Assembly (NCBI RefSeq): GCF_030684315.1
Contig: NC_081394.1
Coordinates: 5,612,163 to 5,676,162 of the forward strand
Length of the DNA stretch: 64,000 nt
Origin: Stegostoma tigrinum
Taxonomy: Eukaryota
Direction: 5' to 3'
Shown: in pieces, positions 1-64,000 of the stretch
Layout: each line of letters opens with the position of its first letter
Position numbering within the stretch: the first letter of the stretch is position 1
Notes under the pieces: model-generated
Databases searched by the model: none
Told to the model about the DNA's origin: nothing
The model's input: only the letters and a program-made list of their open reading frames with translations
Made by a program: the position numbers and the translations under genes

Positions 1-685
1 ACATCATTTAAATCTCTTTCAGACTGAGATGGACAGATTTGAACATTCACATCCATTTTCAAATCTCTCCATGGCCTCAGTCCTCTGTATCTGTAAGCAC
101 CTTCAGCCATACAGCCCTCAGATTCTCTGTGCTCCAATATCACTGAGATTTCCATTACTGCCCCACTGGTGGCTGCGCCTTCAGCTACTGTGCGCTGAAG
201 ATCTGTAATTCCCAATCTAAACCTTTTTGTGTGTGTTTCTCTCCCGCTGTGTCCCTCTATCTCTCCTGTTTCTCTTTGTTCTCTTCCCTCAGTTCTTCAG
301 GATTCAATCAGTGGGAAGCCCAGCTTGTTCCACAAAATATCCACATTTCTGTGGTGATTACCTATCCCCGCATACACCCCTCAAAGTGGGAGGAAGAACT
401 ACTGCAGGGTTGTCTCACACCATCCTCTGGCCCTCCCTCTGTCGGTCAGCGCAGCTCTTGTGGAGAGTCCAGCTCTTGCCCGCTGCCTCCCCATAAGCCT
501 CCTCTCCTCTACACTCTGTGCTCCATCACTGTAGAGCTCTGTCACCCATTTTCCAGCTATCATTGGTCCCACGATGGTGGGTCTCATTTAATGGGTCCGT
601 GCTCCTGAACATCTCCTTTACATATGTACCCAAAGTATTGGGTTTAATTAATGCAGCCTGTGCACTGCTGGTTTCTCTCTCATAG

Positions 686-844
686 GTAACAATATTGACA
701 AAAGATGGATCATATTGAAAAATCAAATGGTGATCCTTGACAGTGGTGACCTCTTCAGCTAAAGCACGGAGCCTTGTGCCAACAACACCTGAGCATCAGG
801 ATGGAGAACAAACCCTTCTGGGGAACAGGGCTGTCCAGTACTAA
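686..844 (+). pseudogene. Last (cytoplasmic) exon of another paralog whose 5' part lies left of the window; frameshifted relative to the family tail
   Basis: tttctctctcatag| acceptor; ends PEHQDGEQTLLGNRAVQY TAA; two 1-bp deletions relative to the 26747/43642 copies; 3' UTR homology. Confidence 0.65.
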
Positions 845-2949
845 CTGAGTTTCTACTGCACTGAGTTTGGGTCAGGGAGGGGGAAATCAGCCCACTATTG
901 TGGGCACCGAGTGATTCCTGCTGGGAAGTCTGAGCACGGTATTGGGATCCAAAAATACGTCCTCCTTTCTACAAATCCTTCTGAGCTGCATCATCTCAGG
1001 AGGGAATCCCCCACTGGAAGTGCTACCCATTTACTGAAAAGACTGTCCCAAGTATTTCATCCTCAGCTTCAGATCTCATTTTTACTGTTACAGACTGTGT
1101 CCAAACTCAAGTGTCAGTGTTGTACAGGATGACCTTTAATTGTGTAAACCATTGATTGGTACCTGAGAGGTAATAACTTATGAACGTTCATTGAGTAAAT
1201 GGACACATCAGGAAGTTTCTTAATTTGTTAACTTGTTCTCAGTGTGGGTGATGCTGTCAGAACTCCATTTATTGCCCATCTTGCTTTGCCACACTGCTGT
1301 CCTTACAGTGATGGCACTCCCACAGTGAGGAATATGGAAAGTGGCTTCAGAAATTCCGTCTGCAGCAGGACCTAATGGGCAAAGCCAGGAACTACATTAT
1401 ATGGAAACAGGAGGCTGGAAGAACACAGCAAACCAGACTGGAGGAAAGCAGAAGAAGTCTACATTCCGGGTATTACACCCCTTCAGGACAGGATGCAGCT
1501 ATTTTGTCTCTAACCAGGAACTACATTATTACCAGCCACTGTTTCATAGGCAGAAATCAAACTCTGAATGGTGTACAGACTGAAAGTACATCTGTCCAAA
1601 TATATCTGTATAGTAGTTCCTTTTCTACATGTACTGCTGCCTCCAAGGTGTAGTTAAAGGGAAGCTGATATGGATATAGGTTTGAGAATATGTTAGAGTT
1701 AGATATTTGCATTTTTCTTCAGTGATTAAAGAGAAGCTGGTGCTGATATTAATGGGTCTACAGTCTGATGTTTAATGACTCTGCTAGTCACTGCATGAAG
1801 AGACAAGCTGCTGCCTACAGGCAGTAAGACCCTCATATGAGTTGAAGTGAAACGAATTGGCTGAAGACTGGAATCAGTGATTGCGGGACTCTCAGGATGA
1901 GGCTGGGAATGACCATCCAGTCAGTATTCCTGCTGGTTGGGAGTTTGGGTCTTTGGAGAAGGGAGTGTGGGACCTCCAATTACCACGACTACAACTGTAA
2001 AGTAACATTTGTTTTTTTTTTCACAAATTTAATTATATTACACCCCAAAACTCTTTGACTGTCAGCCTCCCTCCAGTCTCTATCACCAATTCACTCTGCC
2101 TGCCTGAACTTATTCTGACATTAAACAACATCTCCTTTCACGCACTCACCTGCCCCAAACCAAAGGTGTGAGCCCAGGGCACCCACATGGAATCTTGCTC
2201 TGTCTGACTTTTTTTTAGGAACTTTCTTTGATTCAGTTCTGCTCCACTCCTTCACTCACCTCTTTCTCCAGGATATTGACTGAATTAAAGTCATTTTCAG
2301 ATTTGACCTTGAACTGAGTATTTCATTACTTTGGAAGTAATATGCTGACATAGAGTGAGGATATCAGACTGTCCATCCTGGGCTGGGAACATACACTTTA
2401 AGAATGTATTGGAGCAGGAGGAGGGTATTTGATTCCACAAGCTTGTTCCGTGTTTCATAAAATCATGTCTGATCGTCTATCTCAACCCCTTTAACATGCT
2501 TGATTCCCATGTCATATAATTTGCAATGAGTCACAAAAAATCTCTACCTTGAAATTTCCAATAGATGTTGACCAGTCCTGCAATTCAGTTCAGGACAGCA
2601 TCGATCCAGTGCTCAGTGACGACTTTAAGGTCCTGAAGTGGCTCAATAGGTAGCACTCCCACTTCTGGTTCCCATTGCAGAGACAATAGCCCCATAATGC
2701 AGGGTAACACTCCCAGTGCTGTGCTGAGTGAATGCTACTATCAGAGGGGACAAAGGGACCGATCGCTGTTATGTTGGGCATTCTGTTACTTGGATGAAAC
2801 ATTCACCTGAAGCCCTGTCTGTTCTTCAAGGGAATGAGAAAAATCCCTTGGCTGCGACCTGGAAGATGTACGGCTGTTGTTTTCACTGGAGACATGAACT
2901 CAATATTTATTCTGAAACGGCCCTGATTAAAAACGGGTGATCTCTTTCA

Positions 2950-3245
2950 GAGATAACAAGGTGTAGAGCTGGAGAGACACAGCAGGCCCAGCAGCATCAG
3001 CAAGGCAGATGTTTCGGGCCTAGACCCTTCTTCAGAAATGGCTGAAGAATTTCTGAAGGGTCTCGGCCCGAAACGTCAACCTTCCTGTTCCTCTGATGCT
3101 GCTTAGAACATAGAAAAGTACAGCACAGTACAGGACCTTCGGCCCACAATGTTGAGCCTTGGAATAATCCTAATGCTTGGCCTGCCATCCAGCTCTACAC
3201 CTTGTTATCTCAGATTCTCCAGCATCTGTAGTTCCTACAATCTCT
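2950..3245. mobile_element. Foldback pair of PLE-terminus short elements with a small CR1-tail insert
   Basis: Inverted arms; TGATCTCTTT on both flanks; CR1 tail at about 3104-3155. Confidence 0.7.
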
Positions 3246-3334
3246 GATCTCTTTTGGTCCTGATCTAGATTTTGCAGGAGTCTGCAACACCGTATTTGTG
3301 AAAATACTCACTCCAAAATACAGGATTGCATTAT

Positions 3335-3675
3335 TAGGAGCACAAAAGCTGACGTTTCGGGCCTAGACCCTTCATCAGAGAGGGGGATGGGGAGAGCATT
3401 CTGAAATAAATAGGGAGAGAGGGGTGGCAGACCAAAGATGGATAGAGGAGAAAATAGGGGGAGAGGAGAGTATAGGTGGGGAGGAGTACAGATAGGTCAG
3501 TCCGGGGAGGACGGACAGCTCAAGGAGGCGGAATGAGGTTAGTAGGTAGGAAATGGAGGTGCAGCCTGAGGTGGGAGGAGGGGAAAGGTGAGAGGAAGAA
3601 CAGGTTAGGGAGGTGGGGATGAGCTGGGCTGGTTTTGGGATGCAGTGGGGGGAGGGGACAAGCTGGGCTGGTTGC
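3335..3675 (-). mobile_element. Penelope-like 3' UTR fragment
   Basis: Matches 14250-14610; hammerhead core at 3351-3378. Confidence 0.8.
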
Positions 3676-5097
3676 GATCTCCTGCTTTAATACATGAACC
3701 AGACTCTGGGTTTATCTGTCTGAACCCTGTTTAATACATGAACCACTGGTTTATATGTCTGATGGGAACTGGGACAGCAGAGGAGGTGGAAGGTGAGTCT
3801 TTATATTGTAATGAGTTGGAGGGGGCATTTGGGCGGTGGGGAATGGGAGGATGTTAATTAAGGAGCAAATTACTGCAGGTGCTGGAATCTGTACTGAAAA
3901 CAACAAATACTGGAGATCTCAGCGGGTCAGGCAGTTTCGTAGGAGAGTAAACAAGCTAGTGTTTAAAACCAAAATGATTCTTCATTAGAGCTGAAGTGAA
4001 CTGTGGAGGGGGGTAGCATTTATGCCATAGTACGGCGAGGGGTGTTAGGTGTATGGAGCGCTGGAGGAGAAAGGATGATAGTTCAGACTGAGTGATCAGA
4101 ATGTGAGAATGGTGGAACAATTCTGGATCTACCAGCCAAGCAGGTAAGGACAGCCCCAGAGATAATGGGAACTGCAGATGCTGGAAGGCAGTTGTAACAG
4201 GTTCCCCGCATGTGACAGCAGGCAGGCTGAACTAGGTCATTTGGGAAACTTGGTCGGCATTGAAGGGTTGGGCCAAAGGGACTGTTTCCTTGCTGTAGGA
4301 GTATGGCTACTCAACTACAAGAGGCATCACATCTATACCCAGCCCTGTCCTCAGCATTTAAACATTCCACCAGGGGCTTCACTGGGCAGCAATGGTGAGC
4401 TAGAATAGGAAACTGGTGGTTTCATCCTTACATTGTGGCAACAACACAGAAACAGGCTATTCAGTCCATCTGCCTCACATAGGCCTCCTCCAGGGTCACT
4501 GAGCAATGAAGTGGGCACTCACCAAGAATTCCAAAAGTAGGAAGTGTCACCAATCTCCCTGTCAAACAAAAACCTCTCACGTGTCACAGAGAGAGATGAA
4601 CATTTTGATTAATGTGCACACAATCCCACTCAAAGTCAGACACACTGGTTCTGTTCTTGCTGCCTGATTCGATTGATTTTTGAACAGGTTTATTCTGTGG
4701 ATCCTTGCTTCCCTCCTTCTCCCAGTACTGTCACCTTCTGCCAGGATCCACACCCTAATCTCCATTCACTCTCCGCTAGTCCCCGTTCTATTTGATCCCA
4801 GGGCTGTCGCTAAAGCTTACTCTTTCTGCTCAGGGGTCCAGCCCAGTTCCACGGGACCAGGCTCTGCCATCCCAGTGTCACCGACTGTTGCTCATCGCCC
4901 AGGTACCAATTTTCACATCCCAGGTATTAATCTAATTCTGCGCCTCCGTTTCAGCTCTCTTTCATGATCACAGTCTGTGGTGTGCCCACTCCCTCAATTT
5001 GCAGTTCACACAGCACCCTAAAGCACGGGGAATTCCTGATGCCCCCACCCCCAGCCTTGGATTACTTGTGAAAAGTTCTAGTAGTCACAGCACTAAC

Positions 5098-5143
5098 CTG
5101 TAACAGCATTCACCAACGGGAGTAGTTTCTGGGAGCCGTGCCC
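5098..5143 (-). pseudogene. Inverted-duplicate copy of the gene B leader exon
   Basis: Reverse complement of 16893-16938. Confidence 0.65.
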
Positions 5144-5490
5144 CTACAGCAAGAACAAAAATACAGTGAGCTCCTTTTCAACAGATTCCCTTCCTGATCG
5201 AGTAGATCATCCGGTCCAACCCCCTGGCGGTGACTGACAGATACAGCCCATGAGAAGGGCTGGGACATGGAGACACGGAAGTCACGCAGTGACTAAAATG
5301 ACTGTTTTCTTGCCGTTCGCCAAATACATCTTGAGGGACCATTATTTATCCCCCTTTTTAGATCCGCCCCGCAGTCTCGGTCGAACCCCCTTTTCAATGT
5401 TTCATCTGACCCTCCCCCCACCACCGCGCCCTCCCTCAGTTGATCCACAGATCACTTGGATAGCGAGGGGGGAGAATGTAAACAGAACGG

Positions 5491-5621
5491 AATCGGTTCC
5501 ATTGACAAACTCGTGGACAACTTCACTCTTGGGCATTCCTCAGTGCCAGTAAATTAGAGACAGGGGCATTCCCTTCGTAGGTACAGGGCAGCACAACCCG
5601 TCCGCCAAGGACCCCAAAACT
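5491..5621 (-). pseudogene. Inverted-duplicate copy of the truncated IgV 5' fragment
   Basis: Reverse complement of 16415-16545 (ORF 5523..5840 is identical to 16196..16513). Confidence 0.8.
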
Positions 5622-6488
5622 TCTGTGATTGATGGGAAGATGCCGCATAGTGTGAGGAGGAGACGTGAGTGGAGGAGGAGCGGACCAGCATGTCCCGCAA
5701 GGTTCCTGCAGAATTTTGACAAGGGACGGGAGGGAAATATATGACGAGTGGTGGCATTTTGCTGTACCGTCCACAAGACGTGGGCCCAAACATTGTGCCA
5801 ATGGCCATTTCAACATTCCACTATGTTCCCTGGCCAGCATCTTTGTCTCAGGCTTGTTGTCACAAGGTTCTGTGCTTTACTTGAACAGGCCCGTGAAAGC
5901 AACACCAATCGACCATTCAATGTTCAGAGACTATCTCGGGCCTCAGAGAAATACATTCGAGGCAGGACTGAGCTCCGGGTCAAACTGATCACGAGGGGGA
6001 TCACGAAAAGGGTAGGATGGAAGTTTTCCGTGCTTTCCTTGAGTAGGATCATTCTCAGCTGCTTACACCCACCTGTGGGAACAATCCTCACAGGATCCTC
6101 GGCCGATTGGCACACACTTTCAAGCTCAGTGCACTGGGCTTTGCAAAGGCTGATTGGGGCATGCTGTGATTCCTGCCTTCTGCACACCATGCTCTGGAGA
6201 CAGAAGAACCATGTTCCTGGGGAGGGAGTGCAGTTTCTCACACTGTTAACCCCTTCCATCACCCAGTTTGGTAGCTCTGTCCTCAGGGCTCAGCTCGCAC
6301 AGTCGGGTTTATTACTGAGTTATGCTTTTATTCAATACACTGAACTTAAATTCCCAACATGTCATGTTGGAATTTGAAGTCATTCTCTTGATTATTAGTC
6401 CACACCTTTGGTTTACTCCTCTTATAATGTAAACCCTGCACTACCATCCCAAATAAAAGCAGTGATTAAATACACAATGACCTCTCAC

Positions 6489-6751
6489 CTGTTACAGAAA
6501 GATTAACATGTTGATTCGTTCTCTCAGAAATCTGACATGTTGAACAAGGGTGTTATGCAAAACGTTGACTCTTCGTTGCCTCCAGATCTGCCGCGTTCTT
6601 CAAGCGTCCTGTTTGTCAACTTTGGATTCCAGCATCTGCAGTTTTGTTTGTCTCTAATATATTCCTCATGGTCTGATTTCATGCGGCCCGAGATCACAGC
6701 TGACCAGGTGCCTTGTTACAGTTGATCTTTGAACAGGCTTATTTTATTTCT
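6489..6751 (-). pseudogene. Inverted-duplicate copy of the 3' half of the gene A IgV exon
   Basis: Reverse complement of 15285-15547 (RNKISLFKDQL.QGTWSAVISG..KSDHEEY). Confidence 0.75.
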
Positions 6752-7131
6752 GAGATAACAAAGTGTGGAGCTGGATGAACACAGCAGGCCAAGCAGCATC
6801 TTAGGATCACAAAAGCTGACGTTTCAGGCCCAGACCCTTCATCAGGTGAAGACTTTGTTATCTAAGGACAGTCCCACTCGGGAAGGGAGGGAATGGGTTG
6901 GAGAGGTGGGGAGAACATAGCAGAATGTAACATGTAAAGCAAAAAGAACGGAGGGAATGGGAGTGTATTCACAATCTGAAGCTGTTGAACTCAATATTGA
7001 GCCCAGATGGTCGTAAACAGCTCATTTTGAAGATGAGAGGTTGTTCCTCCAGTTTTCATTGTGATTCACTGCAGCATTGTCGAGGACTGACAGTAGAGTA
7101 TGTGAGTGTAATGCTGTATTATAATCACCGG

Positions 7132-7866
7132 GATAACAAAGTGTGAAGCTGGATGAACACAGCAGGCCATGCAGCATCTCAGCAGCACAAAAGCTGACGT
7201 TTCGGGCCTGGACCCTTCTTCAGAGAGGGGGATGGGGTGAGGGTTCTGGAATAAATAGGGAGAGAGGGGGAGGCGAACCGAAGATGGAGAGAAAAGAAGA
7301 TAGGTGGAGAGAGTGTAGGTGGGGAGGTAGGGAGGGGATAGGTCAGTCCAGGGAAGACGGACAGGTCAAGGAGGTGGGATGAGGTTAGTAGGTAGCTGGG
7401 GGTGCGGCTTGGGGTGGGAGGAAGGGATGGGTGAGAGGAAGAACAGGTTAGGGAGGCAGAGACAGGCTGGGCTGGATTTGGGATGCAGTGGGTGGGGGGG
7501 AAGAGCTGGGCTGGTTGTATGGTGCAGTGGGGGGAAGGGGAGATTTTGAAGCTGGTAAAGTCCACATTGATACCATTGGGCTGCAGGGTTCCCAAGCGGA
7601 ATATGAGTTGCTGTTCCTGCAACCTTCGGGTGGCATCATTGTGGCACTGCAGGAGGCCCATGATGGACATGTCATCTGAAGAATGGGAGGGGGAGTGGAA
7701 ATGGTTCGTGACTGGGAGGTGCAGTTGTTTGTTGCGAACTGAGCGGAGGTGTTCTGCAAAGCGGTCCCCAAGCCTCCGCTTGGTTTCCCCAATGTAGAGG
7801 AAGCCACACCGGGTTCACACTTTGTTATCTTCGATTCTCCAGCATCCGTAGTGCTCATTCTCTCTG
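7132..7866 (-). mobile_element. Penelope-like 3' fragment with inverted terminal segment
   Basis: RRLQEQQLIFRLGTLQPNGIN; 7815-7866 is an inverted copy of the terminus; flanking atcaccggg duplication. Confidence 0.88.
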
Positions 7867-9103
7867 ATTATCACCGGGTACAGTTCATTCATTCTGGCTC
7901 GCTGCGGGGAACCGACTCTCCCATTCTCACAGGGAGGGGGGAGGTGAGAAATCTGGGTACAGCCTCTGTCGGGAAAAGCCAGCTCAAAGCTGCTTGGCCC
8001 CTCAAGGAAGTGGATGGACAAATTGTTTCGGGTGGGGTTCTCCCGGAAAACTGTGGGCCCAGGCCAGGGAGGGGGAATAGGGGTTGATTCTCATGGGATG
8101 TTCCTCCCCCATCTGTCAGTACGATGTGGGTCAGTCCGGAACAAGCTCCACCCCCTCGTCCCTGGATGTGGCGGAAGTTTGTCATTCATAGGGATAGAGG
8201 GAGGGAACTCAGCGGGACATTGCAGAAGCGGCTCTAAGTGACTGACAGTCTGCGCTTCCTGCAACATGGAGCTTTCCAAAGTGTTTCTCTCCGTCTCCTG
8301 TCGGTGTCTGGCTCTGATCCTGCTCCCGGTCCCGGGAAAGGAGGTGCAGGTATTTACTGTCAGTGCCTCCCACCCGGGGACACGGTAGGAGGGGGATCTC
8401 TCTCCCTCGTCACCCCCAGCACTCAACCTCTGTATTAAAGGGAAATGCTGACCATCTCAGATACAAACAGAAAGTGCCGGAACTTGTCAGGAGCGTGTAA
8501 AGTGATCTCTTGAAACATTGAAAAGGGGGTTAGACCGAGACTGCGGGGGCGGATCTAGAAAGGGGGATAAATAATGGTCCCTGAAGATTTATTTGGCAAA
8601 CGGCAAGAAAACAGTCATTTTAGTCACTGCGTGACTTGTCCCCAACCCCCTCACTCCGTGTCTCCATGTCCCAGCCCTTCTCATGGGCTGTATCTGTCAG
8701 TCATCGCCGGGGGGTTGGACCGGATCATCTACTCGATCAGGAAGGGAATCTGTTGGAAAGTGACTCACTGTGTTTTCTTGTTGCAGAAGCTCACGGAAAC
8801 TACTCCTCCAGCTGCTGCGGAATGTTGCTGCTGTTCCAGGTCAGTGCTGTGACTGCTAGAACACTTCAGCAATGATCAAAGGCTGGCGGATGGTGTGGAA
8901 TCAGGAATTCATCTTGCTCTCAGGTGCTGTGTGGACTCCCAAGTGGAACCATTGAGACAGTGGGCACCGTAGGTTCAGATCTGAACACTGAGAAACAATC
9001 GGTGAGACTGGGAAATATCTCTGACCATGGGATGAGAGTTCGGGCAGTGCTGGGATCAAATCACAATCGGACCTGTCTAGGAGTGTGCAGTTGCTGGGGA
9101 TTG

Positions 9104-10040
9104 ACAATAGACAATAGGTGCAGGAGTAGGTCATTCGGCCCTTCGGGCCAGCACCACCATTCATTATGATCATGGCTGATCATCCACAATCAGTATCCTG
9201 TTCCTGCCTTATCCCCATAACCCTTGATTCCACTATCTTTAAGAGCTCTATCCATCTCTTTCTTGAAAGTATCCAGAGAGTTGGCCTCCACTGCCTTCTG
9301 GGGCAGAGCATTCCACAAATCCACCACTCTCTGGGTGAAGAAGTTTCTCCTCAACTCTGTTCTAAATGGCCTACCCCTTATTTTTAAACTGGGTCCTCTG
9401 GTTCTGGACTCACCCATCAGCGGAAACATGCTTCCTGCCTCCAGAGTGTCCAATCCCTTAATAATCTTGTACGTCTCAATCAGATCCCCTCTTATCCTTC
9501 TAAACCCAAGTGTATACAAGCCCAGTCACTCCAATCTTTCAACATATGATAGTCCGCCATTCCAGGAATTGACCTCGTGAACCTACGCTGCACTCCCTCA
9601 ATAGCCAGAATGTCCTTCCTCAAATTTGGAGACCAAAACTGCACACAATACTCCAGGTTCGGTCTCACCAGGGCCCTGTACAGCTGCAGAAGGACCTCTT
9701 TGCTCCTATACTCAATTCCTCTTGTTATGAAGGCAAGCATGCTATTAGCTTTCTTCACTGCCTGCTGTACCTGCATACTTGCTTTCATTGACTGATGTAC
9801 AAGAACGCCTTACCAGCCTTCAGACCTAACAGTCTATCCAACATGATTTCCTGCCTAATATAAATTCCCTTCTGTTCATCCATTACCCTAGGTCCTTCAG
9901 CCACTATTACATCTGGGAGATTGCTTGTGTCTTCCCTCGTGAAGACAGATCCAAAGTACCTATTCAACTCTTCTGCCATTTCCTTGTTCCCCATAATAAA
10001 TTCACCTGTTTCTGTCTTCAAGGCCCCAATTTTAGTCTTA
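9104..10040 (-). mobile_element. CR1 LINE 3' fragment with internal deletion
   Basis: [33 protein letters not shown]; ACAATAG tail. Confidence 0.9.
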
Positions 10041-10467
10041 GCCTGGCCTCTGAGGCCTGGGAGTGGGAGGGTCTGGATCTCATGGGGTGCAGGAGCAAGC
10101 TCTAACAGGTTAGTGGTGGAGGGAGGTGAGGGCACACATTGCCTTGGCCCCTTTCTGACCATCAAGTGTTGCCTCAATCCGTACTCAGATTGTCACTGTT
10201 CCCCGACCGGTCCAAATTCACCCCAAATCCTCAGTGACTCTCCTGCAGTCGTTATTATCTTTGCCTTTCAGGCACAATTTTCTACTTGCTAACTTCACCT
10301 CACATTATCTGAGAGAATTTTGAAAAGGGAACTTGACCAGTATCCAGAGAATGGTCGGAACTGCCGTTGCTGGAGTCTGAGATAACAAGGTGTGGAGCTG
10401 GAGGAACACAGCAGGCCAGGCAGCATCAGAGGAGCAGGAAAGCTGACGTTTTGGGTGGAGCTAGCTA

Positions 10468-10670
10468 GTGAACAAAATTAGGGCACATGGTATTGGGGAC
10501 AAAATACTGACTTGGATTAAAAATTGGCTGGCTGACAGGAAGCAAAGAGTAGTGATAAACGGGTCCCTTTCGGAATGGCAGGCAGTGACAAGTGGGGTAC
10601 CTCAAGGTTCGGTGCTGGGACCGCAGCTGTTTACAATATACATTAATGATATAGACGAAGGCATTAAAAG
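10468..10670 (+). mobile_element. CR1 RT fragment
   Basis: [17 protein letters not shown]...[10 protein letters not shown]. Confidence 0.85.
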
Positions 10671-10799
10671 TAACCCCCAACCTCATCCCAAGACCAGCCC
10701 CCACCTCTTATCCCCGTCTCATTGACCTGTCCATCTTCCCTCCCATCTGTCCGCTTCTCCCACCTCACTAACCAATCCCCACCACTATCTACCTACAGA

Positions 10800-11720
10800 G
10801 ATAGTAGGAACTGTTGATGCTGAAGAATCTGAGGGAACAAGGTGTAGATCTGGATGAAAACAGCAGGCCAAGCAGCATCAGAGGAGCACAAAAGCTGATG
10901 TTTTGCATCTGGACCCTTCTTCAGAAAAGGGGGGAGGGAAGGGGATTCTGAAATAAATGGGGGGTGGATGCGGATGTAAAATGGATAAAGGAGCAGATAG
11001 GTGGAGAGGAGATGGACAAGTCAAGGAGGCGGGGATGGAGCCAGTGAAGGTGAGTGTAGGTGAGGAGTTTGGATGGGCGTAGATCAGTCAAGGAAAGACA
11101 GACAGGTCAAGGAGGTGGGAATGAAGCTGGTAGGTAGGAGGTGGGAGAAAGGTCAGACAGGCTAGGGAGGTGGGAATGACCTGGGCTGGTTTGGGACGTA
11201 GTCAGGAGCAGGGAGATTTTGAAGCTTGTGAAGTCCACATTGATACCATTAGGCTGCAGGGTTCCCAAGCGAAATATGATGTGCTGTTCCTGCAACCTTC
11301 GGGTGGCATCATTGTGGCACTGGAGGAGACCCAGGACCATATTGTCCAAAGAGTGGGAGGAGGAATTGAAGTGGTTTGTGACTGGGAGGTGCAGTTGTTT
11401 GTCGGAAAATGAGCGTAGGTGTTCCACAAAGCGGCCTCCGCTTTGTTTCCCCGATATAGAGGAGGCCACATCGCGAACAGCAGATACAGTATACCACATT
11501 AGCAGATGTGCAGGTGAACATCTGTTTAATGTGGAAGATTTTCTTGGGTCATGGGATGGGGGTGAGGAGGGAGGTGTAGCACTTCCTACGGTTGCAGGGA
11601 ACAGTGCCGAGGAGAGGTGGGGTTAGTGGGGAGTGTGGAGCAGATCAGGGAGTCACAGAGAGAGCAGTCCCTCCGGAAGGCAGATAAGGGTGGGGAGGGA
11701 GAAATTTCCTTCATTGTGGG
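10800..11720 (-). mobile_element. Penelope-like GIY-YIG/3' fragment, inverted relative to the adjacent long copy
   Basis: ORFs 11107 and 11309 (SANVVYCICC...YIGETK). Confidence 0.88.
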
Positions 11721-11964
11721 GTCATCTTCCATCCAACTACCTACCTACACTCACTAGCTTCATCCCTGCCTCCTTGATCTGCTCTCTATCCACTCCTCCC
11801 ACCTCACCGACGAATTCCCACTCCTGCATACATGACCTTTTAATAGCTTAATTTCCACCTCCCTGACCTGTCAGAACCCTATCCACTCCACTATCTACCT
11901 GCTATCACCGTGCCCCCCTATTTATTTCAGAGCCCCCTTCCCCTCCCCCATTACTGATGAAGCT

Positions 11965-14695
11965 CCGCTCACTGCTGACACCGACATTGCTCCGTCTACA
12001 GCCAGCAACCCCAGAGAAGATAGCCACACTGAGCCCTGCCAAATTTTCACCATTCCCCCAGATCTCTCCCTGACTGAGGACAAACGGTCAGTCCTCAGCG
12101 AGGGGCTCACCTTTTCCTCCCCCTCCACCTACACATCAACGAATACCAGTCACGTTTGGACATCGAGCCGTTTTTTTCGTCGCCTTTGCCTCCACGCTTA
12201 CTTCTCTAACCGTGAGCCTAACCCTCCCTCTACTGACCCCTTCTCCTGCCTCCAACACATCCCCTCCTCCTGGACACCACCCCCAGGCGTCCTACCCTCC
12301 CTTGACCTCTTCATCTCCAACAGCCGACGAGACATTAACCGCCTCAACCTCTCCACCCCTCTCACCCACTCCAACCTCTCCCCCGCAGAACGGGCAGCCC
12401 TCCGCTCCCTCCGCTCCAACCCCAACCTCACCATCAAACCCACAGACAAGGGTGGCGCAGTGGTAGTGGAGCGCACTGACCTCTACATCGCCGAGGCCAA
12501 ACGCCAACTCTCCGACACCTCCTCCTACCGCCCCCTGGATCATGACCCCACACCCGAACACCAAACCATCATCTTCCAAACCATTCACAACTTCATCACC
12601 TCAGGTGACCTCCCACCCACAGCCTCCAACCTCATCGTTCCCCAACCCTGCACGGCCCGTTTCTATCTCCTTCCTGAAATCCATAAACCCTCCTGCCCTG
12701 GTCAGCCCATTGTCTCAGCCTGTTCCTGCCCCACCGAACTCATCTCCACCTATCTGGACTCCATTTGCTCCCCCTTGGTCCAGGAACTCCCTACCTACGT
12801 CCGTGACACCACCCACGCCCTCTGCCTCCTCCAGAACTTCCAATTCCCTGGTCCGCAACACCTCATTTTCACCAAGGATATCCAGTCCCTATACACCTGC
12901 ATTCCCCATGCAGATGGCCTAAAAGCCCTCCACTTCTTCCTATCCTGCTGACCTGACCAGTCCCTCTCCACCGACACCCTCATCCGCCTAGCCTCGCCAA
13001 ACTCGTCCTCACCCTCAACAACTTCTCTTTTGATTCCTCCCACTTCCTACAGACAAAGGGATGGCCATGGGTACCCACATGGGCCCAAGCCAAGCCTGCC
13101 TCTTTGTAGGTTATGTGGAACAGTCCCTCTTCCGTACCTACACAGACCTCAAACCCCACCTCTTCCTCTGTTACATTGATGACTGTATCGGAGTCACCTC
13201 TTGCTCCCAAGAGGAGCTCGAACAGTTCATCCACTTCACCAACACCTTCCACCCCAACCTTCAGTTCACCTGGACCATCTCCAGCACATCCCTCACCTTC
13301 CTGGACCCCTCTGTCTCCATCTCAGGCAACCACCTAGAAACCAAGATCCATTTCAAGCCCACCGACTCCCACAGCTACCTAGAATACACCTCCTCCCACC
13401 CACCCTCCTGCCAAAATTCCATCCCCTATTCCTAATTTCTTCGCCTCCGCTGCATCTGCTCCCAAGATGAGGCATTCCACTCCCGTACATCTCAGATGTC
13501 CTCATTCTTCAAGGACTGCAACTTCCCCCCTGCAGTGGTCATGATCGCCCTCGACCGTGTCTCCCGCATTTCCCGCAACTCATCCCTCACACCCCGTGCC
13601 CGCAATAACTGCCAAAAGAGAATCCCCCTCGTCCTCACATACCACTCCACCAACCTCTGGATACAATGCATTATCCTCCAACACTTCCGCCATTTACAAT
13701 CCGACCCCACCACCAAAGACATTTTTCCATCCCCACCCTTGACTGCCTTCCGGAGAGACCACTCTCTCCACGACTCCCTTGCCCGCTCCACACTCCCCTC
13801 CAACCCCACCACACCCAGCAATTAGCCTTGCAACTGCAGGACTACACTTGCCCCAACACCTCCTCCCTCACCCCCCTCCCAGGCCCCAAGAAGACTTACC
13901 ACATCAAGCAGATGTTCACCTGCACATCTGCTAATGTGGTATATTGTATCCGCTGTACCCGGTGTGGCTTCCTCTACATCGGGGAAACCAAGCGGAGGCT
14001 TGGGGACCACTTTGCAGAACACCTCCGCTCGGTTCGCACTAAACAACTGCACCTCCCAGTCGCAAACCATTTTAACTCCCCCTCCCATTCTTTAGATGAC
14101 AATTCCATCCTGGGCCTCCTGCAGTGCCACAATGATGCCACCCGAAGGTTGCAGGAACAGCAACTCATATTCCACTTGGGAACCCTGCAGCCCAATGGTA
14201 TCAATGTGGATTTCACAAGCTTCAAAATCTCCCCTCCCCCCACCACATCCCAAAACCAGCCCAGCTCATCCTTGCCTCCCTAACCTGTTCTTCCTCTCAC
14301 CTATCCCCTCCTTCCACCCCAAGCCGCACCTCCATTTCCTACCTACTAACCTCATCCCACCTCCTTGACCTGTCTGTCCTCCCTGGACTGACCTATCCCC
14401 CCCCCCCCCCCCTCTACCTCCCCACTTGCACTCACCTCTACTGGCTCCATCCCTGCCTGTTTAACTTGTCTATCTCCTCTCCACCTATCTTCTCCTCTAT
14501 CCATCTTGGATCCGCCTTCCCTTCTCTCCCTATTTATTTCAGAACCCTCTCCCCATCCCCCTCTCCAATGAAGGGTCCAGGCCCAAAATGTCAGCTTTTG
14601 TGCTCCTAAGATGCTGCTTGGCCTACTGTGTTCATCCAGCTCCACCCTTTGTTATCTCAGATTCTCCAGCATCTGCAGTTCCCATTATCTCTCTC
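11965..14695 (+). mobile_element. Penelope-like element (Neptune type), RT plus GIY-YIG, degenerate
   Basis: KPTDKGGAVVV, GMAMGTHMGP, YIDD, FTCTSANVVYCIRC..C..LYIGET.RRL..HF.EH; 3' terminus with degenerate hammerhead. Confidence 0.93.
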
Positions 14696-15019
14696 GACCT
14701 GAAACATCAGCTTTCCTACTCCTCCGACGCTGCCTGGCCTGCTGTGTTCCTCCAGCTCCACCTTTTGACCAGTATCTCGCTGTGTTCTCCCAGCATGTGT
14801 CCAAATGAGAAAGTGATTCAAAATGCTGACCCCCTACTCAGTCCTGACAAATACCCAGAGCAAGCTGCTTTTAGTTGAGGTTCTTGCATGTCTCAGCTTT
14901 AACCTTCCCACAGAAATGAAAGCAGTGAGTTACTGATCAGGGTATCCATGTGAAACTTAGGATGTAGTGTATCAGCAGGGAGATTATATCTGTGGATAAA
15001 TACATTCACTCTTTTCCAG

Positions 15020-15547
15020 GTGACTCGCCTGTCCTAGTTTCTGGGTTCACTGGGGAGTAGCTTGTGCTGCCCTGTACCTGGAAACGGAATTTACAGGTAA
15101 TCTGGAGGGCACCTAAGAAGAAAATTGTCCAAAAATTTCTCAATGGGAAAGATGAGTTGAGAGAACAAGACCCACAGTTCAGAAACCAAATGGATGAAGG
15201 GTCTGGGCCTGAAACATCAGCTTTTGTGCTCCTGAGATGCTGCTTGGCCTGCTGTGTTCATCCAGCTCCACACTTTGTTATCTCAGAAATAAAATAAGCC
15301 TGTTCAAAGATCAACTGTTACAAGGCACCTGGTCAGCTGTGATCTCTGGCCGCATGAAATCAGACCATGAGGAATATATTAGAGACAAACAAAACTGCAG
15401 ATGCTGGAATCCAAAGTTGACAAACAAGACGCTTGAAGAACACGGCAGATCTGGAGGCAACGAAGAGTCAACGTTTTGCATAATACCCTTGTTCAACATG
15501 TCAGATTTCTGAGAGAACGAATCAACATGTTAATCTTTCTGTAACAG
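15020..15547 (+). pseudogene. Disrupted B7-like IgV exon of gene A
   Basis: Acceptor cttttccag; upstream intron homologous to 47410-47490 and 50880-50900; in-frame stop and two insertions. Confidence 0.85.
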
Positions 15548-16414
15548 GTGAGAGGTTATTGTGTATTTAATCACTGCTTTTATTTGGGATGGTAGTGCAG
15601 GGTTTACATTATAAGAGGAGTAAACCAAAGGTGTGGACTAATAATCAAGAGAATGACTTCAAATTCCAACATGACATGTTGGGAATTTAAGTTCAGTGTA
15701 TTGATTAAAAGCATAACTCAGTAATAAACCCGACTGTGCGAGCTGAGCCCTGAGGACAGAGCTACCAAACTGGGTGATGGAAGGGGTTAACAGTGTGAGA
15801 AACTGCACTCCCTCCCCAGGAACATGGTTCTTCTGTCTCCAGAGCATGGTGTGCAGAAGGCAGGAATCACAGCATGCCCCAATCAGCCTTTGCAAAGCCC
15901 AGTGCACTGAGCTTGAAAGTGTGTGCCAATCGGCCGAGGATCCTGTGAGGATTGTTCCCACAGGTGGGTGTAAGCAGCTGAGAATGATCCTACTCAAGGA
16001 AAGCACGGAAAACTTCCATCCTACCCTTTTCGTGATCCCCCTCGTGATCAGTTTGACCCGGAGCTCAGTCCTGCCTCGAATGTATTTCTCTGAGGCCCGA
16101 GATAGTCTCTGAACATTGAATGGTCGATTGGTGTTGCTTTCACAGGCCTGTTCAAGTAAAGCACAGAACCTTGTGACAACAAGCCTGAGACAAAGATGCT
16201 GGCCAGGGAACATAGTGGAATGTTGAAATGGCCATTGGCACAATGTTTGGGCCCACGTCTTGTGGACGGTACAGCAAAATGCCACCACTCGTCATATATT
16301 TCCCTCCCGTCCCTTGTCAAAATTCTGCAGGAACCTTGCGGGACATGCTGGTCCGCTCCTCCTCCACTCACGTCTCCTCCTCACACTATGCGGCATCTTC
16401 CCATCAATCACAGA

Positions 16415-16545
16415 AGTTTTGGGGTCCTTGGCGGACGGGTTGTGCTGCCCTGTACCTACGAAGGGAATGCCCCTGTCTCTAATTTACTGGCACTGAGGAA
16501 TGCCCAAGAGTGAAGTTGTCCACGAGTTTGTCAATGGAACCGATT
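16415..16545 (+). pseudogene. Truncated 5' half of a third IgV exon
   Basis: SFGVLGGRVVLPCTYEGNAPVSNLL, then a frameshift and W->TGA, then GMPKSEVVHEFVNGTD; no acceptor and no 3' half. Confidence 0.8.
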
Positions 16546-16892
16546 CCGCTCTGTTTACATTCTCCCCCCTCGCTATCCAAGTGATCTGTGGATCAACTGA
16601 GGGAGGGCGCGGTGGTGGGGGGAGGGTCAGATGAAACATTGAAAAGGGGGTTCGACCGAGACTGCGGGGCGGATCTAAAAAGGGGGATAAATAATGGTCC
16701 CTCAAGATGTATTTGGCGAACGGCAAGAAAACAGTCATTTTAGTCACTGCGTGACTTCCGTGTCTCCATGTCCCAGCCCTTCTCATGGGCTGTATCTGTC
16801 AGTCACCGCCAGGGGGTTGGACCGGATGATCTACTCGATCAGGAAGGGAATCTGTTGAAAAGGAGCTCACTGTATTTTTGTTCTTGCTGTAG

Positions 16893-16938
16893 GGGCACGC
16901 CTCCCAGAAACTACTCCCGTTGGTGAATGCTGTTACAG
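16893..16938 (+). CDS. Gene B leader-type exon (GHASQKLLPLVNAVT), shortened
   Basis: ttcttgctgtag| 46 bp |gttagtgctgtgact, phase 0-1; homologous to 53303-53360. Confidence 0.55.
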
Positions 16939-19900
16939 GTTAGTGCTGTGACTACTAGAACTTTTCACAAGTAATCCAAGGCTGGGGGTGGGGGCATCAG
17001 GAATTCCCCGTGCTTTAGGGTGCTGTGTGAACTGCAAGTTGAGGGAGTGGGCACACCACAGACTGTGATCATGAAAGAGAGCTGAAACGGAGGCGCAGAA
17101 TTAGATTAATACCTGGGATGTGAAAATTGGTACCTGGGCGATGAGCAACAGTCGGTGACACTGGGATGGCAGAGCCTGGTCCCGTGGAACTGGGCTGGAC
17201 CCCTGAGCAGAAAGAGTAGGCTTTAGCGACAGCCCTGGGATCAAATAGAACGGGGACTAGCGGAGAGTGAATGGAGATTAGGGTGTGGATCCTGGCAGAA
17301 GGTGACAGTACTGGGAGAAGGAGGGAAGCAAGGATCCACAGAATAAACCTGTTCAAAAATCAATCGAATCAGGCAGCAAGAACAGAACCAGTGTGTCTGA
17401 CTTTGAGTGGGATTGTGTGCACATTAATCAAAATGTTCATCTCTCTCTGTGACACGTGAGAGGTTTTTGTTTGACAGGGAGATTGGTGACACTTCCTACT
17501 TTTGGAATTCTTGGTGAGTGCCCACTTCATTGCTCAGTGACCCTGGAGGAGGCCTATGTGAGGCAGATGGACTGAATAGCCTGTTTCTGTGTTGTTGCTA
17601 CAATGTAAGGATGAAACCACCAGTTTCCTATTCTAGCTCACCATTGCTGCCCAGTGAAGCCCCTGGTGGAATGTTTAAATGCTGAGGACAGGGCTGGGTA
17701 TAGATGTGATGCCTCTTGTAGTTGAGTAGCCATACTCCTACAGCATGGAAACAGTCCCTTTGGCCCAACCCTTCAATGCCGACCAAATTTCCCAAATGAC
17801 CTAGTTCAGCCTGCCTGCTGTCACATGCGGGGAACCTGTTACAACTGCCTTCCAGGGTAAAGACTTTGAGAAATCTAAAAGCAGAGGGGTCGTGACCTCA
17901 TTGAATGAATGAACGGAATCAAGGGGCTGAATGGCCACTTTCTGTTCCTGTGAGAGTGGTAGTTGGGTGGCATCACGAAGGGTGATTGTAAGGGGCGGCT
18001 CAGTGGCTAGCACTGCTGCTTCCCAGCACCAGGGACCCAGGATCAATTCCAGCCTCAGGCTGTGTGGAGTTTCCACTTTCTCCCCATGTCTGCGTGGGTT
18101 GCCTCCAGGTGCTCCGGTTTGTCTCAAAGATGTGCACGCCAGATGGATTGGCCATGCTAAATTGCCCATAGTGTTCAGTGCTGTCTAGATTAGGTAGGGG
18201 AATGGACCTGTGTCGGATGTTCTGAGGGTCAGTGTAGGCTTGTTGGGTCGAAGGGCCTGTTTCCACACTGTAGGGACTCTCTGATTCTATGGTGTATGAA
18301 AATATATTACATTTTGCTGAGGTCATACCTGGAACATTGCTTAGTTTCTCTCCTCCCCCGAGTCAGGATAGACTTAACTTGGAGGATGAGCAGCAGAGAT
18401 TCACCAGGCTGATTCCTGGGATAAGGGGATTATCCAATGAAGAGAGAATGAGTGGAATGGGTTCATATTCCCTGGTGCTTAGAAGAATGAGAGGTATTTT
18501 CATTGAAAGGGATGAATTCCTTACGGGGTTGTCTCTACTTCACCCCCCACGACCCTGAGATGTAGAAATAGGAGTTGCGGTTAACAGTCGCAGTGTAAGC
18601 TGTTTTGAATCAGAAGGGAAGTTCCATTTATCAAATTCTTGGAATTCTCTTCCCCCAGAGAGCTGAGACTGCTCAATGTTCAAGTATTTTCAAGACTAAA
18701 CTAATATCAGGAAATTTTGTGCATTAGGAGATAAGATGGGTAGGTGAGGTGGAACAATGGGTGAGGCGGGGGGGGCGGAAAGAAATTAAAAAGTTGCTTG
18801 ACAATGTTTGTTTCATTTCTTTTCAGTACCTACTGAAGCACCAGCAAATATAATGATGAATAAATGTGTGACCAAGGATCAGAGGCCAGTCCTTAAATGT
18901 GGATTAACCGAGATAGTTTGCAATGGCTCAAGTTGCACTGCGAATTATAGGGCATATTTTAATCAGTCCAGTTGCTGGTATGTGTGCATTGCAGATGTTC
19001 AATATCTGAAAGACTCATCTAAAGGTGATCTTATTCTTGAATTTGGGAACATGGAGTCCTCAGAAGCGTTATTCCTCCGGTTCAGGACAGATCATGGTGA
19101 GTTTAGCAGAATGAGCGTTCCATTGTCTGTGCTTCAAATGCTTTTCCCCCTCCAATGAAAATTCACTTTGCTGGCCTGAGAATCCCACCCCGGGGTGGGG
19201 TGGGAAGAATGTGAAAGCTCCTCGTCTTTTATTACTTTTACGTAACAAAGAACTGAAGTATCAAGTGCTAAGAATCCACTTACCAACACAGCTGTGAAAT
19301 CACTCACTCTTCCCCCCCACCGCTCCCCAAAATAAATCTCCAACTCACCTTCCCAGCTTGGAGAGGTATTGGCCATCCCTTCATCGTTTGACTCCAAATC
19401 CTGGAACCTANNNNNNNNNNNNNNNNNNNNNNNNNNNNNNNNNNNNNNNNNNNNNNNNNNNNNNNNNNNNNNNNNNNNNNNNNNNNNNNNNNNNNNNNNN
19501 NNNNNNNNNNNNNNNNNNNNNNNNNNNNNNNNNNNNNNNNNNNNNCCAGATCCTACTGGGAGGTTCACATGAATAACTGAGTCAGTACCTTCCCTTCCAA
19601 TTGCTCCTAGCTCCTTGGATATATTTCCAAGTAAGGATTGAGAGGGACTTGGAGAGAAACTTGTAGTGGGCGTTGCTCTTCCCCTGTATCTGCTGCCCTT
19701 GTCCTTCTTGATGGAAATAGTTGTCAGCGTTCCCTCCAGTTTTGATTTTGCCTGCGTTAGCCCCCAAGGGCTGTGTGCGGCCATGAACTTTCACACCTGG
19801 AGGTCCGTGCCACCATCCTTGTTCCAACACCAGTCAGTGTGCAGAAACCCAGCAAGACTGCAACTTTAGAGAGAACGCCTTTGGCCAAGGGTTTGGGAAG

Positions 19901-22900
19901 CGTTGTCTGAGGAGCCTTGGTTTAATTTCTAATGTGATTCTTTGTAGCTACTGAGTGTCAGTAGTGGAGAGAGTGGATGTGTGCAATTGTAGTGGCAATC
20001 AAGTAGGCCAATTGACCTGGATGATGTAAAGCTTCTTGAGTGTGGAGCTGCACAGGGAATTATTTTTAATTCCAAGAGAGCGGTGAACCTTTGAGAGTTT
20101 TCTAGCACAGAGAGCTGTGAATGCTCTGTCCATTGAGCATGTTTAAGATAGAGGGTAAGGCCATTGAATGTCAAGGGGCGATGGATAGATTCTCTCTCAG
20201 TGGTAACCCCCAGGATGTTGATAGTGGCGGGATTTAAGGAATGAAGGGCAACGGGGAGAGTGCGGGTAAGTGGAGTTGAAATGCCCATGATTAAATGGCA
20301 GAGTGGACCCGATGGGTCGAATGGCCTTACTTCCACTCCTATGTCTTATGGTCTATCCAGGCAACTGGGGAGTGTTCCATCACAGTCCTGACTTGTGCCT
20401 ATGTAGATGGTAGACAGACTCTGGCAGGGTCAAGAGGTGAGTACCTTGCTTCAGGATTCCCAGCATCTGAACTGCTCTTGATATCACCATATTTATGTGG
20501 TGAGGCTGTTCAGTTTCTGGTCAATGGTAACTCCAACGTTATTGATAGTAGGCGATTCAGTGATGGTAATGTCATTGAGCATCAAGAAGAAACGTTTAGG
20601 TTATCTTTTATTGGAGATGGTCATTGCCTGGCATTTGTGTGGCATGACTGTTATTTGCCACTTGTCAGCTCAAGCCTGGATACTGTCCTGATCTTGTTGC
20701 ATTTGGAAATGGACTGCTTCAGTAGCTGAGGAGCAGCAAGTGGTGCTGAACTTTGTGAAACCATCAGCGAACATCCCCACGACAGCCTACATGGAGGTGA
20801 GGTTATTTGATGTAGCAGCTGAAGACAAGGTCAGACACCACTCGACACCAGGTGATAGCCTAACAGGTTTATTTGAAAACACAAGGTTTCGGGACGTAGC
20901 CCTTTTTGTCGGGTGAAGTGAGTTTAAATTTCTGCATTCTGTGTGCATCTTTCTCTCTCTTCACCTGCCGAAGGGCTATGCTCCAAAAGCTTGTGTTTTC
21001 AATTAAGCCTCTTGGACTATAACCTGGTGTTGTATGATTTCTGACCTCGTCCGTGCCAGTCCAACACCGGCACCTCCACATCACACTTGGGGCTAGGACA
21101 CTATCCTGAGGACCTTCAGCAGAGATTTCCTGGAGGTGGGATAACTGAGCTGTGACCATCTTTCTATATACCAGGTATGACAAACCAATGGAGAGATTCT
21201 GCCCCACTGACTCCAGTTTTCTTTGGATAGTGCTAAACAAATATTTGTCATCTGTTTTCACTCAGGAAAAGGAGAATATTGTAGAGAAGAAGACTGAGTT
21301 ATGGGCTATTAGAATTGAAGGGATTGAAGTTAGTAGGAGGAGGTGTTATCAATTCGAGAAGGTGTGAAGGTAGATAAAACCCCTGGGCCAGATGGGATCT
21401 TTCCAAGGATTCTCTGGGAAACTAGGGAGGAGATGGCGGAGCTTGTGGCCTTGATATTTGAATCATCATTGTCTACAGGTTTAGCACCAGAGGACTGGAG
21501 GATTGCAAATGTTGTGCCCTTGTTCAAGAAGAGCAGTAGAGATGACCCAGGTAATTATAGACCAGTCAGCAACAATTTGATTAGATAGTCAACATGAATT
21601 TGTCAAGGGCAGGTTGTGTCTCACAAACCTCATTGAGTTTTTTGAGAAGGTGACCAAGCATGTGGATGAGGGTAGGGCAGTTGATGTGGTGTACATGGAC
21701 TTCAGTAAAGCCTTTGATAAGGTTCCACATGGTAGGCTATTGGAGAAAATGCGGAGGCACGGGATTGAGGGAGATATAGCAGTTTGGATTGGGAACTGGC
21801 TTTCTGTAAGAAGGCAACAAATGGCGGTTGATGGAAAATATTCAGCCTGGAATCCGGTTACCAGTGGTGTGCCTCAAGGATCTGTTTTGGGACCACTGCT
21901 GTTTGTCATTTTTATAAATGACTTGGGCGCAGGCATAGGTGGATGGGTTAGTAAGTTTGCAGATGACACTAAAGTCGGTGGAGTGGTGGACAGTGTGGAA
22001 AAATGTTACAGGTTGCAGGGAGACTTGGATAAACTGCAGAATTGGGCTGAAAGGTGGCAAATGGAGTTTAATAGGGATAAATGTGAGGTGATTCACTTTG
22101 GGAAGAATAATAGGAAGTCAGAATACCGGGTCAATGGAAAGATTCTTGGTAGTGTGGATGTGCAGAGGGATCTTGGTGTCCATGTACATGGATCAAGATG
22201 GCTTACGGTGTGTTAGGTTTTATTGGTAGAGGGATTGAGTTCGGGAGCCGTGATGTGATGCTGCAACTGTACAAAACGCTCGTGCGGCCTCACTTGGAAT
22301 ATTGCGTGCAGTTCTGGTCGCCCCATTACAGGAAGGATGTGGAAGCATTGGAAAAGGTGCAGAGGAGAGTTACCAGGATGTTGCCTGGTCTGGAGCGAAG
22401 GTCTTATGAGGAAAGGCTGAGGGATTTGGGTCTGTTCTCATTGGGAAGAAGAAGGCTAAGGGGGGATTTAATAGAGACATACAAGATGATCAAAGGATTA
22501 GATAGGGTGGACAGTGAGAGTCTTTTTCCTAGGATGATGACGTTGGCTTGTCCAAGGGAGCATAGCTGCAAATTGAGGGGTGATAGATTTAAGACAGATG
22601 TCAGAGGCAGGTTCTTTACTCAGAGAGTGGTAAGGGCGTGGAACGCCCTGCCTGCCAATGTAGTTAACTCAGCCACATTAGGGGCATTTAAACAGCCCTT
22701 GGATAAGCATATGGATAATGATGGGATATTGTAGGGGGAGGGGCTTAGATTAGTTCACAGGTTGGCACAACACCGAGGGCCGAAGGGTCTATTCTGCTCT
22801 GTATTGTTCTATACCTTGATGCCATGCTGTTTTAAATGCAGCCTTAATATCGAGGCCTGTCACTCTCTCCTCACCTCCTGGATGTCAGCTCTTTTGCACA

Positions 22901-25900
22901 TGCTGAACCAAGACTGAAATGAGGCCTGGTGCTGAGTGGTCCTGGTAGAACCAAACCCGGACATCAGTGAACATGTTATTGCTGAGTGTGTGCTGTTTGA
23001 CCTGACTGCTGATGACACCTTCCATCACTTTACTGATGATAGAGAGCAGACTGACGGAGTGGTCATTGGCTGGGTTGGATTTGCTATACTTTTGTGTGTA
23101 CAGGTCAGAACTAGGGGCCATTTTCCAAATTCTCAAGCAGATGCCAGTGTTGTAGCTGAATTGGAACACCTTGGCTCGGGGAACAGGAAGCTCTGGAGCA
23201 CAGGCCTTCAGTATTATTACCAGAATGATGTCAAAGATAGCCATCTGTTAATGTCATGTAAAGTGAATTGAAGTCACTGAAGACTGGCATCGGTGGTGGT
23301 GGGCACCACTACAGGAGGTGATGTTGGATCATCCACTCAGTACTCCTGGCCGGAGATTTGTTGCTAATGCTGCAGCCTTGTTTTTGCTCTGATGTGCTCC
23401 CCCATCATTGAGGATGGGGATATTGCTGTGGTCAGCGTTTCCTGCAAGCCTTTTAAATGTCTGCCACCATTCACAACTGAATGAGACAAAGCCTGGAGGA
23501 AATTAGAGATAGCTAGGGGTGTGTGGGGGCTGGAGGAGCTTGCAGAGATGGGGAGGGGTAGAGGAGCTGACTTCGGATTTTATTGTCATGTATATTTCAC
23601 AGTGAGAATACAAACAAAAGCTTTCACTTCTTGCTACGAAACGAGACGGTTTTGAATATTTGGAGAGTAAGGGTGGTGTTGGGTGTTGGATGGGGGTGCA
23701 AGAAAGATATCGCTGAAGAGAGTCCATCAGTGAGAGACACTTGTACCGCCACCTACACTGGACCCAAACAACATCGAAGTCGGTGATCCTCAGGCATAAT
23801 CTTTTGCTGCTGGGCTTATCCCTCCGACCTTACCTCTGCTTATGTCGGAGCCACCGATTCTAGGCCCTATCCTTGCTCAGGGAAAACTAAGTCAGACCTC
23901 AGCCTGCTGCAGGCTGGACCTCTTGCCGTCCAAACTTGTGGTGAGGTTAGTAAATAAAAGTAAAGGAAAAAGAGGTTGGAGCAGATGAGCTCTGGCATCT
24001 TGAAGGAGGCTCTAGAGACGGGGAGCGGCGCAGGTGCTGGAGGGGTTGTGAGTGATGTGAAAGGGACTCATTGCAGTCGGTTAATGTTACAAGGACAGCA
24101 GAGTTTGGGATGTACTGGAGGTAACGGAGGGTTTGTCACACAGTGACCAGGGGAATATTGCAACGGCTGAATCATGAGGACACAGATGAGGGTTTCAGCA
24201 GTAGTTCTTCTGGGGGCAGAGAAGGGGAAGCTAAACATTTGATCTGTTTCTCATTTCACTGTGTTTTGCTTTCCGGCTTGTCCGTCTCAAGGCCCAAGTG
24301 CAACTCCTGAAGCAGATCATGGTAAGTGATTCAATACAACCCAAGGTACTTCCTTGTGAAGGTGCATTGTGCTGGTGAAGGCACAAGGGTTCTTCAGTGG
24401 CTTCAGTTGACTTTTAACCTCTGAGGTTGAAGGTCATAGGTTCAAATCTCTCTGTATGGGACACCAGAATAAAACAGGAGCCCACACTCCCAGCTGCTGA
24501 GGGCCTTCCCCATAGGGGAAGGAGCAGTATGGTGTGGGAGGACTGTATTGTAGTAGAGGGTATAGTACATGGGCCTTTGTCAGAGAGGGTGGGGTACCTC
24601 CCTGTCAAGCAAAGGGTTAGAATTGGTCAGGGAGTACACTCGGAGGGTGGTACTGGGGTGATGCTGAACAGACTCTGAGCCAGAGACTGGATCAGGGAAA
24701 CAGACACACCCAGTGATAATGGGAACTGCCGATGCTGCAGAATCCGAGATAGCAAAGTGTGGAGCTGGATGAACACAGCAGGCCAAGCAGCATGTTGGAG
24801 CACAAAAGCTGATGTTTCGGGAAGGGTCCAGGCCTGAAACGTCAACTTTTGTGCTCCTAAGATGCTGCTTGGTCTGCTGTGTTCATCCAGCTCCACACTT
24901 TGTTGAAACAGGCACACTCAGCCCAGTTGTAGCTCCAGAGCCACCTCAGGAACATCAGGAGACTGGTGCCCAAGTTGGGTGAAGCCACGACAAGGTCATA
25001 CACTAGCCCAAACCCTTCATTTCTGCCAGATTGCCCGGTCACTGGCCTTGGGTGTGTCCTGACCTCAAGGGCTGGGGGCCACTCACATGAGGTTTGGGGC
25101 CAGTGGTATCCAGGCAGGAGGGAGTGATCCCAAGGTGTCTGCGTTGAAGACAATGGAGAGGAATAGTGACCTGGATATTAATCAGGATTCCATTCAATCC
25201 TGTGACTTTCCCATCCAGGAAATAGTTTCCAATTCTTCCTTTGGGTTTACTTGAAGGGAAATTGTTGGTCAGTGTCCAGTTCCCTTCATTGGAAAGCATG
25301 TATCGAACCCATTGTGGGGCTGTATGTGTGTGCAGAGAACTGCGGGACTGTCCTGTGCTAGTGTTTATTGGTATCTCACTCCCACCTCTCTCCAGGACGA
25401 GACTTACCCAAGGATCTGTTTGTACTAGAGCTGGTTCTGAAACACCAGGTGCTACAGGCCTCTGCAGTTGATTTTGTTCATGTGTCCCAGTCTGTTCATG
25501 GCTTCATTCTGTCTCTAGGTCCAACAAGAGGAGGAGTTGAATTGAGAATTGGAATTGGTGTTTTTGTTCTCATTGTTGCAATTGGGGTTTACTTTGTCCA
25601 AAAACACGCAGGACAGTAAGTTCTAGATTATTCTACTAGTCTCACTTTGACCAGATTTTCATTGCTAATGTTGTGTGAAGTGTTGCTGACCTCTGTCCCT
25701 GTCCATTCCCTGAGCTGTGAGGATGCTTCAATCCAGCCTGTCATTGAGCAACAGCATCCAGTTATTTCCAGCTTGTCATCCTCTCGCTTCTGAACAGTCC
25801 CCATGGATTGGAAAGGAGCAAATTTTCTCCCGAAGGAGAACCAGAGGCTGGGGTATATGTTGGGAATTTCAGGAGGTACTTAAGGTGCCACACAATACAT

Positions 25901-26898
25901 TGTTGTACAAGATGAGGGCTCAGTTGAATGGGAGCCGGGTGTAATATGGACTGGATTGAGGATTAGTTCATGCTCAGGAGTAGAGCAGGAACAAATAGGC
26001 CATTTTCAGTTGCCAGGATAAACCTGGTCCTGCAAGGATCAGTGCTGGGACCTCAGTGACATTTAATCTATATCAAGGACTGAGATGGGAGGAACGACTG
26101 GAAAAGTCCCAGTTTGCTGATGATACAAAGCTCAGTGGGAAAGTAAGCTGTGGGGAGGATACAGAAGCTGCAAACAGGGATGGGCTGGATAAATGTGTGG
26201 GCAATAATGGTGGTAGATAGAGACTAAGTTGGGAATTCCTGCTAAGGTATAACTCACTGCGTGAATGCCTCTGCATCGTTCTATGTCAGTGTGTTTGACT
26301 CCTGTGTTCCATGTTAAATATGCTCTCTAAATGCCAGTTGTTGCAACTTTTTGTGTCTTTCTTTTTCTTTGTTCTGGGAATTGGAGGATTCAGTGACTGG
26401 GAAGCCCATCTCGGATTCCCTTGTTTCACTCAATATCCCCATCTGTGCTTACCGCCATCCCCACGTACGCCCTTCGCAGTGGGACAAGGAACTATTGCAG
26501 TGTTTTCTCACGTCTCCCTCTGTTCAGCACAGTTCTAGTGGAGTGTCCAGCTTTTGCCCATTGCCTTCCCTATAAGCCTCCTCTCCTCTACCCTCTGTGC
26601 TCCTGTCACCCATTTTCTAGCTGCCATTGGTCTCCACGATGTTGAGTGTCATTTAATGGGCCTGTCCTCCTGAACAGGTCCTTTTTCACACACGTCCAAA
26701 GCGTTGGATTCTTCTCACCTGCACCCTGCTGGTTTTTCTCTTCTAGGAAACAACCTCGACAAAAGATGGGGTCATATTGAAAAATGGAATGGCGAACCTG
26801 TTCGGGTGAAGTGTGGAGCCGTGTCAACAGCGCCTAAGCATCAGGATGGAGTGACTGGAGGACAAAACCTTCTGGGGAATGGGGCTGTCCAGCACTAA
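16893..26898 (+). CDS. Gene B: paralog with a Cys-rich shrunken Ig-like ectodomain; exons 16893-16938, 18827-19096, 24292-24321, 25519-25615, 26747-(26780 or 26898); start exon uncertain
   Basis: Canonical splice sites and phases 1,1,1,2. Leader, TM (same 97 bp) and last exons are homologous to gene C, and the middle exons are open. An N gap lies within an intron. Confidence 0.6.
17992..18292 (+). mobile_element. HE1-like SINE with CR1-type tail
   Basis: Degenerate A/B boxes, V-domain and TTCTAT tail. Confidence 0.8.
18827..19096 (+). CDS. Gene B ectodomain exon: 90 codons, six Cys, degenerate V-set-like
   Basis: tttcatttcttttcag| 270 bp open frame |gtgagt, phase 1-1; VPTEAPAN...RPVLKC...CNGSSC..NYRAYFNQSSCWYVCIADVQYLKDS...; sequons NGS and NQS. 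Confidence 0.75.
19411..19545. other. Assembly gap (135 N)
   Basis: Run of N. Confidence 1.
20822..21085. mobile_element. Foldback short element of a different family with degenerate hammerhead motifs
   Basis: 20826-20915 is inverted to 20960-21050; cacCTGCCGA-agggctatgctcc-AAAAgcttgtg. Confidence 0.6.
21228..22812 (+). mobile_element. 5'-truncated CR1 LINE (RT region)
   Basis: ORFs 21343, 21614 and 22198 with [15 protein letters not shown] and FADD; TTCTAT tail. Confidence 0.93.
24292..24321 (+). CDS. Gene B stalk micro-exon (GPSATPEADH)
   Basis: Pyrimidine tract plus aag| 30 bp |gtaagt (consensus donor), phase 1-1. Confidence 0.65.
24715..24904. mobile_element. Foldback (inverted) pair of PLE-terminus short elements
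   Basis: Arms of about 75 bp are reverse complements; flanked by imperfect GAAACAG(A/G)CACAC duplication. Confidence 0.75.
25519..25615 (+). CDS. Gene B transmembrane exon (GPTRGGVELRIGIGVFVLIVAIGVYFVQKHAG)
   Basis: ctgtctctag| 97 bp |gtaagt; upstream intron aligns with 45375-45560 (minus). Confidence 0.8.
26747..26898 (+). CDS. Gene B last exon (short tail QKQPRQKMGSY* if spliced directly; the family tail ...GQNLLGNGAVQH* is open in another frame)
   Basis: ttttctcttctag| acceptor; homology to gene C last exon and 3' UTR. Confidence 0.65.
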
Positions 26899-26999
26899 CT
26901 GAGTTTCCACTGTACTGAGCCTGGGACAGGGATGGTGGGAAATCAGCCTAATTTTGTGGTAATCGAGTGATTCCTGTTGGAAAGTTTTGAGACATGGTC

Positions 27000-28090
27000 A
27001 GTAAGGTGATATCAAATGGGATCCAGGGAGAGAGAGCCTATTGGAGACAAAACTGACATGATGTTGCAAATCAGAGGCTGGTGGCAGACGGTTGTTAGGA
27101 CTGGAGGCCAATGACCAGTGGTGTGCTGCGAAGATGGGTTCTGGGACAACTGTTGTTTGTCACTTGTATCAATAGCTTCAATGAGAACATGGTTAGTAAC
27201 TTTGCTATTGACAGCAAAATTGGTAGTAGAGGGGGACAGTGAAGTAGGCTAAGAGAACAATGAGACGTTACCCAGATGGGCCAGTGGGCTGGGGAGTGGC
27301 AGGCGAATTTTAATTTAGATAAGTGTGAGGCATTGCTTTTGGTTGGAGAAGCCAGGGTAGTTAATGGGAAAGCCCTGGGAGTGTTGCTGAACAGGGGGAT
27401 CTAGGGGTTTCAAGTTGATAGTTCTTTGAAAGCGGCCTTGCAGATAGCCACGGTGGTGAAGAAGGCATGTGGCTTGCCTTCGTTGGTCAGAACATTGAGC
27501 ATTGGAGTTGGAGGTCATCTTGCGGCTGTACAATCACTGGTTAGGCCACTTATACACTATCGCGTACAATTCTGTTGCAAGGATGTTGTTAAGCTAGAAA
27601 GGGTGCAGAAAAAGAAATTACAAGAATACTGCTGAGGCTGGGTGGTGGGGGGAGAGGTTTGCATCGTAGCGAGAGGCTGAATAAACTGGACTGTTTTACC
27701 CTGGATTGTTGGAGGTGGAGGCGTGACTTTACCGAGGTTTATAAAATCATGAGGCATAGCTAGGTTGAATAGCCAAGGTCTTTTCCCCAGGGTAGGGGAG
27801 TTCAAAACTAGCAGGCGTAGGTTTATGATGACGGGAAGGATTTGAAAGGGATCTGAGAGGCAACTTTTTCCCCACTGAGGATGGTGTGTCTGGAATGAGC
27901 TGCCAGGGGAAGTGGTGGAGGTGGGTACAGTTAGAATATTCCAAAAGACATTTGGACAGGTACATGGCTAAGAAAGGTTGAGCGGGGTATGGGCCAAACT
28001 CAGGCAAATGGGACCACTTTCAATATAGGATATCTGAACAGCATGGAAGAGTTGGGCTGAAGGGTCTGTTTGTGTTGTTTGACTCTAGCT
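27000..28090 (+). mobile_element. Old degenerate CR1 LINE fragment
   Basis: DNA similarity to the CR1 RT and 3' region, with many stops. Confidence 0.7.
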
Positions 28091-28700
28091 GTGATTAAAG
28101 AGAAAAGCTGGTCCCATTTTTCAAGAGTACATTCATGTCTAATGACTCTGCTGGTCACTGCATGAACAGAGGAGCTGCTGTCTACAAGCAGCAAGTCCAT
28201 GGAGTGAACTGAATTGGCCGAATACGGGGATCAATACCTGTGCGAATCTCCAGAGGATGAGGAACACTTATCCAGTTGATATTCCTGGCTCTAGGTGGTT
28301 GAGAGTGCTTTAGTCTTTTGCCTTATGCTGAAGAAGGCGCAATGGTAGCTCTGCCACTCCAGATCCTGGCTGATCATCCACCTCTACCATATTCCTGCCA
28401 CCTCCCTATTTGCCTTGATGTGATCAGTGAGTAGAAATCAATCAAACTTTGTCTTTCATTTGCCTCTGAATTGTTTCTTGTGCAACCACTTATGAATGAG
28501 GACAACTCAGTTCCTTTGGGCATAACACTTTCTGATTTCTTTCATTTTAAGCAATACTGTCCCCTCTGTTCCTCCTCCCAAATGAATAACCTCGCAGTTC
28601 TCCCCAATATATTCCATGTGCGTGTGCTCTTCACCACACACTTGGTCTGGCTTTACAACCAGTGTTTCCTAAGGAGCCAGTCATCACATCCTTAATATTA

Positions 28701-29582
28701 CATAGAACATAGAACATTACAGCACGGTACAGGCCCTTCGGCCCTCGATGTTGTGCCGACCTGTCATACCAATCTCAAGCCCATCTAACCTACACTATTC
28801 CATGTACGTCCATATGCTTATCCAATGATGACTTAAATGTACCTAAAGTTGGCGAATCTACTACCGTTGCATTCAAAGCATTCCATTCCCTTACTACTCT
28901 CTGAGTAAAGAAACTACCTCTGACATCTGTCCTATATCTTTCACTGCTCAATTTAAAGCTATGCCCCCTCGTGCTCGCCGTCACCATCCTAGGAAAAAGG
29001 CTCTCCCTATCCACCCTATCTAACTCTCTGATTGTTTTATATGTCACAATTAAGTCACCTCTCAGCCTTCTTCTCTCTAACGAAAACAGCCTCAAGTCCC
29101 TCAGCCTTTCCTCGTAAGACCTTCCCTCCATACCAGGGAACATCCTAGTAAATCTCCTCTGCACCCTTTCCAAAGCTTCCACATCCTTCTTATAATGCGG
29201 TGACCAGAACTGTACACAATACTCCAAGTGCGGCCGCACCAGAGCTTTGTACAGCTTCACCATAACCTCTTGGTTCCGGACCTCGATCCCTCTATTAGTA
29301 AAAGCTAAAACACTGTATGCCTTCTTAAAAGCCCTGTCAACCTGGGTAGCAACTTTCAAGGATCTGTGTACATGGACACCGAGATCTCTCTGCTCATCTA
29401 CACTACCAAGAATCTTACCATTAGCCCAGTACTTTGCCTTCTGGTTACTCCTACCAAAGTGCATCACCTCACACTTGTCTGCATTAAACTCCATTTGCCA
29501 CCTCTCAGCCCAGCTTTGCAGCTTATCTATGTCTCTCTGCAACCTACAGCATCCTTCGTCACTATCCACAACTCCACCGACC
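28701..29582 (-). mobile_element. 5'-truncated CR1 LINE
   Basis: 264-aa ORF of the CR1 ORF2 C-terminus; CATAGAA tail. Confidence 0.93.
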
Positions 29583-32500
29583 ATTATTAATAATTAATAA
29601 TTAATATATTATTGTTAATATTAATAATGAAGATGCTAGTATTTGTCTTGGTACTGATGTCAGGTTAACAAGTCTGTGTGCCTTTGTAACGCCACTCTTT
29701 GTTCCCCCTCGTTTTCATTTGCAAGCTTCCACCCTGCAGGTCCTTTTGCAGGATGAATAGAAATGGGAAAGACGGTCACCAATTGATGATTACTCTCTTG
29801 CAAGCTCTTTTGAACAGATGTCAGTTTTCCCCATCACTGAGGACAGGGATGCTCATGGAGTCACCTCCCATCTGATATTGAATGGTTGCCCACCATGAAA
29901 GGCCAAATGCAGCTGCATTGCAGAACTTTGATGACGCAAGCATTTTCTTTCATATCGGCTCTGTGTTTCAGGAAGTGTTTACATTTATACGACACATTTC
30001 ACCATGATCCATTGGGAGGCAATGGCCAAGTGTTTTTCTTGCTGTGCTGTTTATCCAGAGACTCAGGTAGTATCCTGGGCACCTGGGCTTGAATCCTGGT
30101 ACAGCTGGTTGTTACAAAAACCCAGTGTTTCACTAACTTCCTTTAGAGGAGGAACTGAAAATAGCGTTGTCGTAATGATCAGATTCCCTATGTATGGGAG
30201 CTTACTGTGCACAAATTAACTGCCATTATACCGATATCATGACAGTCCCTTCACTGACTGTTCAACATCACAAAATGCTTCCCAGAGCTTTTAGTTTTTC
30301 TTTCTTTTGTTCTTAGGATGTCACTGGCTAGGGGAGCACTTATTGCCTATTCCCAGAAGGCGGTTGTATGGAATGAGCTGCCAGGGCAAGTCGTAGAGGT
30401 GGGGGCAATTAGAACATTCCAAAAGACATTTGGACAGGTACACGGCTAAGAAAGGTTTACAGGGGTATGGATCAAACTCACACAAATGGGACCACTTTCG
30501 GTGTAGCATATCTGGACAGTGTGGAAGAGTGAAGTGTCTGCTTCACTGTTGTTTGCTTTTCTGCAGAGTCAGAGTCGATATAAAAGGAAGTGTTCACACC
30601 ATCGAAGCTCGGCAGTGTAGCTGCAGTCAGCCTTTCGTGTGGTCAACCATTCAACATCGGCTGGGAGGTGACTCCATGAGCATCCCTGCCCTCACTGAGG
30701 GGGAGTCAGACATGTTGCTGTGGGCTTGGGGAAACTGCCATCCTTACCTGGCCTGGTCGACACGTGACTCCAAACCCATAGCAATGTGATTGATTCATAA
30801 TTTCCCTCGGGAATGGGCAATAAGTGCTGGCCTAGCCCATGACAGCTTTCCCCCTGAATGAGTTTTTAAAAACATCCTGAGTATGACATCCCAAAATGCT
30901 TCCCAGTCAGTGAAGGGTCTATTATAATTGGCTAACTTGGTTAAGCTCTCACATGTATGCTGCCATAATGACCGGATTCCCTGTTTTATTTTAAATGCTG
31001 TTGGTTGAGGGGATTTTGACCCAAAAATAAGGGTGCAGGAGCAAAAAAGCTCTTTGTCGATCATGGGACACGATACGACGGAAGGAGGCTGTATGGCCCA
31101 CCTTCACCACCTCAATCAGATCACTGTCTGTCCTTGTCTTCTTCCCAGAAAATGAATTTTCCCCCTCGAATGGAACAAATTTTCACAGACACTGAAACAT
31201 AAACTATGAAAGGAAGGCAAATCATAAGCTCAGAGTCTCATTCCAGTATTTGTGGGACAAGGGGGTCGCTGGCTAGGCCATTGCTCAGAGGACAGTTAAG
31301 AGGCAATCACATTGCTGTGGGTCTCAAATCATAGGTAGACCAGATCAGGTGAGGATGGCAATATCCTTCCCCAAAGGGCGACCATTGTCGACTATCAACA
31401 ATGAATTCACGCTCATCATTAGATTCTTAATTTAATTTGTTTTTTAAATTGAATTCAGATTCCACCACTTGCCACAGCAGGGTTTAAACCCAGGTCCCCA
31501 GAATATTATCTGGGCTTCTGGATCAACAATCCATTGATAATACCACTGGGCCTTTGCTTCCCTGTTATTAAAGGGAGCTCAGACAGATAAACCCAGAGCC
31601 TGGTTCCTGTATTAAAGACTGAAGCCAGCAGATGGCAGTGATAATGGGAACTGCAAATGCTGGAGAATCCAAGATGACAAAGTGTGAAGCTGGGATTGTC
31701 CCATCTGCCAGCATTTGGCCCAAGTCCCTCTAAACTTCATTTACCCATTCAGATGTCATTTAAATGTCGTAATTGTACCAGCCTCCATCTTCGGCAGTTT
31801 GTTCCATACACACACCTACCTCTGAATGGAAAGGTTACCCCTCCGTCGCTGCTAAATCTTTCCCCCCCCACCTCAAACCAATACCGTCTAGTTTTGGACT
31901 CTCTACCTGATCTAAGGACTTCAGCTATTCACCTTATCCATGCACCTCATGATTTTATATACCTTGACAAGTCACCCCTCAGTCTCTGATGCTCCACGGA
32001 AACCAGTCCCAGCCCATTTTCTCCCTATAACTAAACCTCCAGTCCCTGCAATGGGATTCAGAAGTCTGAGTGCTACCTGATGAGACAATGTGGGACCTCA
32101 AAATAGTCACTGAGCACTGGATTAATGCAGCTCTGAACTAGATCGTAGGAATGATGAACATCTTTTGGTACAACCAAGATGAGGATTCTTTGACTTACTA
32201 GGAATTACAGGCCCAATCCTGTCAGTAAATTGCCAGCAATCACATGTGAACTCATGTTGTTTACTGACCCAAAGGAGTGAACAGAGACTGTGAAGGTGAG
32301 AGAAGAGGAGATATTGAAAGCAGAGTTGATGAAATGGCCCGTTCAGGGTGAAATCAGAATATGAGACCAATTCTGATATATAAGGTAGCAGAGGGAGAAG
32401 CCAAAGCAAACTAAAGCCAATGGAAATTCCACATCTCCTACTAAAAGACAGTGGAAGCCAGTTCCCATGTGATCGCTCATAGCAAGTGAATGAGTTATAG

Positions 32501-32669
32501 GAGATGAAAACAACAAATGCTGAGATCATAGCGGGCGAGATCGCATCGAAGGAGAGAGAGCAAGCTAACATTTTGAGTCTTGATGACTCTTCATCAGAAC
32601 TGACGTGAAGTGTGGAGGGAGTCAGCATTTATGCTAAAGTTTGTGGGGGGAGGTGGTACATTGCACTTG

Positions 32670-33630
32670 GTGTAGGGTAGATATAGGTTTATGTGCTACG
32701 CTGATGCCCAATGGTCGTAGGAGGCACGTGGTCAGTACGGATATGTTCCTGATGTACGGTAACGTGATGAGTGTGTCAGGGAGTATTGTATCTTCCTGTT
32801 ATTGTTTCTGTGATAGGCATGGTCGGATCCTGCTGTTCAGGAATCTGTTGTCCATAAATACTTAGGGCTATTCTTCTTCGTTTTGACAGAATTCTAGGAT
32901 GCTGCAGTGTGTGTTGCTCGTTTAAATAGTGTTTTTACGCAATTCTGTTTGTGGGTGTTGGGATGGTTGCTGTTGAAATTCAGGACTTGATACGTGTGTG
33001 TGTGGCCTTTCTGTGTACCTTTGTCAGAAATTCCCCTGTTAGCCCTGCGTTCCACCATCACGTCTCAGAATAGGAGCTTTTTGTTCTTCTTCCCTGGTGA
33101 AATTGATGCCCGGTGGCACTGATGTTTATGAGTTGGTGTGTTTCCTCTAGTTTAGTCCATTCGATGACAAAAGTGTCGTCCATGTATTGGATCCATATCG
33201 GATCTGCAGAAGGGCTATGCTTTCAAGCTTCTGCATCGCCACTTCTGCTATTAGTCTGGAGATAGGTGACCCCCACCCCCCCCCCGCCACCCCCCGTGTG
33301 TCCCATTGATTTGTTTGTAGATTTGGCCAATAAAGGTAAAGTGGGTCGTGAGGCATGGGTTCAGTAACTTAGCACATTGCCTGTGGAGATGGTGTCACTG
33401 GGGTCTCATTGTTTTAGAAGCGTTGCTCTTGCCAGTGATGTGTCAATCGATGTGAATAGGGCAGTAATGTCAAAGGACACCATGATCACATCCTCGTCTA
33501 TTCTTATGTCTTTGAGGGAATTGAGGAACTCCTGGCCTGAGTGGGGTGACTTGCTGATGAGGTGCTTTAGTCTTCTTTGTAACTCCTTGGCTAGCCTGTG
33601 TGTTAGTGCGACTGAGAGGCAGACTATGGA
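32670..33630 (-). mobile_element. Penelope-like element (Poseidon type) remnant
   Basis: GSPISRLIAEVAMQKLE, MVSFDITALFTSI RT motifs. Confidence 0.8.
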
Positions 33631-33831
33631 TCTAAGGGCTTAAATACCAGGCAGGAAAACATAACAGCACTTCGTCGGAGGCTGATGATGTGACCCAGCA
33701 GGCAATGAAATGCCTGCGAGCAACCAACCACAGCATCCATAACCTACAAATCTACTCAAGAACCTGTGGGGTCAGTGATGATTGACAGGAGGTAGGATGG
33801 GCTCTGACTGAGGGGGCATGGTCATTGTTGA

Positions 33832-35330
33832 CGCCATGCACATGGTCTAAATGCCCTCTGCTTCTTCCTGTCCTGCAGGCCCGACCAGTTCCCCTCCACT
33901 GACACCCTCATCCGCCTCGCCGAACTCATCCTCACCCTCAACAACTTCTCTTTCAATTCCTCCCACTTCCTACAGACAAAAGGGGTGGCCATGGGCACCC
34001 ACATGCACCCAAGCTATGCCTGCCTCTTTGTAAGTTACGTGGAACAATCCCTCTTCAGTAGCTGCACTGGCCCTAAACCTCACCTCTTCCTCCGTTACAT
34101 TGTGTCGGCACCATCTCGTGCTCCCACAAGGAGCTCAAACAGTTCAGCTACTTCACCAACACCTTCCACCCCAACCTTAAGTTCACCTTGACCGTCTCTG
34201 ATACCTCTCTCTCCTTCCTGGACCTCTCTGTTTTCATCTCTGGCAACCACCTGGAAACCGATATCCTTTTCAAGCCTACCGACTCCCACAGCGACTTAGA
34301 ATACACCTCCTCCCATCCGCCTTCATGCAAAAATGCCATCCTCTATTCCCAATTCCTTCACCTCCGCTGCATCCGCTCCCAGGATGAGGCATTCCACTCC
34401 CGTGCATCTCAGATGACCTTGTTTTTCAAGGACCACAACATCCCCCCTCAGTGGTCAAGAACCTTATTTCCCGCAACTCATCCCTCACTCACCCTCCCCG
34501 CAATAACAACCAAAACTGAATCCCCCTCATCCTCACGTACTATCCCACTAACCTCTAGATCCGACGGATCATCCTCTGATACTTCTGCCATCTGCAATCC
34601 AACACCACCACCAAAGATATTTTTCCCTCCCCACCCTTGTCTGCTTTCCAGAGAGACTATGCTGTTTGGGAGTCCCTTGTCTGCTCCACACTCCCCTCCA
34701 ACCCCACCACAACCGGCACTTTTCCCTGCAAATGCAGAAAGTGCACTAAACAATTGTATCTCCCAGTCGCGAACCATTTCAACTCCCCCTCCCATTCCTT
34801 AGATGACAATTCCATCCTGGGCCTCCTGCAGTGCCACAATGATGCCACCCGAAGGTTGCAGGAACAGCAACTCATATTCCGCTTGGGAACCCTGCAGCCC
34901 AATAGTATCAATCTGGACTTCGCAAGCTTCAAAATCTTCCCATCCCCCCACTGCATCCCAAAACCAGCCCAGCTCGTCCCCGCCTCCCTAACCTGTCCTT
35001 CCACCTATTCCCTCCTCCCACCTCAAGACTCACCCCCATCTCCTACCTACCTGTCTGTCCTCCCTGGACTGACCTATCTCCTCCCTAACTCCCCACCTAC
35101 ACTCACCTCTACAGGCTCCATCCCCACCTCTTTAACTTGTCTGTATCCTCTCCACCTATCTTCTCCTCGATCTATCTTCTATCCACGTCCCCCTCTCTCC
35201 CTATTTATTTCAGAACCACTTTCCCCTCTCCCATTTCTGAAAAAGGGTTTAGGCCCAAAACGTCAGCCTTCCTGCTCCTCTGATGCTGCTTGGCCTGTTG
35301 TGTTCATCCAGCTCCACACCTTGTTATCTC
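33832..35330 (+). mobile_element. Penelope-like element (Neptune type), 5'-truncated, 13-bp TSD
   Basis: RT and GIY-YIG remnants; TGGTCATTGTTGA at 33819-33831 and 35331-35343. Confidence 0.9.
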
Positions 35331-35421
35331 TGGTCATTGTTGATGTTTGGTGGGGCCAGTGTTGATTGACAGGAGGTGGGACTGTCTCTTATTGAGGGAG
35401 CTTGGTGTTTCGCCTTCCTTC

Positions 35422-37350
35422 TAGAACATAAAACAGACCAGCACAGTACAGGCCCTTCGACTCATGATGTTGTTCTGACCTATTATCCTACTAAGATCAA
35501 TCTACACTGCATACCCTACATTTTACTATCCTCCATGGCCTATCCTAGTTGCTTAAATGCCTCTAAAGTATCTGACTCCACTACACTGCCGGCAGCACAT
35601 TCCACACGCCCACCACCCCCTGTGTGAAGAACCTACTTCTGACATCTCCCTTATACTTTCCTCCAATCATCTTAAAATTATGCCCCCTCATAATAGTAAT
35701 TTCTGCCCTGGGAAAAAGTCTCTGACTATCCACTGTACCTATACCTCTCGTCATCTTGTACACCTCTATCAAGTCACCTCATCCTTCTTCACTCCAATGA
35801 GAAAAGCCCTAGCTCCCTCAACCTTTCCTCTTTAGACCTGCCCTCCAGTCCAGGCAGCATCCTGGTAAATCTCCTCTGCACCTTCGCTAAAGCTTCCACA
35901 TCTTTCCTGTAATTAGGTGACCAGAACTGAACACAATATTCCAAGTGTGGTCTAACCAGAGTTTTCTACAGCTACAGCAAAACCTCAAGGCTCTTAAACT
36001 CAATTCCTCTGCTAATGAAAGCCAACACATCATACACCTTCTTTACAACCCTGTCAACTTGGGTTGCAACTTTGAGGGATCTATGGATGTTGACCCCAAG
36101 ATCCCTCTGTTCCTCCACACTGCCGAGAACTGCCATTAACCCTGTATTCTGCATTCAAATCCAACCTTCCAAAATGATTCACTTCACACTTTTCTGGGTT
36201 GAATTCCATCTGCCACTTCTTTGCCCAGCTCTGCAACCTGTCAATGTTTTGTTGCAACCTACAACAGCCCTCTACGCTGTTCACAACTCCACCAACCTTC
36301 GTGTCATCGGAAAACTTACCAACCCACCCTTCCACTTCCTCATCCAAGTCATTTATAAACACCACGAACAGCAGAGGTCCCAGAACAGATCCCTGTGGCA
36401 CACCACTAGTCACTGAGCTCCAGGCTGAATAATTTCCATTTACTACCACCCTCTGACTTCTATTGGACAGCCAAATTTCCCTGAATCCCATGTGTCCTTA
36501 CTTTCTAAATGGGCCTACCATGTGCAAACTTATCGAATTCCTTGCTAAAATCCACATACATCCACTGCTCTACGTCCATCAATGTGTTTTGTCACATCCT
36601 CAAAGAGTTCCATAAGACTTGCGAGGCATGACCTGCCCCTCACAAAGCCATGCTGACTATTTCTAATCAAACTGTGCTTTTCCAAATAATCATAAATACT
36701 ATCTCTCAGAATCCTCTCCAATAATTTGCCCACCACAGACAAAAGACTGCCTGGTCAAGAATTTCCAGAATTATCCCTATTCCCTTTCCTGCACAAGGGA
36801 ATGACATTTACCACCCTCCAATCTTCTGGCACTGCACCAGTAGACCAAAGATCATCGCCAAAGGGTCAGCAATCTCTTCACTCACTTCCCATAGCAACCA
36901 TCGGAATATCCCACCCGGCTCAGGGGACTTATCTATCCTCATGTTTTTCAAAATTTCTAGACATCCTCCTTCCTAACAATGACCTATTCGAGCATATCTG
37001 CCTGTTTCATGCTGTCCTCACAAATGTCAAGGTCCCTCTCACTGATGAATGCTCAGGTAAAGTATTCATTAAGGACCTCCCCTACCTCCTCCGACTCCTC
37101 AAACAGGTTACCTTCACTATCCTTGATTGGCCCCACCCTCACGCTAGCCAACCTCTTCTTCCTCACATAAGTATAGAAAGCCCTGGGGTTTTCGTTGATC
37201 CTACCAACCAAGGTTTTCTCATATTCCCTTCTAGCTCTCCCAAGCCCATTCGTCAGGTCATTCCTGGCTACCTTGCAGACGTCTAGAACCCTGTCCAATC
37301 CTTGCTTCCTCAACGTTAAGTAAGTTTCCTTCTTCCTGTTGACTAGGTGT
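35422..37350 (-). mobile_element. Degenerate CR1 LINE (RT region)
   Basis: ORFs 36081, 36545 and 37053 with [14 protein letters not shown] and SQHGFVRGRSC. Confidence 0.9.
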
Positions 37351-37351
37351 T

Positions 37352-38440
37352 CAACATGTGGATGTGAGTTTGCTCGCTGAGCTGGAAGGTCAGTTTTCGG
37401 ACGTTTTGTCACCATTCTAGGTAACATCATCAGTGAGCCTCCAATGAAGCGCTGGTGTTATGTCCCACTTTCTACTTATCTGTTTAGGTTTCCTTGGGTT
37501 GGTGATGCCATTTCCTGCGTTGGTGATGTCATTTCTTGTTCTTTTTCTCAGGGGATGGTAGATTGGCTCCAAATCAACGTGTTTGTTGATGGAGTTCCAG
37601 TTGGAATGCCATGCTTCTAGGAATTCTCGTGCATGTCTCTGTTTGGCTTGTCCTAGGATGGATGTGTTGTCCCAATCAAAGTGGTGTCCTTCCTCATCTG
37701 TGTGTAAGGATACGAGTGATAGTGGGTCATGTCGTTTTGTGGCTAGTTGATGCTCATGTATCCTGGTGGCTAGCTTTCTGCCAGTTTGTCCAATGTAGTG
37801 TTTGTACCAGTTCTTGCAAGGTATTTTGTAGATGACGTTCGTTTTATTTGTTGTCTTTTAAGTTCATTAGCTGCTGTTTTAGTGTGTTGGTGGGTTTGTG
37901 GGCTACCCTGATGCCAAGAGGTCCGAGTAGTCTGGCAGTCATTTCGGAAATGACTTTGATGTAGGGGAGAGTGCTTATGGTTTCTGAGCCCGTTTTGTCT
38001 GTTTGTTTGGGTTTGTTGCTGAGGAATCGGCGGACTGTGTTCATAGGGTACCCATTCTTTTGAATACGCTGTATAGGTGATTTTCCTCTGCTCTGTGTAG
38101 TTCCTCTGTGCTGCAGTGTGTGGTGGCTCGTTGGAATAATGTTCTAATGCAGCTTCGTTTGTGGGTGTTGGGATGGTTGCTCCTGTAGTTCAGTATTTGG
38201 TCCGTATGTGTTGTTTTCCTGTAGACGCTGGTTTGAAGTTCCCCATTGGCTGTTCGCTCTACTGTGGCATCTAGGAATGGCAGTTTGCTGTTGTTTTCCT
38301 CCTCTTTTGTGAATGTTATGCCAGTAAAGGGTATTATTGATGGTCTTGAAGGTTTCCTCTAATTTGTTTTGTTTAGTGATGCCAAAGGTGTCATCCACGT
38401 AGCGGACCCAAAGTTTGGGTTGGATGATTGGCAGAGCTCT
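37352..38440 (-). mobile_element. Penelope-like element (Poseidon type) 3' portion
   Basis: PKLWVRYVDDTF, TLPYIK.ISE..ARLL.PLGI.VAHKPTNTL; hammerhead-like terminus at about 37400-37435. Confidence 0.88.
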
Positions 38441-41400
38441 GCCAATCGGACCAAATACTGAACTACTGTGGTCTCTGCCCACAATGGGGGTACGAATTGC
38501 GAGCATTAATGTGCGCAGTGTCAAGTCCACCGCAAGATGTGTATCCACGTTGGCCTACCTGACCACCGTCAAGGCGGACCTCCTGTTTCTGCAGGAGTGC
38601 GGGATACCGCACCTCAGCAGGTACAGGAAATGGTCCGGCGCCTGGACCTGGTGGGCGTTTGATCTGGTCGGGGGGTAACGACTGTCCTCCTCAGGCCTGG
38701 CTATTCTGCTGCGGAGGCGCGACTGCACCCTCTCTCAAGTTCAGGAGGTGGTGGGGAGGCGCCTCCTAGTGGCTGACGTCACCTACATGAATGCTCCCCT
38801 GAGGCCGAACAACGTGTACGCCCCAGCGGTACGGAATGAGCAGTTGGCCGTCCTGCAGCGGCTTCCACCCCTGCTGGCTACGTCCAGGCCGGTCATCCTA
38901 GGCGGAGACTTCAACTGCATCATTGATGCAGATGGAAGATCCGGCGTGGGAACAGCAGGTGGGGGGAGTCAACTGGAAGTCACGTCCAGATTCCTGATGG
39001 GCACGGTGAAGGACGCCAAGCTGCTCGACGTCTTCAGCACCCCTGCAGACGGAGCGCAGCGGAGATACACCTGGTCGCGGCCAGACGGGTCTATCCGCTC
39101 AAGGATAGACTTCCTGTTTGTGTCACGGGCATTCTCGGTCAGGTCCACTGGCCTCGAGCCGCTGTTCTTCTCTGACCACTGCCTCCTGCTGGCCGACTGT
39201 CACTTACAGGACGACCAGCCGGCCGGCAAGGGGACGTGGAAGCTCAACACGACTCTGTTGACCCCAGAGAACGTCGAGGAGCTTAAGAGGGAATACGCTG
39301 TTTGGAGAACCATGAAACTCCTCTTTGAGTCTCCGGGCGACTGGTGGGAGACAGTGAAGGAGAACATCAAGAGGTTCTTTGTCCTCAAGGGTGTTCAGAA
39401 GGCGAGAGAGAGGCGGGGAAAGCTGTCAGGACTCCAGAAAAGGATGCAGAACCTGCTCCTTCTGCAGTCAATGGGGGTCGATGTCACGGAGGACCTCCGC
39501 GAGGTGAGGGGCCAGCAACCTTCGCTCTTCGCCGCGGAGGCCTCCCGGATAATCTTCCGGTCCAGGGCCCGCTCTGTGGAGCAGGACGAGACGTGCTCAA
39601 ATTCTTCTTTCAGAAGGTGCATAAAGAGAGCTCTGTGCTTAGCCTTCTGAAAGAGGACGATGGCTTGGTGATGTCGTCTTGGCCTGACATTTTGAGGATC
39701 AGCAGATCTTTCTCTGCCGGACTGTACGACGTGAAACCCACGGACAGCATGGCCTCCGAGTCATTCCTGTCGTCTATCACGGAGGTCTTAGATGACGGCA
39801 CGAGGGAGTGGCTGGACCGGCCGATATCCCTGGATGAGCTGACCACAGCCCTCAAGTCCTTGGAGAGGAATAAGAATCCCGGGAGCGACAGCTTACCGGT
39901 CGAGCTGTATTCCGCTCTGTGGGATCTGGTCAGCCAGGACCTGCTGGAGGTGTATGATAGTGCGCTTCGGGCAGGGGAAATGTGCAAGTCCACGAGGAAG
40001 GGCATCATCACCCTCATTTACAAGAGGAAGGGGGAGAGGGAAGAAATTAAGAATTGGCGCCCGATTTCACTATTGAACGTGGACTACAAAATCCTGGCAA
40101 AGGTCATTGCCAACTGGGTCAGGTCTGTCCTGGAGTCGGTGATTCACCCTGACCAAACCTGTGCTGTGCCGGGCAGGAAGATCGCTGAGAGCCTCGTGCT
40201 CATCAGGGATATGATTGCCTACATGCAGGACAGGCGGGTGGACACCTGCCTCGTCAGCCTGGACCAGGAGAAGGCCTTCGACAGGGTCTCTCATGCTTAC
40301 ATGAGGGACGTCCTCTCCAAATTGGGGTTCGGGGAGGGCATCCACAATTGGATTCGGCTGCTCTACACCAACATCGTTAGCGCAGTCTCGATCAACGTGT
40401 GGGAATCACACAGTTTTCCCGTCAGATCTGGAGTCAGGCAGGGCTGCCTGCTCTCTCCTGCCTTGTTCGTGTGCTGTGTGGAGCCCTTCGGCGCATCCAT
40501 CAGGGAGGACGTGAGCCTGAAGGGCGTGACTATCCCAGGCAGTGGAGGCCTTCAGGTCAAGACCTCCTTGTACATGGACGACGTTGCTGTCTTCTGCACC
40601 AATCGCGGTCGGTGAGTAGGCTGTTGGACATCTGCGGCCAGTTTTAACTGGCCTCGGGTGCCAAAGTCAATAGGGGTAACAGCGAGGCCATGTTCTTCGG
40701 GAACTGGGACGACTGCTCCTTCATCTCCTTCACCGTCAGGACAGACTACCTGAAGGTGCTGGGTGTTTGGTTCGGTGGAGCTGGGGCGTGCACTAAGACT
40801 TGGGAGGAGCGTATCACCAAATTGAAGCAGAAGCTGGGCAGGTGGACGCTCCGGTCCCTCTCCATCGCGGGTAAGAACCTGATTGTCAGGTGAGAGGGGC
40901 TTTCAGTACTGTTGTATGTGGCGCAGGCCTGGCCTATTCCCTGGACCTGTGCCGCTGCGGTCACCCGGGCCATCTTCCACTTCATTTGGGGGTCGAGGAT
41001 GGACCTGGTCCGCAGGGACACCATGTACAAAGACCTGGAAAATGGGGGAATGGACGTACCGAACACCACCCTCACCCTGACGGCTGCCTTTGTGTGCGGC
41101 TGCATCAAGCTGTGCGTAGATCCTCAGGAGGTTGTACCTGTCCCCGGTGTTGCGAAGGATGGGCCTGGCCTCGTTGCCGCGGAACGCTCCGAGTAGTTGG
41201 ACCGTTCCGTACCACCTGTCCTTTGTGGAGAAATTTTTGAAAGGAAACACCTTTGACCACAAGGCAGTCAAGCAGTGGTCAGCACGTAGTATCCTCGGGA
41301 CCCTTTGGGAAAAGGAGAGGGTGGATCCCGTTGTGTGGTTTGCCTCGCAGACTGCCAAAGTCATTTGGCAGAATGCCTCATTGCCAGAACTTTCAAACAA

Positions 41401-42143
41401 GCACAAGGGCGTTGCTTGGCTGGCGGTGAGAGGGGCTCTGCCAGTGAGATCCTTTATGCATGCCCGGAATCTCTGCGCCACTGCACACTGCCCTTGAGGT
41501 GGCTGCGAGGGGGACAAGACTGTTGATCACCTCCTTCTGGAGTGTGCCTATGCACAGGAGGTCTGGAGGGGGATGCAGTGGTATTTGTCGAGGTTCGTCC
41601 CGAGCAGCTCCGTGACGCGGGACTCCGTGCTCTACGGGCTGTTTCCCGGGACGCACACTGAGACCAACATCAACTGCGCCTGGAGGAACATCAATGCGGT
41701 GAAAGACGCTCTTTGGTCTGCCCGCAACTTGCTGGTCTGCCAGCTGGAAGAACTGACCCTGACCGAGTGTTGCAGACTGGCGCACTCCAAGGTCCAGGAC
41801 TACGTGCTCAGGGACGCGCTAAAGCTTGGGGCAGCCACTCCCAAGGCGCGGTGGGGAAAAGACCACGGTATGCAACTCCTCATCCAGAATAGAAACACGG
41901 GCCCTCTCTGGTAACTGGGCCCAGCTGGCGCCTTCCCCAACTGGTCAGGGGGCCAACAGGGACTGTGCGGGGAGACGACTGCCAGGGTATTTTTTTTTGC
42001 TTTTTTTTTCTCTGTTTTGTTTTTTTATCCTTTAGTTGGTGTACGTACCCCTGGGTAACCCAGAGCAGCTTGCATGACTGGGTAGGTGTATAAATGGTTT
42101 TTTTTGTACATTCTATGAACAAGGTATATTTTTTCAAATAAAA
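38440..42143 (+). mobile_element. Tx1-type (L1 clade) non-LTR retrotransposon: decayed full ORF2 (APE, RT, zinc-binding C-terminus) plus 3' UTR
   Basis: ATG at 38484 MGVRIASINVRSV..LFLQEC; GGDFN, SRID, SDH; WRPISLLNVDYKILAK, LDQEKAFDRV, GVRQGC.LSP, YMDD; C..C...TVDHLLLEC; several frameshifts. Confidence 0.93.
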
Positions 42144-42199
42144 GTAGTGATGAGTGGAGAAAGACACCATTTGGCATACCGAGTCTGCACCTACCCTCC

Positions 42200-42490
42200 A
42201 AACAGCATCCCATCCAGACCGAGATCTCGATCCTATTCCTGTAACACCACATCTCCCATGGCACATCCACTTAGCTTACACATCCCTGTATGCTATGGAC
42301 AATTTGCCTTGGCCAATCCACCTAATCAGCACATCTTTCGGACTGTGGGAGGAAGCACTTGGTAGAAACTCATGCCAACACGGGGGGAAGCGTTCAATCT
42401 CCACCCAGACAGTCACCTGAGGGTGGACACAAACCCGGGTCCGTGGAGCTGTGAGGTCGCAGTCGCAGTCGCAACCACTGAGCTGCTGTG
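42200..42490 (-). mobile_element. HE1-like SINE, degenerate
   Basis: Reverse-strand A/B box and V-domain similarity. Confidence 0.6.
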
Positions 42491-43467
42491 CGCACGTGTT
42501 ACTTGCTGTTTATCAGCTGAAGCCTGGATATCATTCTGATCTTGTTGCATTTGAACACAAACTGTTTCAGTGTGTGAGAAGTTGAGAATAGTGCTGAACA
42601 CTGTGCAATCGTCAAATGCTCATCCCCCTGCTTCAACTGACAGAATGGGATTCCCACAATCAGTGATCCCAGTTTTCAGCCAATTCAATTCACTCCAAGT
42701 CACATCAGCGACTTGCTACCTCTGTTCATGTCGTGACCAGCAGAGTCATTAAATATCAGACTGTAGACCCACTCGTAATCAGCTTCCCTTTACTTATAGC
42801 TTGGAGCAAAACTTTGCAAAGCACGACAGCAGTAGATGGAAACATACATATTTTCCTGAAATATTCACAGGACCATATACATATTGTGTAGCAAAAAAAA
42901 AAATTGTTTGGAATAACATCATCTTGGAAAGCAAATTAAACACACAAGACATGATTGAAGGGGCTGTTGTATTGTCTCTTTCTCTGAACCATCCAGAAGC
43001 CGAACTCTGGATATAAAAGCTGCTGGTAATGCTGTAGCTCCGGGCTTTGCCCAGTAGATGATGCTGCAGAGGCAGTTTCTGAAGCCTCTTCCCATCTTCC
43101 CCACTGTGGGAGCGCCATCACTACAGTGGGTCAAGTTAAGGTGGACAATAAAGTGGGCCTGGGCAGCACTCAGACCGAGAACTACCTAATAAGTTAATTA
43201 TTAAGAAGAATAAGGACATTAGTATATTTCCTCACAGCATTAAGTGTTGGAAGTTAGAGTTAGAATTGCAAACCTACAAGTGAGCCCTGAGACTCGTTTG
43301 ACAATCTTTAAACAGTAATACTGAGATATAACAGAGTTACTTATATTGTGGAAGTGATCGTTAATCCTAATCCTGAGATCAGGCTTTCCACCAGGAAACA
43401 CTCAGTCCCCATAATACTGGGCTGATTTCTCTCTCCCTGGGCCAGGCTCAGTACAGTGGAAATTCAG

Positions 43468-43642
43468 TTAGAGCTGGACAGCCCCATTCCCCAGAAGGTT
43501 TTGTTCTCCAGCCATTCCATCCTGATGCTCAGGTGCTGTTGTCACAATGCTTTGTACTTCACATGCAGTGATCACCTCTCTCAAAGGGTGAGCATTCGAT
43601 GCTTCATTTTGAGTCCTGCAACACTGGTTTTCAATACAGTTA
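43468..43642 (-). CDS. Gene C cytoplasmic-tail (last) exon
   Basis: tctctctcctag| phase 2, 58 codons ending GEQNLLGNGAVQL TAA; homologous to 686-844 and 26747-26898. Confidence 0.8.
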
Positions 43643-46600
43643 CTAGGAGAGAGAAATCAGCAGATTGCAAATTATATTAGAATTAAATTATACTAAAATA
43701 TTATGTTAACTATTTAATCCATTCAGCCTTCAATCTTGCACGACTATATTTAGATATTAAGTGGCATCATGATCATCATAAAAATACGTACTGAAGATAT
43801 AAGCAGGTTATAATTCTATATATAGAGATAATAAAATGGGAGGCTGGATGAACACAGCAGGCCAAGCAGCATCTCAGGAGCACAAAAGCTGACGTTTCGG
43901 GCCTAGACCCTTCATCAGAGAGGGGGATGGGGAGAGGGAAATGGAATAAATAGGGAGAGAGGGGGAGGCGGACCGAAGATGGAGAGTAAAGAAGATAGGT
44001 GGAGAGAGTATAGGTGGGGAGGTAGGGAGGGGATAGGTCAGACCAGGGAAGACGGACAGGTCAAGGAGGTGGGATGAGGTTAGTAGGTAGCTGGGGGTGC
44101 GGCTTGGGGTGGGAGTAAGGGATGGGTGAGAGGAAGAACCGGTTAGGGAGGCAGAGACCGGTTGGACTGGTTTTGGGATGCAGTGGGTGGGGGGGAAGAG
44201 CTGGGCTGGTTGTGTGGTGCAGTGGGGGGAGGGGACGAACTGGGCTGGTTTAGGGATGCAGTGGGGGAAGGGGAGATTTTGAAACTGGTGAAGTCCACAT
44301 TGATACCATATGGCTGCAGGGTTCCCAGGCGGAATATGAGTTGCTGTTCCTGCAACCTTCGGGTGGCATCATTGTGGCAGTGCAGGAGGCCCATGATGGG
44401 TTGTCATCTACAGAATGGGAGGGGGAGTGGAAATGGTTTGCGACTGGGAGGTGCAGTTGTTTGTTGCGAACTGAGCGGAGGTGTTCTGCAAAGCGGTCCC
44501 CTATAATTCTATATAGATGGGTTAAGCGAGTGGGCAAAAATCTGGCAGATGGAATGTAACTGGGGAAAATGGTAAGTTATTCATTTTGGCAGAAAGAATG
44601 AAAAATATGGAGTAATACTTAGACAATTTGGAGGGATGTAGGCATTCTAGTGTAAGTGAGAAAACGATTGGTATAGAGACACAGCAAGTAAATAAAACTA
44701 ATGGGATGCTATCCCATATCACAGGATGAATTGAACATATGCATGATATTTTCTTAGAGCATCTCCAAGATTGAAGTGAGTTCTTACTTTTCTATTTGTC
44801 CGATGCCTCAGTCAGCACAGCTCCTGTGAAGGTCTAACTCTTGCCCATTTCCTCCCCATAAGCCTCCTCCCCTTTACACTGTTCTCCAAAACAATGCAGC
44901 TCCTGGCACTTATTTTCCAGCTGCCATTGGTGGCCTGGACAATAAATGTAATTTCAGGGGGTTGGATAACATGGCCTTTCAGGCTGGTAGGAGGACGCAG
45001 AGGCTCCAGACCATTAAACAAACAACAGAAATGCTCAGAGACTCTATCAGGCTTCATAGAACCACGTCCAGGGAGGGCTTGAGTCAGATGGATCAGCAAC
45101 AGGATCGGGAAGGAAGATTCCAAAGGGATGGCATTGTCTTTCAAGGCAAAATAGCACTTTGCAACGTTATCCATAAAGTTCAAAATGTACTACTGCACAC
45201 ATCATCTTCACGATATAAAATGTAATGACACAAAACTAGAATTAACGATAGGAAATGCAGAACATTCTATAACTCACCGTTTTATTAAGCTTTGGGCTAT
45301 GACAGCAACATAAATACCGACAAAAAAGACAGCATAAATAATTGCTGTTAGTTCACCATGAGACAGTCCAGTATCTAGAGACAGAATGGAGCCATTAACA
45401 GACTGGTTCACACAAACAAAACTAACAGCAGAGACCTTCAGAACCAGGCCCAGTACAAACAGATCCCTGAGTAGTTCCTGGAGGCATATGCACACTGCTC
45501 CACAGTAAGATTGATACATACTTTCCAATAGGAAGAACTGGACACTGACTAGCACCAGCCTCCATTCATTTAAATTGAACAGCACCTGGAATCGAGCAGG
45601 TTAACAGTGCCCCATACCACTCACTCTCCCTATCATTCTTTGGTAAAATATCACACAGCATTTCAAACATTCCAATGTTCCTTCCTGTCTGTCCAGCAAG
45701 ATCAAATGTAAGAGCTGAAAACACATGCAGTAGATTTACCTGGTACAGGTGTGTTCGGTACAGGTGTAGGAGCTCGCTCTAAAGAAAACATCATGTGTTT
45801 AGCACGGTGTGTGAAACAAACTACAGAAAATTTCAGAGACTCTATCGCGCTTTACAGAAACACATCTAGGGAGGAAACAGGTTCAGGTCAAACTGATCTG
45901 GAGGGATCAGGAACAGGATTGGGAGGAGTGAAAATTCCAACAGGATTCCATTAACTGTGAAGGGAAGAATGGAAGTTTTCCAGAGATTCCTGAGCAGGAT
46001 CCTTCCCAGCAGCTCACATCCCCCTGCGGGGGACAATCCTCACAGGATCCTGGGCCGACTGGGAGACACTTTCAAGCTCAGTGCACTGGGTCTTGTAAAG
46101 GCTGTTTGGGGCGTGCTGTGGGTCCCACCTCCTATACCGCAACCTCAGAGACAGAAGAACCATGCTTCTGGGGACAAAGTGCAGGTTCTCACACCATCAA
46201 TCCCTTCCATCACCCAGTTTGGTAGCTCCATCCGTCAGGGCTCAGCCAACTCACTCGGTGGGATTTATTTCTGAGTGACCGTCGGATGGACAGAGAAGAC
46301 CCACTCAGTAGATTTTCTATCTGTGTGACCCTCAGTGCTTCCTCCAAGAGATGGTGAATATTGTAGGGTACCTATTGATCAGCTCAGGGAGGGCAGGAGG
46401 TTTCCAGGCCCATGTTCGACTGGATGTTGGGAGACTTCATGGGGCTCACAGTCAATGTTGAGGAATCCCAAGGTCAATCCCAATTGATTGCATATATTTG
46501 TACTGCTATTTCTAGCAGGTCTACTTTCCCTGTAAGACTAGGCATATCCAAGGATGGTGACAGCAGAATCTGGGACACAAGGTTGATACAACCACAGTTG

Positions 46601-49600
46601 TATCAGTCACACAGTTCTCCTACCTCGGACACTGGTACTCAAGTGGGCTGGATTTAAACCGAGTATCCTGATTTCTTGCCTAGGTCACAGTCTAGTGATT
46701 TGACACAAACTGATTCAAGTAGCCAAGTAGGTCAGAGGGCAGTTAAGTATCAATCTGGTAAATGTGGGACTGGAGTCACATATGGAGCAAACCAGGCAAG
46801 GATAGCAGGTTTCTTTCCTTCAAGGGACCTGAGTCAACCACTTGGGGTTTTACAATAACCCAAAAGTTTCATGGTTACTTTTGTTGGAGCCAACTCTCTA
46901 TTTCCAATTTTTATTAATTAAGCCAATTTTAAATTCTGGAAGTGCCATGGTGAAATTTGAACTCTCATTCTCTGGATTATTAGTCCAGTAATATAGCCCC
47001 TGCATTAATCTCGCTGTAAAATTCAGTGATTAAATGCAGAATACCCGACTGAGGAACTGCTTACCTGTTACTGAGAGATGGACAAAATCAGTTTGCTCCA
47101 AATTATAGCCCACAGCTGCTCTCTTGTAAATGTAACACTTATACTCATCCTGGTCAGACTCCCTGAGGTCAGAGATCAGAAGTGACCAGTTGCCTTGTTC
47201 CAGTTGATCACTGAACAGATCTGTTCTGTTTCTGAATCTTGGGTGTTGGTCTGTCAAATCATTGTTCCCATCGATGAACTTCCATAAAATTTCATGCTCT
47301 GAAATGCCCCAGATTACCAGTAAATTGGAGACTGGGACAATCCTTTTGTAGGTACAGGGCAGCACAACCTGTTCCCCAAGGAACCCAGAAGCTGGGACAG
47401 GACAGTCACCTGGAAAAAAAGAGTGAAAGTATTTATCCACAGATATAGCCTCCCTGCTGGTACTTTACATCCCAAGCTTCACATGGATACATGGAGATGC
47501 TGGATTTAGAACATAGAACATAGAACATAGAACAGTACAGCACAGAACAGGCCCTTCAGCCCACAATGTTGTGCCGACCATTGATCCTCATGTATGCACC
47601 CTCAAATTTCTGTGACCATATACATGTCCAGCAGTCTCTTAAATGACCCCAACGACCTTGCTTCCACAACTGCTGTTGGCAACGCATTCCATGCTCTCAC
47701 AACTCTCTGCGTAAAGAACCTGCCTCTGACATCCCCTCTATACTTTCCACCAACCAGCTTAAAACTATGACCCCTCGTGCTAGCCATTTCTGCCCTGGGA
47801 AAGTCTCTGGCTATCAACTCTATCTATGCCTCTCATTATCTTGTATACCTCAATTAGGTCCCCTCTCCTCCTCCTTTTCTCCAATGAAAAGAAACCGAGC
47901 TCAGTCAACCTCTCTTTATAAGATAAGCCCTCCAGTCCAGGCAGCATCCTGGTAAACCTCCTCTGAACCCTCTCCAAAGCATCCACATCTTTCCTATAAT
48001 AGGGCGCCCAGAACTGGACGCAGTATTCCAAGTGCGGTCTAACCAAAGTTTTATAGAGCTGCAACAAGATCTCACGACTCTTAAACTCAATCCCCCTGTT
48101 AATGAAAGCCAAAACACCATATGCTTTCTTAACAACCCTGTCCACTTGGGTGGCCATTTTAAGGGATCTATGTATCTGCACACCAAGATCCCTCTGTTCC
48201 TCCACGCTGCCAAGAATCCTATCCTTAATCCTGTACTCAGCTTTCAAATTCGACCTTCCAAAATGCATCACCTCGCATTTATCCAGGTTGAACTCCATCT
48301 GCCACCTCTCAGCCCATCTCTGCATCCTGTCAATGTCCCGCTGCAGCCTACAACAGCCCTCTACACTGTCAACGACACCTCCGACCTTTGTGTCGTCTGC
48401 AAACTTGCTGACCCATCCTTCAATCCCCTCATCCAAGTCATTAATAAAAATTACAAACAGTAGAGGCCCAAGGACAGAGCCCTGTGGAACCCCACTCACC
48501 ACTGACTTCCAGGCAGAATATTTTCCTTCTACTACCACTCGCTGTCTTCTGTTGGCCAGCCAATTCTGTATCCAAGCAGCTAAGTTCCCCTGTATCCAAT
48601 TCCTCCTGACCTTCTGAATGAGCCTACCATGGGGAACCTTATCAAATGCCTTACTGAAGTCCATATACACCACATCCACAGCTCGAACCTCATCAACTTT
48701 TCTAGTCACATCTTCAAAAAACTCTATAAGGTTTGTAAGGCATGACCTACCCCTCACAAAGCCGTGTTGACTGTATTTGATCAAGCCATGCTTTCAGATG
48801 GTCATAAATCTTATCCCTCAGAATCCTTTCTAACACCTTGCAGACGACAGACGTGAGACTTACTGGTCTATAATTGCCGGGGATTTCCCTATTTCCTTTC
48901 TTGAAGGGAGGAATTACATTTGCCTCTCTCCAGTCCTCAGGTACGACTCCAGTGGAGAGCGAGGATGCAAAGATCTTCGCAAGTGGCGAAGCAATTGCAT
49001 TTCTCGCTTCCCAAAGCAGCCGAGGACAAATCTGGTCCGGGCCTGGCGACTTGTCAATCTTAATGTTTGACAAAATTTTCAGCACATCAGCTTCCTCTAT
49101 CTCTATCCATTCCAGCATGCACACCTGCTCTTCAAAGGTTTCATTCACTACAAAGTTCGTTTCTCTCGTAAAGACAGAAGCAAAAAACTCATTTAGGGCT
49201 TCCCCTACCTCCTCAGGCTCCACACACAAGTTCCCTATGCTATCCCTGATCGGCCCTACTCTTTCTTTGATCATTCTCTTATTCCTCACATAAGTGTAAA
49301 ATGCCTTTGTGTTTTCCCGGATTCCTTCTGCCAAGCCTTTCTCGTGCCCCCTCCTAGCTCTCCTCAGACCATTTTTGAGCTCCTTCCTTGCCTGCATGTA
49401 ATCCTCTCTAGCTGAACTTGACCCTAGCTTCCTCCACCTTATGTAAGCTACCTTCTTCCTTTTCACAAGAAGCTCCACCGCTCTCGTCATCCAAGGTTCC
49501 TTTATCTTACCCCTTTTTGCCTGTCTCAGAGGGACATATTTACTCATCACTCCCAACAACTGTTCCTTAAACAGTCTCCACATGTCTATAGTTCCCTTAC

Positions 49601-52600
49601 CATGGAACAACTGCTCCCAGTCCATGCTTCCTAACTCATGTCTAATCGCATCATAGTTTCCTCTTCCCCAATTAAATATCCTCCCATTTTGCCTAAGCCT
49701 CTCCTTCTCCATAGCTATGTAGAATGTGAGGAAGTTATGGTCACTATCACCAAAATGCTCTCCCACCACAAGATCTGATACCTGCCCCGGCTCGTTTCCG
49801 AGCACCAAGTCTAGAATGGCCTCTCCCCTCGTCGGCCTGTCAACGTACTGCGTTAGGAAACCCTCCTGAACACACCTTACAAATACAGCTCCATTCAAAT
49901 CTTCTGCTCGAAGGAGGTTCCAATCAATATTAGGAAAGTTAAAGTCACCCATTACAACAACCCTACTGCGTCCATACTTTTCCAAAATCTGCCGACCTAT
50001 GCTTTCTTCAATCTCCCTGCTGCTATTGGGGGGCCTGTAGTAAACCCCTAACGAGGTGACTACTCCCTTGCTGTTCCTAATTTCCACCCATACTGACTCG
50101 GTAGGCAGATCTTCCTCGACAATGGAAGCTTCTGTCGCTGTGATACCCTCTCTGATTAGTAGTGCTACACCCCCTCCTCTTTTTCCCCCCTCCCTATTCT
50201 TTTTAAATGCTCTAAACCCTGGAAGATCCAGCAACCATTCCTGCCCCTGAGAAACCCATGTCTCTGTTATGGCCACAACATCATAGCACCAGGTACTGAT
50301 CCATGCTCTAAGTTCATCACTTTTATTCCTGATACTCCTTGCATTAAAGCAAACACACTTTAACCGATCCCTTGGTTCCTTCCCAGGAAAATCCTTCCCA
50401 CTAGCTGGTCTACCTCTTGCTACTGCCTCACCTGCATCAACGCTCACCTCTGGTATACAGCTCAGGTTCCCACCCCCCTGCCATACTAGTTTAAACCCTC
50501 TCGAACTACTCGAGCAAACCTTCCACCCAGGACATTGGTCCCCTTCCAGTTCAGATGCAACCCGTCCTTCTTGTACACGTCCCACCTTCCCCAGAAGGCA
50601 TCCCAATTATCTACATATCTGAAGCCCTCCCTCCTACACCAGCTGCGTAGCCACATGTTAAGCTGCGCCCACTCCCTGTTCCTCACCTCGCTACCTCGTG
50701 GCACCGGTAGTAAACCAGAGAACACTACTCTGTTCGTCCTGCTCTGCAGCTTCCATCCTAACTCCCTGAAATCACTTTTTATATCCTCAATCCTATTTCT
50801 GGCTATATCATTTGTGCCAATATGTAACACAATTTCTGGCTGTTCGCCCTCCCCTTTTAGAACCTTATACACCCGAAGCTCTGATCAGTAACTCACTGCT
50901 TCATTTATATGAAAAGATTAACGGTCAGGCATTAAGGGACTTCAACTAACAAGCATTTTGTGCTAGATATCTGTAAACACAGAGCAGCTAGACAGCACTT
51001 TGAATCACATGTTTTCTATTTTACATACGATGGAGAACATCTCAAGACAGCCGTTAGCTCCCATTGATAGAAACTGTACATTTTTCATCCCTGTATTTAA
51101 AGAGAGGGTATACTGGATAGGATAGAGGCTGTTCAAAAGAGATTCACAAAGCTGTTTCCTGGGATGAAGAGGGTGACTTATGAAGGATGGCTAAACAAGT
51201 TAGGCCTTTATCCATCAGATTTTAAAATGAAGCATGATCTTAGTGGAACAAAGAAAATTCTGAGGGGGTTTGAAAGGGTAGATAATGAAGAGATGTTTCC
51301 ACTAGTGGGAGAATAGGGTGCATAGATACATAACAAGGGACATTCATTAAACTGAGAGGGTCATAGAATCATACAGTACAGAAGAGGCCCTTCAGCCTAT
51401 TGAGTCTGCACTGAGTTATCTGCATTAATCTCATTTTCCAGTACTTGGCTCACAGCTTGGAGTATTATGACATTTCAAATGTTCATCAAGTAATGTTTGA
51501 AGGTTGAGAGATTTTCCACCTCAACTACCCTCCTAAACAATGAATTCCAGGATCCCACCATCTTCTGCATGAAAACAAATTCCCTCTAGAACCTCCTGTT
51601 CTTCACCTTAAAATTATACCCCCTTGGTATTGCCCCTAAGGGGAACAGCATCTTCCTCCCCCTTCTGTCCATGTCCCCCAAACTTATACACCTCTGTCAA
51701 GTCTCCTTCAACCCTCTCTGTCTAAAGAAAACAATTCAAGCTTATCCAGCATCGCTTCACAGCTAAACTGCACCATCCCAGGAAATATTCTCATGACTCT
51801 ATATCACGGTGAATCTTCCCTGCACCCAGTCCAGTGCAATCACATCCTTGGAGGTTTTGGAGTACATTTGTAGCTCGGGATGTGGGTGTTGTGATTGGTT
51901 GTCCTGCGGAGCTGGTTTGTTGTTCCACAGACATTACATTACCCTGCTGGGTAACATCCTCAGTGCAGCTTCTGATGAAGCACCAGTGTGTTTTCCCACC
52001 TGGTTTTTAAACTCTGGCATCCGTTGAGCTGGATTGCCTCACTTCCAGGTTTCCTTCATAGTGGAGCGTATATGGGGTCGAGTTCTATGCGTTTACTGAT
52101 GGCTCTCTTTGTCAAGTACCAGGCTTCTAGGAATTCCCATGCCTGTCTCTGCTTTGCTTATCCCAGGATTTTGATGTTGTCCCAGCCGAATTTGAGATTC
52201 TCTTTATCCACGTGGATAGAGATGAGTGAGTATCGGTTGTGCCTTTTTTGTAGCCAGTTGGTGTTCCCTTGTTGTTAGTTTCCTTCCTGCTTGTCCGACG
52301 TACTGTTTCTCACGGTCTCTGCAGGTCATCTTATAGATGACATTGGGTCCTGTCCTTAGTAGGGAGTGGGTCTTTGGTTTGGGTGAGCAGTTGTTGTAAG
52401 GTTGATATAGATTTGTGTGCCATTCTGATGTCCAGTGGTCGTAGAAGTCTTGTGGTTAGTTCCGATGTGTTCCTGATGTAAGGCAGCGTGATAACTGCTT
52501 CTGGGTGTGTAGTATCTTCCTGATGTTGTTCACGTAAGCATCTTCTGACCCAGTTTTTCTGGATATCCATTATCTTTGAAAGCCTGAAAGAGGTATTCTT

Positions 52601-55562
52601 CTTCCTCCTGGCGTTGTCCCGTGTTGCTGCAATGTGTTGTTGCCCTTTTAAATAGCGTTCGCACACAGCTTCGTTTGTGTGTGTTAGGATGGTTACTGTT
52701 GAAGTTCAGTATCTGGTCTGTGTGTGTAGCATTTCTGAGTATTTTGTTTGGAATTCTCTCTTTGCCCTGCGCTGTACCATGACATCCAGGAATGGGAGCT
52801 GTTTGTTCTTCTCCTCCTCTCTGGTGAATTTTATTCCAGTGAGGGTGTTGTTTATGAGTTTGCGTGTCTCCTCTAGTTTGGTCCACTTAATGATGACAAA
52901 GGTGTTGTCCACATAGCGTGTCCATAGTCTTGGTTGGATTAGCGGAAGGGCTGTACTTTCCAGTCTTTGCATCACTGCCTCGGCTATAAGTCTGCAGATA
53001 GGTGATCCCATGAATGTCCTGTTGATTTGTTTATAATGTTTGGCTGTTGAAAGTGAAGTGGGTGGTGAGGCATAGGTCCAGTAGTACTGGATAATACAAA
53101 CTTATAAACAACACCCTCACATTTCAGCTACATTGTTTTGCCAGTTAATCAAGAGCTCCAGTTCACATGATGCCTGTTAAACCAAATTTGCTGTATTTCT
53201 ATAACTGGGATTGTAATAGGACCTTAAAGCAAGATGAATTCCTGATTCCCCACCACCAGCCTTTGATCGCTGCTGAAATATCCCTGCAGTCACAGCACTG
53301 ACCTGAAATAGCAGAAATTACAGTCAGCAGCACGAACAGTACTCTTTGGGAGATGTATCTCTGCAACAAGAAAACATAGTTAAACTCTTTACAACAGATT
53401 TTTGCTGGCACGTTCTTGCTCCACCATCTCCCCCAGCCTATCCCTTTGTAATCAGATCACCGGGGTGAAGGAAGCAGAGCTGAGAGGGGATGGTGACAGG
53501 TCTCATGATCTGTAGGAGCGAGTCCCCGTTTCTGGAAACAGACACTGCAATGGGAAGGAAGGGGCAGGATCACGTTACCACGGTGTTTCTTCACGTGGAA
53601 ACCGGTTATTGATAACGAGCGAAATTGGGGAGAGGATTGGTTGTTAAGGAGACCGGATCTATCAGTGTGGAGGAAGGAATGAAACTACAAGGAAAAACAA
53701 CCGGTCAAATCAGTCAATAAATAGCAGCTAATGATTAGCACTGTCCAAGTTTACACACACACACAGAGTCTCCGGTAGAAATCACTATTTATCGACCCCC
53801 CCCCCCCCGGATCTTATCTGTCTGTCCTTTGCACTCCCCAGTGCCTTCCCTCACCACTCCGCGTCTGTTCTCCAACTCCACCAGACGCTCGGGGTGGTGA
53901 GGAATCAGTAACGGTTCAGACACCCCAGAAGTCCCTTCCCTTCACCACCGATCTCCCACGTCCCGTAATCGGAGAGAAGGTGCTGGGAATGAGTGGTGGT
54001 ATGGGAGACACACACACAATTATTTTTCCACACAAAACTCGAATTGAACACGAAACGTTAACTCTCTCCCTATTCGGCAGCACTTTCTGTTTCACTTTCC
54101 TCGAAGCTTTGTTTCCTATGATAATATCCTTACGGGAACTGCCGTTAGGCAAGTACGTGCAGCTGAGATAACGAGGTGTGGAACCTGGATGAACACAGCA
54201 GGCCAAGCGGCGTCAGAGGAGCAGGAAGGCTGATGTTTCGGGTCTGGAGGAACTGTCTGTATTCTGCAGGAAATGCTACACTTGTCCCCACACCTCCTCC
54301 CTCACCCCCATCCCAGGCCCCAAGATGATTTTCCATATTAAGCAGAGGTTCACCTGCACATCTGCCAATGTGGTATACTGCATCCACTGTACCCGGTGCG
54401 GCTTCCTCTACATTGGGGAAACCAAGCGGAGGCTTGGGGACCGCTTTGCAGAACACCTCCGCTCGGTTCGCAATAAACAACTGCACCTCCCAGCCGCAAA
54501 CCATTTCCACTCCCCCTCCCATTCTCTTGATGACATGTCCATCATGGGCCTCCTGCACTGCCACAATGATGCCACCCGAAGGTTGCAGGAACAGCAACTC
54601 ATATTCCGCCTGGGAACCCTGCAGCCATACGGTATCAATGTGGACTTCACCAGTTTCAAAATCTCCCCTTCCCCCACCGCATCCCAAAACCAGCCCAGCT
54701 CGTCCCCTCCCCCCACTGCACCACACAACCAGCCCAGCTCTCCCCCCCCCCCCCAAAAACCAGTCCAATCTGTCCCTGCCTCCCTAACCTGTTCTTCCTC
54801 TCACCCATCCCTTCCTCCCACCCCAAGCCGCACCCCCAGCTACCTACTAACCTCATCCCACCTCCTTGACCTGTCCGTCTTCCCTGGACTGACCTATCCC
54901 CTCCCTACCTCCCCACCTACACTCTCTCCACCTATCTTCTTTTCTCTCCATCTTCGGTCCGCCTCCCCCTCTCTCCCTATTTATTCCAGTTCCCTCTCCC
55001 CATCCCCCTCTCTGATGAAGGGTCTAGGCCCGAAACGTCAGCTTTTGTGCTGCTGAGATGCTGCTTGGCCTGCTGTGTTCATCCAGCCTCACAGTTTGTT
55101 ATCTTGTCTGTATTCTGTACTCGGGTCTGTGTTCAGAGGAAGGGTCACCGGACCCGAAGCGTTAACTCTGTTTTCTACTTCACAGGTGCTGCCAGACCCA
55201 CTGAGCTTTTCCTGCAACTTTGTTTTTGTTCCTAACTTACAGCATTCACAGTTCTTTCGGTTTTTGTTTTGGGTCTGGACCTTTCATTTCTGAAGAAGGG
55301 TCCAGACCTGAAACCTCAACTTTCCGGCTCTTCTGACGCCGCTTGGCCTGCTGTGTACATCCAGCTCTACACCTTGTTATCCCAGATTCTCCAGCGTCCA
55401 GCGACAGGTTTTCATTTTACAGGAGGTGCTAACTGTAAAGGTTTACAGCTTTTGAGTTTAGTTTCACTTTAATGGTGCGAATAGTAACGTTTATGGAGAC
55501 TGGTGCAGGATCTGCATTCCCACTCTGGCTACTATTCCTACCTCCATCTGATTTCTGTCCAT
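43468..55562 (-). CDS. Gene C: intact six-exon single-IgV type I membrane protein (B7/butyrophilin/MOG-like V domain), 244 aa; join complement(55542-55562,53303-53360,47065-47409,45740-45778,45278-45374,43468-43642)
   Basis: All introns are GT-AG with compatible phases (0,1,1,1,2). Total 735 nt = 244 aa + TAA with no internal stop: MDRNQME/RYISQRVLFVLLTVISAISG/DCPVPASGFLGEQVVLPC...EYKCYIY...VHLSVT/ERAPTPVPNTPVP/DTGLSHGELTAIIYAVFFVGIYVAVIAQSLIK/RNCIENQCC...GEQNLLGNGAVQL*. Confidence 0.82.
43827..44501 (-). mobile_element. Penelope-like 3' fragment in gene C intron 5
   Basis: GIY-YIG C-terminus; intact hammerhead core at 43891-43918; TATAATTCTATATA duplicated on both sides. Confidence 0.9.
45278..45374 (-). 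CDS. Gene C transmembrane exon
   Basis: ctgtctctag| 97 bp |gtgagt, phase 1-2; hydrophobic LTAIIYAVFFVGIYVAVIAQSLI followed by KR. Confidence 0.85.
45740..45778 (-). CDS. Gene C Pro/Thr-rich stalk micro-exon (ERAPTPVPNTPVP)
   Basis: ttttctttag| 39 bp |gtaaat, phase 1-1; internal ACACCTGTACC duplication. Confidence 0.75.
47065..47409 (-). CDS. Gene C IgV (V-set) exon, B7/BTN-like
   Basis: 345 bp phase 1-1 exon (ttttccag|...ACAG|gtaagc). B-strand VVLPC, C-strand W, B7-type 'Q.PRFRNRT.LF..QL..GNWSL.IS.L..SD..EY.C'; sequons NRT and NWS. Confidence 0.93.
47507..50875 (-). mobile_element. Near-full-length CR1 LINE: 3' part of ORF1 (SGNH esterase) plus ORF2 (APE endonuclease and RT)
   Basis: ORF1 'LHIGTND...DGLHL'. 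ORF2 'CFNARSIRNK...ITETW...GDFN...SDH' and '[10 protein letters not shown]...KFADDTK'; frameshifts near 48790 and 47800; (TAGAACA)n tail at 47507-47535. Confidence 0.95.
51090..51848. mobile_element. Two old CR1 3' remnants in opposite orientation
   Basis: Degenerate CR1 C-terminal similarity (+ about 51090-51360; - about 51361-51848). Confidence 0.55.
51848..53085 (-). mobile_element. Penelope-like element (Poseidon type) remnant
   Basis: MGSPI..LIAEAVMQRLE, WTRYVD.TF, LPFLDV. Confidence 0.88.
53303..53360 (-). CDS. Gene C signal-peptide exon (RYISQRVLFVLLTVISAISG)
   Basis: Acceptor ttttcttgttgcag, donor CAG|gtcagt, 58 bp phase 0-1, hydrophobic core. Splice context is homologous to 8787 and 16893. 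Confidence 0.8.
54166..55102 (+). mobile_element. Penelope-like GIY-YIG/3' fragment with inverted 5' terminal segment, in gene C intron 1
   Basis: ORF 54325 carries an intact GIY-YIG; hammerhead core at 55012-55039. Confidence 0.9.
55012..55039 (+). ncRNA. Minimal hammerhead ribozyme motif in the PLE terminus (intact copies also at 3351-3378, 7196-7223, 6818-6845 and 43891-43918, all minus)
   Basis: CUGAUGA-A-GGGU(CUAG)GCCC-GAAA-CGUC: conserved core boxes, 4-bp stem II, palindromic ACGU stem III and GUC cleavage triplet; stem I is short. Confidence 0.7.
55542..55562 (-). CDS. Gene C exon 1 coding part (MDRNQME)
   Basis: gaaATGG Kozak context with an in-frame TGA just upstream. Donor GAG|gtagga is phase 0, matching exon 2. 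Confidence 0.6.
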
Positions 55563-55727
55563 TTCAGCTCAGGCTGGAAACACGGTTAGAGCCGCCGAAC
55601 AGCACGGACGCGAAACATCTTGGAGCAGCTTAAACTCCAAACGAATAGACGACGAACCACAAACTTATACATGTATCAGGTACAAAGTCTACTCGTCACA
55701 GCGAGAGGTTCCCACTCCGGCACTTAT

Positions 55728-55737
55728 TTTCAGTTTC
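55728..55737 (-). promoter_or_regulatory. ISRE/IRF-type element (GAAACTGAAA) upstream of gene C
   Basis: Exact GAAANNGAAA about 165 bp upstream of the proposed ATG, in a locally CpG-containing region. Confidence 0.45.
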
Positions 55738-57183
55738 GGACGTTGTTTGTAAGCACTTTTCAGACTGACCCACCTTGTAAAGGGGGGTGGTAGGGGATGT
55801 ATCAGTCACTTGTGCCTTCCTCCCTCTCCCCTCCCAATCTCTCCATCCGCTCTTGTTAACTGTCCCCATTTGTTTCAATTCAATCTCTTCAGGGGAAAAA
55901 CAGCTTTGACCCAGCTTTCCCCCCCACAGATGCTGTACCGGGATTCCTAACCCCCCCCTCTCTCTCTCTGTGGGCATGGGAGAGCCCAGAATCTTGCCTG
56001 GGCTACAAGTAACCTTTGTACAGAATGAGAACCCAAGCGGTTACCGTCATCATCAGTTATCGCCTCAGGGGCTTTTACAGCACAGCAGGAGATCATTCGG
56101 GCCATCGAGCCTTTATCGGTGGAGTAATGAAAGACTGTCCCACATCCAGAAATTGTAAACAAACGAAATTCATGAACCTAAAGAGGAAATAAGAACAGCA
56201 TAGGTATGGCATTTGAGATAACGGGAACTGCAGATGCTGGAGAATTCCAAGATAATAAAGTGTGAAGCTGGATGAACACAGCAGGCCAAGCAGCATCTCA
56301 GGAGCACAAAAGCTGACGTTTCGGGCCTAGACCCTTCATCACAGCTGCTGCCAGAGCTGCCGAATTTCTCCAGCACTTTCTAATTGTATGCATTTGTGAG
56401 AGATTGGCGTGCTGGCTGGCCACCCATTTATTTATTGGCTATCCCTAGTTGCTTTATTTTTGTTTGAGATCTCCAGTTCTGCTGTTTTTTGTTTTGTTCG
56501 TGACTCTTCCACACAGCGAGTAGCAAATGCACTGCCTCTAAATGTGCTGGAAGCAGTTTCATTTGAGGGATTGATTTTTTTTGGACAGGAATGTGATTCA
56601 GGGATAGGCGAAAAGGCAGGAGGTAGGCACAGTAGGAACAAAAATAAAGTTGCTGGAAAAGCTCAGCAGGTCTGGCAGCATCTGCGAACGGAAAAAAAGT
56701 TAACGTTTCGGGTCCAGTGGCCCTGCCTCAGAACTAGTTTACAGAATCTGCGGTTCTTTCGGTTTTTAAGTCGGCACAATAGGACGAATAGACAAATAGC
56801 ACCGTAGTAATTCTTAACATTTAGCATCCTGTCAGCTCAGTAACCACTCAACCGGAAATCAAATGATCAATAATATTTACCCCACACTCGGGATCACATT
56901 ATCTTGTTTCAGTTCACTGAATTGAATTTTCAACCACCAACCTTTCTCCTGTCTGTACAGCAACCCTATTTCTGTTGAAATTTTGTGTCCCAAATTCTGA
57001 TCACACTGCACCCATACCCATCTTGTTCACACTCTTGTTGATCCCCCTCGTTTTGAAACTTCATATATAGGGTCTGGACATTACTGTCCAGCCTGTCCGG
57101 TGTAGCCCAGAAGGCAGTTTAGAGTCAACCACATAGCTGAGAGTCTGGAATCACATGTAACCGGAGACTAGGTAAAGACAGCA

Positions 57184-57390
57184 GGCGGCACGGTGGCTCA
57201 GTGGTTGGCACTGCAGCCTCACAGCGCCAGGGAGCCGGGTTCGATTCCCGCCTCGGGCGACAGTCTGTGTGGAGTTTGCACATTCTCCCCATGTCTGCGT
57301 GGGTTTCCTACCACAGTCCAAAGATGTGCAGGCGAGGTGGATTGGCCATGCTAAATTACCAGTAGTGTTCAGGGGTGTGTGGGTTATAGG
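57184..57390 (+). mobile_element. HE1-like tRNA-derived V-SINE
   Basis: A box TGGCTCAGTGG, B box GGTTCGATTCC, V-domain TGTGTGGAGTTTGCACATTCTCCCC. Confidence 0.88.
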
Positions 57391-58267
57391 TTTTCAATAA
57401 TCCCCTCCCCATTTACTCAGACTAATTAAATCTTGCTATTTGGAAACAACAAACATGCATGGGATTGTTTGGGAGTTTCTGAGCAGCTTTCTTTGGTCAA
57501 CTTTGAAATTTCCCCACATTGTGCCAAAACAGCTTCTCCTCTGAAGTCAACAATAATGCAAGTGCGTGCTCCTGGCAAATTGGTGATCCAGTGCTAAGGG
57601 TGGGAGAGGGGTAAGGAACAGGAATTAAGGCTCTCCTTCTGTACAGTGTGGGTGACACTGTGTCCAAATCTGGTGCTGACCCAGCTCTCGGTCCTTGGAA
57701 AGGACCTGCAGATACTTTTACTGTCAATATCTTCCACCGAGGGACAGAGAGAGAGGGGGGACTCTTGGGAAAACTCTCCCTCATCACCTCCAGCACTCAC
57801 CTCTTTGCTCAGGGGAACAGATGGAACTGGGTAAATGGGTTCTATTAACAGGGCTTACAAGTCAACAGCGTTTGGGAGTGAGGCAAAAAAGGGGCAGGAT
57901 AGGAAAGTAAGATTGGAAGAGTGGGGAGGGACACAGGAAGAAAACCAGCAAGAGTGAGGAGAGGGGGGTGGGAGACAAATTGGGAATGGAAATCGGGGGA
58001 GTGGGAACACAGGATAGTAGAAGGATTCAGAGACTGGAGAGGAGACAAGGATGGGGCTGGGTAGACAGGGAAAGGGATCAGGGAGAATGGAGGGGCAGTG
58101 GATGAAGGTGGGGTTGGGAGCTCAGTAGAATTGACGCAGACAGTGGACTAGACTACAGGTGGAGAAATGGTTGGGACAGGGCAGGAAGTGTTTGGGGTGT
58201 GAAGGAAGAAAGCACAGTGAAAGGAAGGAGATTGTCTTGAACAGCATGATAGGGTCTGGCTGGAGAA

Positions 58268-58567
58268 GATCATAGAATGCCTACAGTGTGGAAACTGGTC
58301 TTCGGCCCAAAAAGTCCACACCGACTCATACAGCATCACACCCTGACACATCCCCCTATAAACCCACCTAATCTACACATCCCTGAACACTACAGGCAAT
58401 TTAGCATGGCCAATCCACCTAATGTGCACATTTTCTGGCTGTGGGAGGAAATCCACACAGACATAGGGAGAATGTCTGTGTGGAGTTTGCACAGTTGCCC
58501 AAGGGTGGAATCAAACCTGGGTTCTGGCGCTGTGGGGCAGCAGTGCTAACCAGTGAGCCACCATGCC
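58268..58567 (-). mobile_element. HE1-like SINE
   Basis: Reverse-strand match to 17992-18292. Confidence 0.75.
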
Positions 58568-59075
58568 AGGGAGATAGTGATTTAGGTTTAATACTAGAAA
58601 TGATGTGTTTTATTCCTGGTCAGTGTGGGGGAATAGCTATTGATTAAAGACTTGGAATTCCCTCTCAATAAGGGCAATGAATCCTTGACTCACATCCCCA
58701 CTTAAATTTCTGTATTATTTCTAGATAAGGCTATACTCTGTTGAAAGATATTTCTATCCCTTCTTTTCCATGGCACTGTTCATCTTGTTTCTGGAAACTG
58801 TTAATTGTTGAATGGAGTTCCTGTAAATGATGTGCTCTCTGCTCCATATTTGGGTAGGGAACCACTGAGAAAATACTACATAGAAAATCATGTGACTTCT
58901 AGGAACCTGGCACACCTTGCAGCTAGAGGACTACCAAACACCTGAACTGTAAGATAAATGTAGGGGAAATATAAGAAATCATTTAAAAATATATATATAT
59001 GCAAACAGAGGAGTTTTTTCGAATAACAGAAGACTTTTTGTCAGGTAGACAGATTAAAAGTCTTAAATGGCAACA

Positions 59076-59825
59076 CATAGACAATAGACAATAGGTGCAG
59101 GAGTAGGCCATTCGGCCCTTCGAGCCAGCACCACCATTCATTATGATCATGGCTGATCATCCACAATCAGTATCCTGTTCCTGCCTTATCCCCATAACCC
59201 TTGATTCCACTATCTTTAAGAGCTCTATCCATCTCTTTCTTGAAAGTATCCAGAGAGTTGGTGTCCACAGCCTTCTGGGGCAGAGCATTCCACATATCCA
59301 CCACTCTCTGGGTGAAGAAGCTTTTCCTCAACTCTGTTCTAAATGGCCTACCCCTTATTTTTAAACTGTGTCCTCCTGGTTCTGGACTCAACCATCAGCG
59401 GAGATATGCTTCCTGCCTCCAGAGTGTCCAATCCCTTAATAATCTTATATGTCTCACTCAGATCCCCTCTCATCCTTCTAAATCAAGTGTATACAAGCCC
59501 TGTCGCTCCGATCTTTAAACATATGATAGTCCCGCCATTCCGGGAATTGACTTCGTGAACCTACGTTGCACTCCCTCAACAGCCAGAATGTCCTTCCTCA
59601 AATTTGGAGACTAAAACTGCACACAATACTCCAGGTGTGGTCTCACCAGGGCCCTGTACAGCTGCAGAAGGACCTCTTTGCTCCTATACTCAATTCCTCT
59701 TGTTATGAAGACCAGCATGCCATTAGCTTTCTTCACTGCCTGCTGTACCTGCATGCTTGCTTTCATTGACTGATGTACAAGAACACCTAGATCTCATTGT
59801 ACTTCCCCTTTACCTAACTTGACTC
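59076..59825 (-). mobile_element. CR1 LINE 3' fragment (same subfamily as 9104-10040)
   Basis: Near-identical to 9104-9806; ACAATAG tail. Confidence 0.9.
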
Positions 59826-60134
59826 CATACTCAGGAACACAGAGAGGGCAGCCATCTTAGAACACAAAAGGATTGATTTCACCACTAACTCCCTTCTGAA
59901 AAGTTGAGACAACACTGAAAATAAATTGTGAGTAGAGTTTTTAACAAAATCTTATTTGATTGAACACCAAATGCTTTTAAGGTGCTTATAAGGCAGCACA
60001 CATTTAAAGTCGAATAGTCATGTTACAACTATCTTTGATATTCTTATCATACAATATTCATTCCTATAACGTAATTTAGAACTGATTATTACAATAAACA
60101 TTCACAAGCAATTTAGAAAAGCCTGGGCCTTTTT

Positions 60135-60515
60135 TTCCCTGAAGGGCCAGAGCCTGAGGGGGTGACCTTATAGAGGTTTTTAAAATCATGAGGGGCATGG
60201 ATAGGGTGAATAGCCAAGGTCTTTTTCCTAGGGTGAAGAAGTCCAAAACTAGACAGCATAGGTTTAAGGTGAGAAGGGAAAGATTTTAAAATGACTGGAG
60301 GGGTAACTTTTTCATGAGAGAGTGGTGCATGTATGGAATAAGCTGCCAGAGGAAGTGGCAGCGACTGGTACAAATACAACATTTAAAAGGAATCTGGATG
60401 GGTACATGATTAGTTTAGAGGGATATGGGCCAAATGCTCGCAAAAGGGACTAGGTCAGATTGGGATGTCTGGTCAGCATGGACAAAGCCTCTGTTTCCAC
60501 ACTGTATGACTCCAA
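60135..60515 (+). mobile_element. CR1 3' remnant
   Basis: GDLIEVFKIMRGMDRVNSQGLFPR. Confidence 0.75.
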
Positions 60516-60679
60516 AACTACCTATCCTGCCCAAATTGCACCCTCCTCGTCTGATTCCAATTAAACCATTCATTGGAACAACACACCACTAACCAGATAC
60601 CATAGAATAGCCTTAAATGCCCACTGTGCTCCCGAGCAGGCACTGTCAGTTTGGAACAGTAGCCGTCATGTTCCCCAGC

Positions 60680-60910
60680 CGTGGCACCAAACAGAAAATT
60701 CGGGCACTGCTCTGTGAACAGGCACGTGGAGGTCCTTGTGGATGGGGCAAAGCAGAAGATGAATATCCTCATCCCTAGGGCTATCAAAGGGCACCACCAT
60801 ACCAGACCATGCCAGTCTGTCCCAAATCGCCACCTGAGTCAGTGCCACCTGGAGAAATGTCCAGCAATGTAGGAAGGAGGTCAGTGATCTGCTTCATTCT
60901 GCCAGGGAGT
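60680..60910 (+). mobile_element. Degenerate Myb/SANT-like coding remnant, probably from a PIF/Harbinger transposon
   Basis: RKF...VEVLVDG..QK..ILIP then, after a frameshift, QIAT*VSATWRNVQQCRKEVSDLLHSAR. Confidence 0.55.
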
Positions 60911-61349
60911 GTCACCATCTGTTAAGTCTCACTATTCCTTCTCTGCATCTGTACCCACCTGCCACCTAAGGCCAATGCTCCACCCCTCTCACTCGTGCAT
61001 GCAGCAGCTTTCTTTCTTTACTTTCATTCACGCAAACCTTCTGCATGACTAACCCTACCTGCCGTCTGTGCTGTTTACTCACTCCCTCAGTTATGCTTCT
61101 CTGCCATTTCCCCCACGAACACCAACATGAACAGCTGTGCCAATCAGTAACATCTCTCTTAATAAATCCAGGACCAAACAGGCCACAACAGAGAAGAAAT
61201 AGAAAAGATGGAATGGACTGACTAACATTTACCCACATACCTCTTATGAGGAGTGCATCCTGAGGATGTCGTTAAATGACTTCTTACCAAATGTTTGAAA
61301 ATATTATTGAAGGGCTGAGTTTGTTAAGGGGGTATTATTGTTCTATTCA

Positions 61350-62390
61350 CTTGCAGGATGTAGGTGTTGCTGTCTGGCTACCTTTTATTGGTGGTGAGCT
61401 GCCTTCTTGGTGAGTGACTTGGAAGGGAACTTGCAGGTGTATCTGTTGCCCTTGTTCTTCTGGGTGGAAGTGGTTGTGGTGCTGTTTAAGGAGCCTTGAT
61501 GAATTTCTGCAGGGTATCTTTGAGATAGTATACACTGCTGCTACTGAGTGTTGTTGGTGGAGGGACTGAATGCTTGTGGATGCAATGCCAATCAGGCACG
61601 CTGCTTTGTCCTGGATGGTGTCCAGTATCTTGAGTGTTGTTGGAGCTGCATCCTTCCAGGCAAGTGGGGAGAGTATTTCATCATACTCCTGACTTACGTC
61701 TTACAGGTGATGGACAGACTTTGGAGGTGTCAGGAGGTGAGATAACTGGTACAGTATTCCTCACCTGAAACCTGCTCTTGCAGCCATTGTGTTCATGTGA
61801 CAAGTCTAGTTGAATTTCTGGTCAATGGTAACCCCAAGGATTTGATAGTAGGGGGTTCAGTGATGATAAAACCATTGAATGTCAAAAGATGGTGGTTAGA
61901 TTGTCTCTTATTGAAGATAGTTATTGCCTCGCATTTTTATGGCATGAATGTTACTTTCCACTGGTCAGCCCAAGCCTGGACATCAACCAGTCGTGTCTCA
62001 TTTGAGCATGAACTGCTTTCGTATCTGAGTGTCATGAATGGTGCTAAACATTGTACAATCGGAGGTGAACATCACCACTTCTGACCTTATGATGGAGTAA
62101 CTCCAACAGCCACGACATCTTCCACATCCCAGGTATAACTCCAACCAGAATTTGCTTGATATCCATTGATTGCAGTTTTACGAGTGCCCCTTCATGCAGT
62201 TGAATGTAGCCTTGATGTCAAGGGCTGTCACGCTCACCTCACCTCTGGAATTCATCTCTTTTGTCCATGTTTGAACCAAGACTGTAATGAGGTCAGGAAC
62301 TGAGTGGCCCTGGCAGAACCGAAACTGGGCGTTGCTAAGCAGGTGCTGCTTGATAGCACTGTTGGTTACAGCTTCCATCACTTTCTGATT
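61350..62390 (-). mobile_element. Old CR1/L2-superfamily LINE remnant
   Basis: KVMEAVTN..IKQHLLSNAQFRF.QGHS.PDLIT.LVQ.W..E....EV.VTALDIKATF. Confidence 0.75.
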
Positions 62391-62589
62391 TATATTATTG
62401 AGGGAGGCATTATTGAAGGATGATGACATTCTTGAAGGGGTTATGACTGAGTGATTATGATATTATAGAGGGAGTTATTATTGAAGAGAGATGATAATTA
62501 TTAAAGGTGTGCCATTTTTTAAGGATGTTGCTATTATTGAAGGATTGTGATATTCTTAAAATGATTTTTACTCATATTTGGGTCACTTT

Positions 62590-62875
62590 TAGCGGCTCAA
62601 TTGGTGCTCTTTCACCTGGAGGTTTCTTCTCGTCCGTTGTTTTGATTCGAGGTTTGAAATCTGAAAGGCGCGCAGGCGCACGGTGGCTCGAGCCGGCGGA
62701 GGTCTGCGCTTGCGCGGGGCTCGAGCCGTCAAGCTAAGCGGAGGGTTGCGCTTGCGCGGGTGACGTTTTAGCGCCGCGCCGTGCGTTCGTTTCACTGAGC
62801 TCGGCGGGAAAGTGGTGCAGCGAGAGGTGGAGGGGAAAATAGAGACAGAGAGGGCAAGTAGAGAGATTGAGGGGT
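62590..62875. promoter_or_regulatory. CpG-rich promoter of a neighbouring gene
   Basis: Dense CpG; three NRF1-like GCGC(A/T)(G/T)GCGC; TGACGT; E2F GGCGGGAAA at 62803-62811; CHR-like TTTGAA at about 62653. Confidence 0.7.
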
Positions 62876-62879
62876 AAAG

Positions 62880-64000
62880 TGGGATGGGGAATGTGGGGGG
62901 GGGAGAATGGGGAATGGGGGGGGGGGGGAATGGGGAATGGGGGGGGGGGGGGAATGGGGAATGGGGGGGGGGGGGGGAATGGGGAATGGGGGGGGGGGGG
63001 GAATGTGGGGGGGGGGAGAGAATGGGGGGGGAGAATGGGGGGTGGAGGAGAATGGGGGGGGGGAGAATGGGGGGGGGAGGAGAATGGGGGGGGGGGAGAA
63101 TGGGGGGGGGGGGAGAATGGGAATGGGGGGGGAGAGAATGGGGGGGGGGAGAATGGGGAATGGGGAATGGGGGGGGGGGAATGGGGAATGGGGGGGGGGA
63201 GAATGGGGAATGGGGGGGGGGGAGAATGGGGAATGGGGGGGGGAGAATGGGAATGGGGGGGGGGAGAATGGGGAATGGGGGGGGGGAGAATGGGGAATGG
63301 GGGGGGGAATGGGGAATGGGGGGGGGAATGGGGAATGGGGGGGGGGAATGGGGAATGGGGGGGGGGGGAATGGGGAATGGGGGGGGGGAATGGGGAATGG
63401 GGAATGGGTGGGGGGGGGGAATGGGGAATGGGGGGGGGGAGAATGGGGGGGGGGAGAATGGGGAATGGGGGGGGGAGAATGGGGAATGGGAATGGGGGGG
63501 GGGAGAATGGGAATGGGGGGGGGGAGAATGGGGAATGGGGGGGAGAGAATGGGGAATGGGGGGGGGGAGAATGGGGAATGGGGGGGGGGGAGAATGGGGA
63601 ATGGGGAATGGGGGGGGGGAGAATGGGGGGGGGGAGAATGGGAATGGGGGGGGGGAGAATGGGGAATGGGGGGGGGGAGAATGGGGAATGGGGGGGGGGG
63701 AGAATGGGAATGGGGGGGGGAGAGAATGGGGAATGGGGGGGGGGGAGAATGGGGAATGGGGGGGGGAGAATGGGGAATGGGGGGGGGGGAGAATGGGGAA
63801 TGGGGGGGGGGAATGGGGAATGGGGAATGGGGGGGGGAGGAGAATGGGGAATGGGGGGGGAGGAATGTGGGGGGGGGAGAATGGGAATGTGGGGGGGGGG
63901 AGAATGGGAATGTGGGGGGGGGGAGAATGGGGAATGTGGGGGGGGGGGAGAATGGGGAATGTGGGGGGGGGGAGAATGGGGAATGTGGGGGGGGGGGAAT
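62880..64000 (+). repeat. G-rich (G)n-(GA)GAAT simple tandem repeat
   Basis: Over 1.1 kb of GGGG(G)nAAT/GAGAAT units running off the window end. Confidence 0.97.

Follow-up and report, generated by a model that had tools for sequence, protein, structure and literature searches.

An intact B7-like V-domain gene and its decaying relatives in Stegostoma tigrinum: a probable shark-specific branch of the B7/butyrophilin superfamily

The thresholds at which lymphocytes are activated depend on B7 and butyrophilin molecules, and among lineages with Ig/TCR/MHC immunity the sharks are the oldest. Here we examined a 64,000-nucleotide stretch of the Stegostoma tigrinum genome (the window) that carries repeated leader, ectodomain, transmembrane (TM) and tail exons, which raises the question of what kind of protein these exons encode and whether any copy is intact. 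An earlier note had read the locus as a cluster of four or more single-V-domain B7/butyrophilin-like genes in birth-and-death evolution, and the elements it relied on (tail, V, stalk, 97-bp TM and leader exons, homologous introns and homologous 3' flanks) are all present. We consider it likely that the window holds part of a cluster belonging to a shark-specific branch of the B7/butyrophilin superfamily, in which one gene, gene C, is an intact ligand or counter-structure and the other copies are decaying.

Gene C occupies the minus strand from ∼56.05 to 43.47 kb and is intact, with six exons in the order 7-aa start exon, leader, IgV, 39-bp Pro/Thr stalk, 97-bp TM and tail. Its features, together with a retrotransposon in one intron, are as follows.
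56045..56053, minus strand: alternative first coding exon (MMT), ATGATGACG, then gtaacc donor; RefSeq isoform X2
55542..55562, minus strand: first coding exon 1a, MDRNQME, phase 0; ATG...GAG, then gtagga donor; P0224 residues 1-7
53303..53360, minus strand: leader exon, 58 nt; ttgcag acceptor, gtcagt donor; P0224 residues 8-27
47518..50900, minus strand: LINE retrotransposon in the leader-V intron, with endonuclease and reverse transcriptase ORFs; Pfam Exo_endo_phos 1e-18, RVT_1 3e-25
47065..47409, minus strand: IgV exon, 345 bp, phase 1-1; Pfam V-set 1e-8; 100% identical to the V of P0195
45740..45778, minus strand: Pro/Thr stalk micro-exon, 39 bp, ERAPTPVPNTPVP; ag and gtaaat boundaries; spliced X1 contig
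45278..45374, minus strand: TM exon, 97 bp, phase 1 to 2; X1 contig covers 45278-45372, spliced on both sides
43468..43642, minus strand: tail exon, 57 codons plus stop, ending ...TTAPEHQDGMAGEQNLLGNGAVQL before the stop; 100% identical to P0224 residues 188-244

The 244-aa product of gene C is identical at every residue to XP_059497313.1 ("CD276 antigen homolog", Stegostoma tigrinum; P0224). We verified the open frame on a scripted join of the exons, and the database comparison was made through the identical P0224. Gene C is thus already a RefSeq model, under a misleading automatic name, and our finding is not the discovery of an unannotated gene; the description of the family as uncharacterised stands insofar as its members carry inconsistent automatic names and our full-text literature search found no paper describing this shark family. 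The earlier note had ended the gene at 55562, where there is indeed an ATG, but the alternative start exon at 56053-56045 lies beyond that point and agrees with the N-terminus of P0195 (MMT, then RYISQ). A 7-aa first exon also occurs in homologs of gene C, as MAGQEQQ or MDGKQMQ. The hydrophobic core of the signal peptide comes from the leader exon, which codes RYISQRVLFVLLTVISAIS plus G and has a homolog in the P0022 leader; this exon has no ATG of its own, was missed by a strict ATG-plus-hydrophobic scan and was located via the N-termini of homologs. The LINE in the following intron has further copies within the window, as seen by self-comparison.

The downstream junctions of gene C were confirmed with contigs of run X1, which comes from another, related organism (∼93% alike) and is presumed to be RNA. 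A 167-nt contig joins stalk, TM and tail at canonical GT..AG sites (45372/45739 for stalk-TM; 43642/45278 for TM-tail, GT..AG, minus strand), and a contig over the V exon ends exactly at the donor, 47065. A stalk exon at ∼45470-45430, guessed from homology with gene B, was ruled out by the same spliced evidence, which places it at 45778-45740. The stalk peptide ERAPTPVPNTPVP also bridges both V domains in two-V homologs. The predicted type I membrane protein begins with a signal peptide, after which come a single B7-type IgV with two N-glycosylation sequons, a Pro/Thr stalk of 13 residues, one TM helix and, in the cytoplasm, a tail of 57 residues. We conclude that gene C is functional and that its six exons encode this 244-aa protein.

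The layout of leader, one ectodomain, stalk, TM and tail that had been attributed to every copy applies to gene C, but the term "single-V" proved wrong for the plus-strand gene B, whose ectodomain (18827-19096) is an unrelated Cys-rich domain and not an Ig V. Scanning 17.9-47 kb by tblastn and by six-frame HMM revealed no V exon for this gene. We list its exons, and the assembly gap among them, below.
16893..16938, plus strand: leader exon, 46 nt, GHASQKLLPLVNAVT plus G; tag acceptor, gttagt donor
18827..19096, plus strand: Cys-rich non-Ig ectodomain exon, 270 bp, phase 1-1; 83.5% identical to P0032 residues 48-137
19411..19545, no strand: assembly gap, an N run in the intron between the exons at 19096 and 24292
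24292..24321, plus strand: linker micro-exon (G)PSATPEADH; 100% to P0032 residues 138-153, genomic read-through
25519..25615, plus strand: TM exon, 97 bp; 69% identical to P0032 residues 272-303
26747..26898, plus strand: tail exon, conserved frame ...GGQNLLGNGAVQH open to its stop; three-frame reading and comparison with the P0032 tail

The gene B leader is shortened as in the whale-shark protein P0032. The linker would in its longer, ancestral form begin at 24277, where GG stands in place of the AG acceptor, and the tail is out of frame with the TM exon by +1, giving QKQPRQKMGSY and a stop once spliced. The intron upstream of the TM exon is homologous to that of gene C (25268-25518 versus 45549-45375). 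The gap lies 314 nt past the Cys-rich exon and 4.7 kb ahead of the next one and touches no family exon; an ORF spanning it (19134-19784, minus strand) was rejected as an artefact of translated N. The Cys-rich domain itself, of ∼90 aa with five invariant Cys, is the most novel item in the window. It has been conserved since the divergence of orectolobiform and lamniform sharks and has no recognisable fold. Pfam, PDB sequence and Atlas searches with it gave nothing usable, an hhalign comparison with the V profile returned a probability of 0.2%, and two AlphaFold (AF2) models had low pLDDT values of 38 and 44.

Relatives with the gene C layout and its near-invariant C-terminus were found in sharks (Selachii) alone, in five orders. 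The family C-terminal peptide reads TTAPEHQDGxxGEQNLLGNGxVQ[HYL], with EQNLLGNGAVQH as the tail signature; all three tail copies of the window contain this peptide, and a database search with the tail alone returned 23 matches, all 23 from sharks. Pfam and PDB searches with the tail matched nothing, in agreement with the initial impression that it resembles no recognised sequence. The family exon layout comprises a short exon 1, a leader, one or more phase-1 ectodomain exons, a Pro/Thr micro-exon, the 97-bp TM exon and a single tail exon; gene C has all of these, and the same segment order recurs in P0167, P0173, P0178, P0182, P0199 and P0205. In the tree, gene C groups with Rhincodon (100/87) and then with Chiloscyllium and Hemiscyllium (100/96), in step with the species tree, indicating 1:1 orthology across four orectolobiform sharks with the whale, bamboo and epaulette sharks as partners. 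Most other clades are order-specific, with many paralogs per species. The lineage expansion proposed earlier is therefore visible as order-specific clades, but it was seen in sharks and not across chondrichthyans; likewise, birth-and-death describes the decay within the window but not gene C, which, having 1:1 orthologs in other sharks, is itself conserved and not turning over.

Conservation is unevenly spread along the protein. TM exon identity is 61-91% inside the gene C clade versus 18-24% to paralogs, whereas the C-terminus of the tail is 71-92% identical between the gene C clade and all members in the alignment; among paralogs the last 24 tail residues (71-88%) exceed the V domain (63-72%). 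Our comparisons show that phase-1 exons are interchangeable in this family, with leader, TM exon and tail exon forming the shared chassis. Some members have a single V, others two V (P0002, P0003, P0007), the Cys-rich domain alone (P0213, P0227, P0228), the Cys-rich domain plus V (P0032, from the whale shark) or no ectodomain (P0214).

The similarity of the V domain suggests an immune receptor or ligand role for the family. The cytoplasmic tail of gene C, read by eye and for this gene alone, is without tyrosine and hence has no ITIM, ITSM or ITAM, and it is from this that we propose that the protein acts as a ligand or counter-structure and not as a tyrosine-signalling receptor. In this model the V domain would sit near the membrane and, in the manner of B7-H3, B7-H4 and PD-L1, bind a counter-receptor carried by another cell. 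The invariant C-terminal peptide, with its E-x-x-L-L dileucine, might act as a signal, for docking or for sorting, that a cytoplasmic partner recognises, although in most members the motif is a misfit to canonical [DE]xxxL[LI] or DxxLL. We also entertain, tentatively, a broader version in which the shark chassis carries a B7-like V, the ∼90-aa Cys-rich and supposedly beta-rich domain, or both, as two arms of one recognition system; the two ectodomain types, for example a paired sensor and ligand or decoy, would then share a cytoplasmic partner through the C-terminal peptide.

Somewhat less probable still, and on balance unlikely, is that the family consists of receptors, with the C-terminal peptide or TM helix recruiting an adaptor and the V or Cys-rich domain sensing a ligand, possibly one derived from pathogens. 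The strong conservation of the C-terminal 24 residues among paralogs and of the TM exon in the gene C clade would fit such a role, lineage-specific expansion with pseudogenes is typical of innate receptor families, and ectodomain swapping on one chassis recalls receptor diversification. The gene C tail, however, has no tyrosine motif, the TM core of P0224 has no charged residue, no known adaptor-binding motif was recognised by Pfam or PDB searches, and within the B7:CD28 pair it is the ligand side that the V domain resembles.

This last point, on which our preferred reading of gene C as a B7-like ligand also draws, comes from comparison with solved structures. As a single sequence the gene C V domain matched CD276 at 1e-14, VTCN1 at 7e-14, PD-L1 at 3e-10, MOG at 5e-7 and BTN1A1 at 5e-5, and the family V profile matched CD276 at 7e-18, VTCN1 at 3e-17 and PD-L1 at 2e-13, so that the B7-type motifs noticed beforehand hold by both sequence and profile. 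CD276 and VTCN1 score equally with the gene C V (∼30% identity); as the tree includes no bona fide shark CD276, VTCN1, HHLA2, BTN or NKp30 sequences, the family is assigned to the B7 superfamily by the ranking of its E-values. The architecture departs from both classical types, as had been claimed. There is no IgC exon in gene C: a six-frame HMM scan found no further Ig exon, and only the 39-bp stalk separates V from TM. B30.2 (PRY/SPRY) is absent; Pfam finds nothing in the tail exon, and in P0151 V-set alone lies above the Pfam cut-off. Without IgC and without B30.2, gene C is neither a classical B7 protein, of which it has the N-terminal B7-type IgV but not the membrane-proximal IgC, nor a butyrophilin.

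That gene C is a plain shark CD276 (B7-H3) ortholog with secondary loss of the IgC seems to us very improbable. CD276 is the best match of solved structure and several members are named 'CD276 antigen homolog' in RefSeq, but the match amounts to just ∼27 bits per V domain, with VTCN1 scoring the same; six or more other automatic names are found on paralogs, gene C lacks an IgC exon, its tail and exon-1/leader layout are confined to this family and to sharks, and there are many paralogs per species in order-specific clades. Least credible of all, we think, are non-immune single-V adhesion or channel-auxiliary subunits of the sodium-channel beta-4 or MPZ type, for although the family profile matched SCN4B over V plus TM at 9e-10 and several members are 'sodium channel subunit beta-4-like' in RefSeq, SCN4B falls 8 orders of magnitude below CD276 or VTCN1, and channel subunits are single-copy and vertebrate-wide whereas this family is multi-copy, shark-restricted and partly decaying.

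Taken as a shark-specific B7-like branch, the family can be set beside several known systems. CD276 and VTCN1 (B7-H4) share with it the N-terminal B7-type IgV, including the block ...RF.NRT.LF.DQL..GN.S..I..L...D..Y.C, and like gene C they are type I membrane proteins whose short tails contain no tyrosine motif. Unlike them, the shark family has a 13-aa Pro/Thr stalk instead of the IgC, a shark-only conserved C-terminal peptide, multiple copies in order-specific expansions and alternative non-Ig ectodomains. MOG also has a single BTN/B7-like IgV directly before a TM segment, but its V similarity is weaker (5e-7 to 8e-9), its tail is unrelated, it is single-copy where the shark family is multi-copy, and it has a second hydrophobic segment that is missing from the shark proteins, among them gene C with its hydrophilic tail. 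Butyrophilins have a V of the same superfamily (BTN1A1 5e-5 to 3e-7) and carry the IgC and B30.2/PRYSPRY that the shark family lacks. Chicken BG is a butyrophilin-related multigene family of single-IgV proteins with TM and cytoplasmic tail that evolves by birth and death. Its tails are long heptad-repeat coiled coils from many 21-nt exons, whereas in the shark family one exon codes the entire tail of 55-58 aa (57 codons in gene C, spliced directly to TM), and the resemblance implies no orthology. The nearest non-shark V relatives are teleost multi-V 'SKINT-like / pIgR-like' proteins (30-49% local identity), which have 2-15 V domains and no common tail and are separated by a branch of 1.63 from all shark sequences. 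Two further candidates were ruled out: UrIg/UrIg2, whose architecture is V-C1-C2-C3 (Flajnik et al. 2025, PMC12227049), and the CD28 family (PMC11599192), since the V domain has its matches on the B7 side.

Comparative immunology would gain new candidate immune ligands or receptors from a B7-like branch that is restricted to sharks, exists in multiple copies, has lost the IgC, has acquired an invariant cytoplasmic peptide and is able to replace its V by a Cys-rich domain. Members of the family are at present scattered over the RefSeq names CD276 homolog, BTNL2, BTN1A1-like, MOG-like (many horn-shark and smooth-hound (Mustelus) members), SCN4B-like, ICOSL-like, CD86-like, VTCN1-like and 'uncharacterized'. 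Since shark proteins labelled 'CD276 homolog', 'MOG-like' and 'SCN4B-like' form one family, these labels are unfit for orthology-based inference.

The copies in the window other than gene C are decaying. Besides gene B, they comprise the following features.
686..844, plus strand: orphan tail exon, fourth copy; frameshift near 737, stops; upstream exons outside the window
4181..6843, minus strand: inverted duplicate of 15193-17855; self-blast, 2663 nt at 99.3%
8266..8349, plus strand: exon 1 (MELSKVFLSVSCRCLALILLPVPGKEVQ), likely start of the pseudogene A / gene B unit; gtattt donor
8787..8839, plus strand: leader pseudo-exon, 53 nt; homologous frame SSRKLLLQLLRNVAAVPG shifted; ends in phase 2, not 1
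15004..15380, plus strand: pseudogene A V exon; in-frame stop; second Ig cysteine lost; HMM match in two pieces
16407..16547, plus strand: further V exon, 5' fragment, frameshifted and truncated; HMM 8-31 and 36-50 in different frames

Three tail exon copies, at 686-841 (plus), 26747-26898 (plus) and 43642-43471 (minus), have 75% mean column identity and the common end ...NLLGN(G/R)AVQx-stop; tblastn of the orphan tail matched P0032 residues 310-320 and 321-358 in two different frames. Introns are homologous between 15634-16113 and 46987-45832, and 3' flanks between 299-929 and 26385-26985. The tail copies counted earlier are real. Pseudogene A and gene B, taken before as separate paralogs, may form a single transcription unit starting at exon 1 (8266-8349), which is 67-73% identical to residues 1-33 of P0032, P0025 and P0158. 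In the pseudogene A V exon a repeat of ∼87 nt is inserted at 15193-15284, and tblastn recovered 'SGFTGE*LVLPC' (with the asterisk marking the stop) and '...DHEEYIRD'. In the inverted duplicate the 3' half of the V, the V fragment and a leader exon recur, with tblastn matches at 6754-6656, 5615-5486 and 5143-5096.

Gene C, the intact minus-strand gene of the cluster, is composed of the following parts:

56053-56045, minus strand: alternative first exon, start of isoform X2
55562, minus strand: ATG of the start exon (MDRNQME)
53360-53303, minus strand: leader exon
47409-47065, minus strand: V exon, the only long open V-type frame in the window
45778-45740, minus strand: Pro/Thr micro-exon (stalk), encoding ERAPTPVPNTPVP, placed by an X1 contig
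45374-45278, minus strand: transmembrane (TM) exon, 97 bp, hydrophobic; acceptor ag|, donor |gtgagt
43642, minus strand: terminal (tail) exon

The 97-bp TM exon described in the earlier note was thus found downstream on the minus strand with its splice sites present. A 167-nt contig from the sequencing run X1 joins 43642 to 45278 (GT..AG on the minus strand) and also links the TM exon to sequence starting at 45739/45740, and we therefore placed the Pro/Thr micro-exon at 45778-45740. None of the runs that cover this stretch is recorded as RNA; the stalk-TM and TM-tail junctions are supported by this contig of X1, a run that comes from a different organism, ∼93% alike, and whose RNA nature was guessed rather than recorded. 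A second X1 contig spans the V exon and ends exactly at the donor, 47065. Wherever DNA runs from the source organism cover gene C exons, they show no differences; these runs may derive from the same sample as the assembly. A T-run directly before the V-exon acceptor (window 47414) is 3 nt shorter in one DNA contig of X2 and in one of X3, probably through a heterozygous intronic indel.

For similarity searches the gene C exons were used singly, and an identical database protein, P0224, took the place of the joined model. Many shark proteins were matched when the V exon was run through exhaustive HMMER and a homolog through a word-based search. Among them, P0195 is 100% identical to gene C over the V domain, and its cluster mate P0224 (XP_059497313.1, "CD276 antigen homolog isoform X1", Stegostoma tigrinum, 244 aa) equals the full gene C model from start exon through leader, V domain, stalk and TM segment to tail. 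The 244-aa protein assembled by hand in the earlier note was therefore correct, and gene C is already annotated in RefSeq.

The V exon encodes a Pfam V-set domain. Matches to solved structures scored as follows for two queries, the gene C V exon and a family profile:

CD276: V exon alone 1e-14, family profile 7e-18
VTCN1: V exon alone 7e-14, family profile 3e-17
PD-L1: V exon alone 3e-10, family profile 2e-13
MOG: V exon alone 5e-7, family profile 8e-9
SCN4B: V exon alone 7e-7, family profile 9e-10
BTN1A1: V exon alone 5e-5, family profile 3e-7

The top ranking, CD276 followed by VTCN1 and PD-L1, was identical with both queries. No IgC exon and no B30.2 domain were found in gene C, which therefore lacks the architecture that defines classical B7 proteins and butyrophilins, in agreement with the proposal of a B7/butyrophilin-type V domain outside either classical layout. 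The tail, reported as unrecognizable, had no match in Pfam or PDB and, in gene C, contains zero tyrosines. Together these analyses show that gene C is conserved and spliced and that its product is a single-V, type I membrane protein of the B7 type whose invariant C-terminus is peculiar to the family. Its product may serve as a cell-surface ligand or counter-structure, and the tail peptide, which carries E-x-x-L-L, could bind a sorting or scaffolding partner; the main competing interpretation is that the protein acts as a receptor rather than a ligand.

The same segment order and C-terminus were found in proteins of many sharks:

Orectolobiformes: Stegostoma, Rhincodon, Chiloscyllium, Hemiscyllium
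Heterodontiformes: Heterodontus
Lamniformes: Carcharodon, Cetorhinus
Carcharhiniformes: Scyliorhinus, Mustelus

Pristiophorus has two-V forms, from which no tail was recovered. A search with the tail alone, as the earlier note had suggested, matched 23 proteins, all from sharks, and the closest non-shark V domains belong to teleost multi-V proteins (30-49% local identity). In a region-by-region comparison the last 24 residues were 71-92% identical to those of all members and the V domain 63-91%, while the gene C TM exon shared 61-91% identity with orthologs and only 18-24% with paralogs. In the V-domain tree the whale-shark sequence is the closest neighbour of gene C (100/87), and the bamboo- and epaulette-shark sequences join next (100/96); this pattern is a 1:1 ortholog lineage within the Orectolobiformes. 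The other clades are mostly confined to one order each (horn shark, lamniforms, catsharks, sawshark), which fits lineage-specific expansion. RefSeq gives the family at least eight different names, and full-text literature searches with look-ups in several of the papers listed yielded no description of it. The family is part of a known superfamily, annotated already yet not studied, and its modular architecture is unusual. P0017 (XP_078389634.1), a gene model of the basking shark Cetorhinus maximus, combines a family member (V, stalk, TM) with a PRDM7/9-like protein, through either a genuine fusion or the merging of an adjacent gene by the annotation pipeline; it may serve as a synteny marker.

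Vertebrate DNA rich in repeats makes up the window, which contains a single run of N (19411-19545). Self-comparison and alignment within it revealed three copies of the terminal exon ending ...NLLGN(G/R)AVQx-stop, at 686 (plus, disrupted), 26747 (plus) and 43642 (minus), whose 3' flanks are homologous, as the earlier note had described. Conserved blocks 300-500 nt downstream of two of them (1259-1396, plus; 43164-43033, minus) match the C-terminus of the database protein P0053 at 67-68%; they are probably 3' flanking sequence common to the copies, through which an annotation has been extended. The cluster is real and was correctly read. Its plus-strand locus, pseudogene A and gene B, comprises:

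8266-8349, plus strand: exon 1
8787-8839, plus strand: leader, frameshifted
15004-15380, plus strand: V exon carrying a stop and a repeat insertion, one cysteine lost
16407-16547, plus strand: V fragment, frameshifted
16893-16938, plus strand: leader, good
18827-19096, plus strand: Cys-rich ectodomain exon, 270 bp, phase 1-1
19411-19545: assembly gap, between the Cys-rich exon and the linker micro-exon
24292-24321, plus strand: linker micro-exon, ancestral acceptor now GG
25519-25615, plus strand: TM exon, 97 bp
26747 (start), plus strand: tail exon, +1 shift relative to the TM exon

As a paralog, gene B shares the leader, TM and tail chassis but has a Cys-rich ectodomain in place of the V domain. 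Exon 1, the shortened leader, the extra domain (83.5% identity) and the linker (100% identity) recur in the whale-shark protein P0032, where a V domain comes next; in zebra-shark gene B no V domain exists at that place. The gap is intronic, neither a family exon nor a real ORF depends on it, and the whale-shark exon order places the V domain after the linker exon rather than at the gap, where a hidden exon is formally possible. Annotated proteins of epaulette shark (P0213) and basking shark (P0227, P0228) likewise have the extra domain and no V, so this layout is a natural variant. The copy in the zebra shark, however, bears lesions, and no protein for it was present in the database searched.

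Five cysteines of the Cys-rich domain are invariant, and the linker supplies one more. The domain has no relative in Pfam, PDB or Atlas, and its profile is not similar to that of the V domain; AlphaFold models are mostly beta, at a confidence too low for use. At a position where the four homologs have R or S, the zebra-shark domain has an additional cysteine (K-C-G). Its gene also shows, in the stretch 24270-24321, GG in place of AG at the acceptor of that part of the linker exon which bears the Cys. The two changes may compensate each other in cysteine number, or they may coincide by chance in a decaying gene.

Several elements lie in and around these genes. The leader-V intron of gene C holds a LINE in the orientation of the gene (47518-50900, minus) with long ORFs (endonuclease, 619 aa; reverse transcriptase, 334 aa), and related copies occur at 21572-22812, 28700-29585 and 35422-37346. 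A repeat family with the ORF motif ...LQEQQLIFRLGTLQPNGINVDFTSFKISP... has at least six copies (7132-7817, 10836-11473, 13954-14658, 34748-35338, 43825-44501 and 54388-55104), one of them in the TM-tail intron of gene C. An inverted duplicate of 2663 bp (4181-6843 vs 15193-17855, 99.3% identity) repeats part of the plus-strand locus, its inner boundary falling within a repeat that interrupts the pseudogene V exon. Either the duplication is palindromic and very recent, or it is an artefact of the assembly. A G-rich satellite (period 21-23 bp, ∼50 copies, GC skew +0.72) occupies 62884-64000 and runs past the window end.

Follow-up and report, generated by a model that had tools for sequence, protein, structure and literature searches.

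An inverted copy of B7-like gene fragments within a Penelope-like element insertion in Stegostoma tigrinum: a candidate product of fold-back DNA synthesis

Introduction

In the genome of Stegostoma tigrinum, a 2.6-kb inverted copy of neighbouring DNA lies inside the insertion of a short element derived from a Penelope-like element (PLE), with one target-site duplication (TSD) enclosing the whole. Within the stretch of 64,000 nucleotides analysed here (the window), this unit at 4145-6876 keeps the donor, the entry, the exit and the TSD visible together, and can be read as a record of how a PLE insertion was resolved. PLE integration is described as poorly understood, and an in-vitro system has been called for (PMC8557442). 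In the favoured reading, to which a probability of about 0.5 is given, the head-side end folded back during integration and the copy was synthesised on a DNA template; that DNA-templated fold-back as such was responsible is considered quite probable. The unit represents a known type of scar, unusually long and well preserved, with modest biological consequence.

Structure of the Insertion Unit

Self-BLAST of the window confirms the inverted duplication proposed in the first-pass annotation: positions 4181-6843 are the reverse complement of 15193-17855 over 2663 bp, with 99.3% identity, 18 mismatches and no gaps. Fifteen of the differences fall in the cargo and three (6802, 6807, 6820) in the element part of the arm, which covers 95 bp (6749-6843). 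The unit is flanked by TAAGGACAG(C/T)CCCA on the plus strand at 4145-4158 (left) and 6863-6876 (right), two 14-bp copies that differ at one base; such 13/14 agreement was reached by random pairs of window 14-mers 16 times in 2,000,000.

On the minus strand, one copy of the TSD is followed by the inverted element end (11 bp), a linker of 6 nt and the head (97 bp); then come the 2563-bp cargo, a tail piece of 27 nt and the other TSD copy. The linker and the inverted pLTR end copy (6846-6862, minus strand; the end copy itself at 6852-6862) would correspond to the second, twin-primed strand, and had been overlooked previously. The pLTR head with its minimal hammerhead motif occupies 6749-6845 (minus strand), where 6749-6843 is homologous to the donor at 15287-15193 with the three differences listed above, and 6844-6845 supply the CT of CTGATGA, which is missing from the donor. 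The cargo (4186-6748, minus strand) is an inverted copy of 15288-17850 and is followed by the 3' tail piece of the element (4159-4185, minus strand); 4158-4185 matches the element end at 14665-14692 in 28 of 28 positions. On the minus strand, the cargo end matches the first 5 nt of the tail piece, a 5-bp microhomology located at 4181-4185 (the last 5 nt of the tail piece by coordinate) and 17851-17855. With the intact element end near 14568-14692 as reference, just 3 nt (TTC) have been lost at the cargo position.

The donor is a tail-less short element at 15193-15282 (plus strand), situated inside an IgV exon and bounded by its own TSD of 11/13 (15179-15191, 15283-15295), with the donor flank at 15283-17855 (plus strand). 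The inverted 95-bp heads of unit and donor are separated by the single-copy spacer 6844-15192. These matches uphold the earlier description of Penelope-derived ends, a TSD around the whole unit, entry at a paralogous element 8 kb away and exit through a CTGGA-type microhomology.

The Penelope-Like Family and Its Normal Products

A decayed long element of the same family, with RT and GIY-YIG pieces, a pLTR and a tail, lies at 11836-14692 (plus strand), where profile matches to RVT_1 (E=0.0024) and GIY-YIG (E=0.008) are both weak and below gathering cut-offs. The parent element has the order RT, then GIY-YIG endonuclease, ending in the same pLTR as the unit, which by its sequence is an EN+ Penelope-like element derivative. 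This long element (11.8-14.7 kb) was considered as donor and rejected, with 8 mismatches. Genome-wide, 86,701 exact tails and, with one pattern, 147,156 heads were counted. The left head carries the motif CTGATGA-stem II-GAAAC, in which stem II is predicted, and the minimal-hammerhead reading rests on these two features; an Rfam scan of 3500-19000 gave no hammerhead match, and whole-fold z-scores were not significant.

At 199 genomic places, the hammerhead start lies no more than 20 bases after a short inverted end, compared with 0 for the control. Among 20 such loci, six have a forward-side tail and a TSD as in the present unit, and 14 have an inverted-side tail. Without its cargo, the unit would be a normal family product composed of a short inverted piece, a hammerhead head and a tail, and it matches the structure reported for PLEs, an inverted 5' copy with a 30-40-bp tail on one side (PMC8557442). 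It is common in this family for tail pieces of the size seen here to be joined through microhomology. Minimal insertions, in which only a tail piece of about 25-30 bp lies within a TSD, were also observed (L107, L116, L163, L170, L174, L178, L179, L199). Additionally, two identical complex inverted PLE-end units (L201 and L202, G000:C9:62742862 and 62777306) occur 34 kb apart with flanks identical over the 360 bp compared, which reads as a recent local duplication.

Direction of Copying and Contig Support

Both outer flanks of the unit belong to one old repeat. In five of the ten loci compared (L012, L013, L020, L021, L022), these flanks are adjacent and collinear, and in the sequences of L012 and L013 the target site is present once. 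The paralog at 45832-47490 aligns collinearly to the right copy both before and after the donor element, and the halves of the donor V exon are contiguous in paralog L004. Because the paralogous repeats hold an empty site and the donor is collinear with paralogs, the left copy is read as an insertion into an old repeat, and the right copy, with the flank 15283-17855 as the ancestral version of the cargo, as the original; the derived status assigned to the left copy by the first-pass annotation is thus borne out. The empty site is seen in paralogous repeats and not as an allele. No third high-identity copy of the cargo was found among 40 scored of 1459 candidates in the 3.2-Gb genome.

Contigs over the region come from four runs, which represent one study and no more than two samples; one of these runs may have served for the assembly itself. 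Contigs of X1, X2 and X3 (4092-4179 and 4159-onward) cross the left junctions with 21-27 element-side bases, under the bridging standard, and an X1 contig (6817-7125) bridges the right junction with 0 differences; none in the runs examined spans the whole unit. An assembly or haplotype artefact, or an ancestral left copy, could draw on this missing single contig and on the 22-27 element-side bases with which the tail/cargo junction is crossed, fewer than the 31-base standard for bridging. Such an explanation is nevertheless scarcely credible when set against the 18 differences with mutations on both copies, the X1, X2 and X3 contigs that cross both the TSD/tail and the tail/cargo junctions, the X1 contig at the right junction, and the empty-site paralogs together with donor collinearity.

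X1 and X4 contain variants that are missing from both assembled arms, which shows polymorphism in the arms and prevents their 0.7% divergence from serving as a clean clock. Contig depth at the left junction is similar to that of its flank, about 1.5-fold in the arms and mostly lower in the donor flanks, these depths not being equivalent to copy numbers. The interval 15016-15133 has almost no contig cover, which proves nothing. At 14780-15133 and 18030-18170, on the donor side, the flanks mostly have less depth than those on the left, and the contigs over the arms carry predominantly left alleles. The contig samples may be heterozygous for the donor region or may contain a diverged version of it. 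Contig joints that skip the cargo were considered as traces of an empty allele and set aside, as they derive from other family copies; none skipping the whole unit occurred among 15 of 275 matches listed.

Origin of the Head

The first-pass annotation contrasted 3 differences in 92 element positions with about 15 in 2570 bp of arm and took the element portion for a separate resident half. The counts stand (3 in the element, 15 in the cargo), with the element part now measured at 95 bp, whereas the independent resident half does not follow from them, as the neighbouring cargo is equally diverged. Seven of the 15 cargo differences fall in the 418 bp adjoining the head, and the divergence of the head differs from that of the whole arm (Fisher p=0.024) but not from that of these 418 bp (p=0.40). 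Differences along the arm are denser near the head, with 10 in 513 bp (6331-6843) versus 8 in 2150 bp (4181-6330; KS p=0.012), and outgroups place mutations on both arm copies. This gradient possibly results from arm-to-arm gene conversion of the distal part.

Of the copies in the window, the donor resembles the left head most closely, with 3 mismatches versus at least 5 for the others over comparable lengths. Both heads have a pair of variants that is carried by 267 of 147,156 heads (0.18%). Because the adjoining cargo is as diverged and rare variants are shared, the higher divergence of the element part is no proof of a resident half. Position 6802 has an A-type base in the left head and G in the donor, the copies compared being divided into 83 with A and 211 with G; the A-type base occurs in 36 of the 100 first-listed heads with the variant pair and in 6 of the 100 first-listed heads overall. 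The idea that the left head belongs to a subfamily of its own was considered and rejected, its rarer variant occurring 48 times in mixed backgrounds. Along the head, donor-type bases are found at 15205 and 15210 and left-type bases at 15216, 15229 and 15234. A 19-bp interval contains all three differences, and the 53 bp 3' of it are identical. The boundary common to both heads is non-discriminating, since in any case the 5' ends of heads are concentrated at the hammerhead start (138 of 402 matches compared, a biased sample).

On balance, although not decisively, the 5' part of the head appears to have been copied from the donor, and the recipient would have needed little head of its own, because this part shares the 0.18% donor variant. 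The strongest competitor invokes the same DNA-templated copying at a later time, in which a break in a complete resident short element was followed by invasion of, or annealing to, the 95-bp donor head and by microhomology rejoining. It is in keeping with the position of all head differences 5' of the identical stretch, with an A-type base and a CT start in the left head that the donor lacks, and with the loss of only 3 nt between the element halves, and Alu-Alu hybrids reported at human fold-back junctions (PMC3907307) offer a parallel. A resident of this kind would, however, have to share the 0.18% variant pair with the donor or have received a far-end conversion patch, and the head is no more diverged than the cargo beside it. 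A later break is accordingly regarded as rather unlikely, while still preferred to the alternatives discussed below.

Related Junctions Elsewhere in the Genome

Tail pieces without the normal upstream sequence were collected with two patterns that gave 291 and 161 matches (452). From these, 123 junctions were examined: the top 30 of each list, plus 63 that were selected visually among the first 100 entries of the lists, mostly for upstream bases that looked foreign. Scripted classification assigned 70 of them to the antisense PLE strand, 13 to sense PLE, 8 to tail-only insertions with a TSD and 32 to foreign sequence. The form of the tail-piece junction is that of a normal integration junction, because 70 of the 123 join antisense PLE and 8 are tail-only with a TSD. 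A search for local donors among the 28 foreign-upstream cases with at least 5 kb of context found one in 4 and none in 24.

Three of the 123 junctions are clear analogues, all inverted and with donors at 0.3-1.8 kb, and one is weak. At L182, a tail with a 70-bp inverted copy from 0.3 kb away is enclosed by a TSD of 13/13 with no head, and its cargo matches the local copy at 66 of 66 positions compared with at most 93% for the other copies compared. L092 has, inside its tail, an inverted copy of 42 bp whose donor is 1.3 kb distant (TSD 14/14). L098 contains 376 inverted bp, made up of 92 bp of element and 284 bp of flank, from a donor element about 1.7 kb off on the head side; a TSD was looked for there and not found. 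Its differences, 4 in the first 39 bp of the element part and 2 in the 284-bp cargo, form the pattern that a crossover between two full elements would leave, which agrees with a later break in a resident element, while L182 speaks against such a break as a TSD-bounded capture without any head. The weak analogue (L119/L193) has 61 bp in direct orientation with 93% identity to a site 550 bp away. Similar cargo-bearing elements, as envisaged in the first-pass annotation, do therefore occur, with three clear cases and one weak among 123 of the 452 junctions, a partly hand-picked sample; by extrapolation, tens of such cases would be expected genome-wide. Captures with local inverted donors are suggested to form a recurrent, countable class in this genome, which makes the choice between DNA and RNA templates accessible to a genome-scan test.

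The same cases bear on the proposal, raised earlier as an alternative, that the PLE RT switched template after 27 nt of tail to an unspliced read-through RNA of the donor and copied it up to the donor head, similar to trans-mobilisation in Adineta. The resolved donors, in a search confined to local ones, all lie 0.3-8.3 kb away on either side, and the clear ones are inverted, an arrangement that fits DNA fold-back. The copy stops at 15193 instead of at the hammerhead cut 15219, where the cut RNAs of the family appear to begin (AGCTTTT), and the hammerhead core of the donor is defective, without CU. Copying from RNA is thus less favoured and considered improbable.

The two short captures also provide a precedent for invasion of the donor at 17855 by the tail-side strand through the 5-bp microhomology (MMBIR-like), followed by copying toward the donor head and capture by the other end. 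Donor-type variants at the 5' end of the head would be accounted for in this way, and tail-side captures by microhomology are known from L182 and L092. These captures are, however, just 42-70 bp long, and with the donor across the break the required template strand would presumably not be exposed by resection, leaving this route very improbable.

Proposed Mechanism

In descending order of favour, the explanations are fold-back at integration, a later break in a resident element, RT copying of read-through RNA, and tail-first invasion. Fold-back at integration starts from the observed 14-bp TSD, tail piece, inverted end piece, and identity and direction of the donor, and would proceed as follows. 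The element endonuclease would cut the target, and the RT would extend both ends by twin priming. The tail-side strand would halt after 27 nt, as is frequent in the family, while the other strand, ending in a short sense head piece, would anneal intramolecularly to the antisense head at 15193, 8.3 kb away. DNA synthesis would then pass through the donor head and its flank to 17855, copying 2.6 kb of flank, and microhomology joining to the 27-nt tail strand would close the gap, probably in the course of sealing the insertion.

The donor lies on the head side, with an inverted head, at both the 4145-6876 unit and L098, and on the tail side, without homology, at L182 and L092; by their orientation, all four inverted cases would fit same-strand fold-back of a free 3' end. 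Fold-back during integration is favoured because capture is tied to TSD formation at L182, where a TSD of 13/13 encloses a unit with no head. Against this reading, the A-type base at 6802 in the left head and the three differences within 19 bp would suit a separate resident element, the two-element pattern of L098 comes with no TSD found, the TSD-bounded captures that lack homology are short (42-70 bp), 24 of 28 foreign-upstream cases gave no local donor, and none of the contigs examined covers the unit from end to end. It is conceivable, though less than even, that PLE integration regularly triggers fold-back copying of neighbouring DNA in the Stegostoma tigrinum genome, in short tracts through microhomology and in kilobase-long tracts near an inverted family copy. 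If so, an element with more than 147,000 copies would act as a genome-wide generator of local inverted duplications, immune-gene clusters included.

Comparison with Known Systems

A PLE capture described in the rotifer Adineta vaga holds intron-containing host DNA between direct pLTR pieces and one inverted piece, with a TSD around all of them (Arkhipova et al. 2013, PMC3846280), a report that also mentions other unrelated sequences between solo pLTRs. The present unit likewise has intron-bearing host DNA between pLTR pieces, an enclosing TSD and an empty site (in paralogous repeats). It differs from the capture described there in that its pLTR pieces are halves of one unit of about 145 bp, its cargo is a gene fragment, and its donor is known, inverted, 8.3 kb off and equipped with its own pLTR head at the entry, with a DNA template favoured. 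No intact gene was moved in the present case, as the cargo starts in the middle of a V exon and contains a second element, stops and frameshifts.

For L1, three insertions containing sequence templated near the site have been described (PMC11702581), and homology-promoted recombination of L1 intermediates is reported (PMC13526784). As in these accounts, twin-primed ends, TSDs in the range of 12-18 bp, microhomology joins and copying of near-site DNA are involved; unlike them, the unit described here belongs to the GIY-YIG PLE order without poly-A, is germline, and contains a tract of several kilobases whose entry point is a paralogous element. In humans, inverted duplications by fold-back arise at inverted SINE/LINE pairs with spacers of 0.8-70 kb (Hermetz et al. 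2014, PMC3907307), with repeat hybrids in 3 of 21 junctions. The inverted copy, the single-copy spacer (8.3 kb here) and the repeat homology at the turn are comparable, whereas in the present case the other end was rejoined after 2.6 kb and a TSD insertion resulted, with neither a dicentric nor a terminal deletion; both flanks are kept, together with the TSD.

PLEs whose pLTRs carry minimal hammerheads have been documented (PMC4209133, PMC8557442), and the unit resembles them in its pLTR minimal hammerhead motif, inverted 5' piece and one-sided tail, while differing from those described there as a non-coding end fragment with foreign cargo. No such capture in cartilaginous fish or in a vertebrate PLE was found in literature titles and abstract openings, a search outside of which most subscription papers fall.

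Cargo and the B7-Like Gene Cluster

A broken B7-like IgV exon contributes its second half to the cargo, which further contains introns, old repeats, another short element of PLE type, a segment conserved in the gene cluster and a second V-like exon that is degenerate. Its gene identity rests on intact paralogous V exons, at window 47033-47464 and in L007, which are V-set Ig domains (E=2e-8 and 2e-9) with best solved-structure matches to CD276, VTCN1 and PD-L1; the locus is a cluster of B7-like (CD276-like) genes. A Pfam search of five donor-side pieces gave no Ig match, and a weak Fz match among them was taken as chance.

The first-pass annotation regarded the event as a route for duplicating immune-gene exons. 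The cargo is indeed Ig-superfamily immune DNA, but no functional exons were duplicated, because it begins in the middle of a V exon that was already interrupted. Two element insertions, along with stops and frameshifts, had disrupted the donor copy before the duplication, which included no working exon set and created no gene here. Clustered B7/CD276-like IgV genes and pseudogenes were observed at window 14813-17855 and 45832-47490 and at G000:C53:5428000-5482200 and 5604659. At least seven paralogs retain a segment of about 300 bp (15716-16028) with 76-82% conservation. The end of the window (62871-64000) is a long tandem array of simple sequence.

Junctions at the Predicted Hammerhead Cut

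At 74 genomic places, the tail end of the element is joined to a head, with examples at L203-L206 (G000:C1:144587922-144588161, C2:105869207-105869661, C3:25128653-25128888 and C17:3732997-3733128). In 67 of the 74, the sequence resumes at AGCTTTT, the predicted hammerhead cut, and the upstream GTC is kept in one; a control window further downstream gave 12 junctions at scattered positions. The junctions are likely to stem from an RNA of about 102 nt cut by the ribozyme, either through jumps of the RT between templates or through RNA circles, and hence to be a genomic trace of in-vivo cleavage by the PLE minimal hammerhead. They may matter more than the capture itself in view of the 2014 account of PLE ribozymes (PMC4209133), which states that in-vivo evidence for their role was lacking as of that year. 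Some of the junctions lie in arrays, with units of 104-107 nt and variable A/T additions at the joints.
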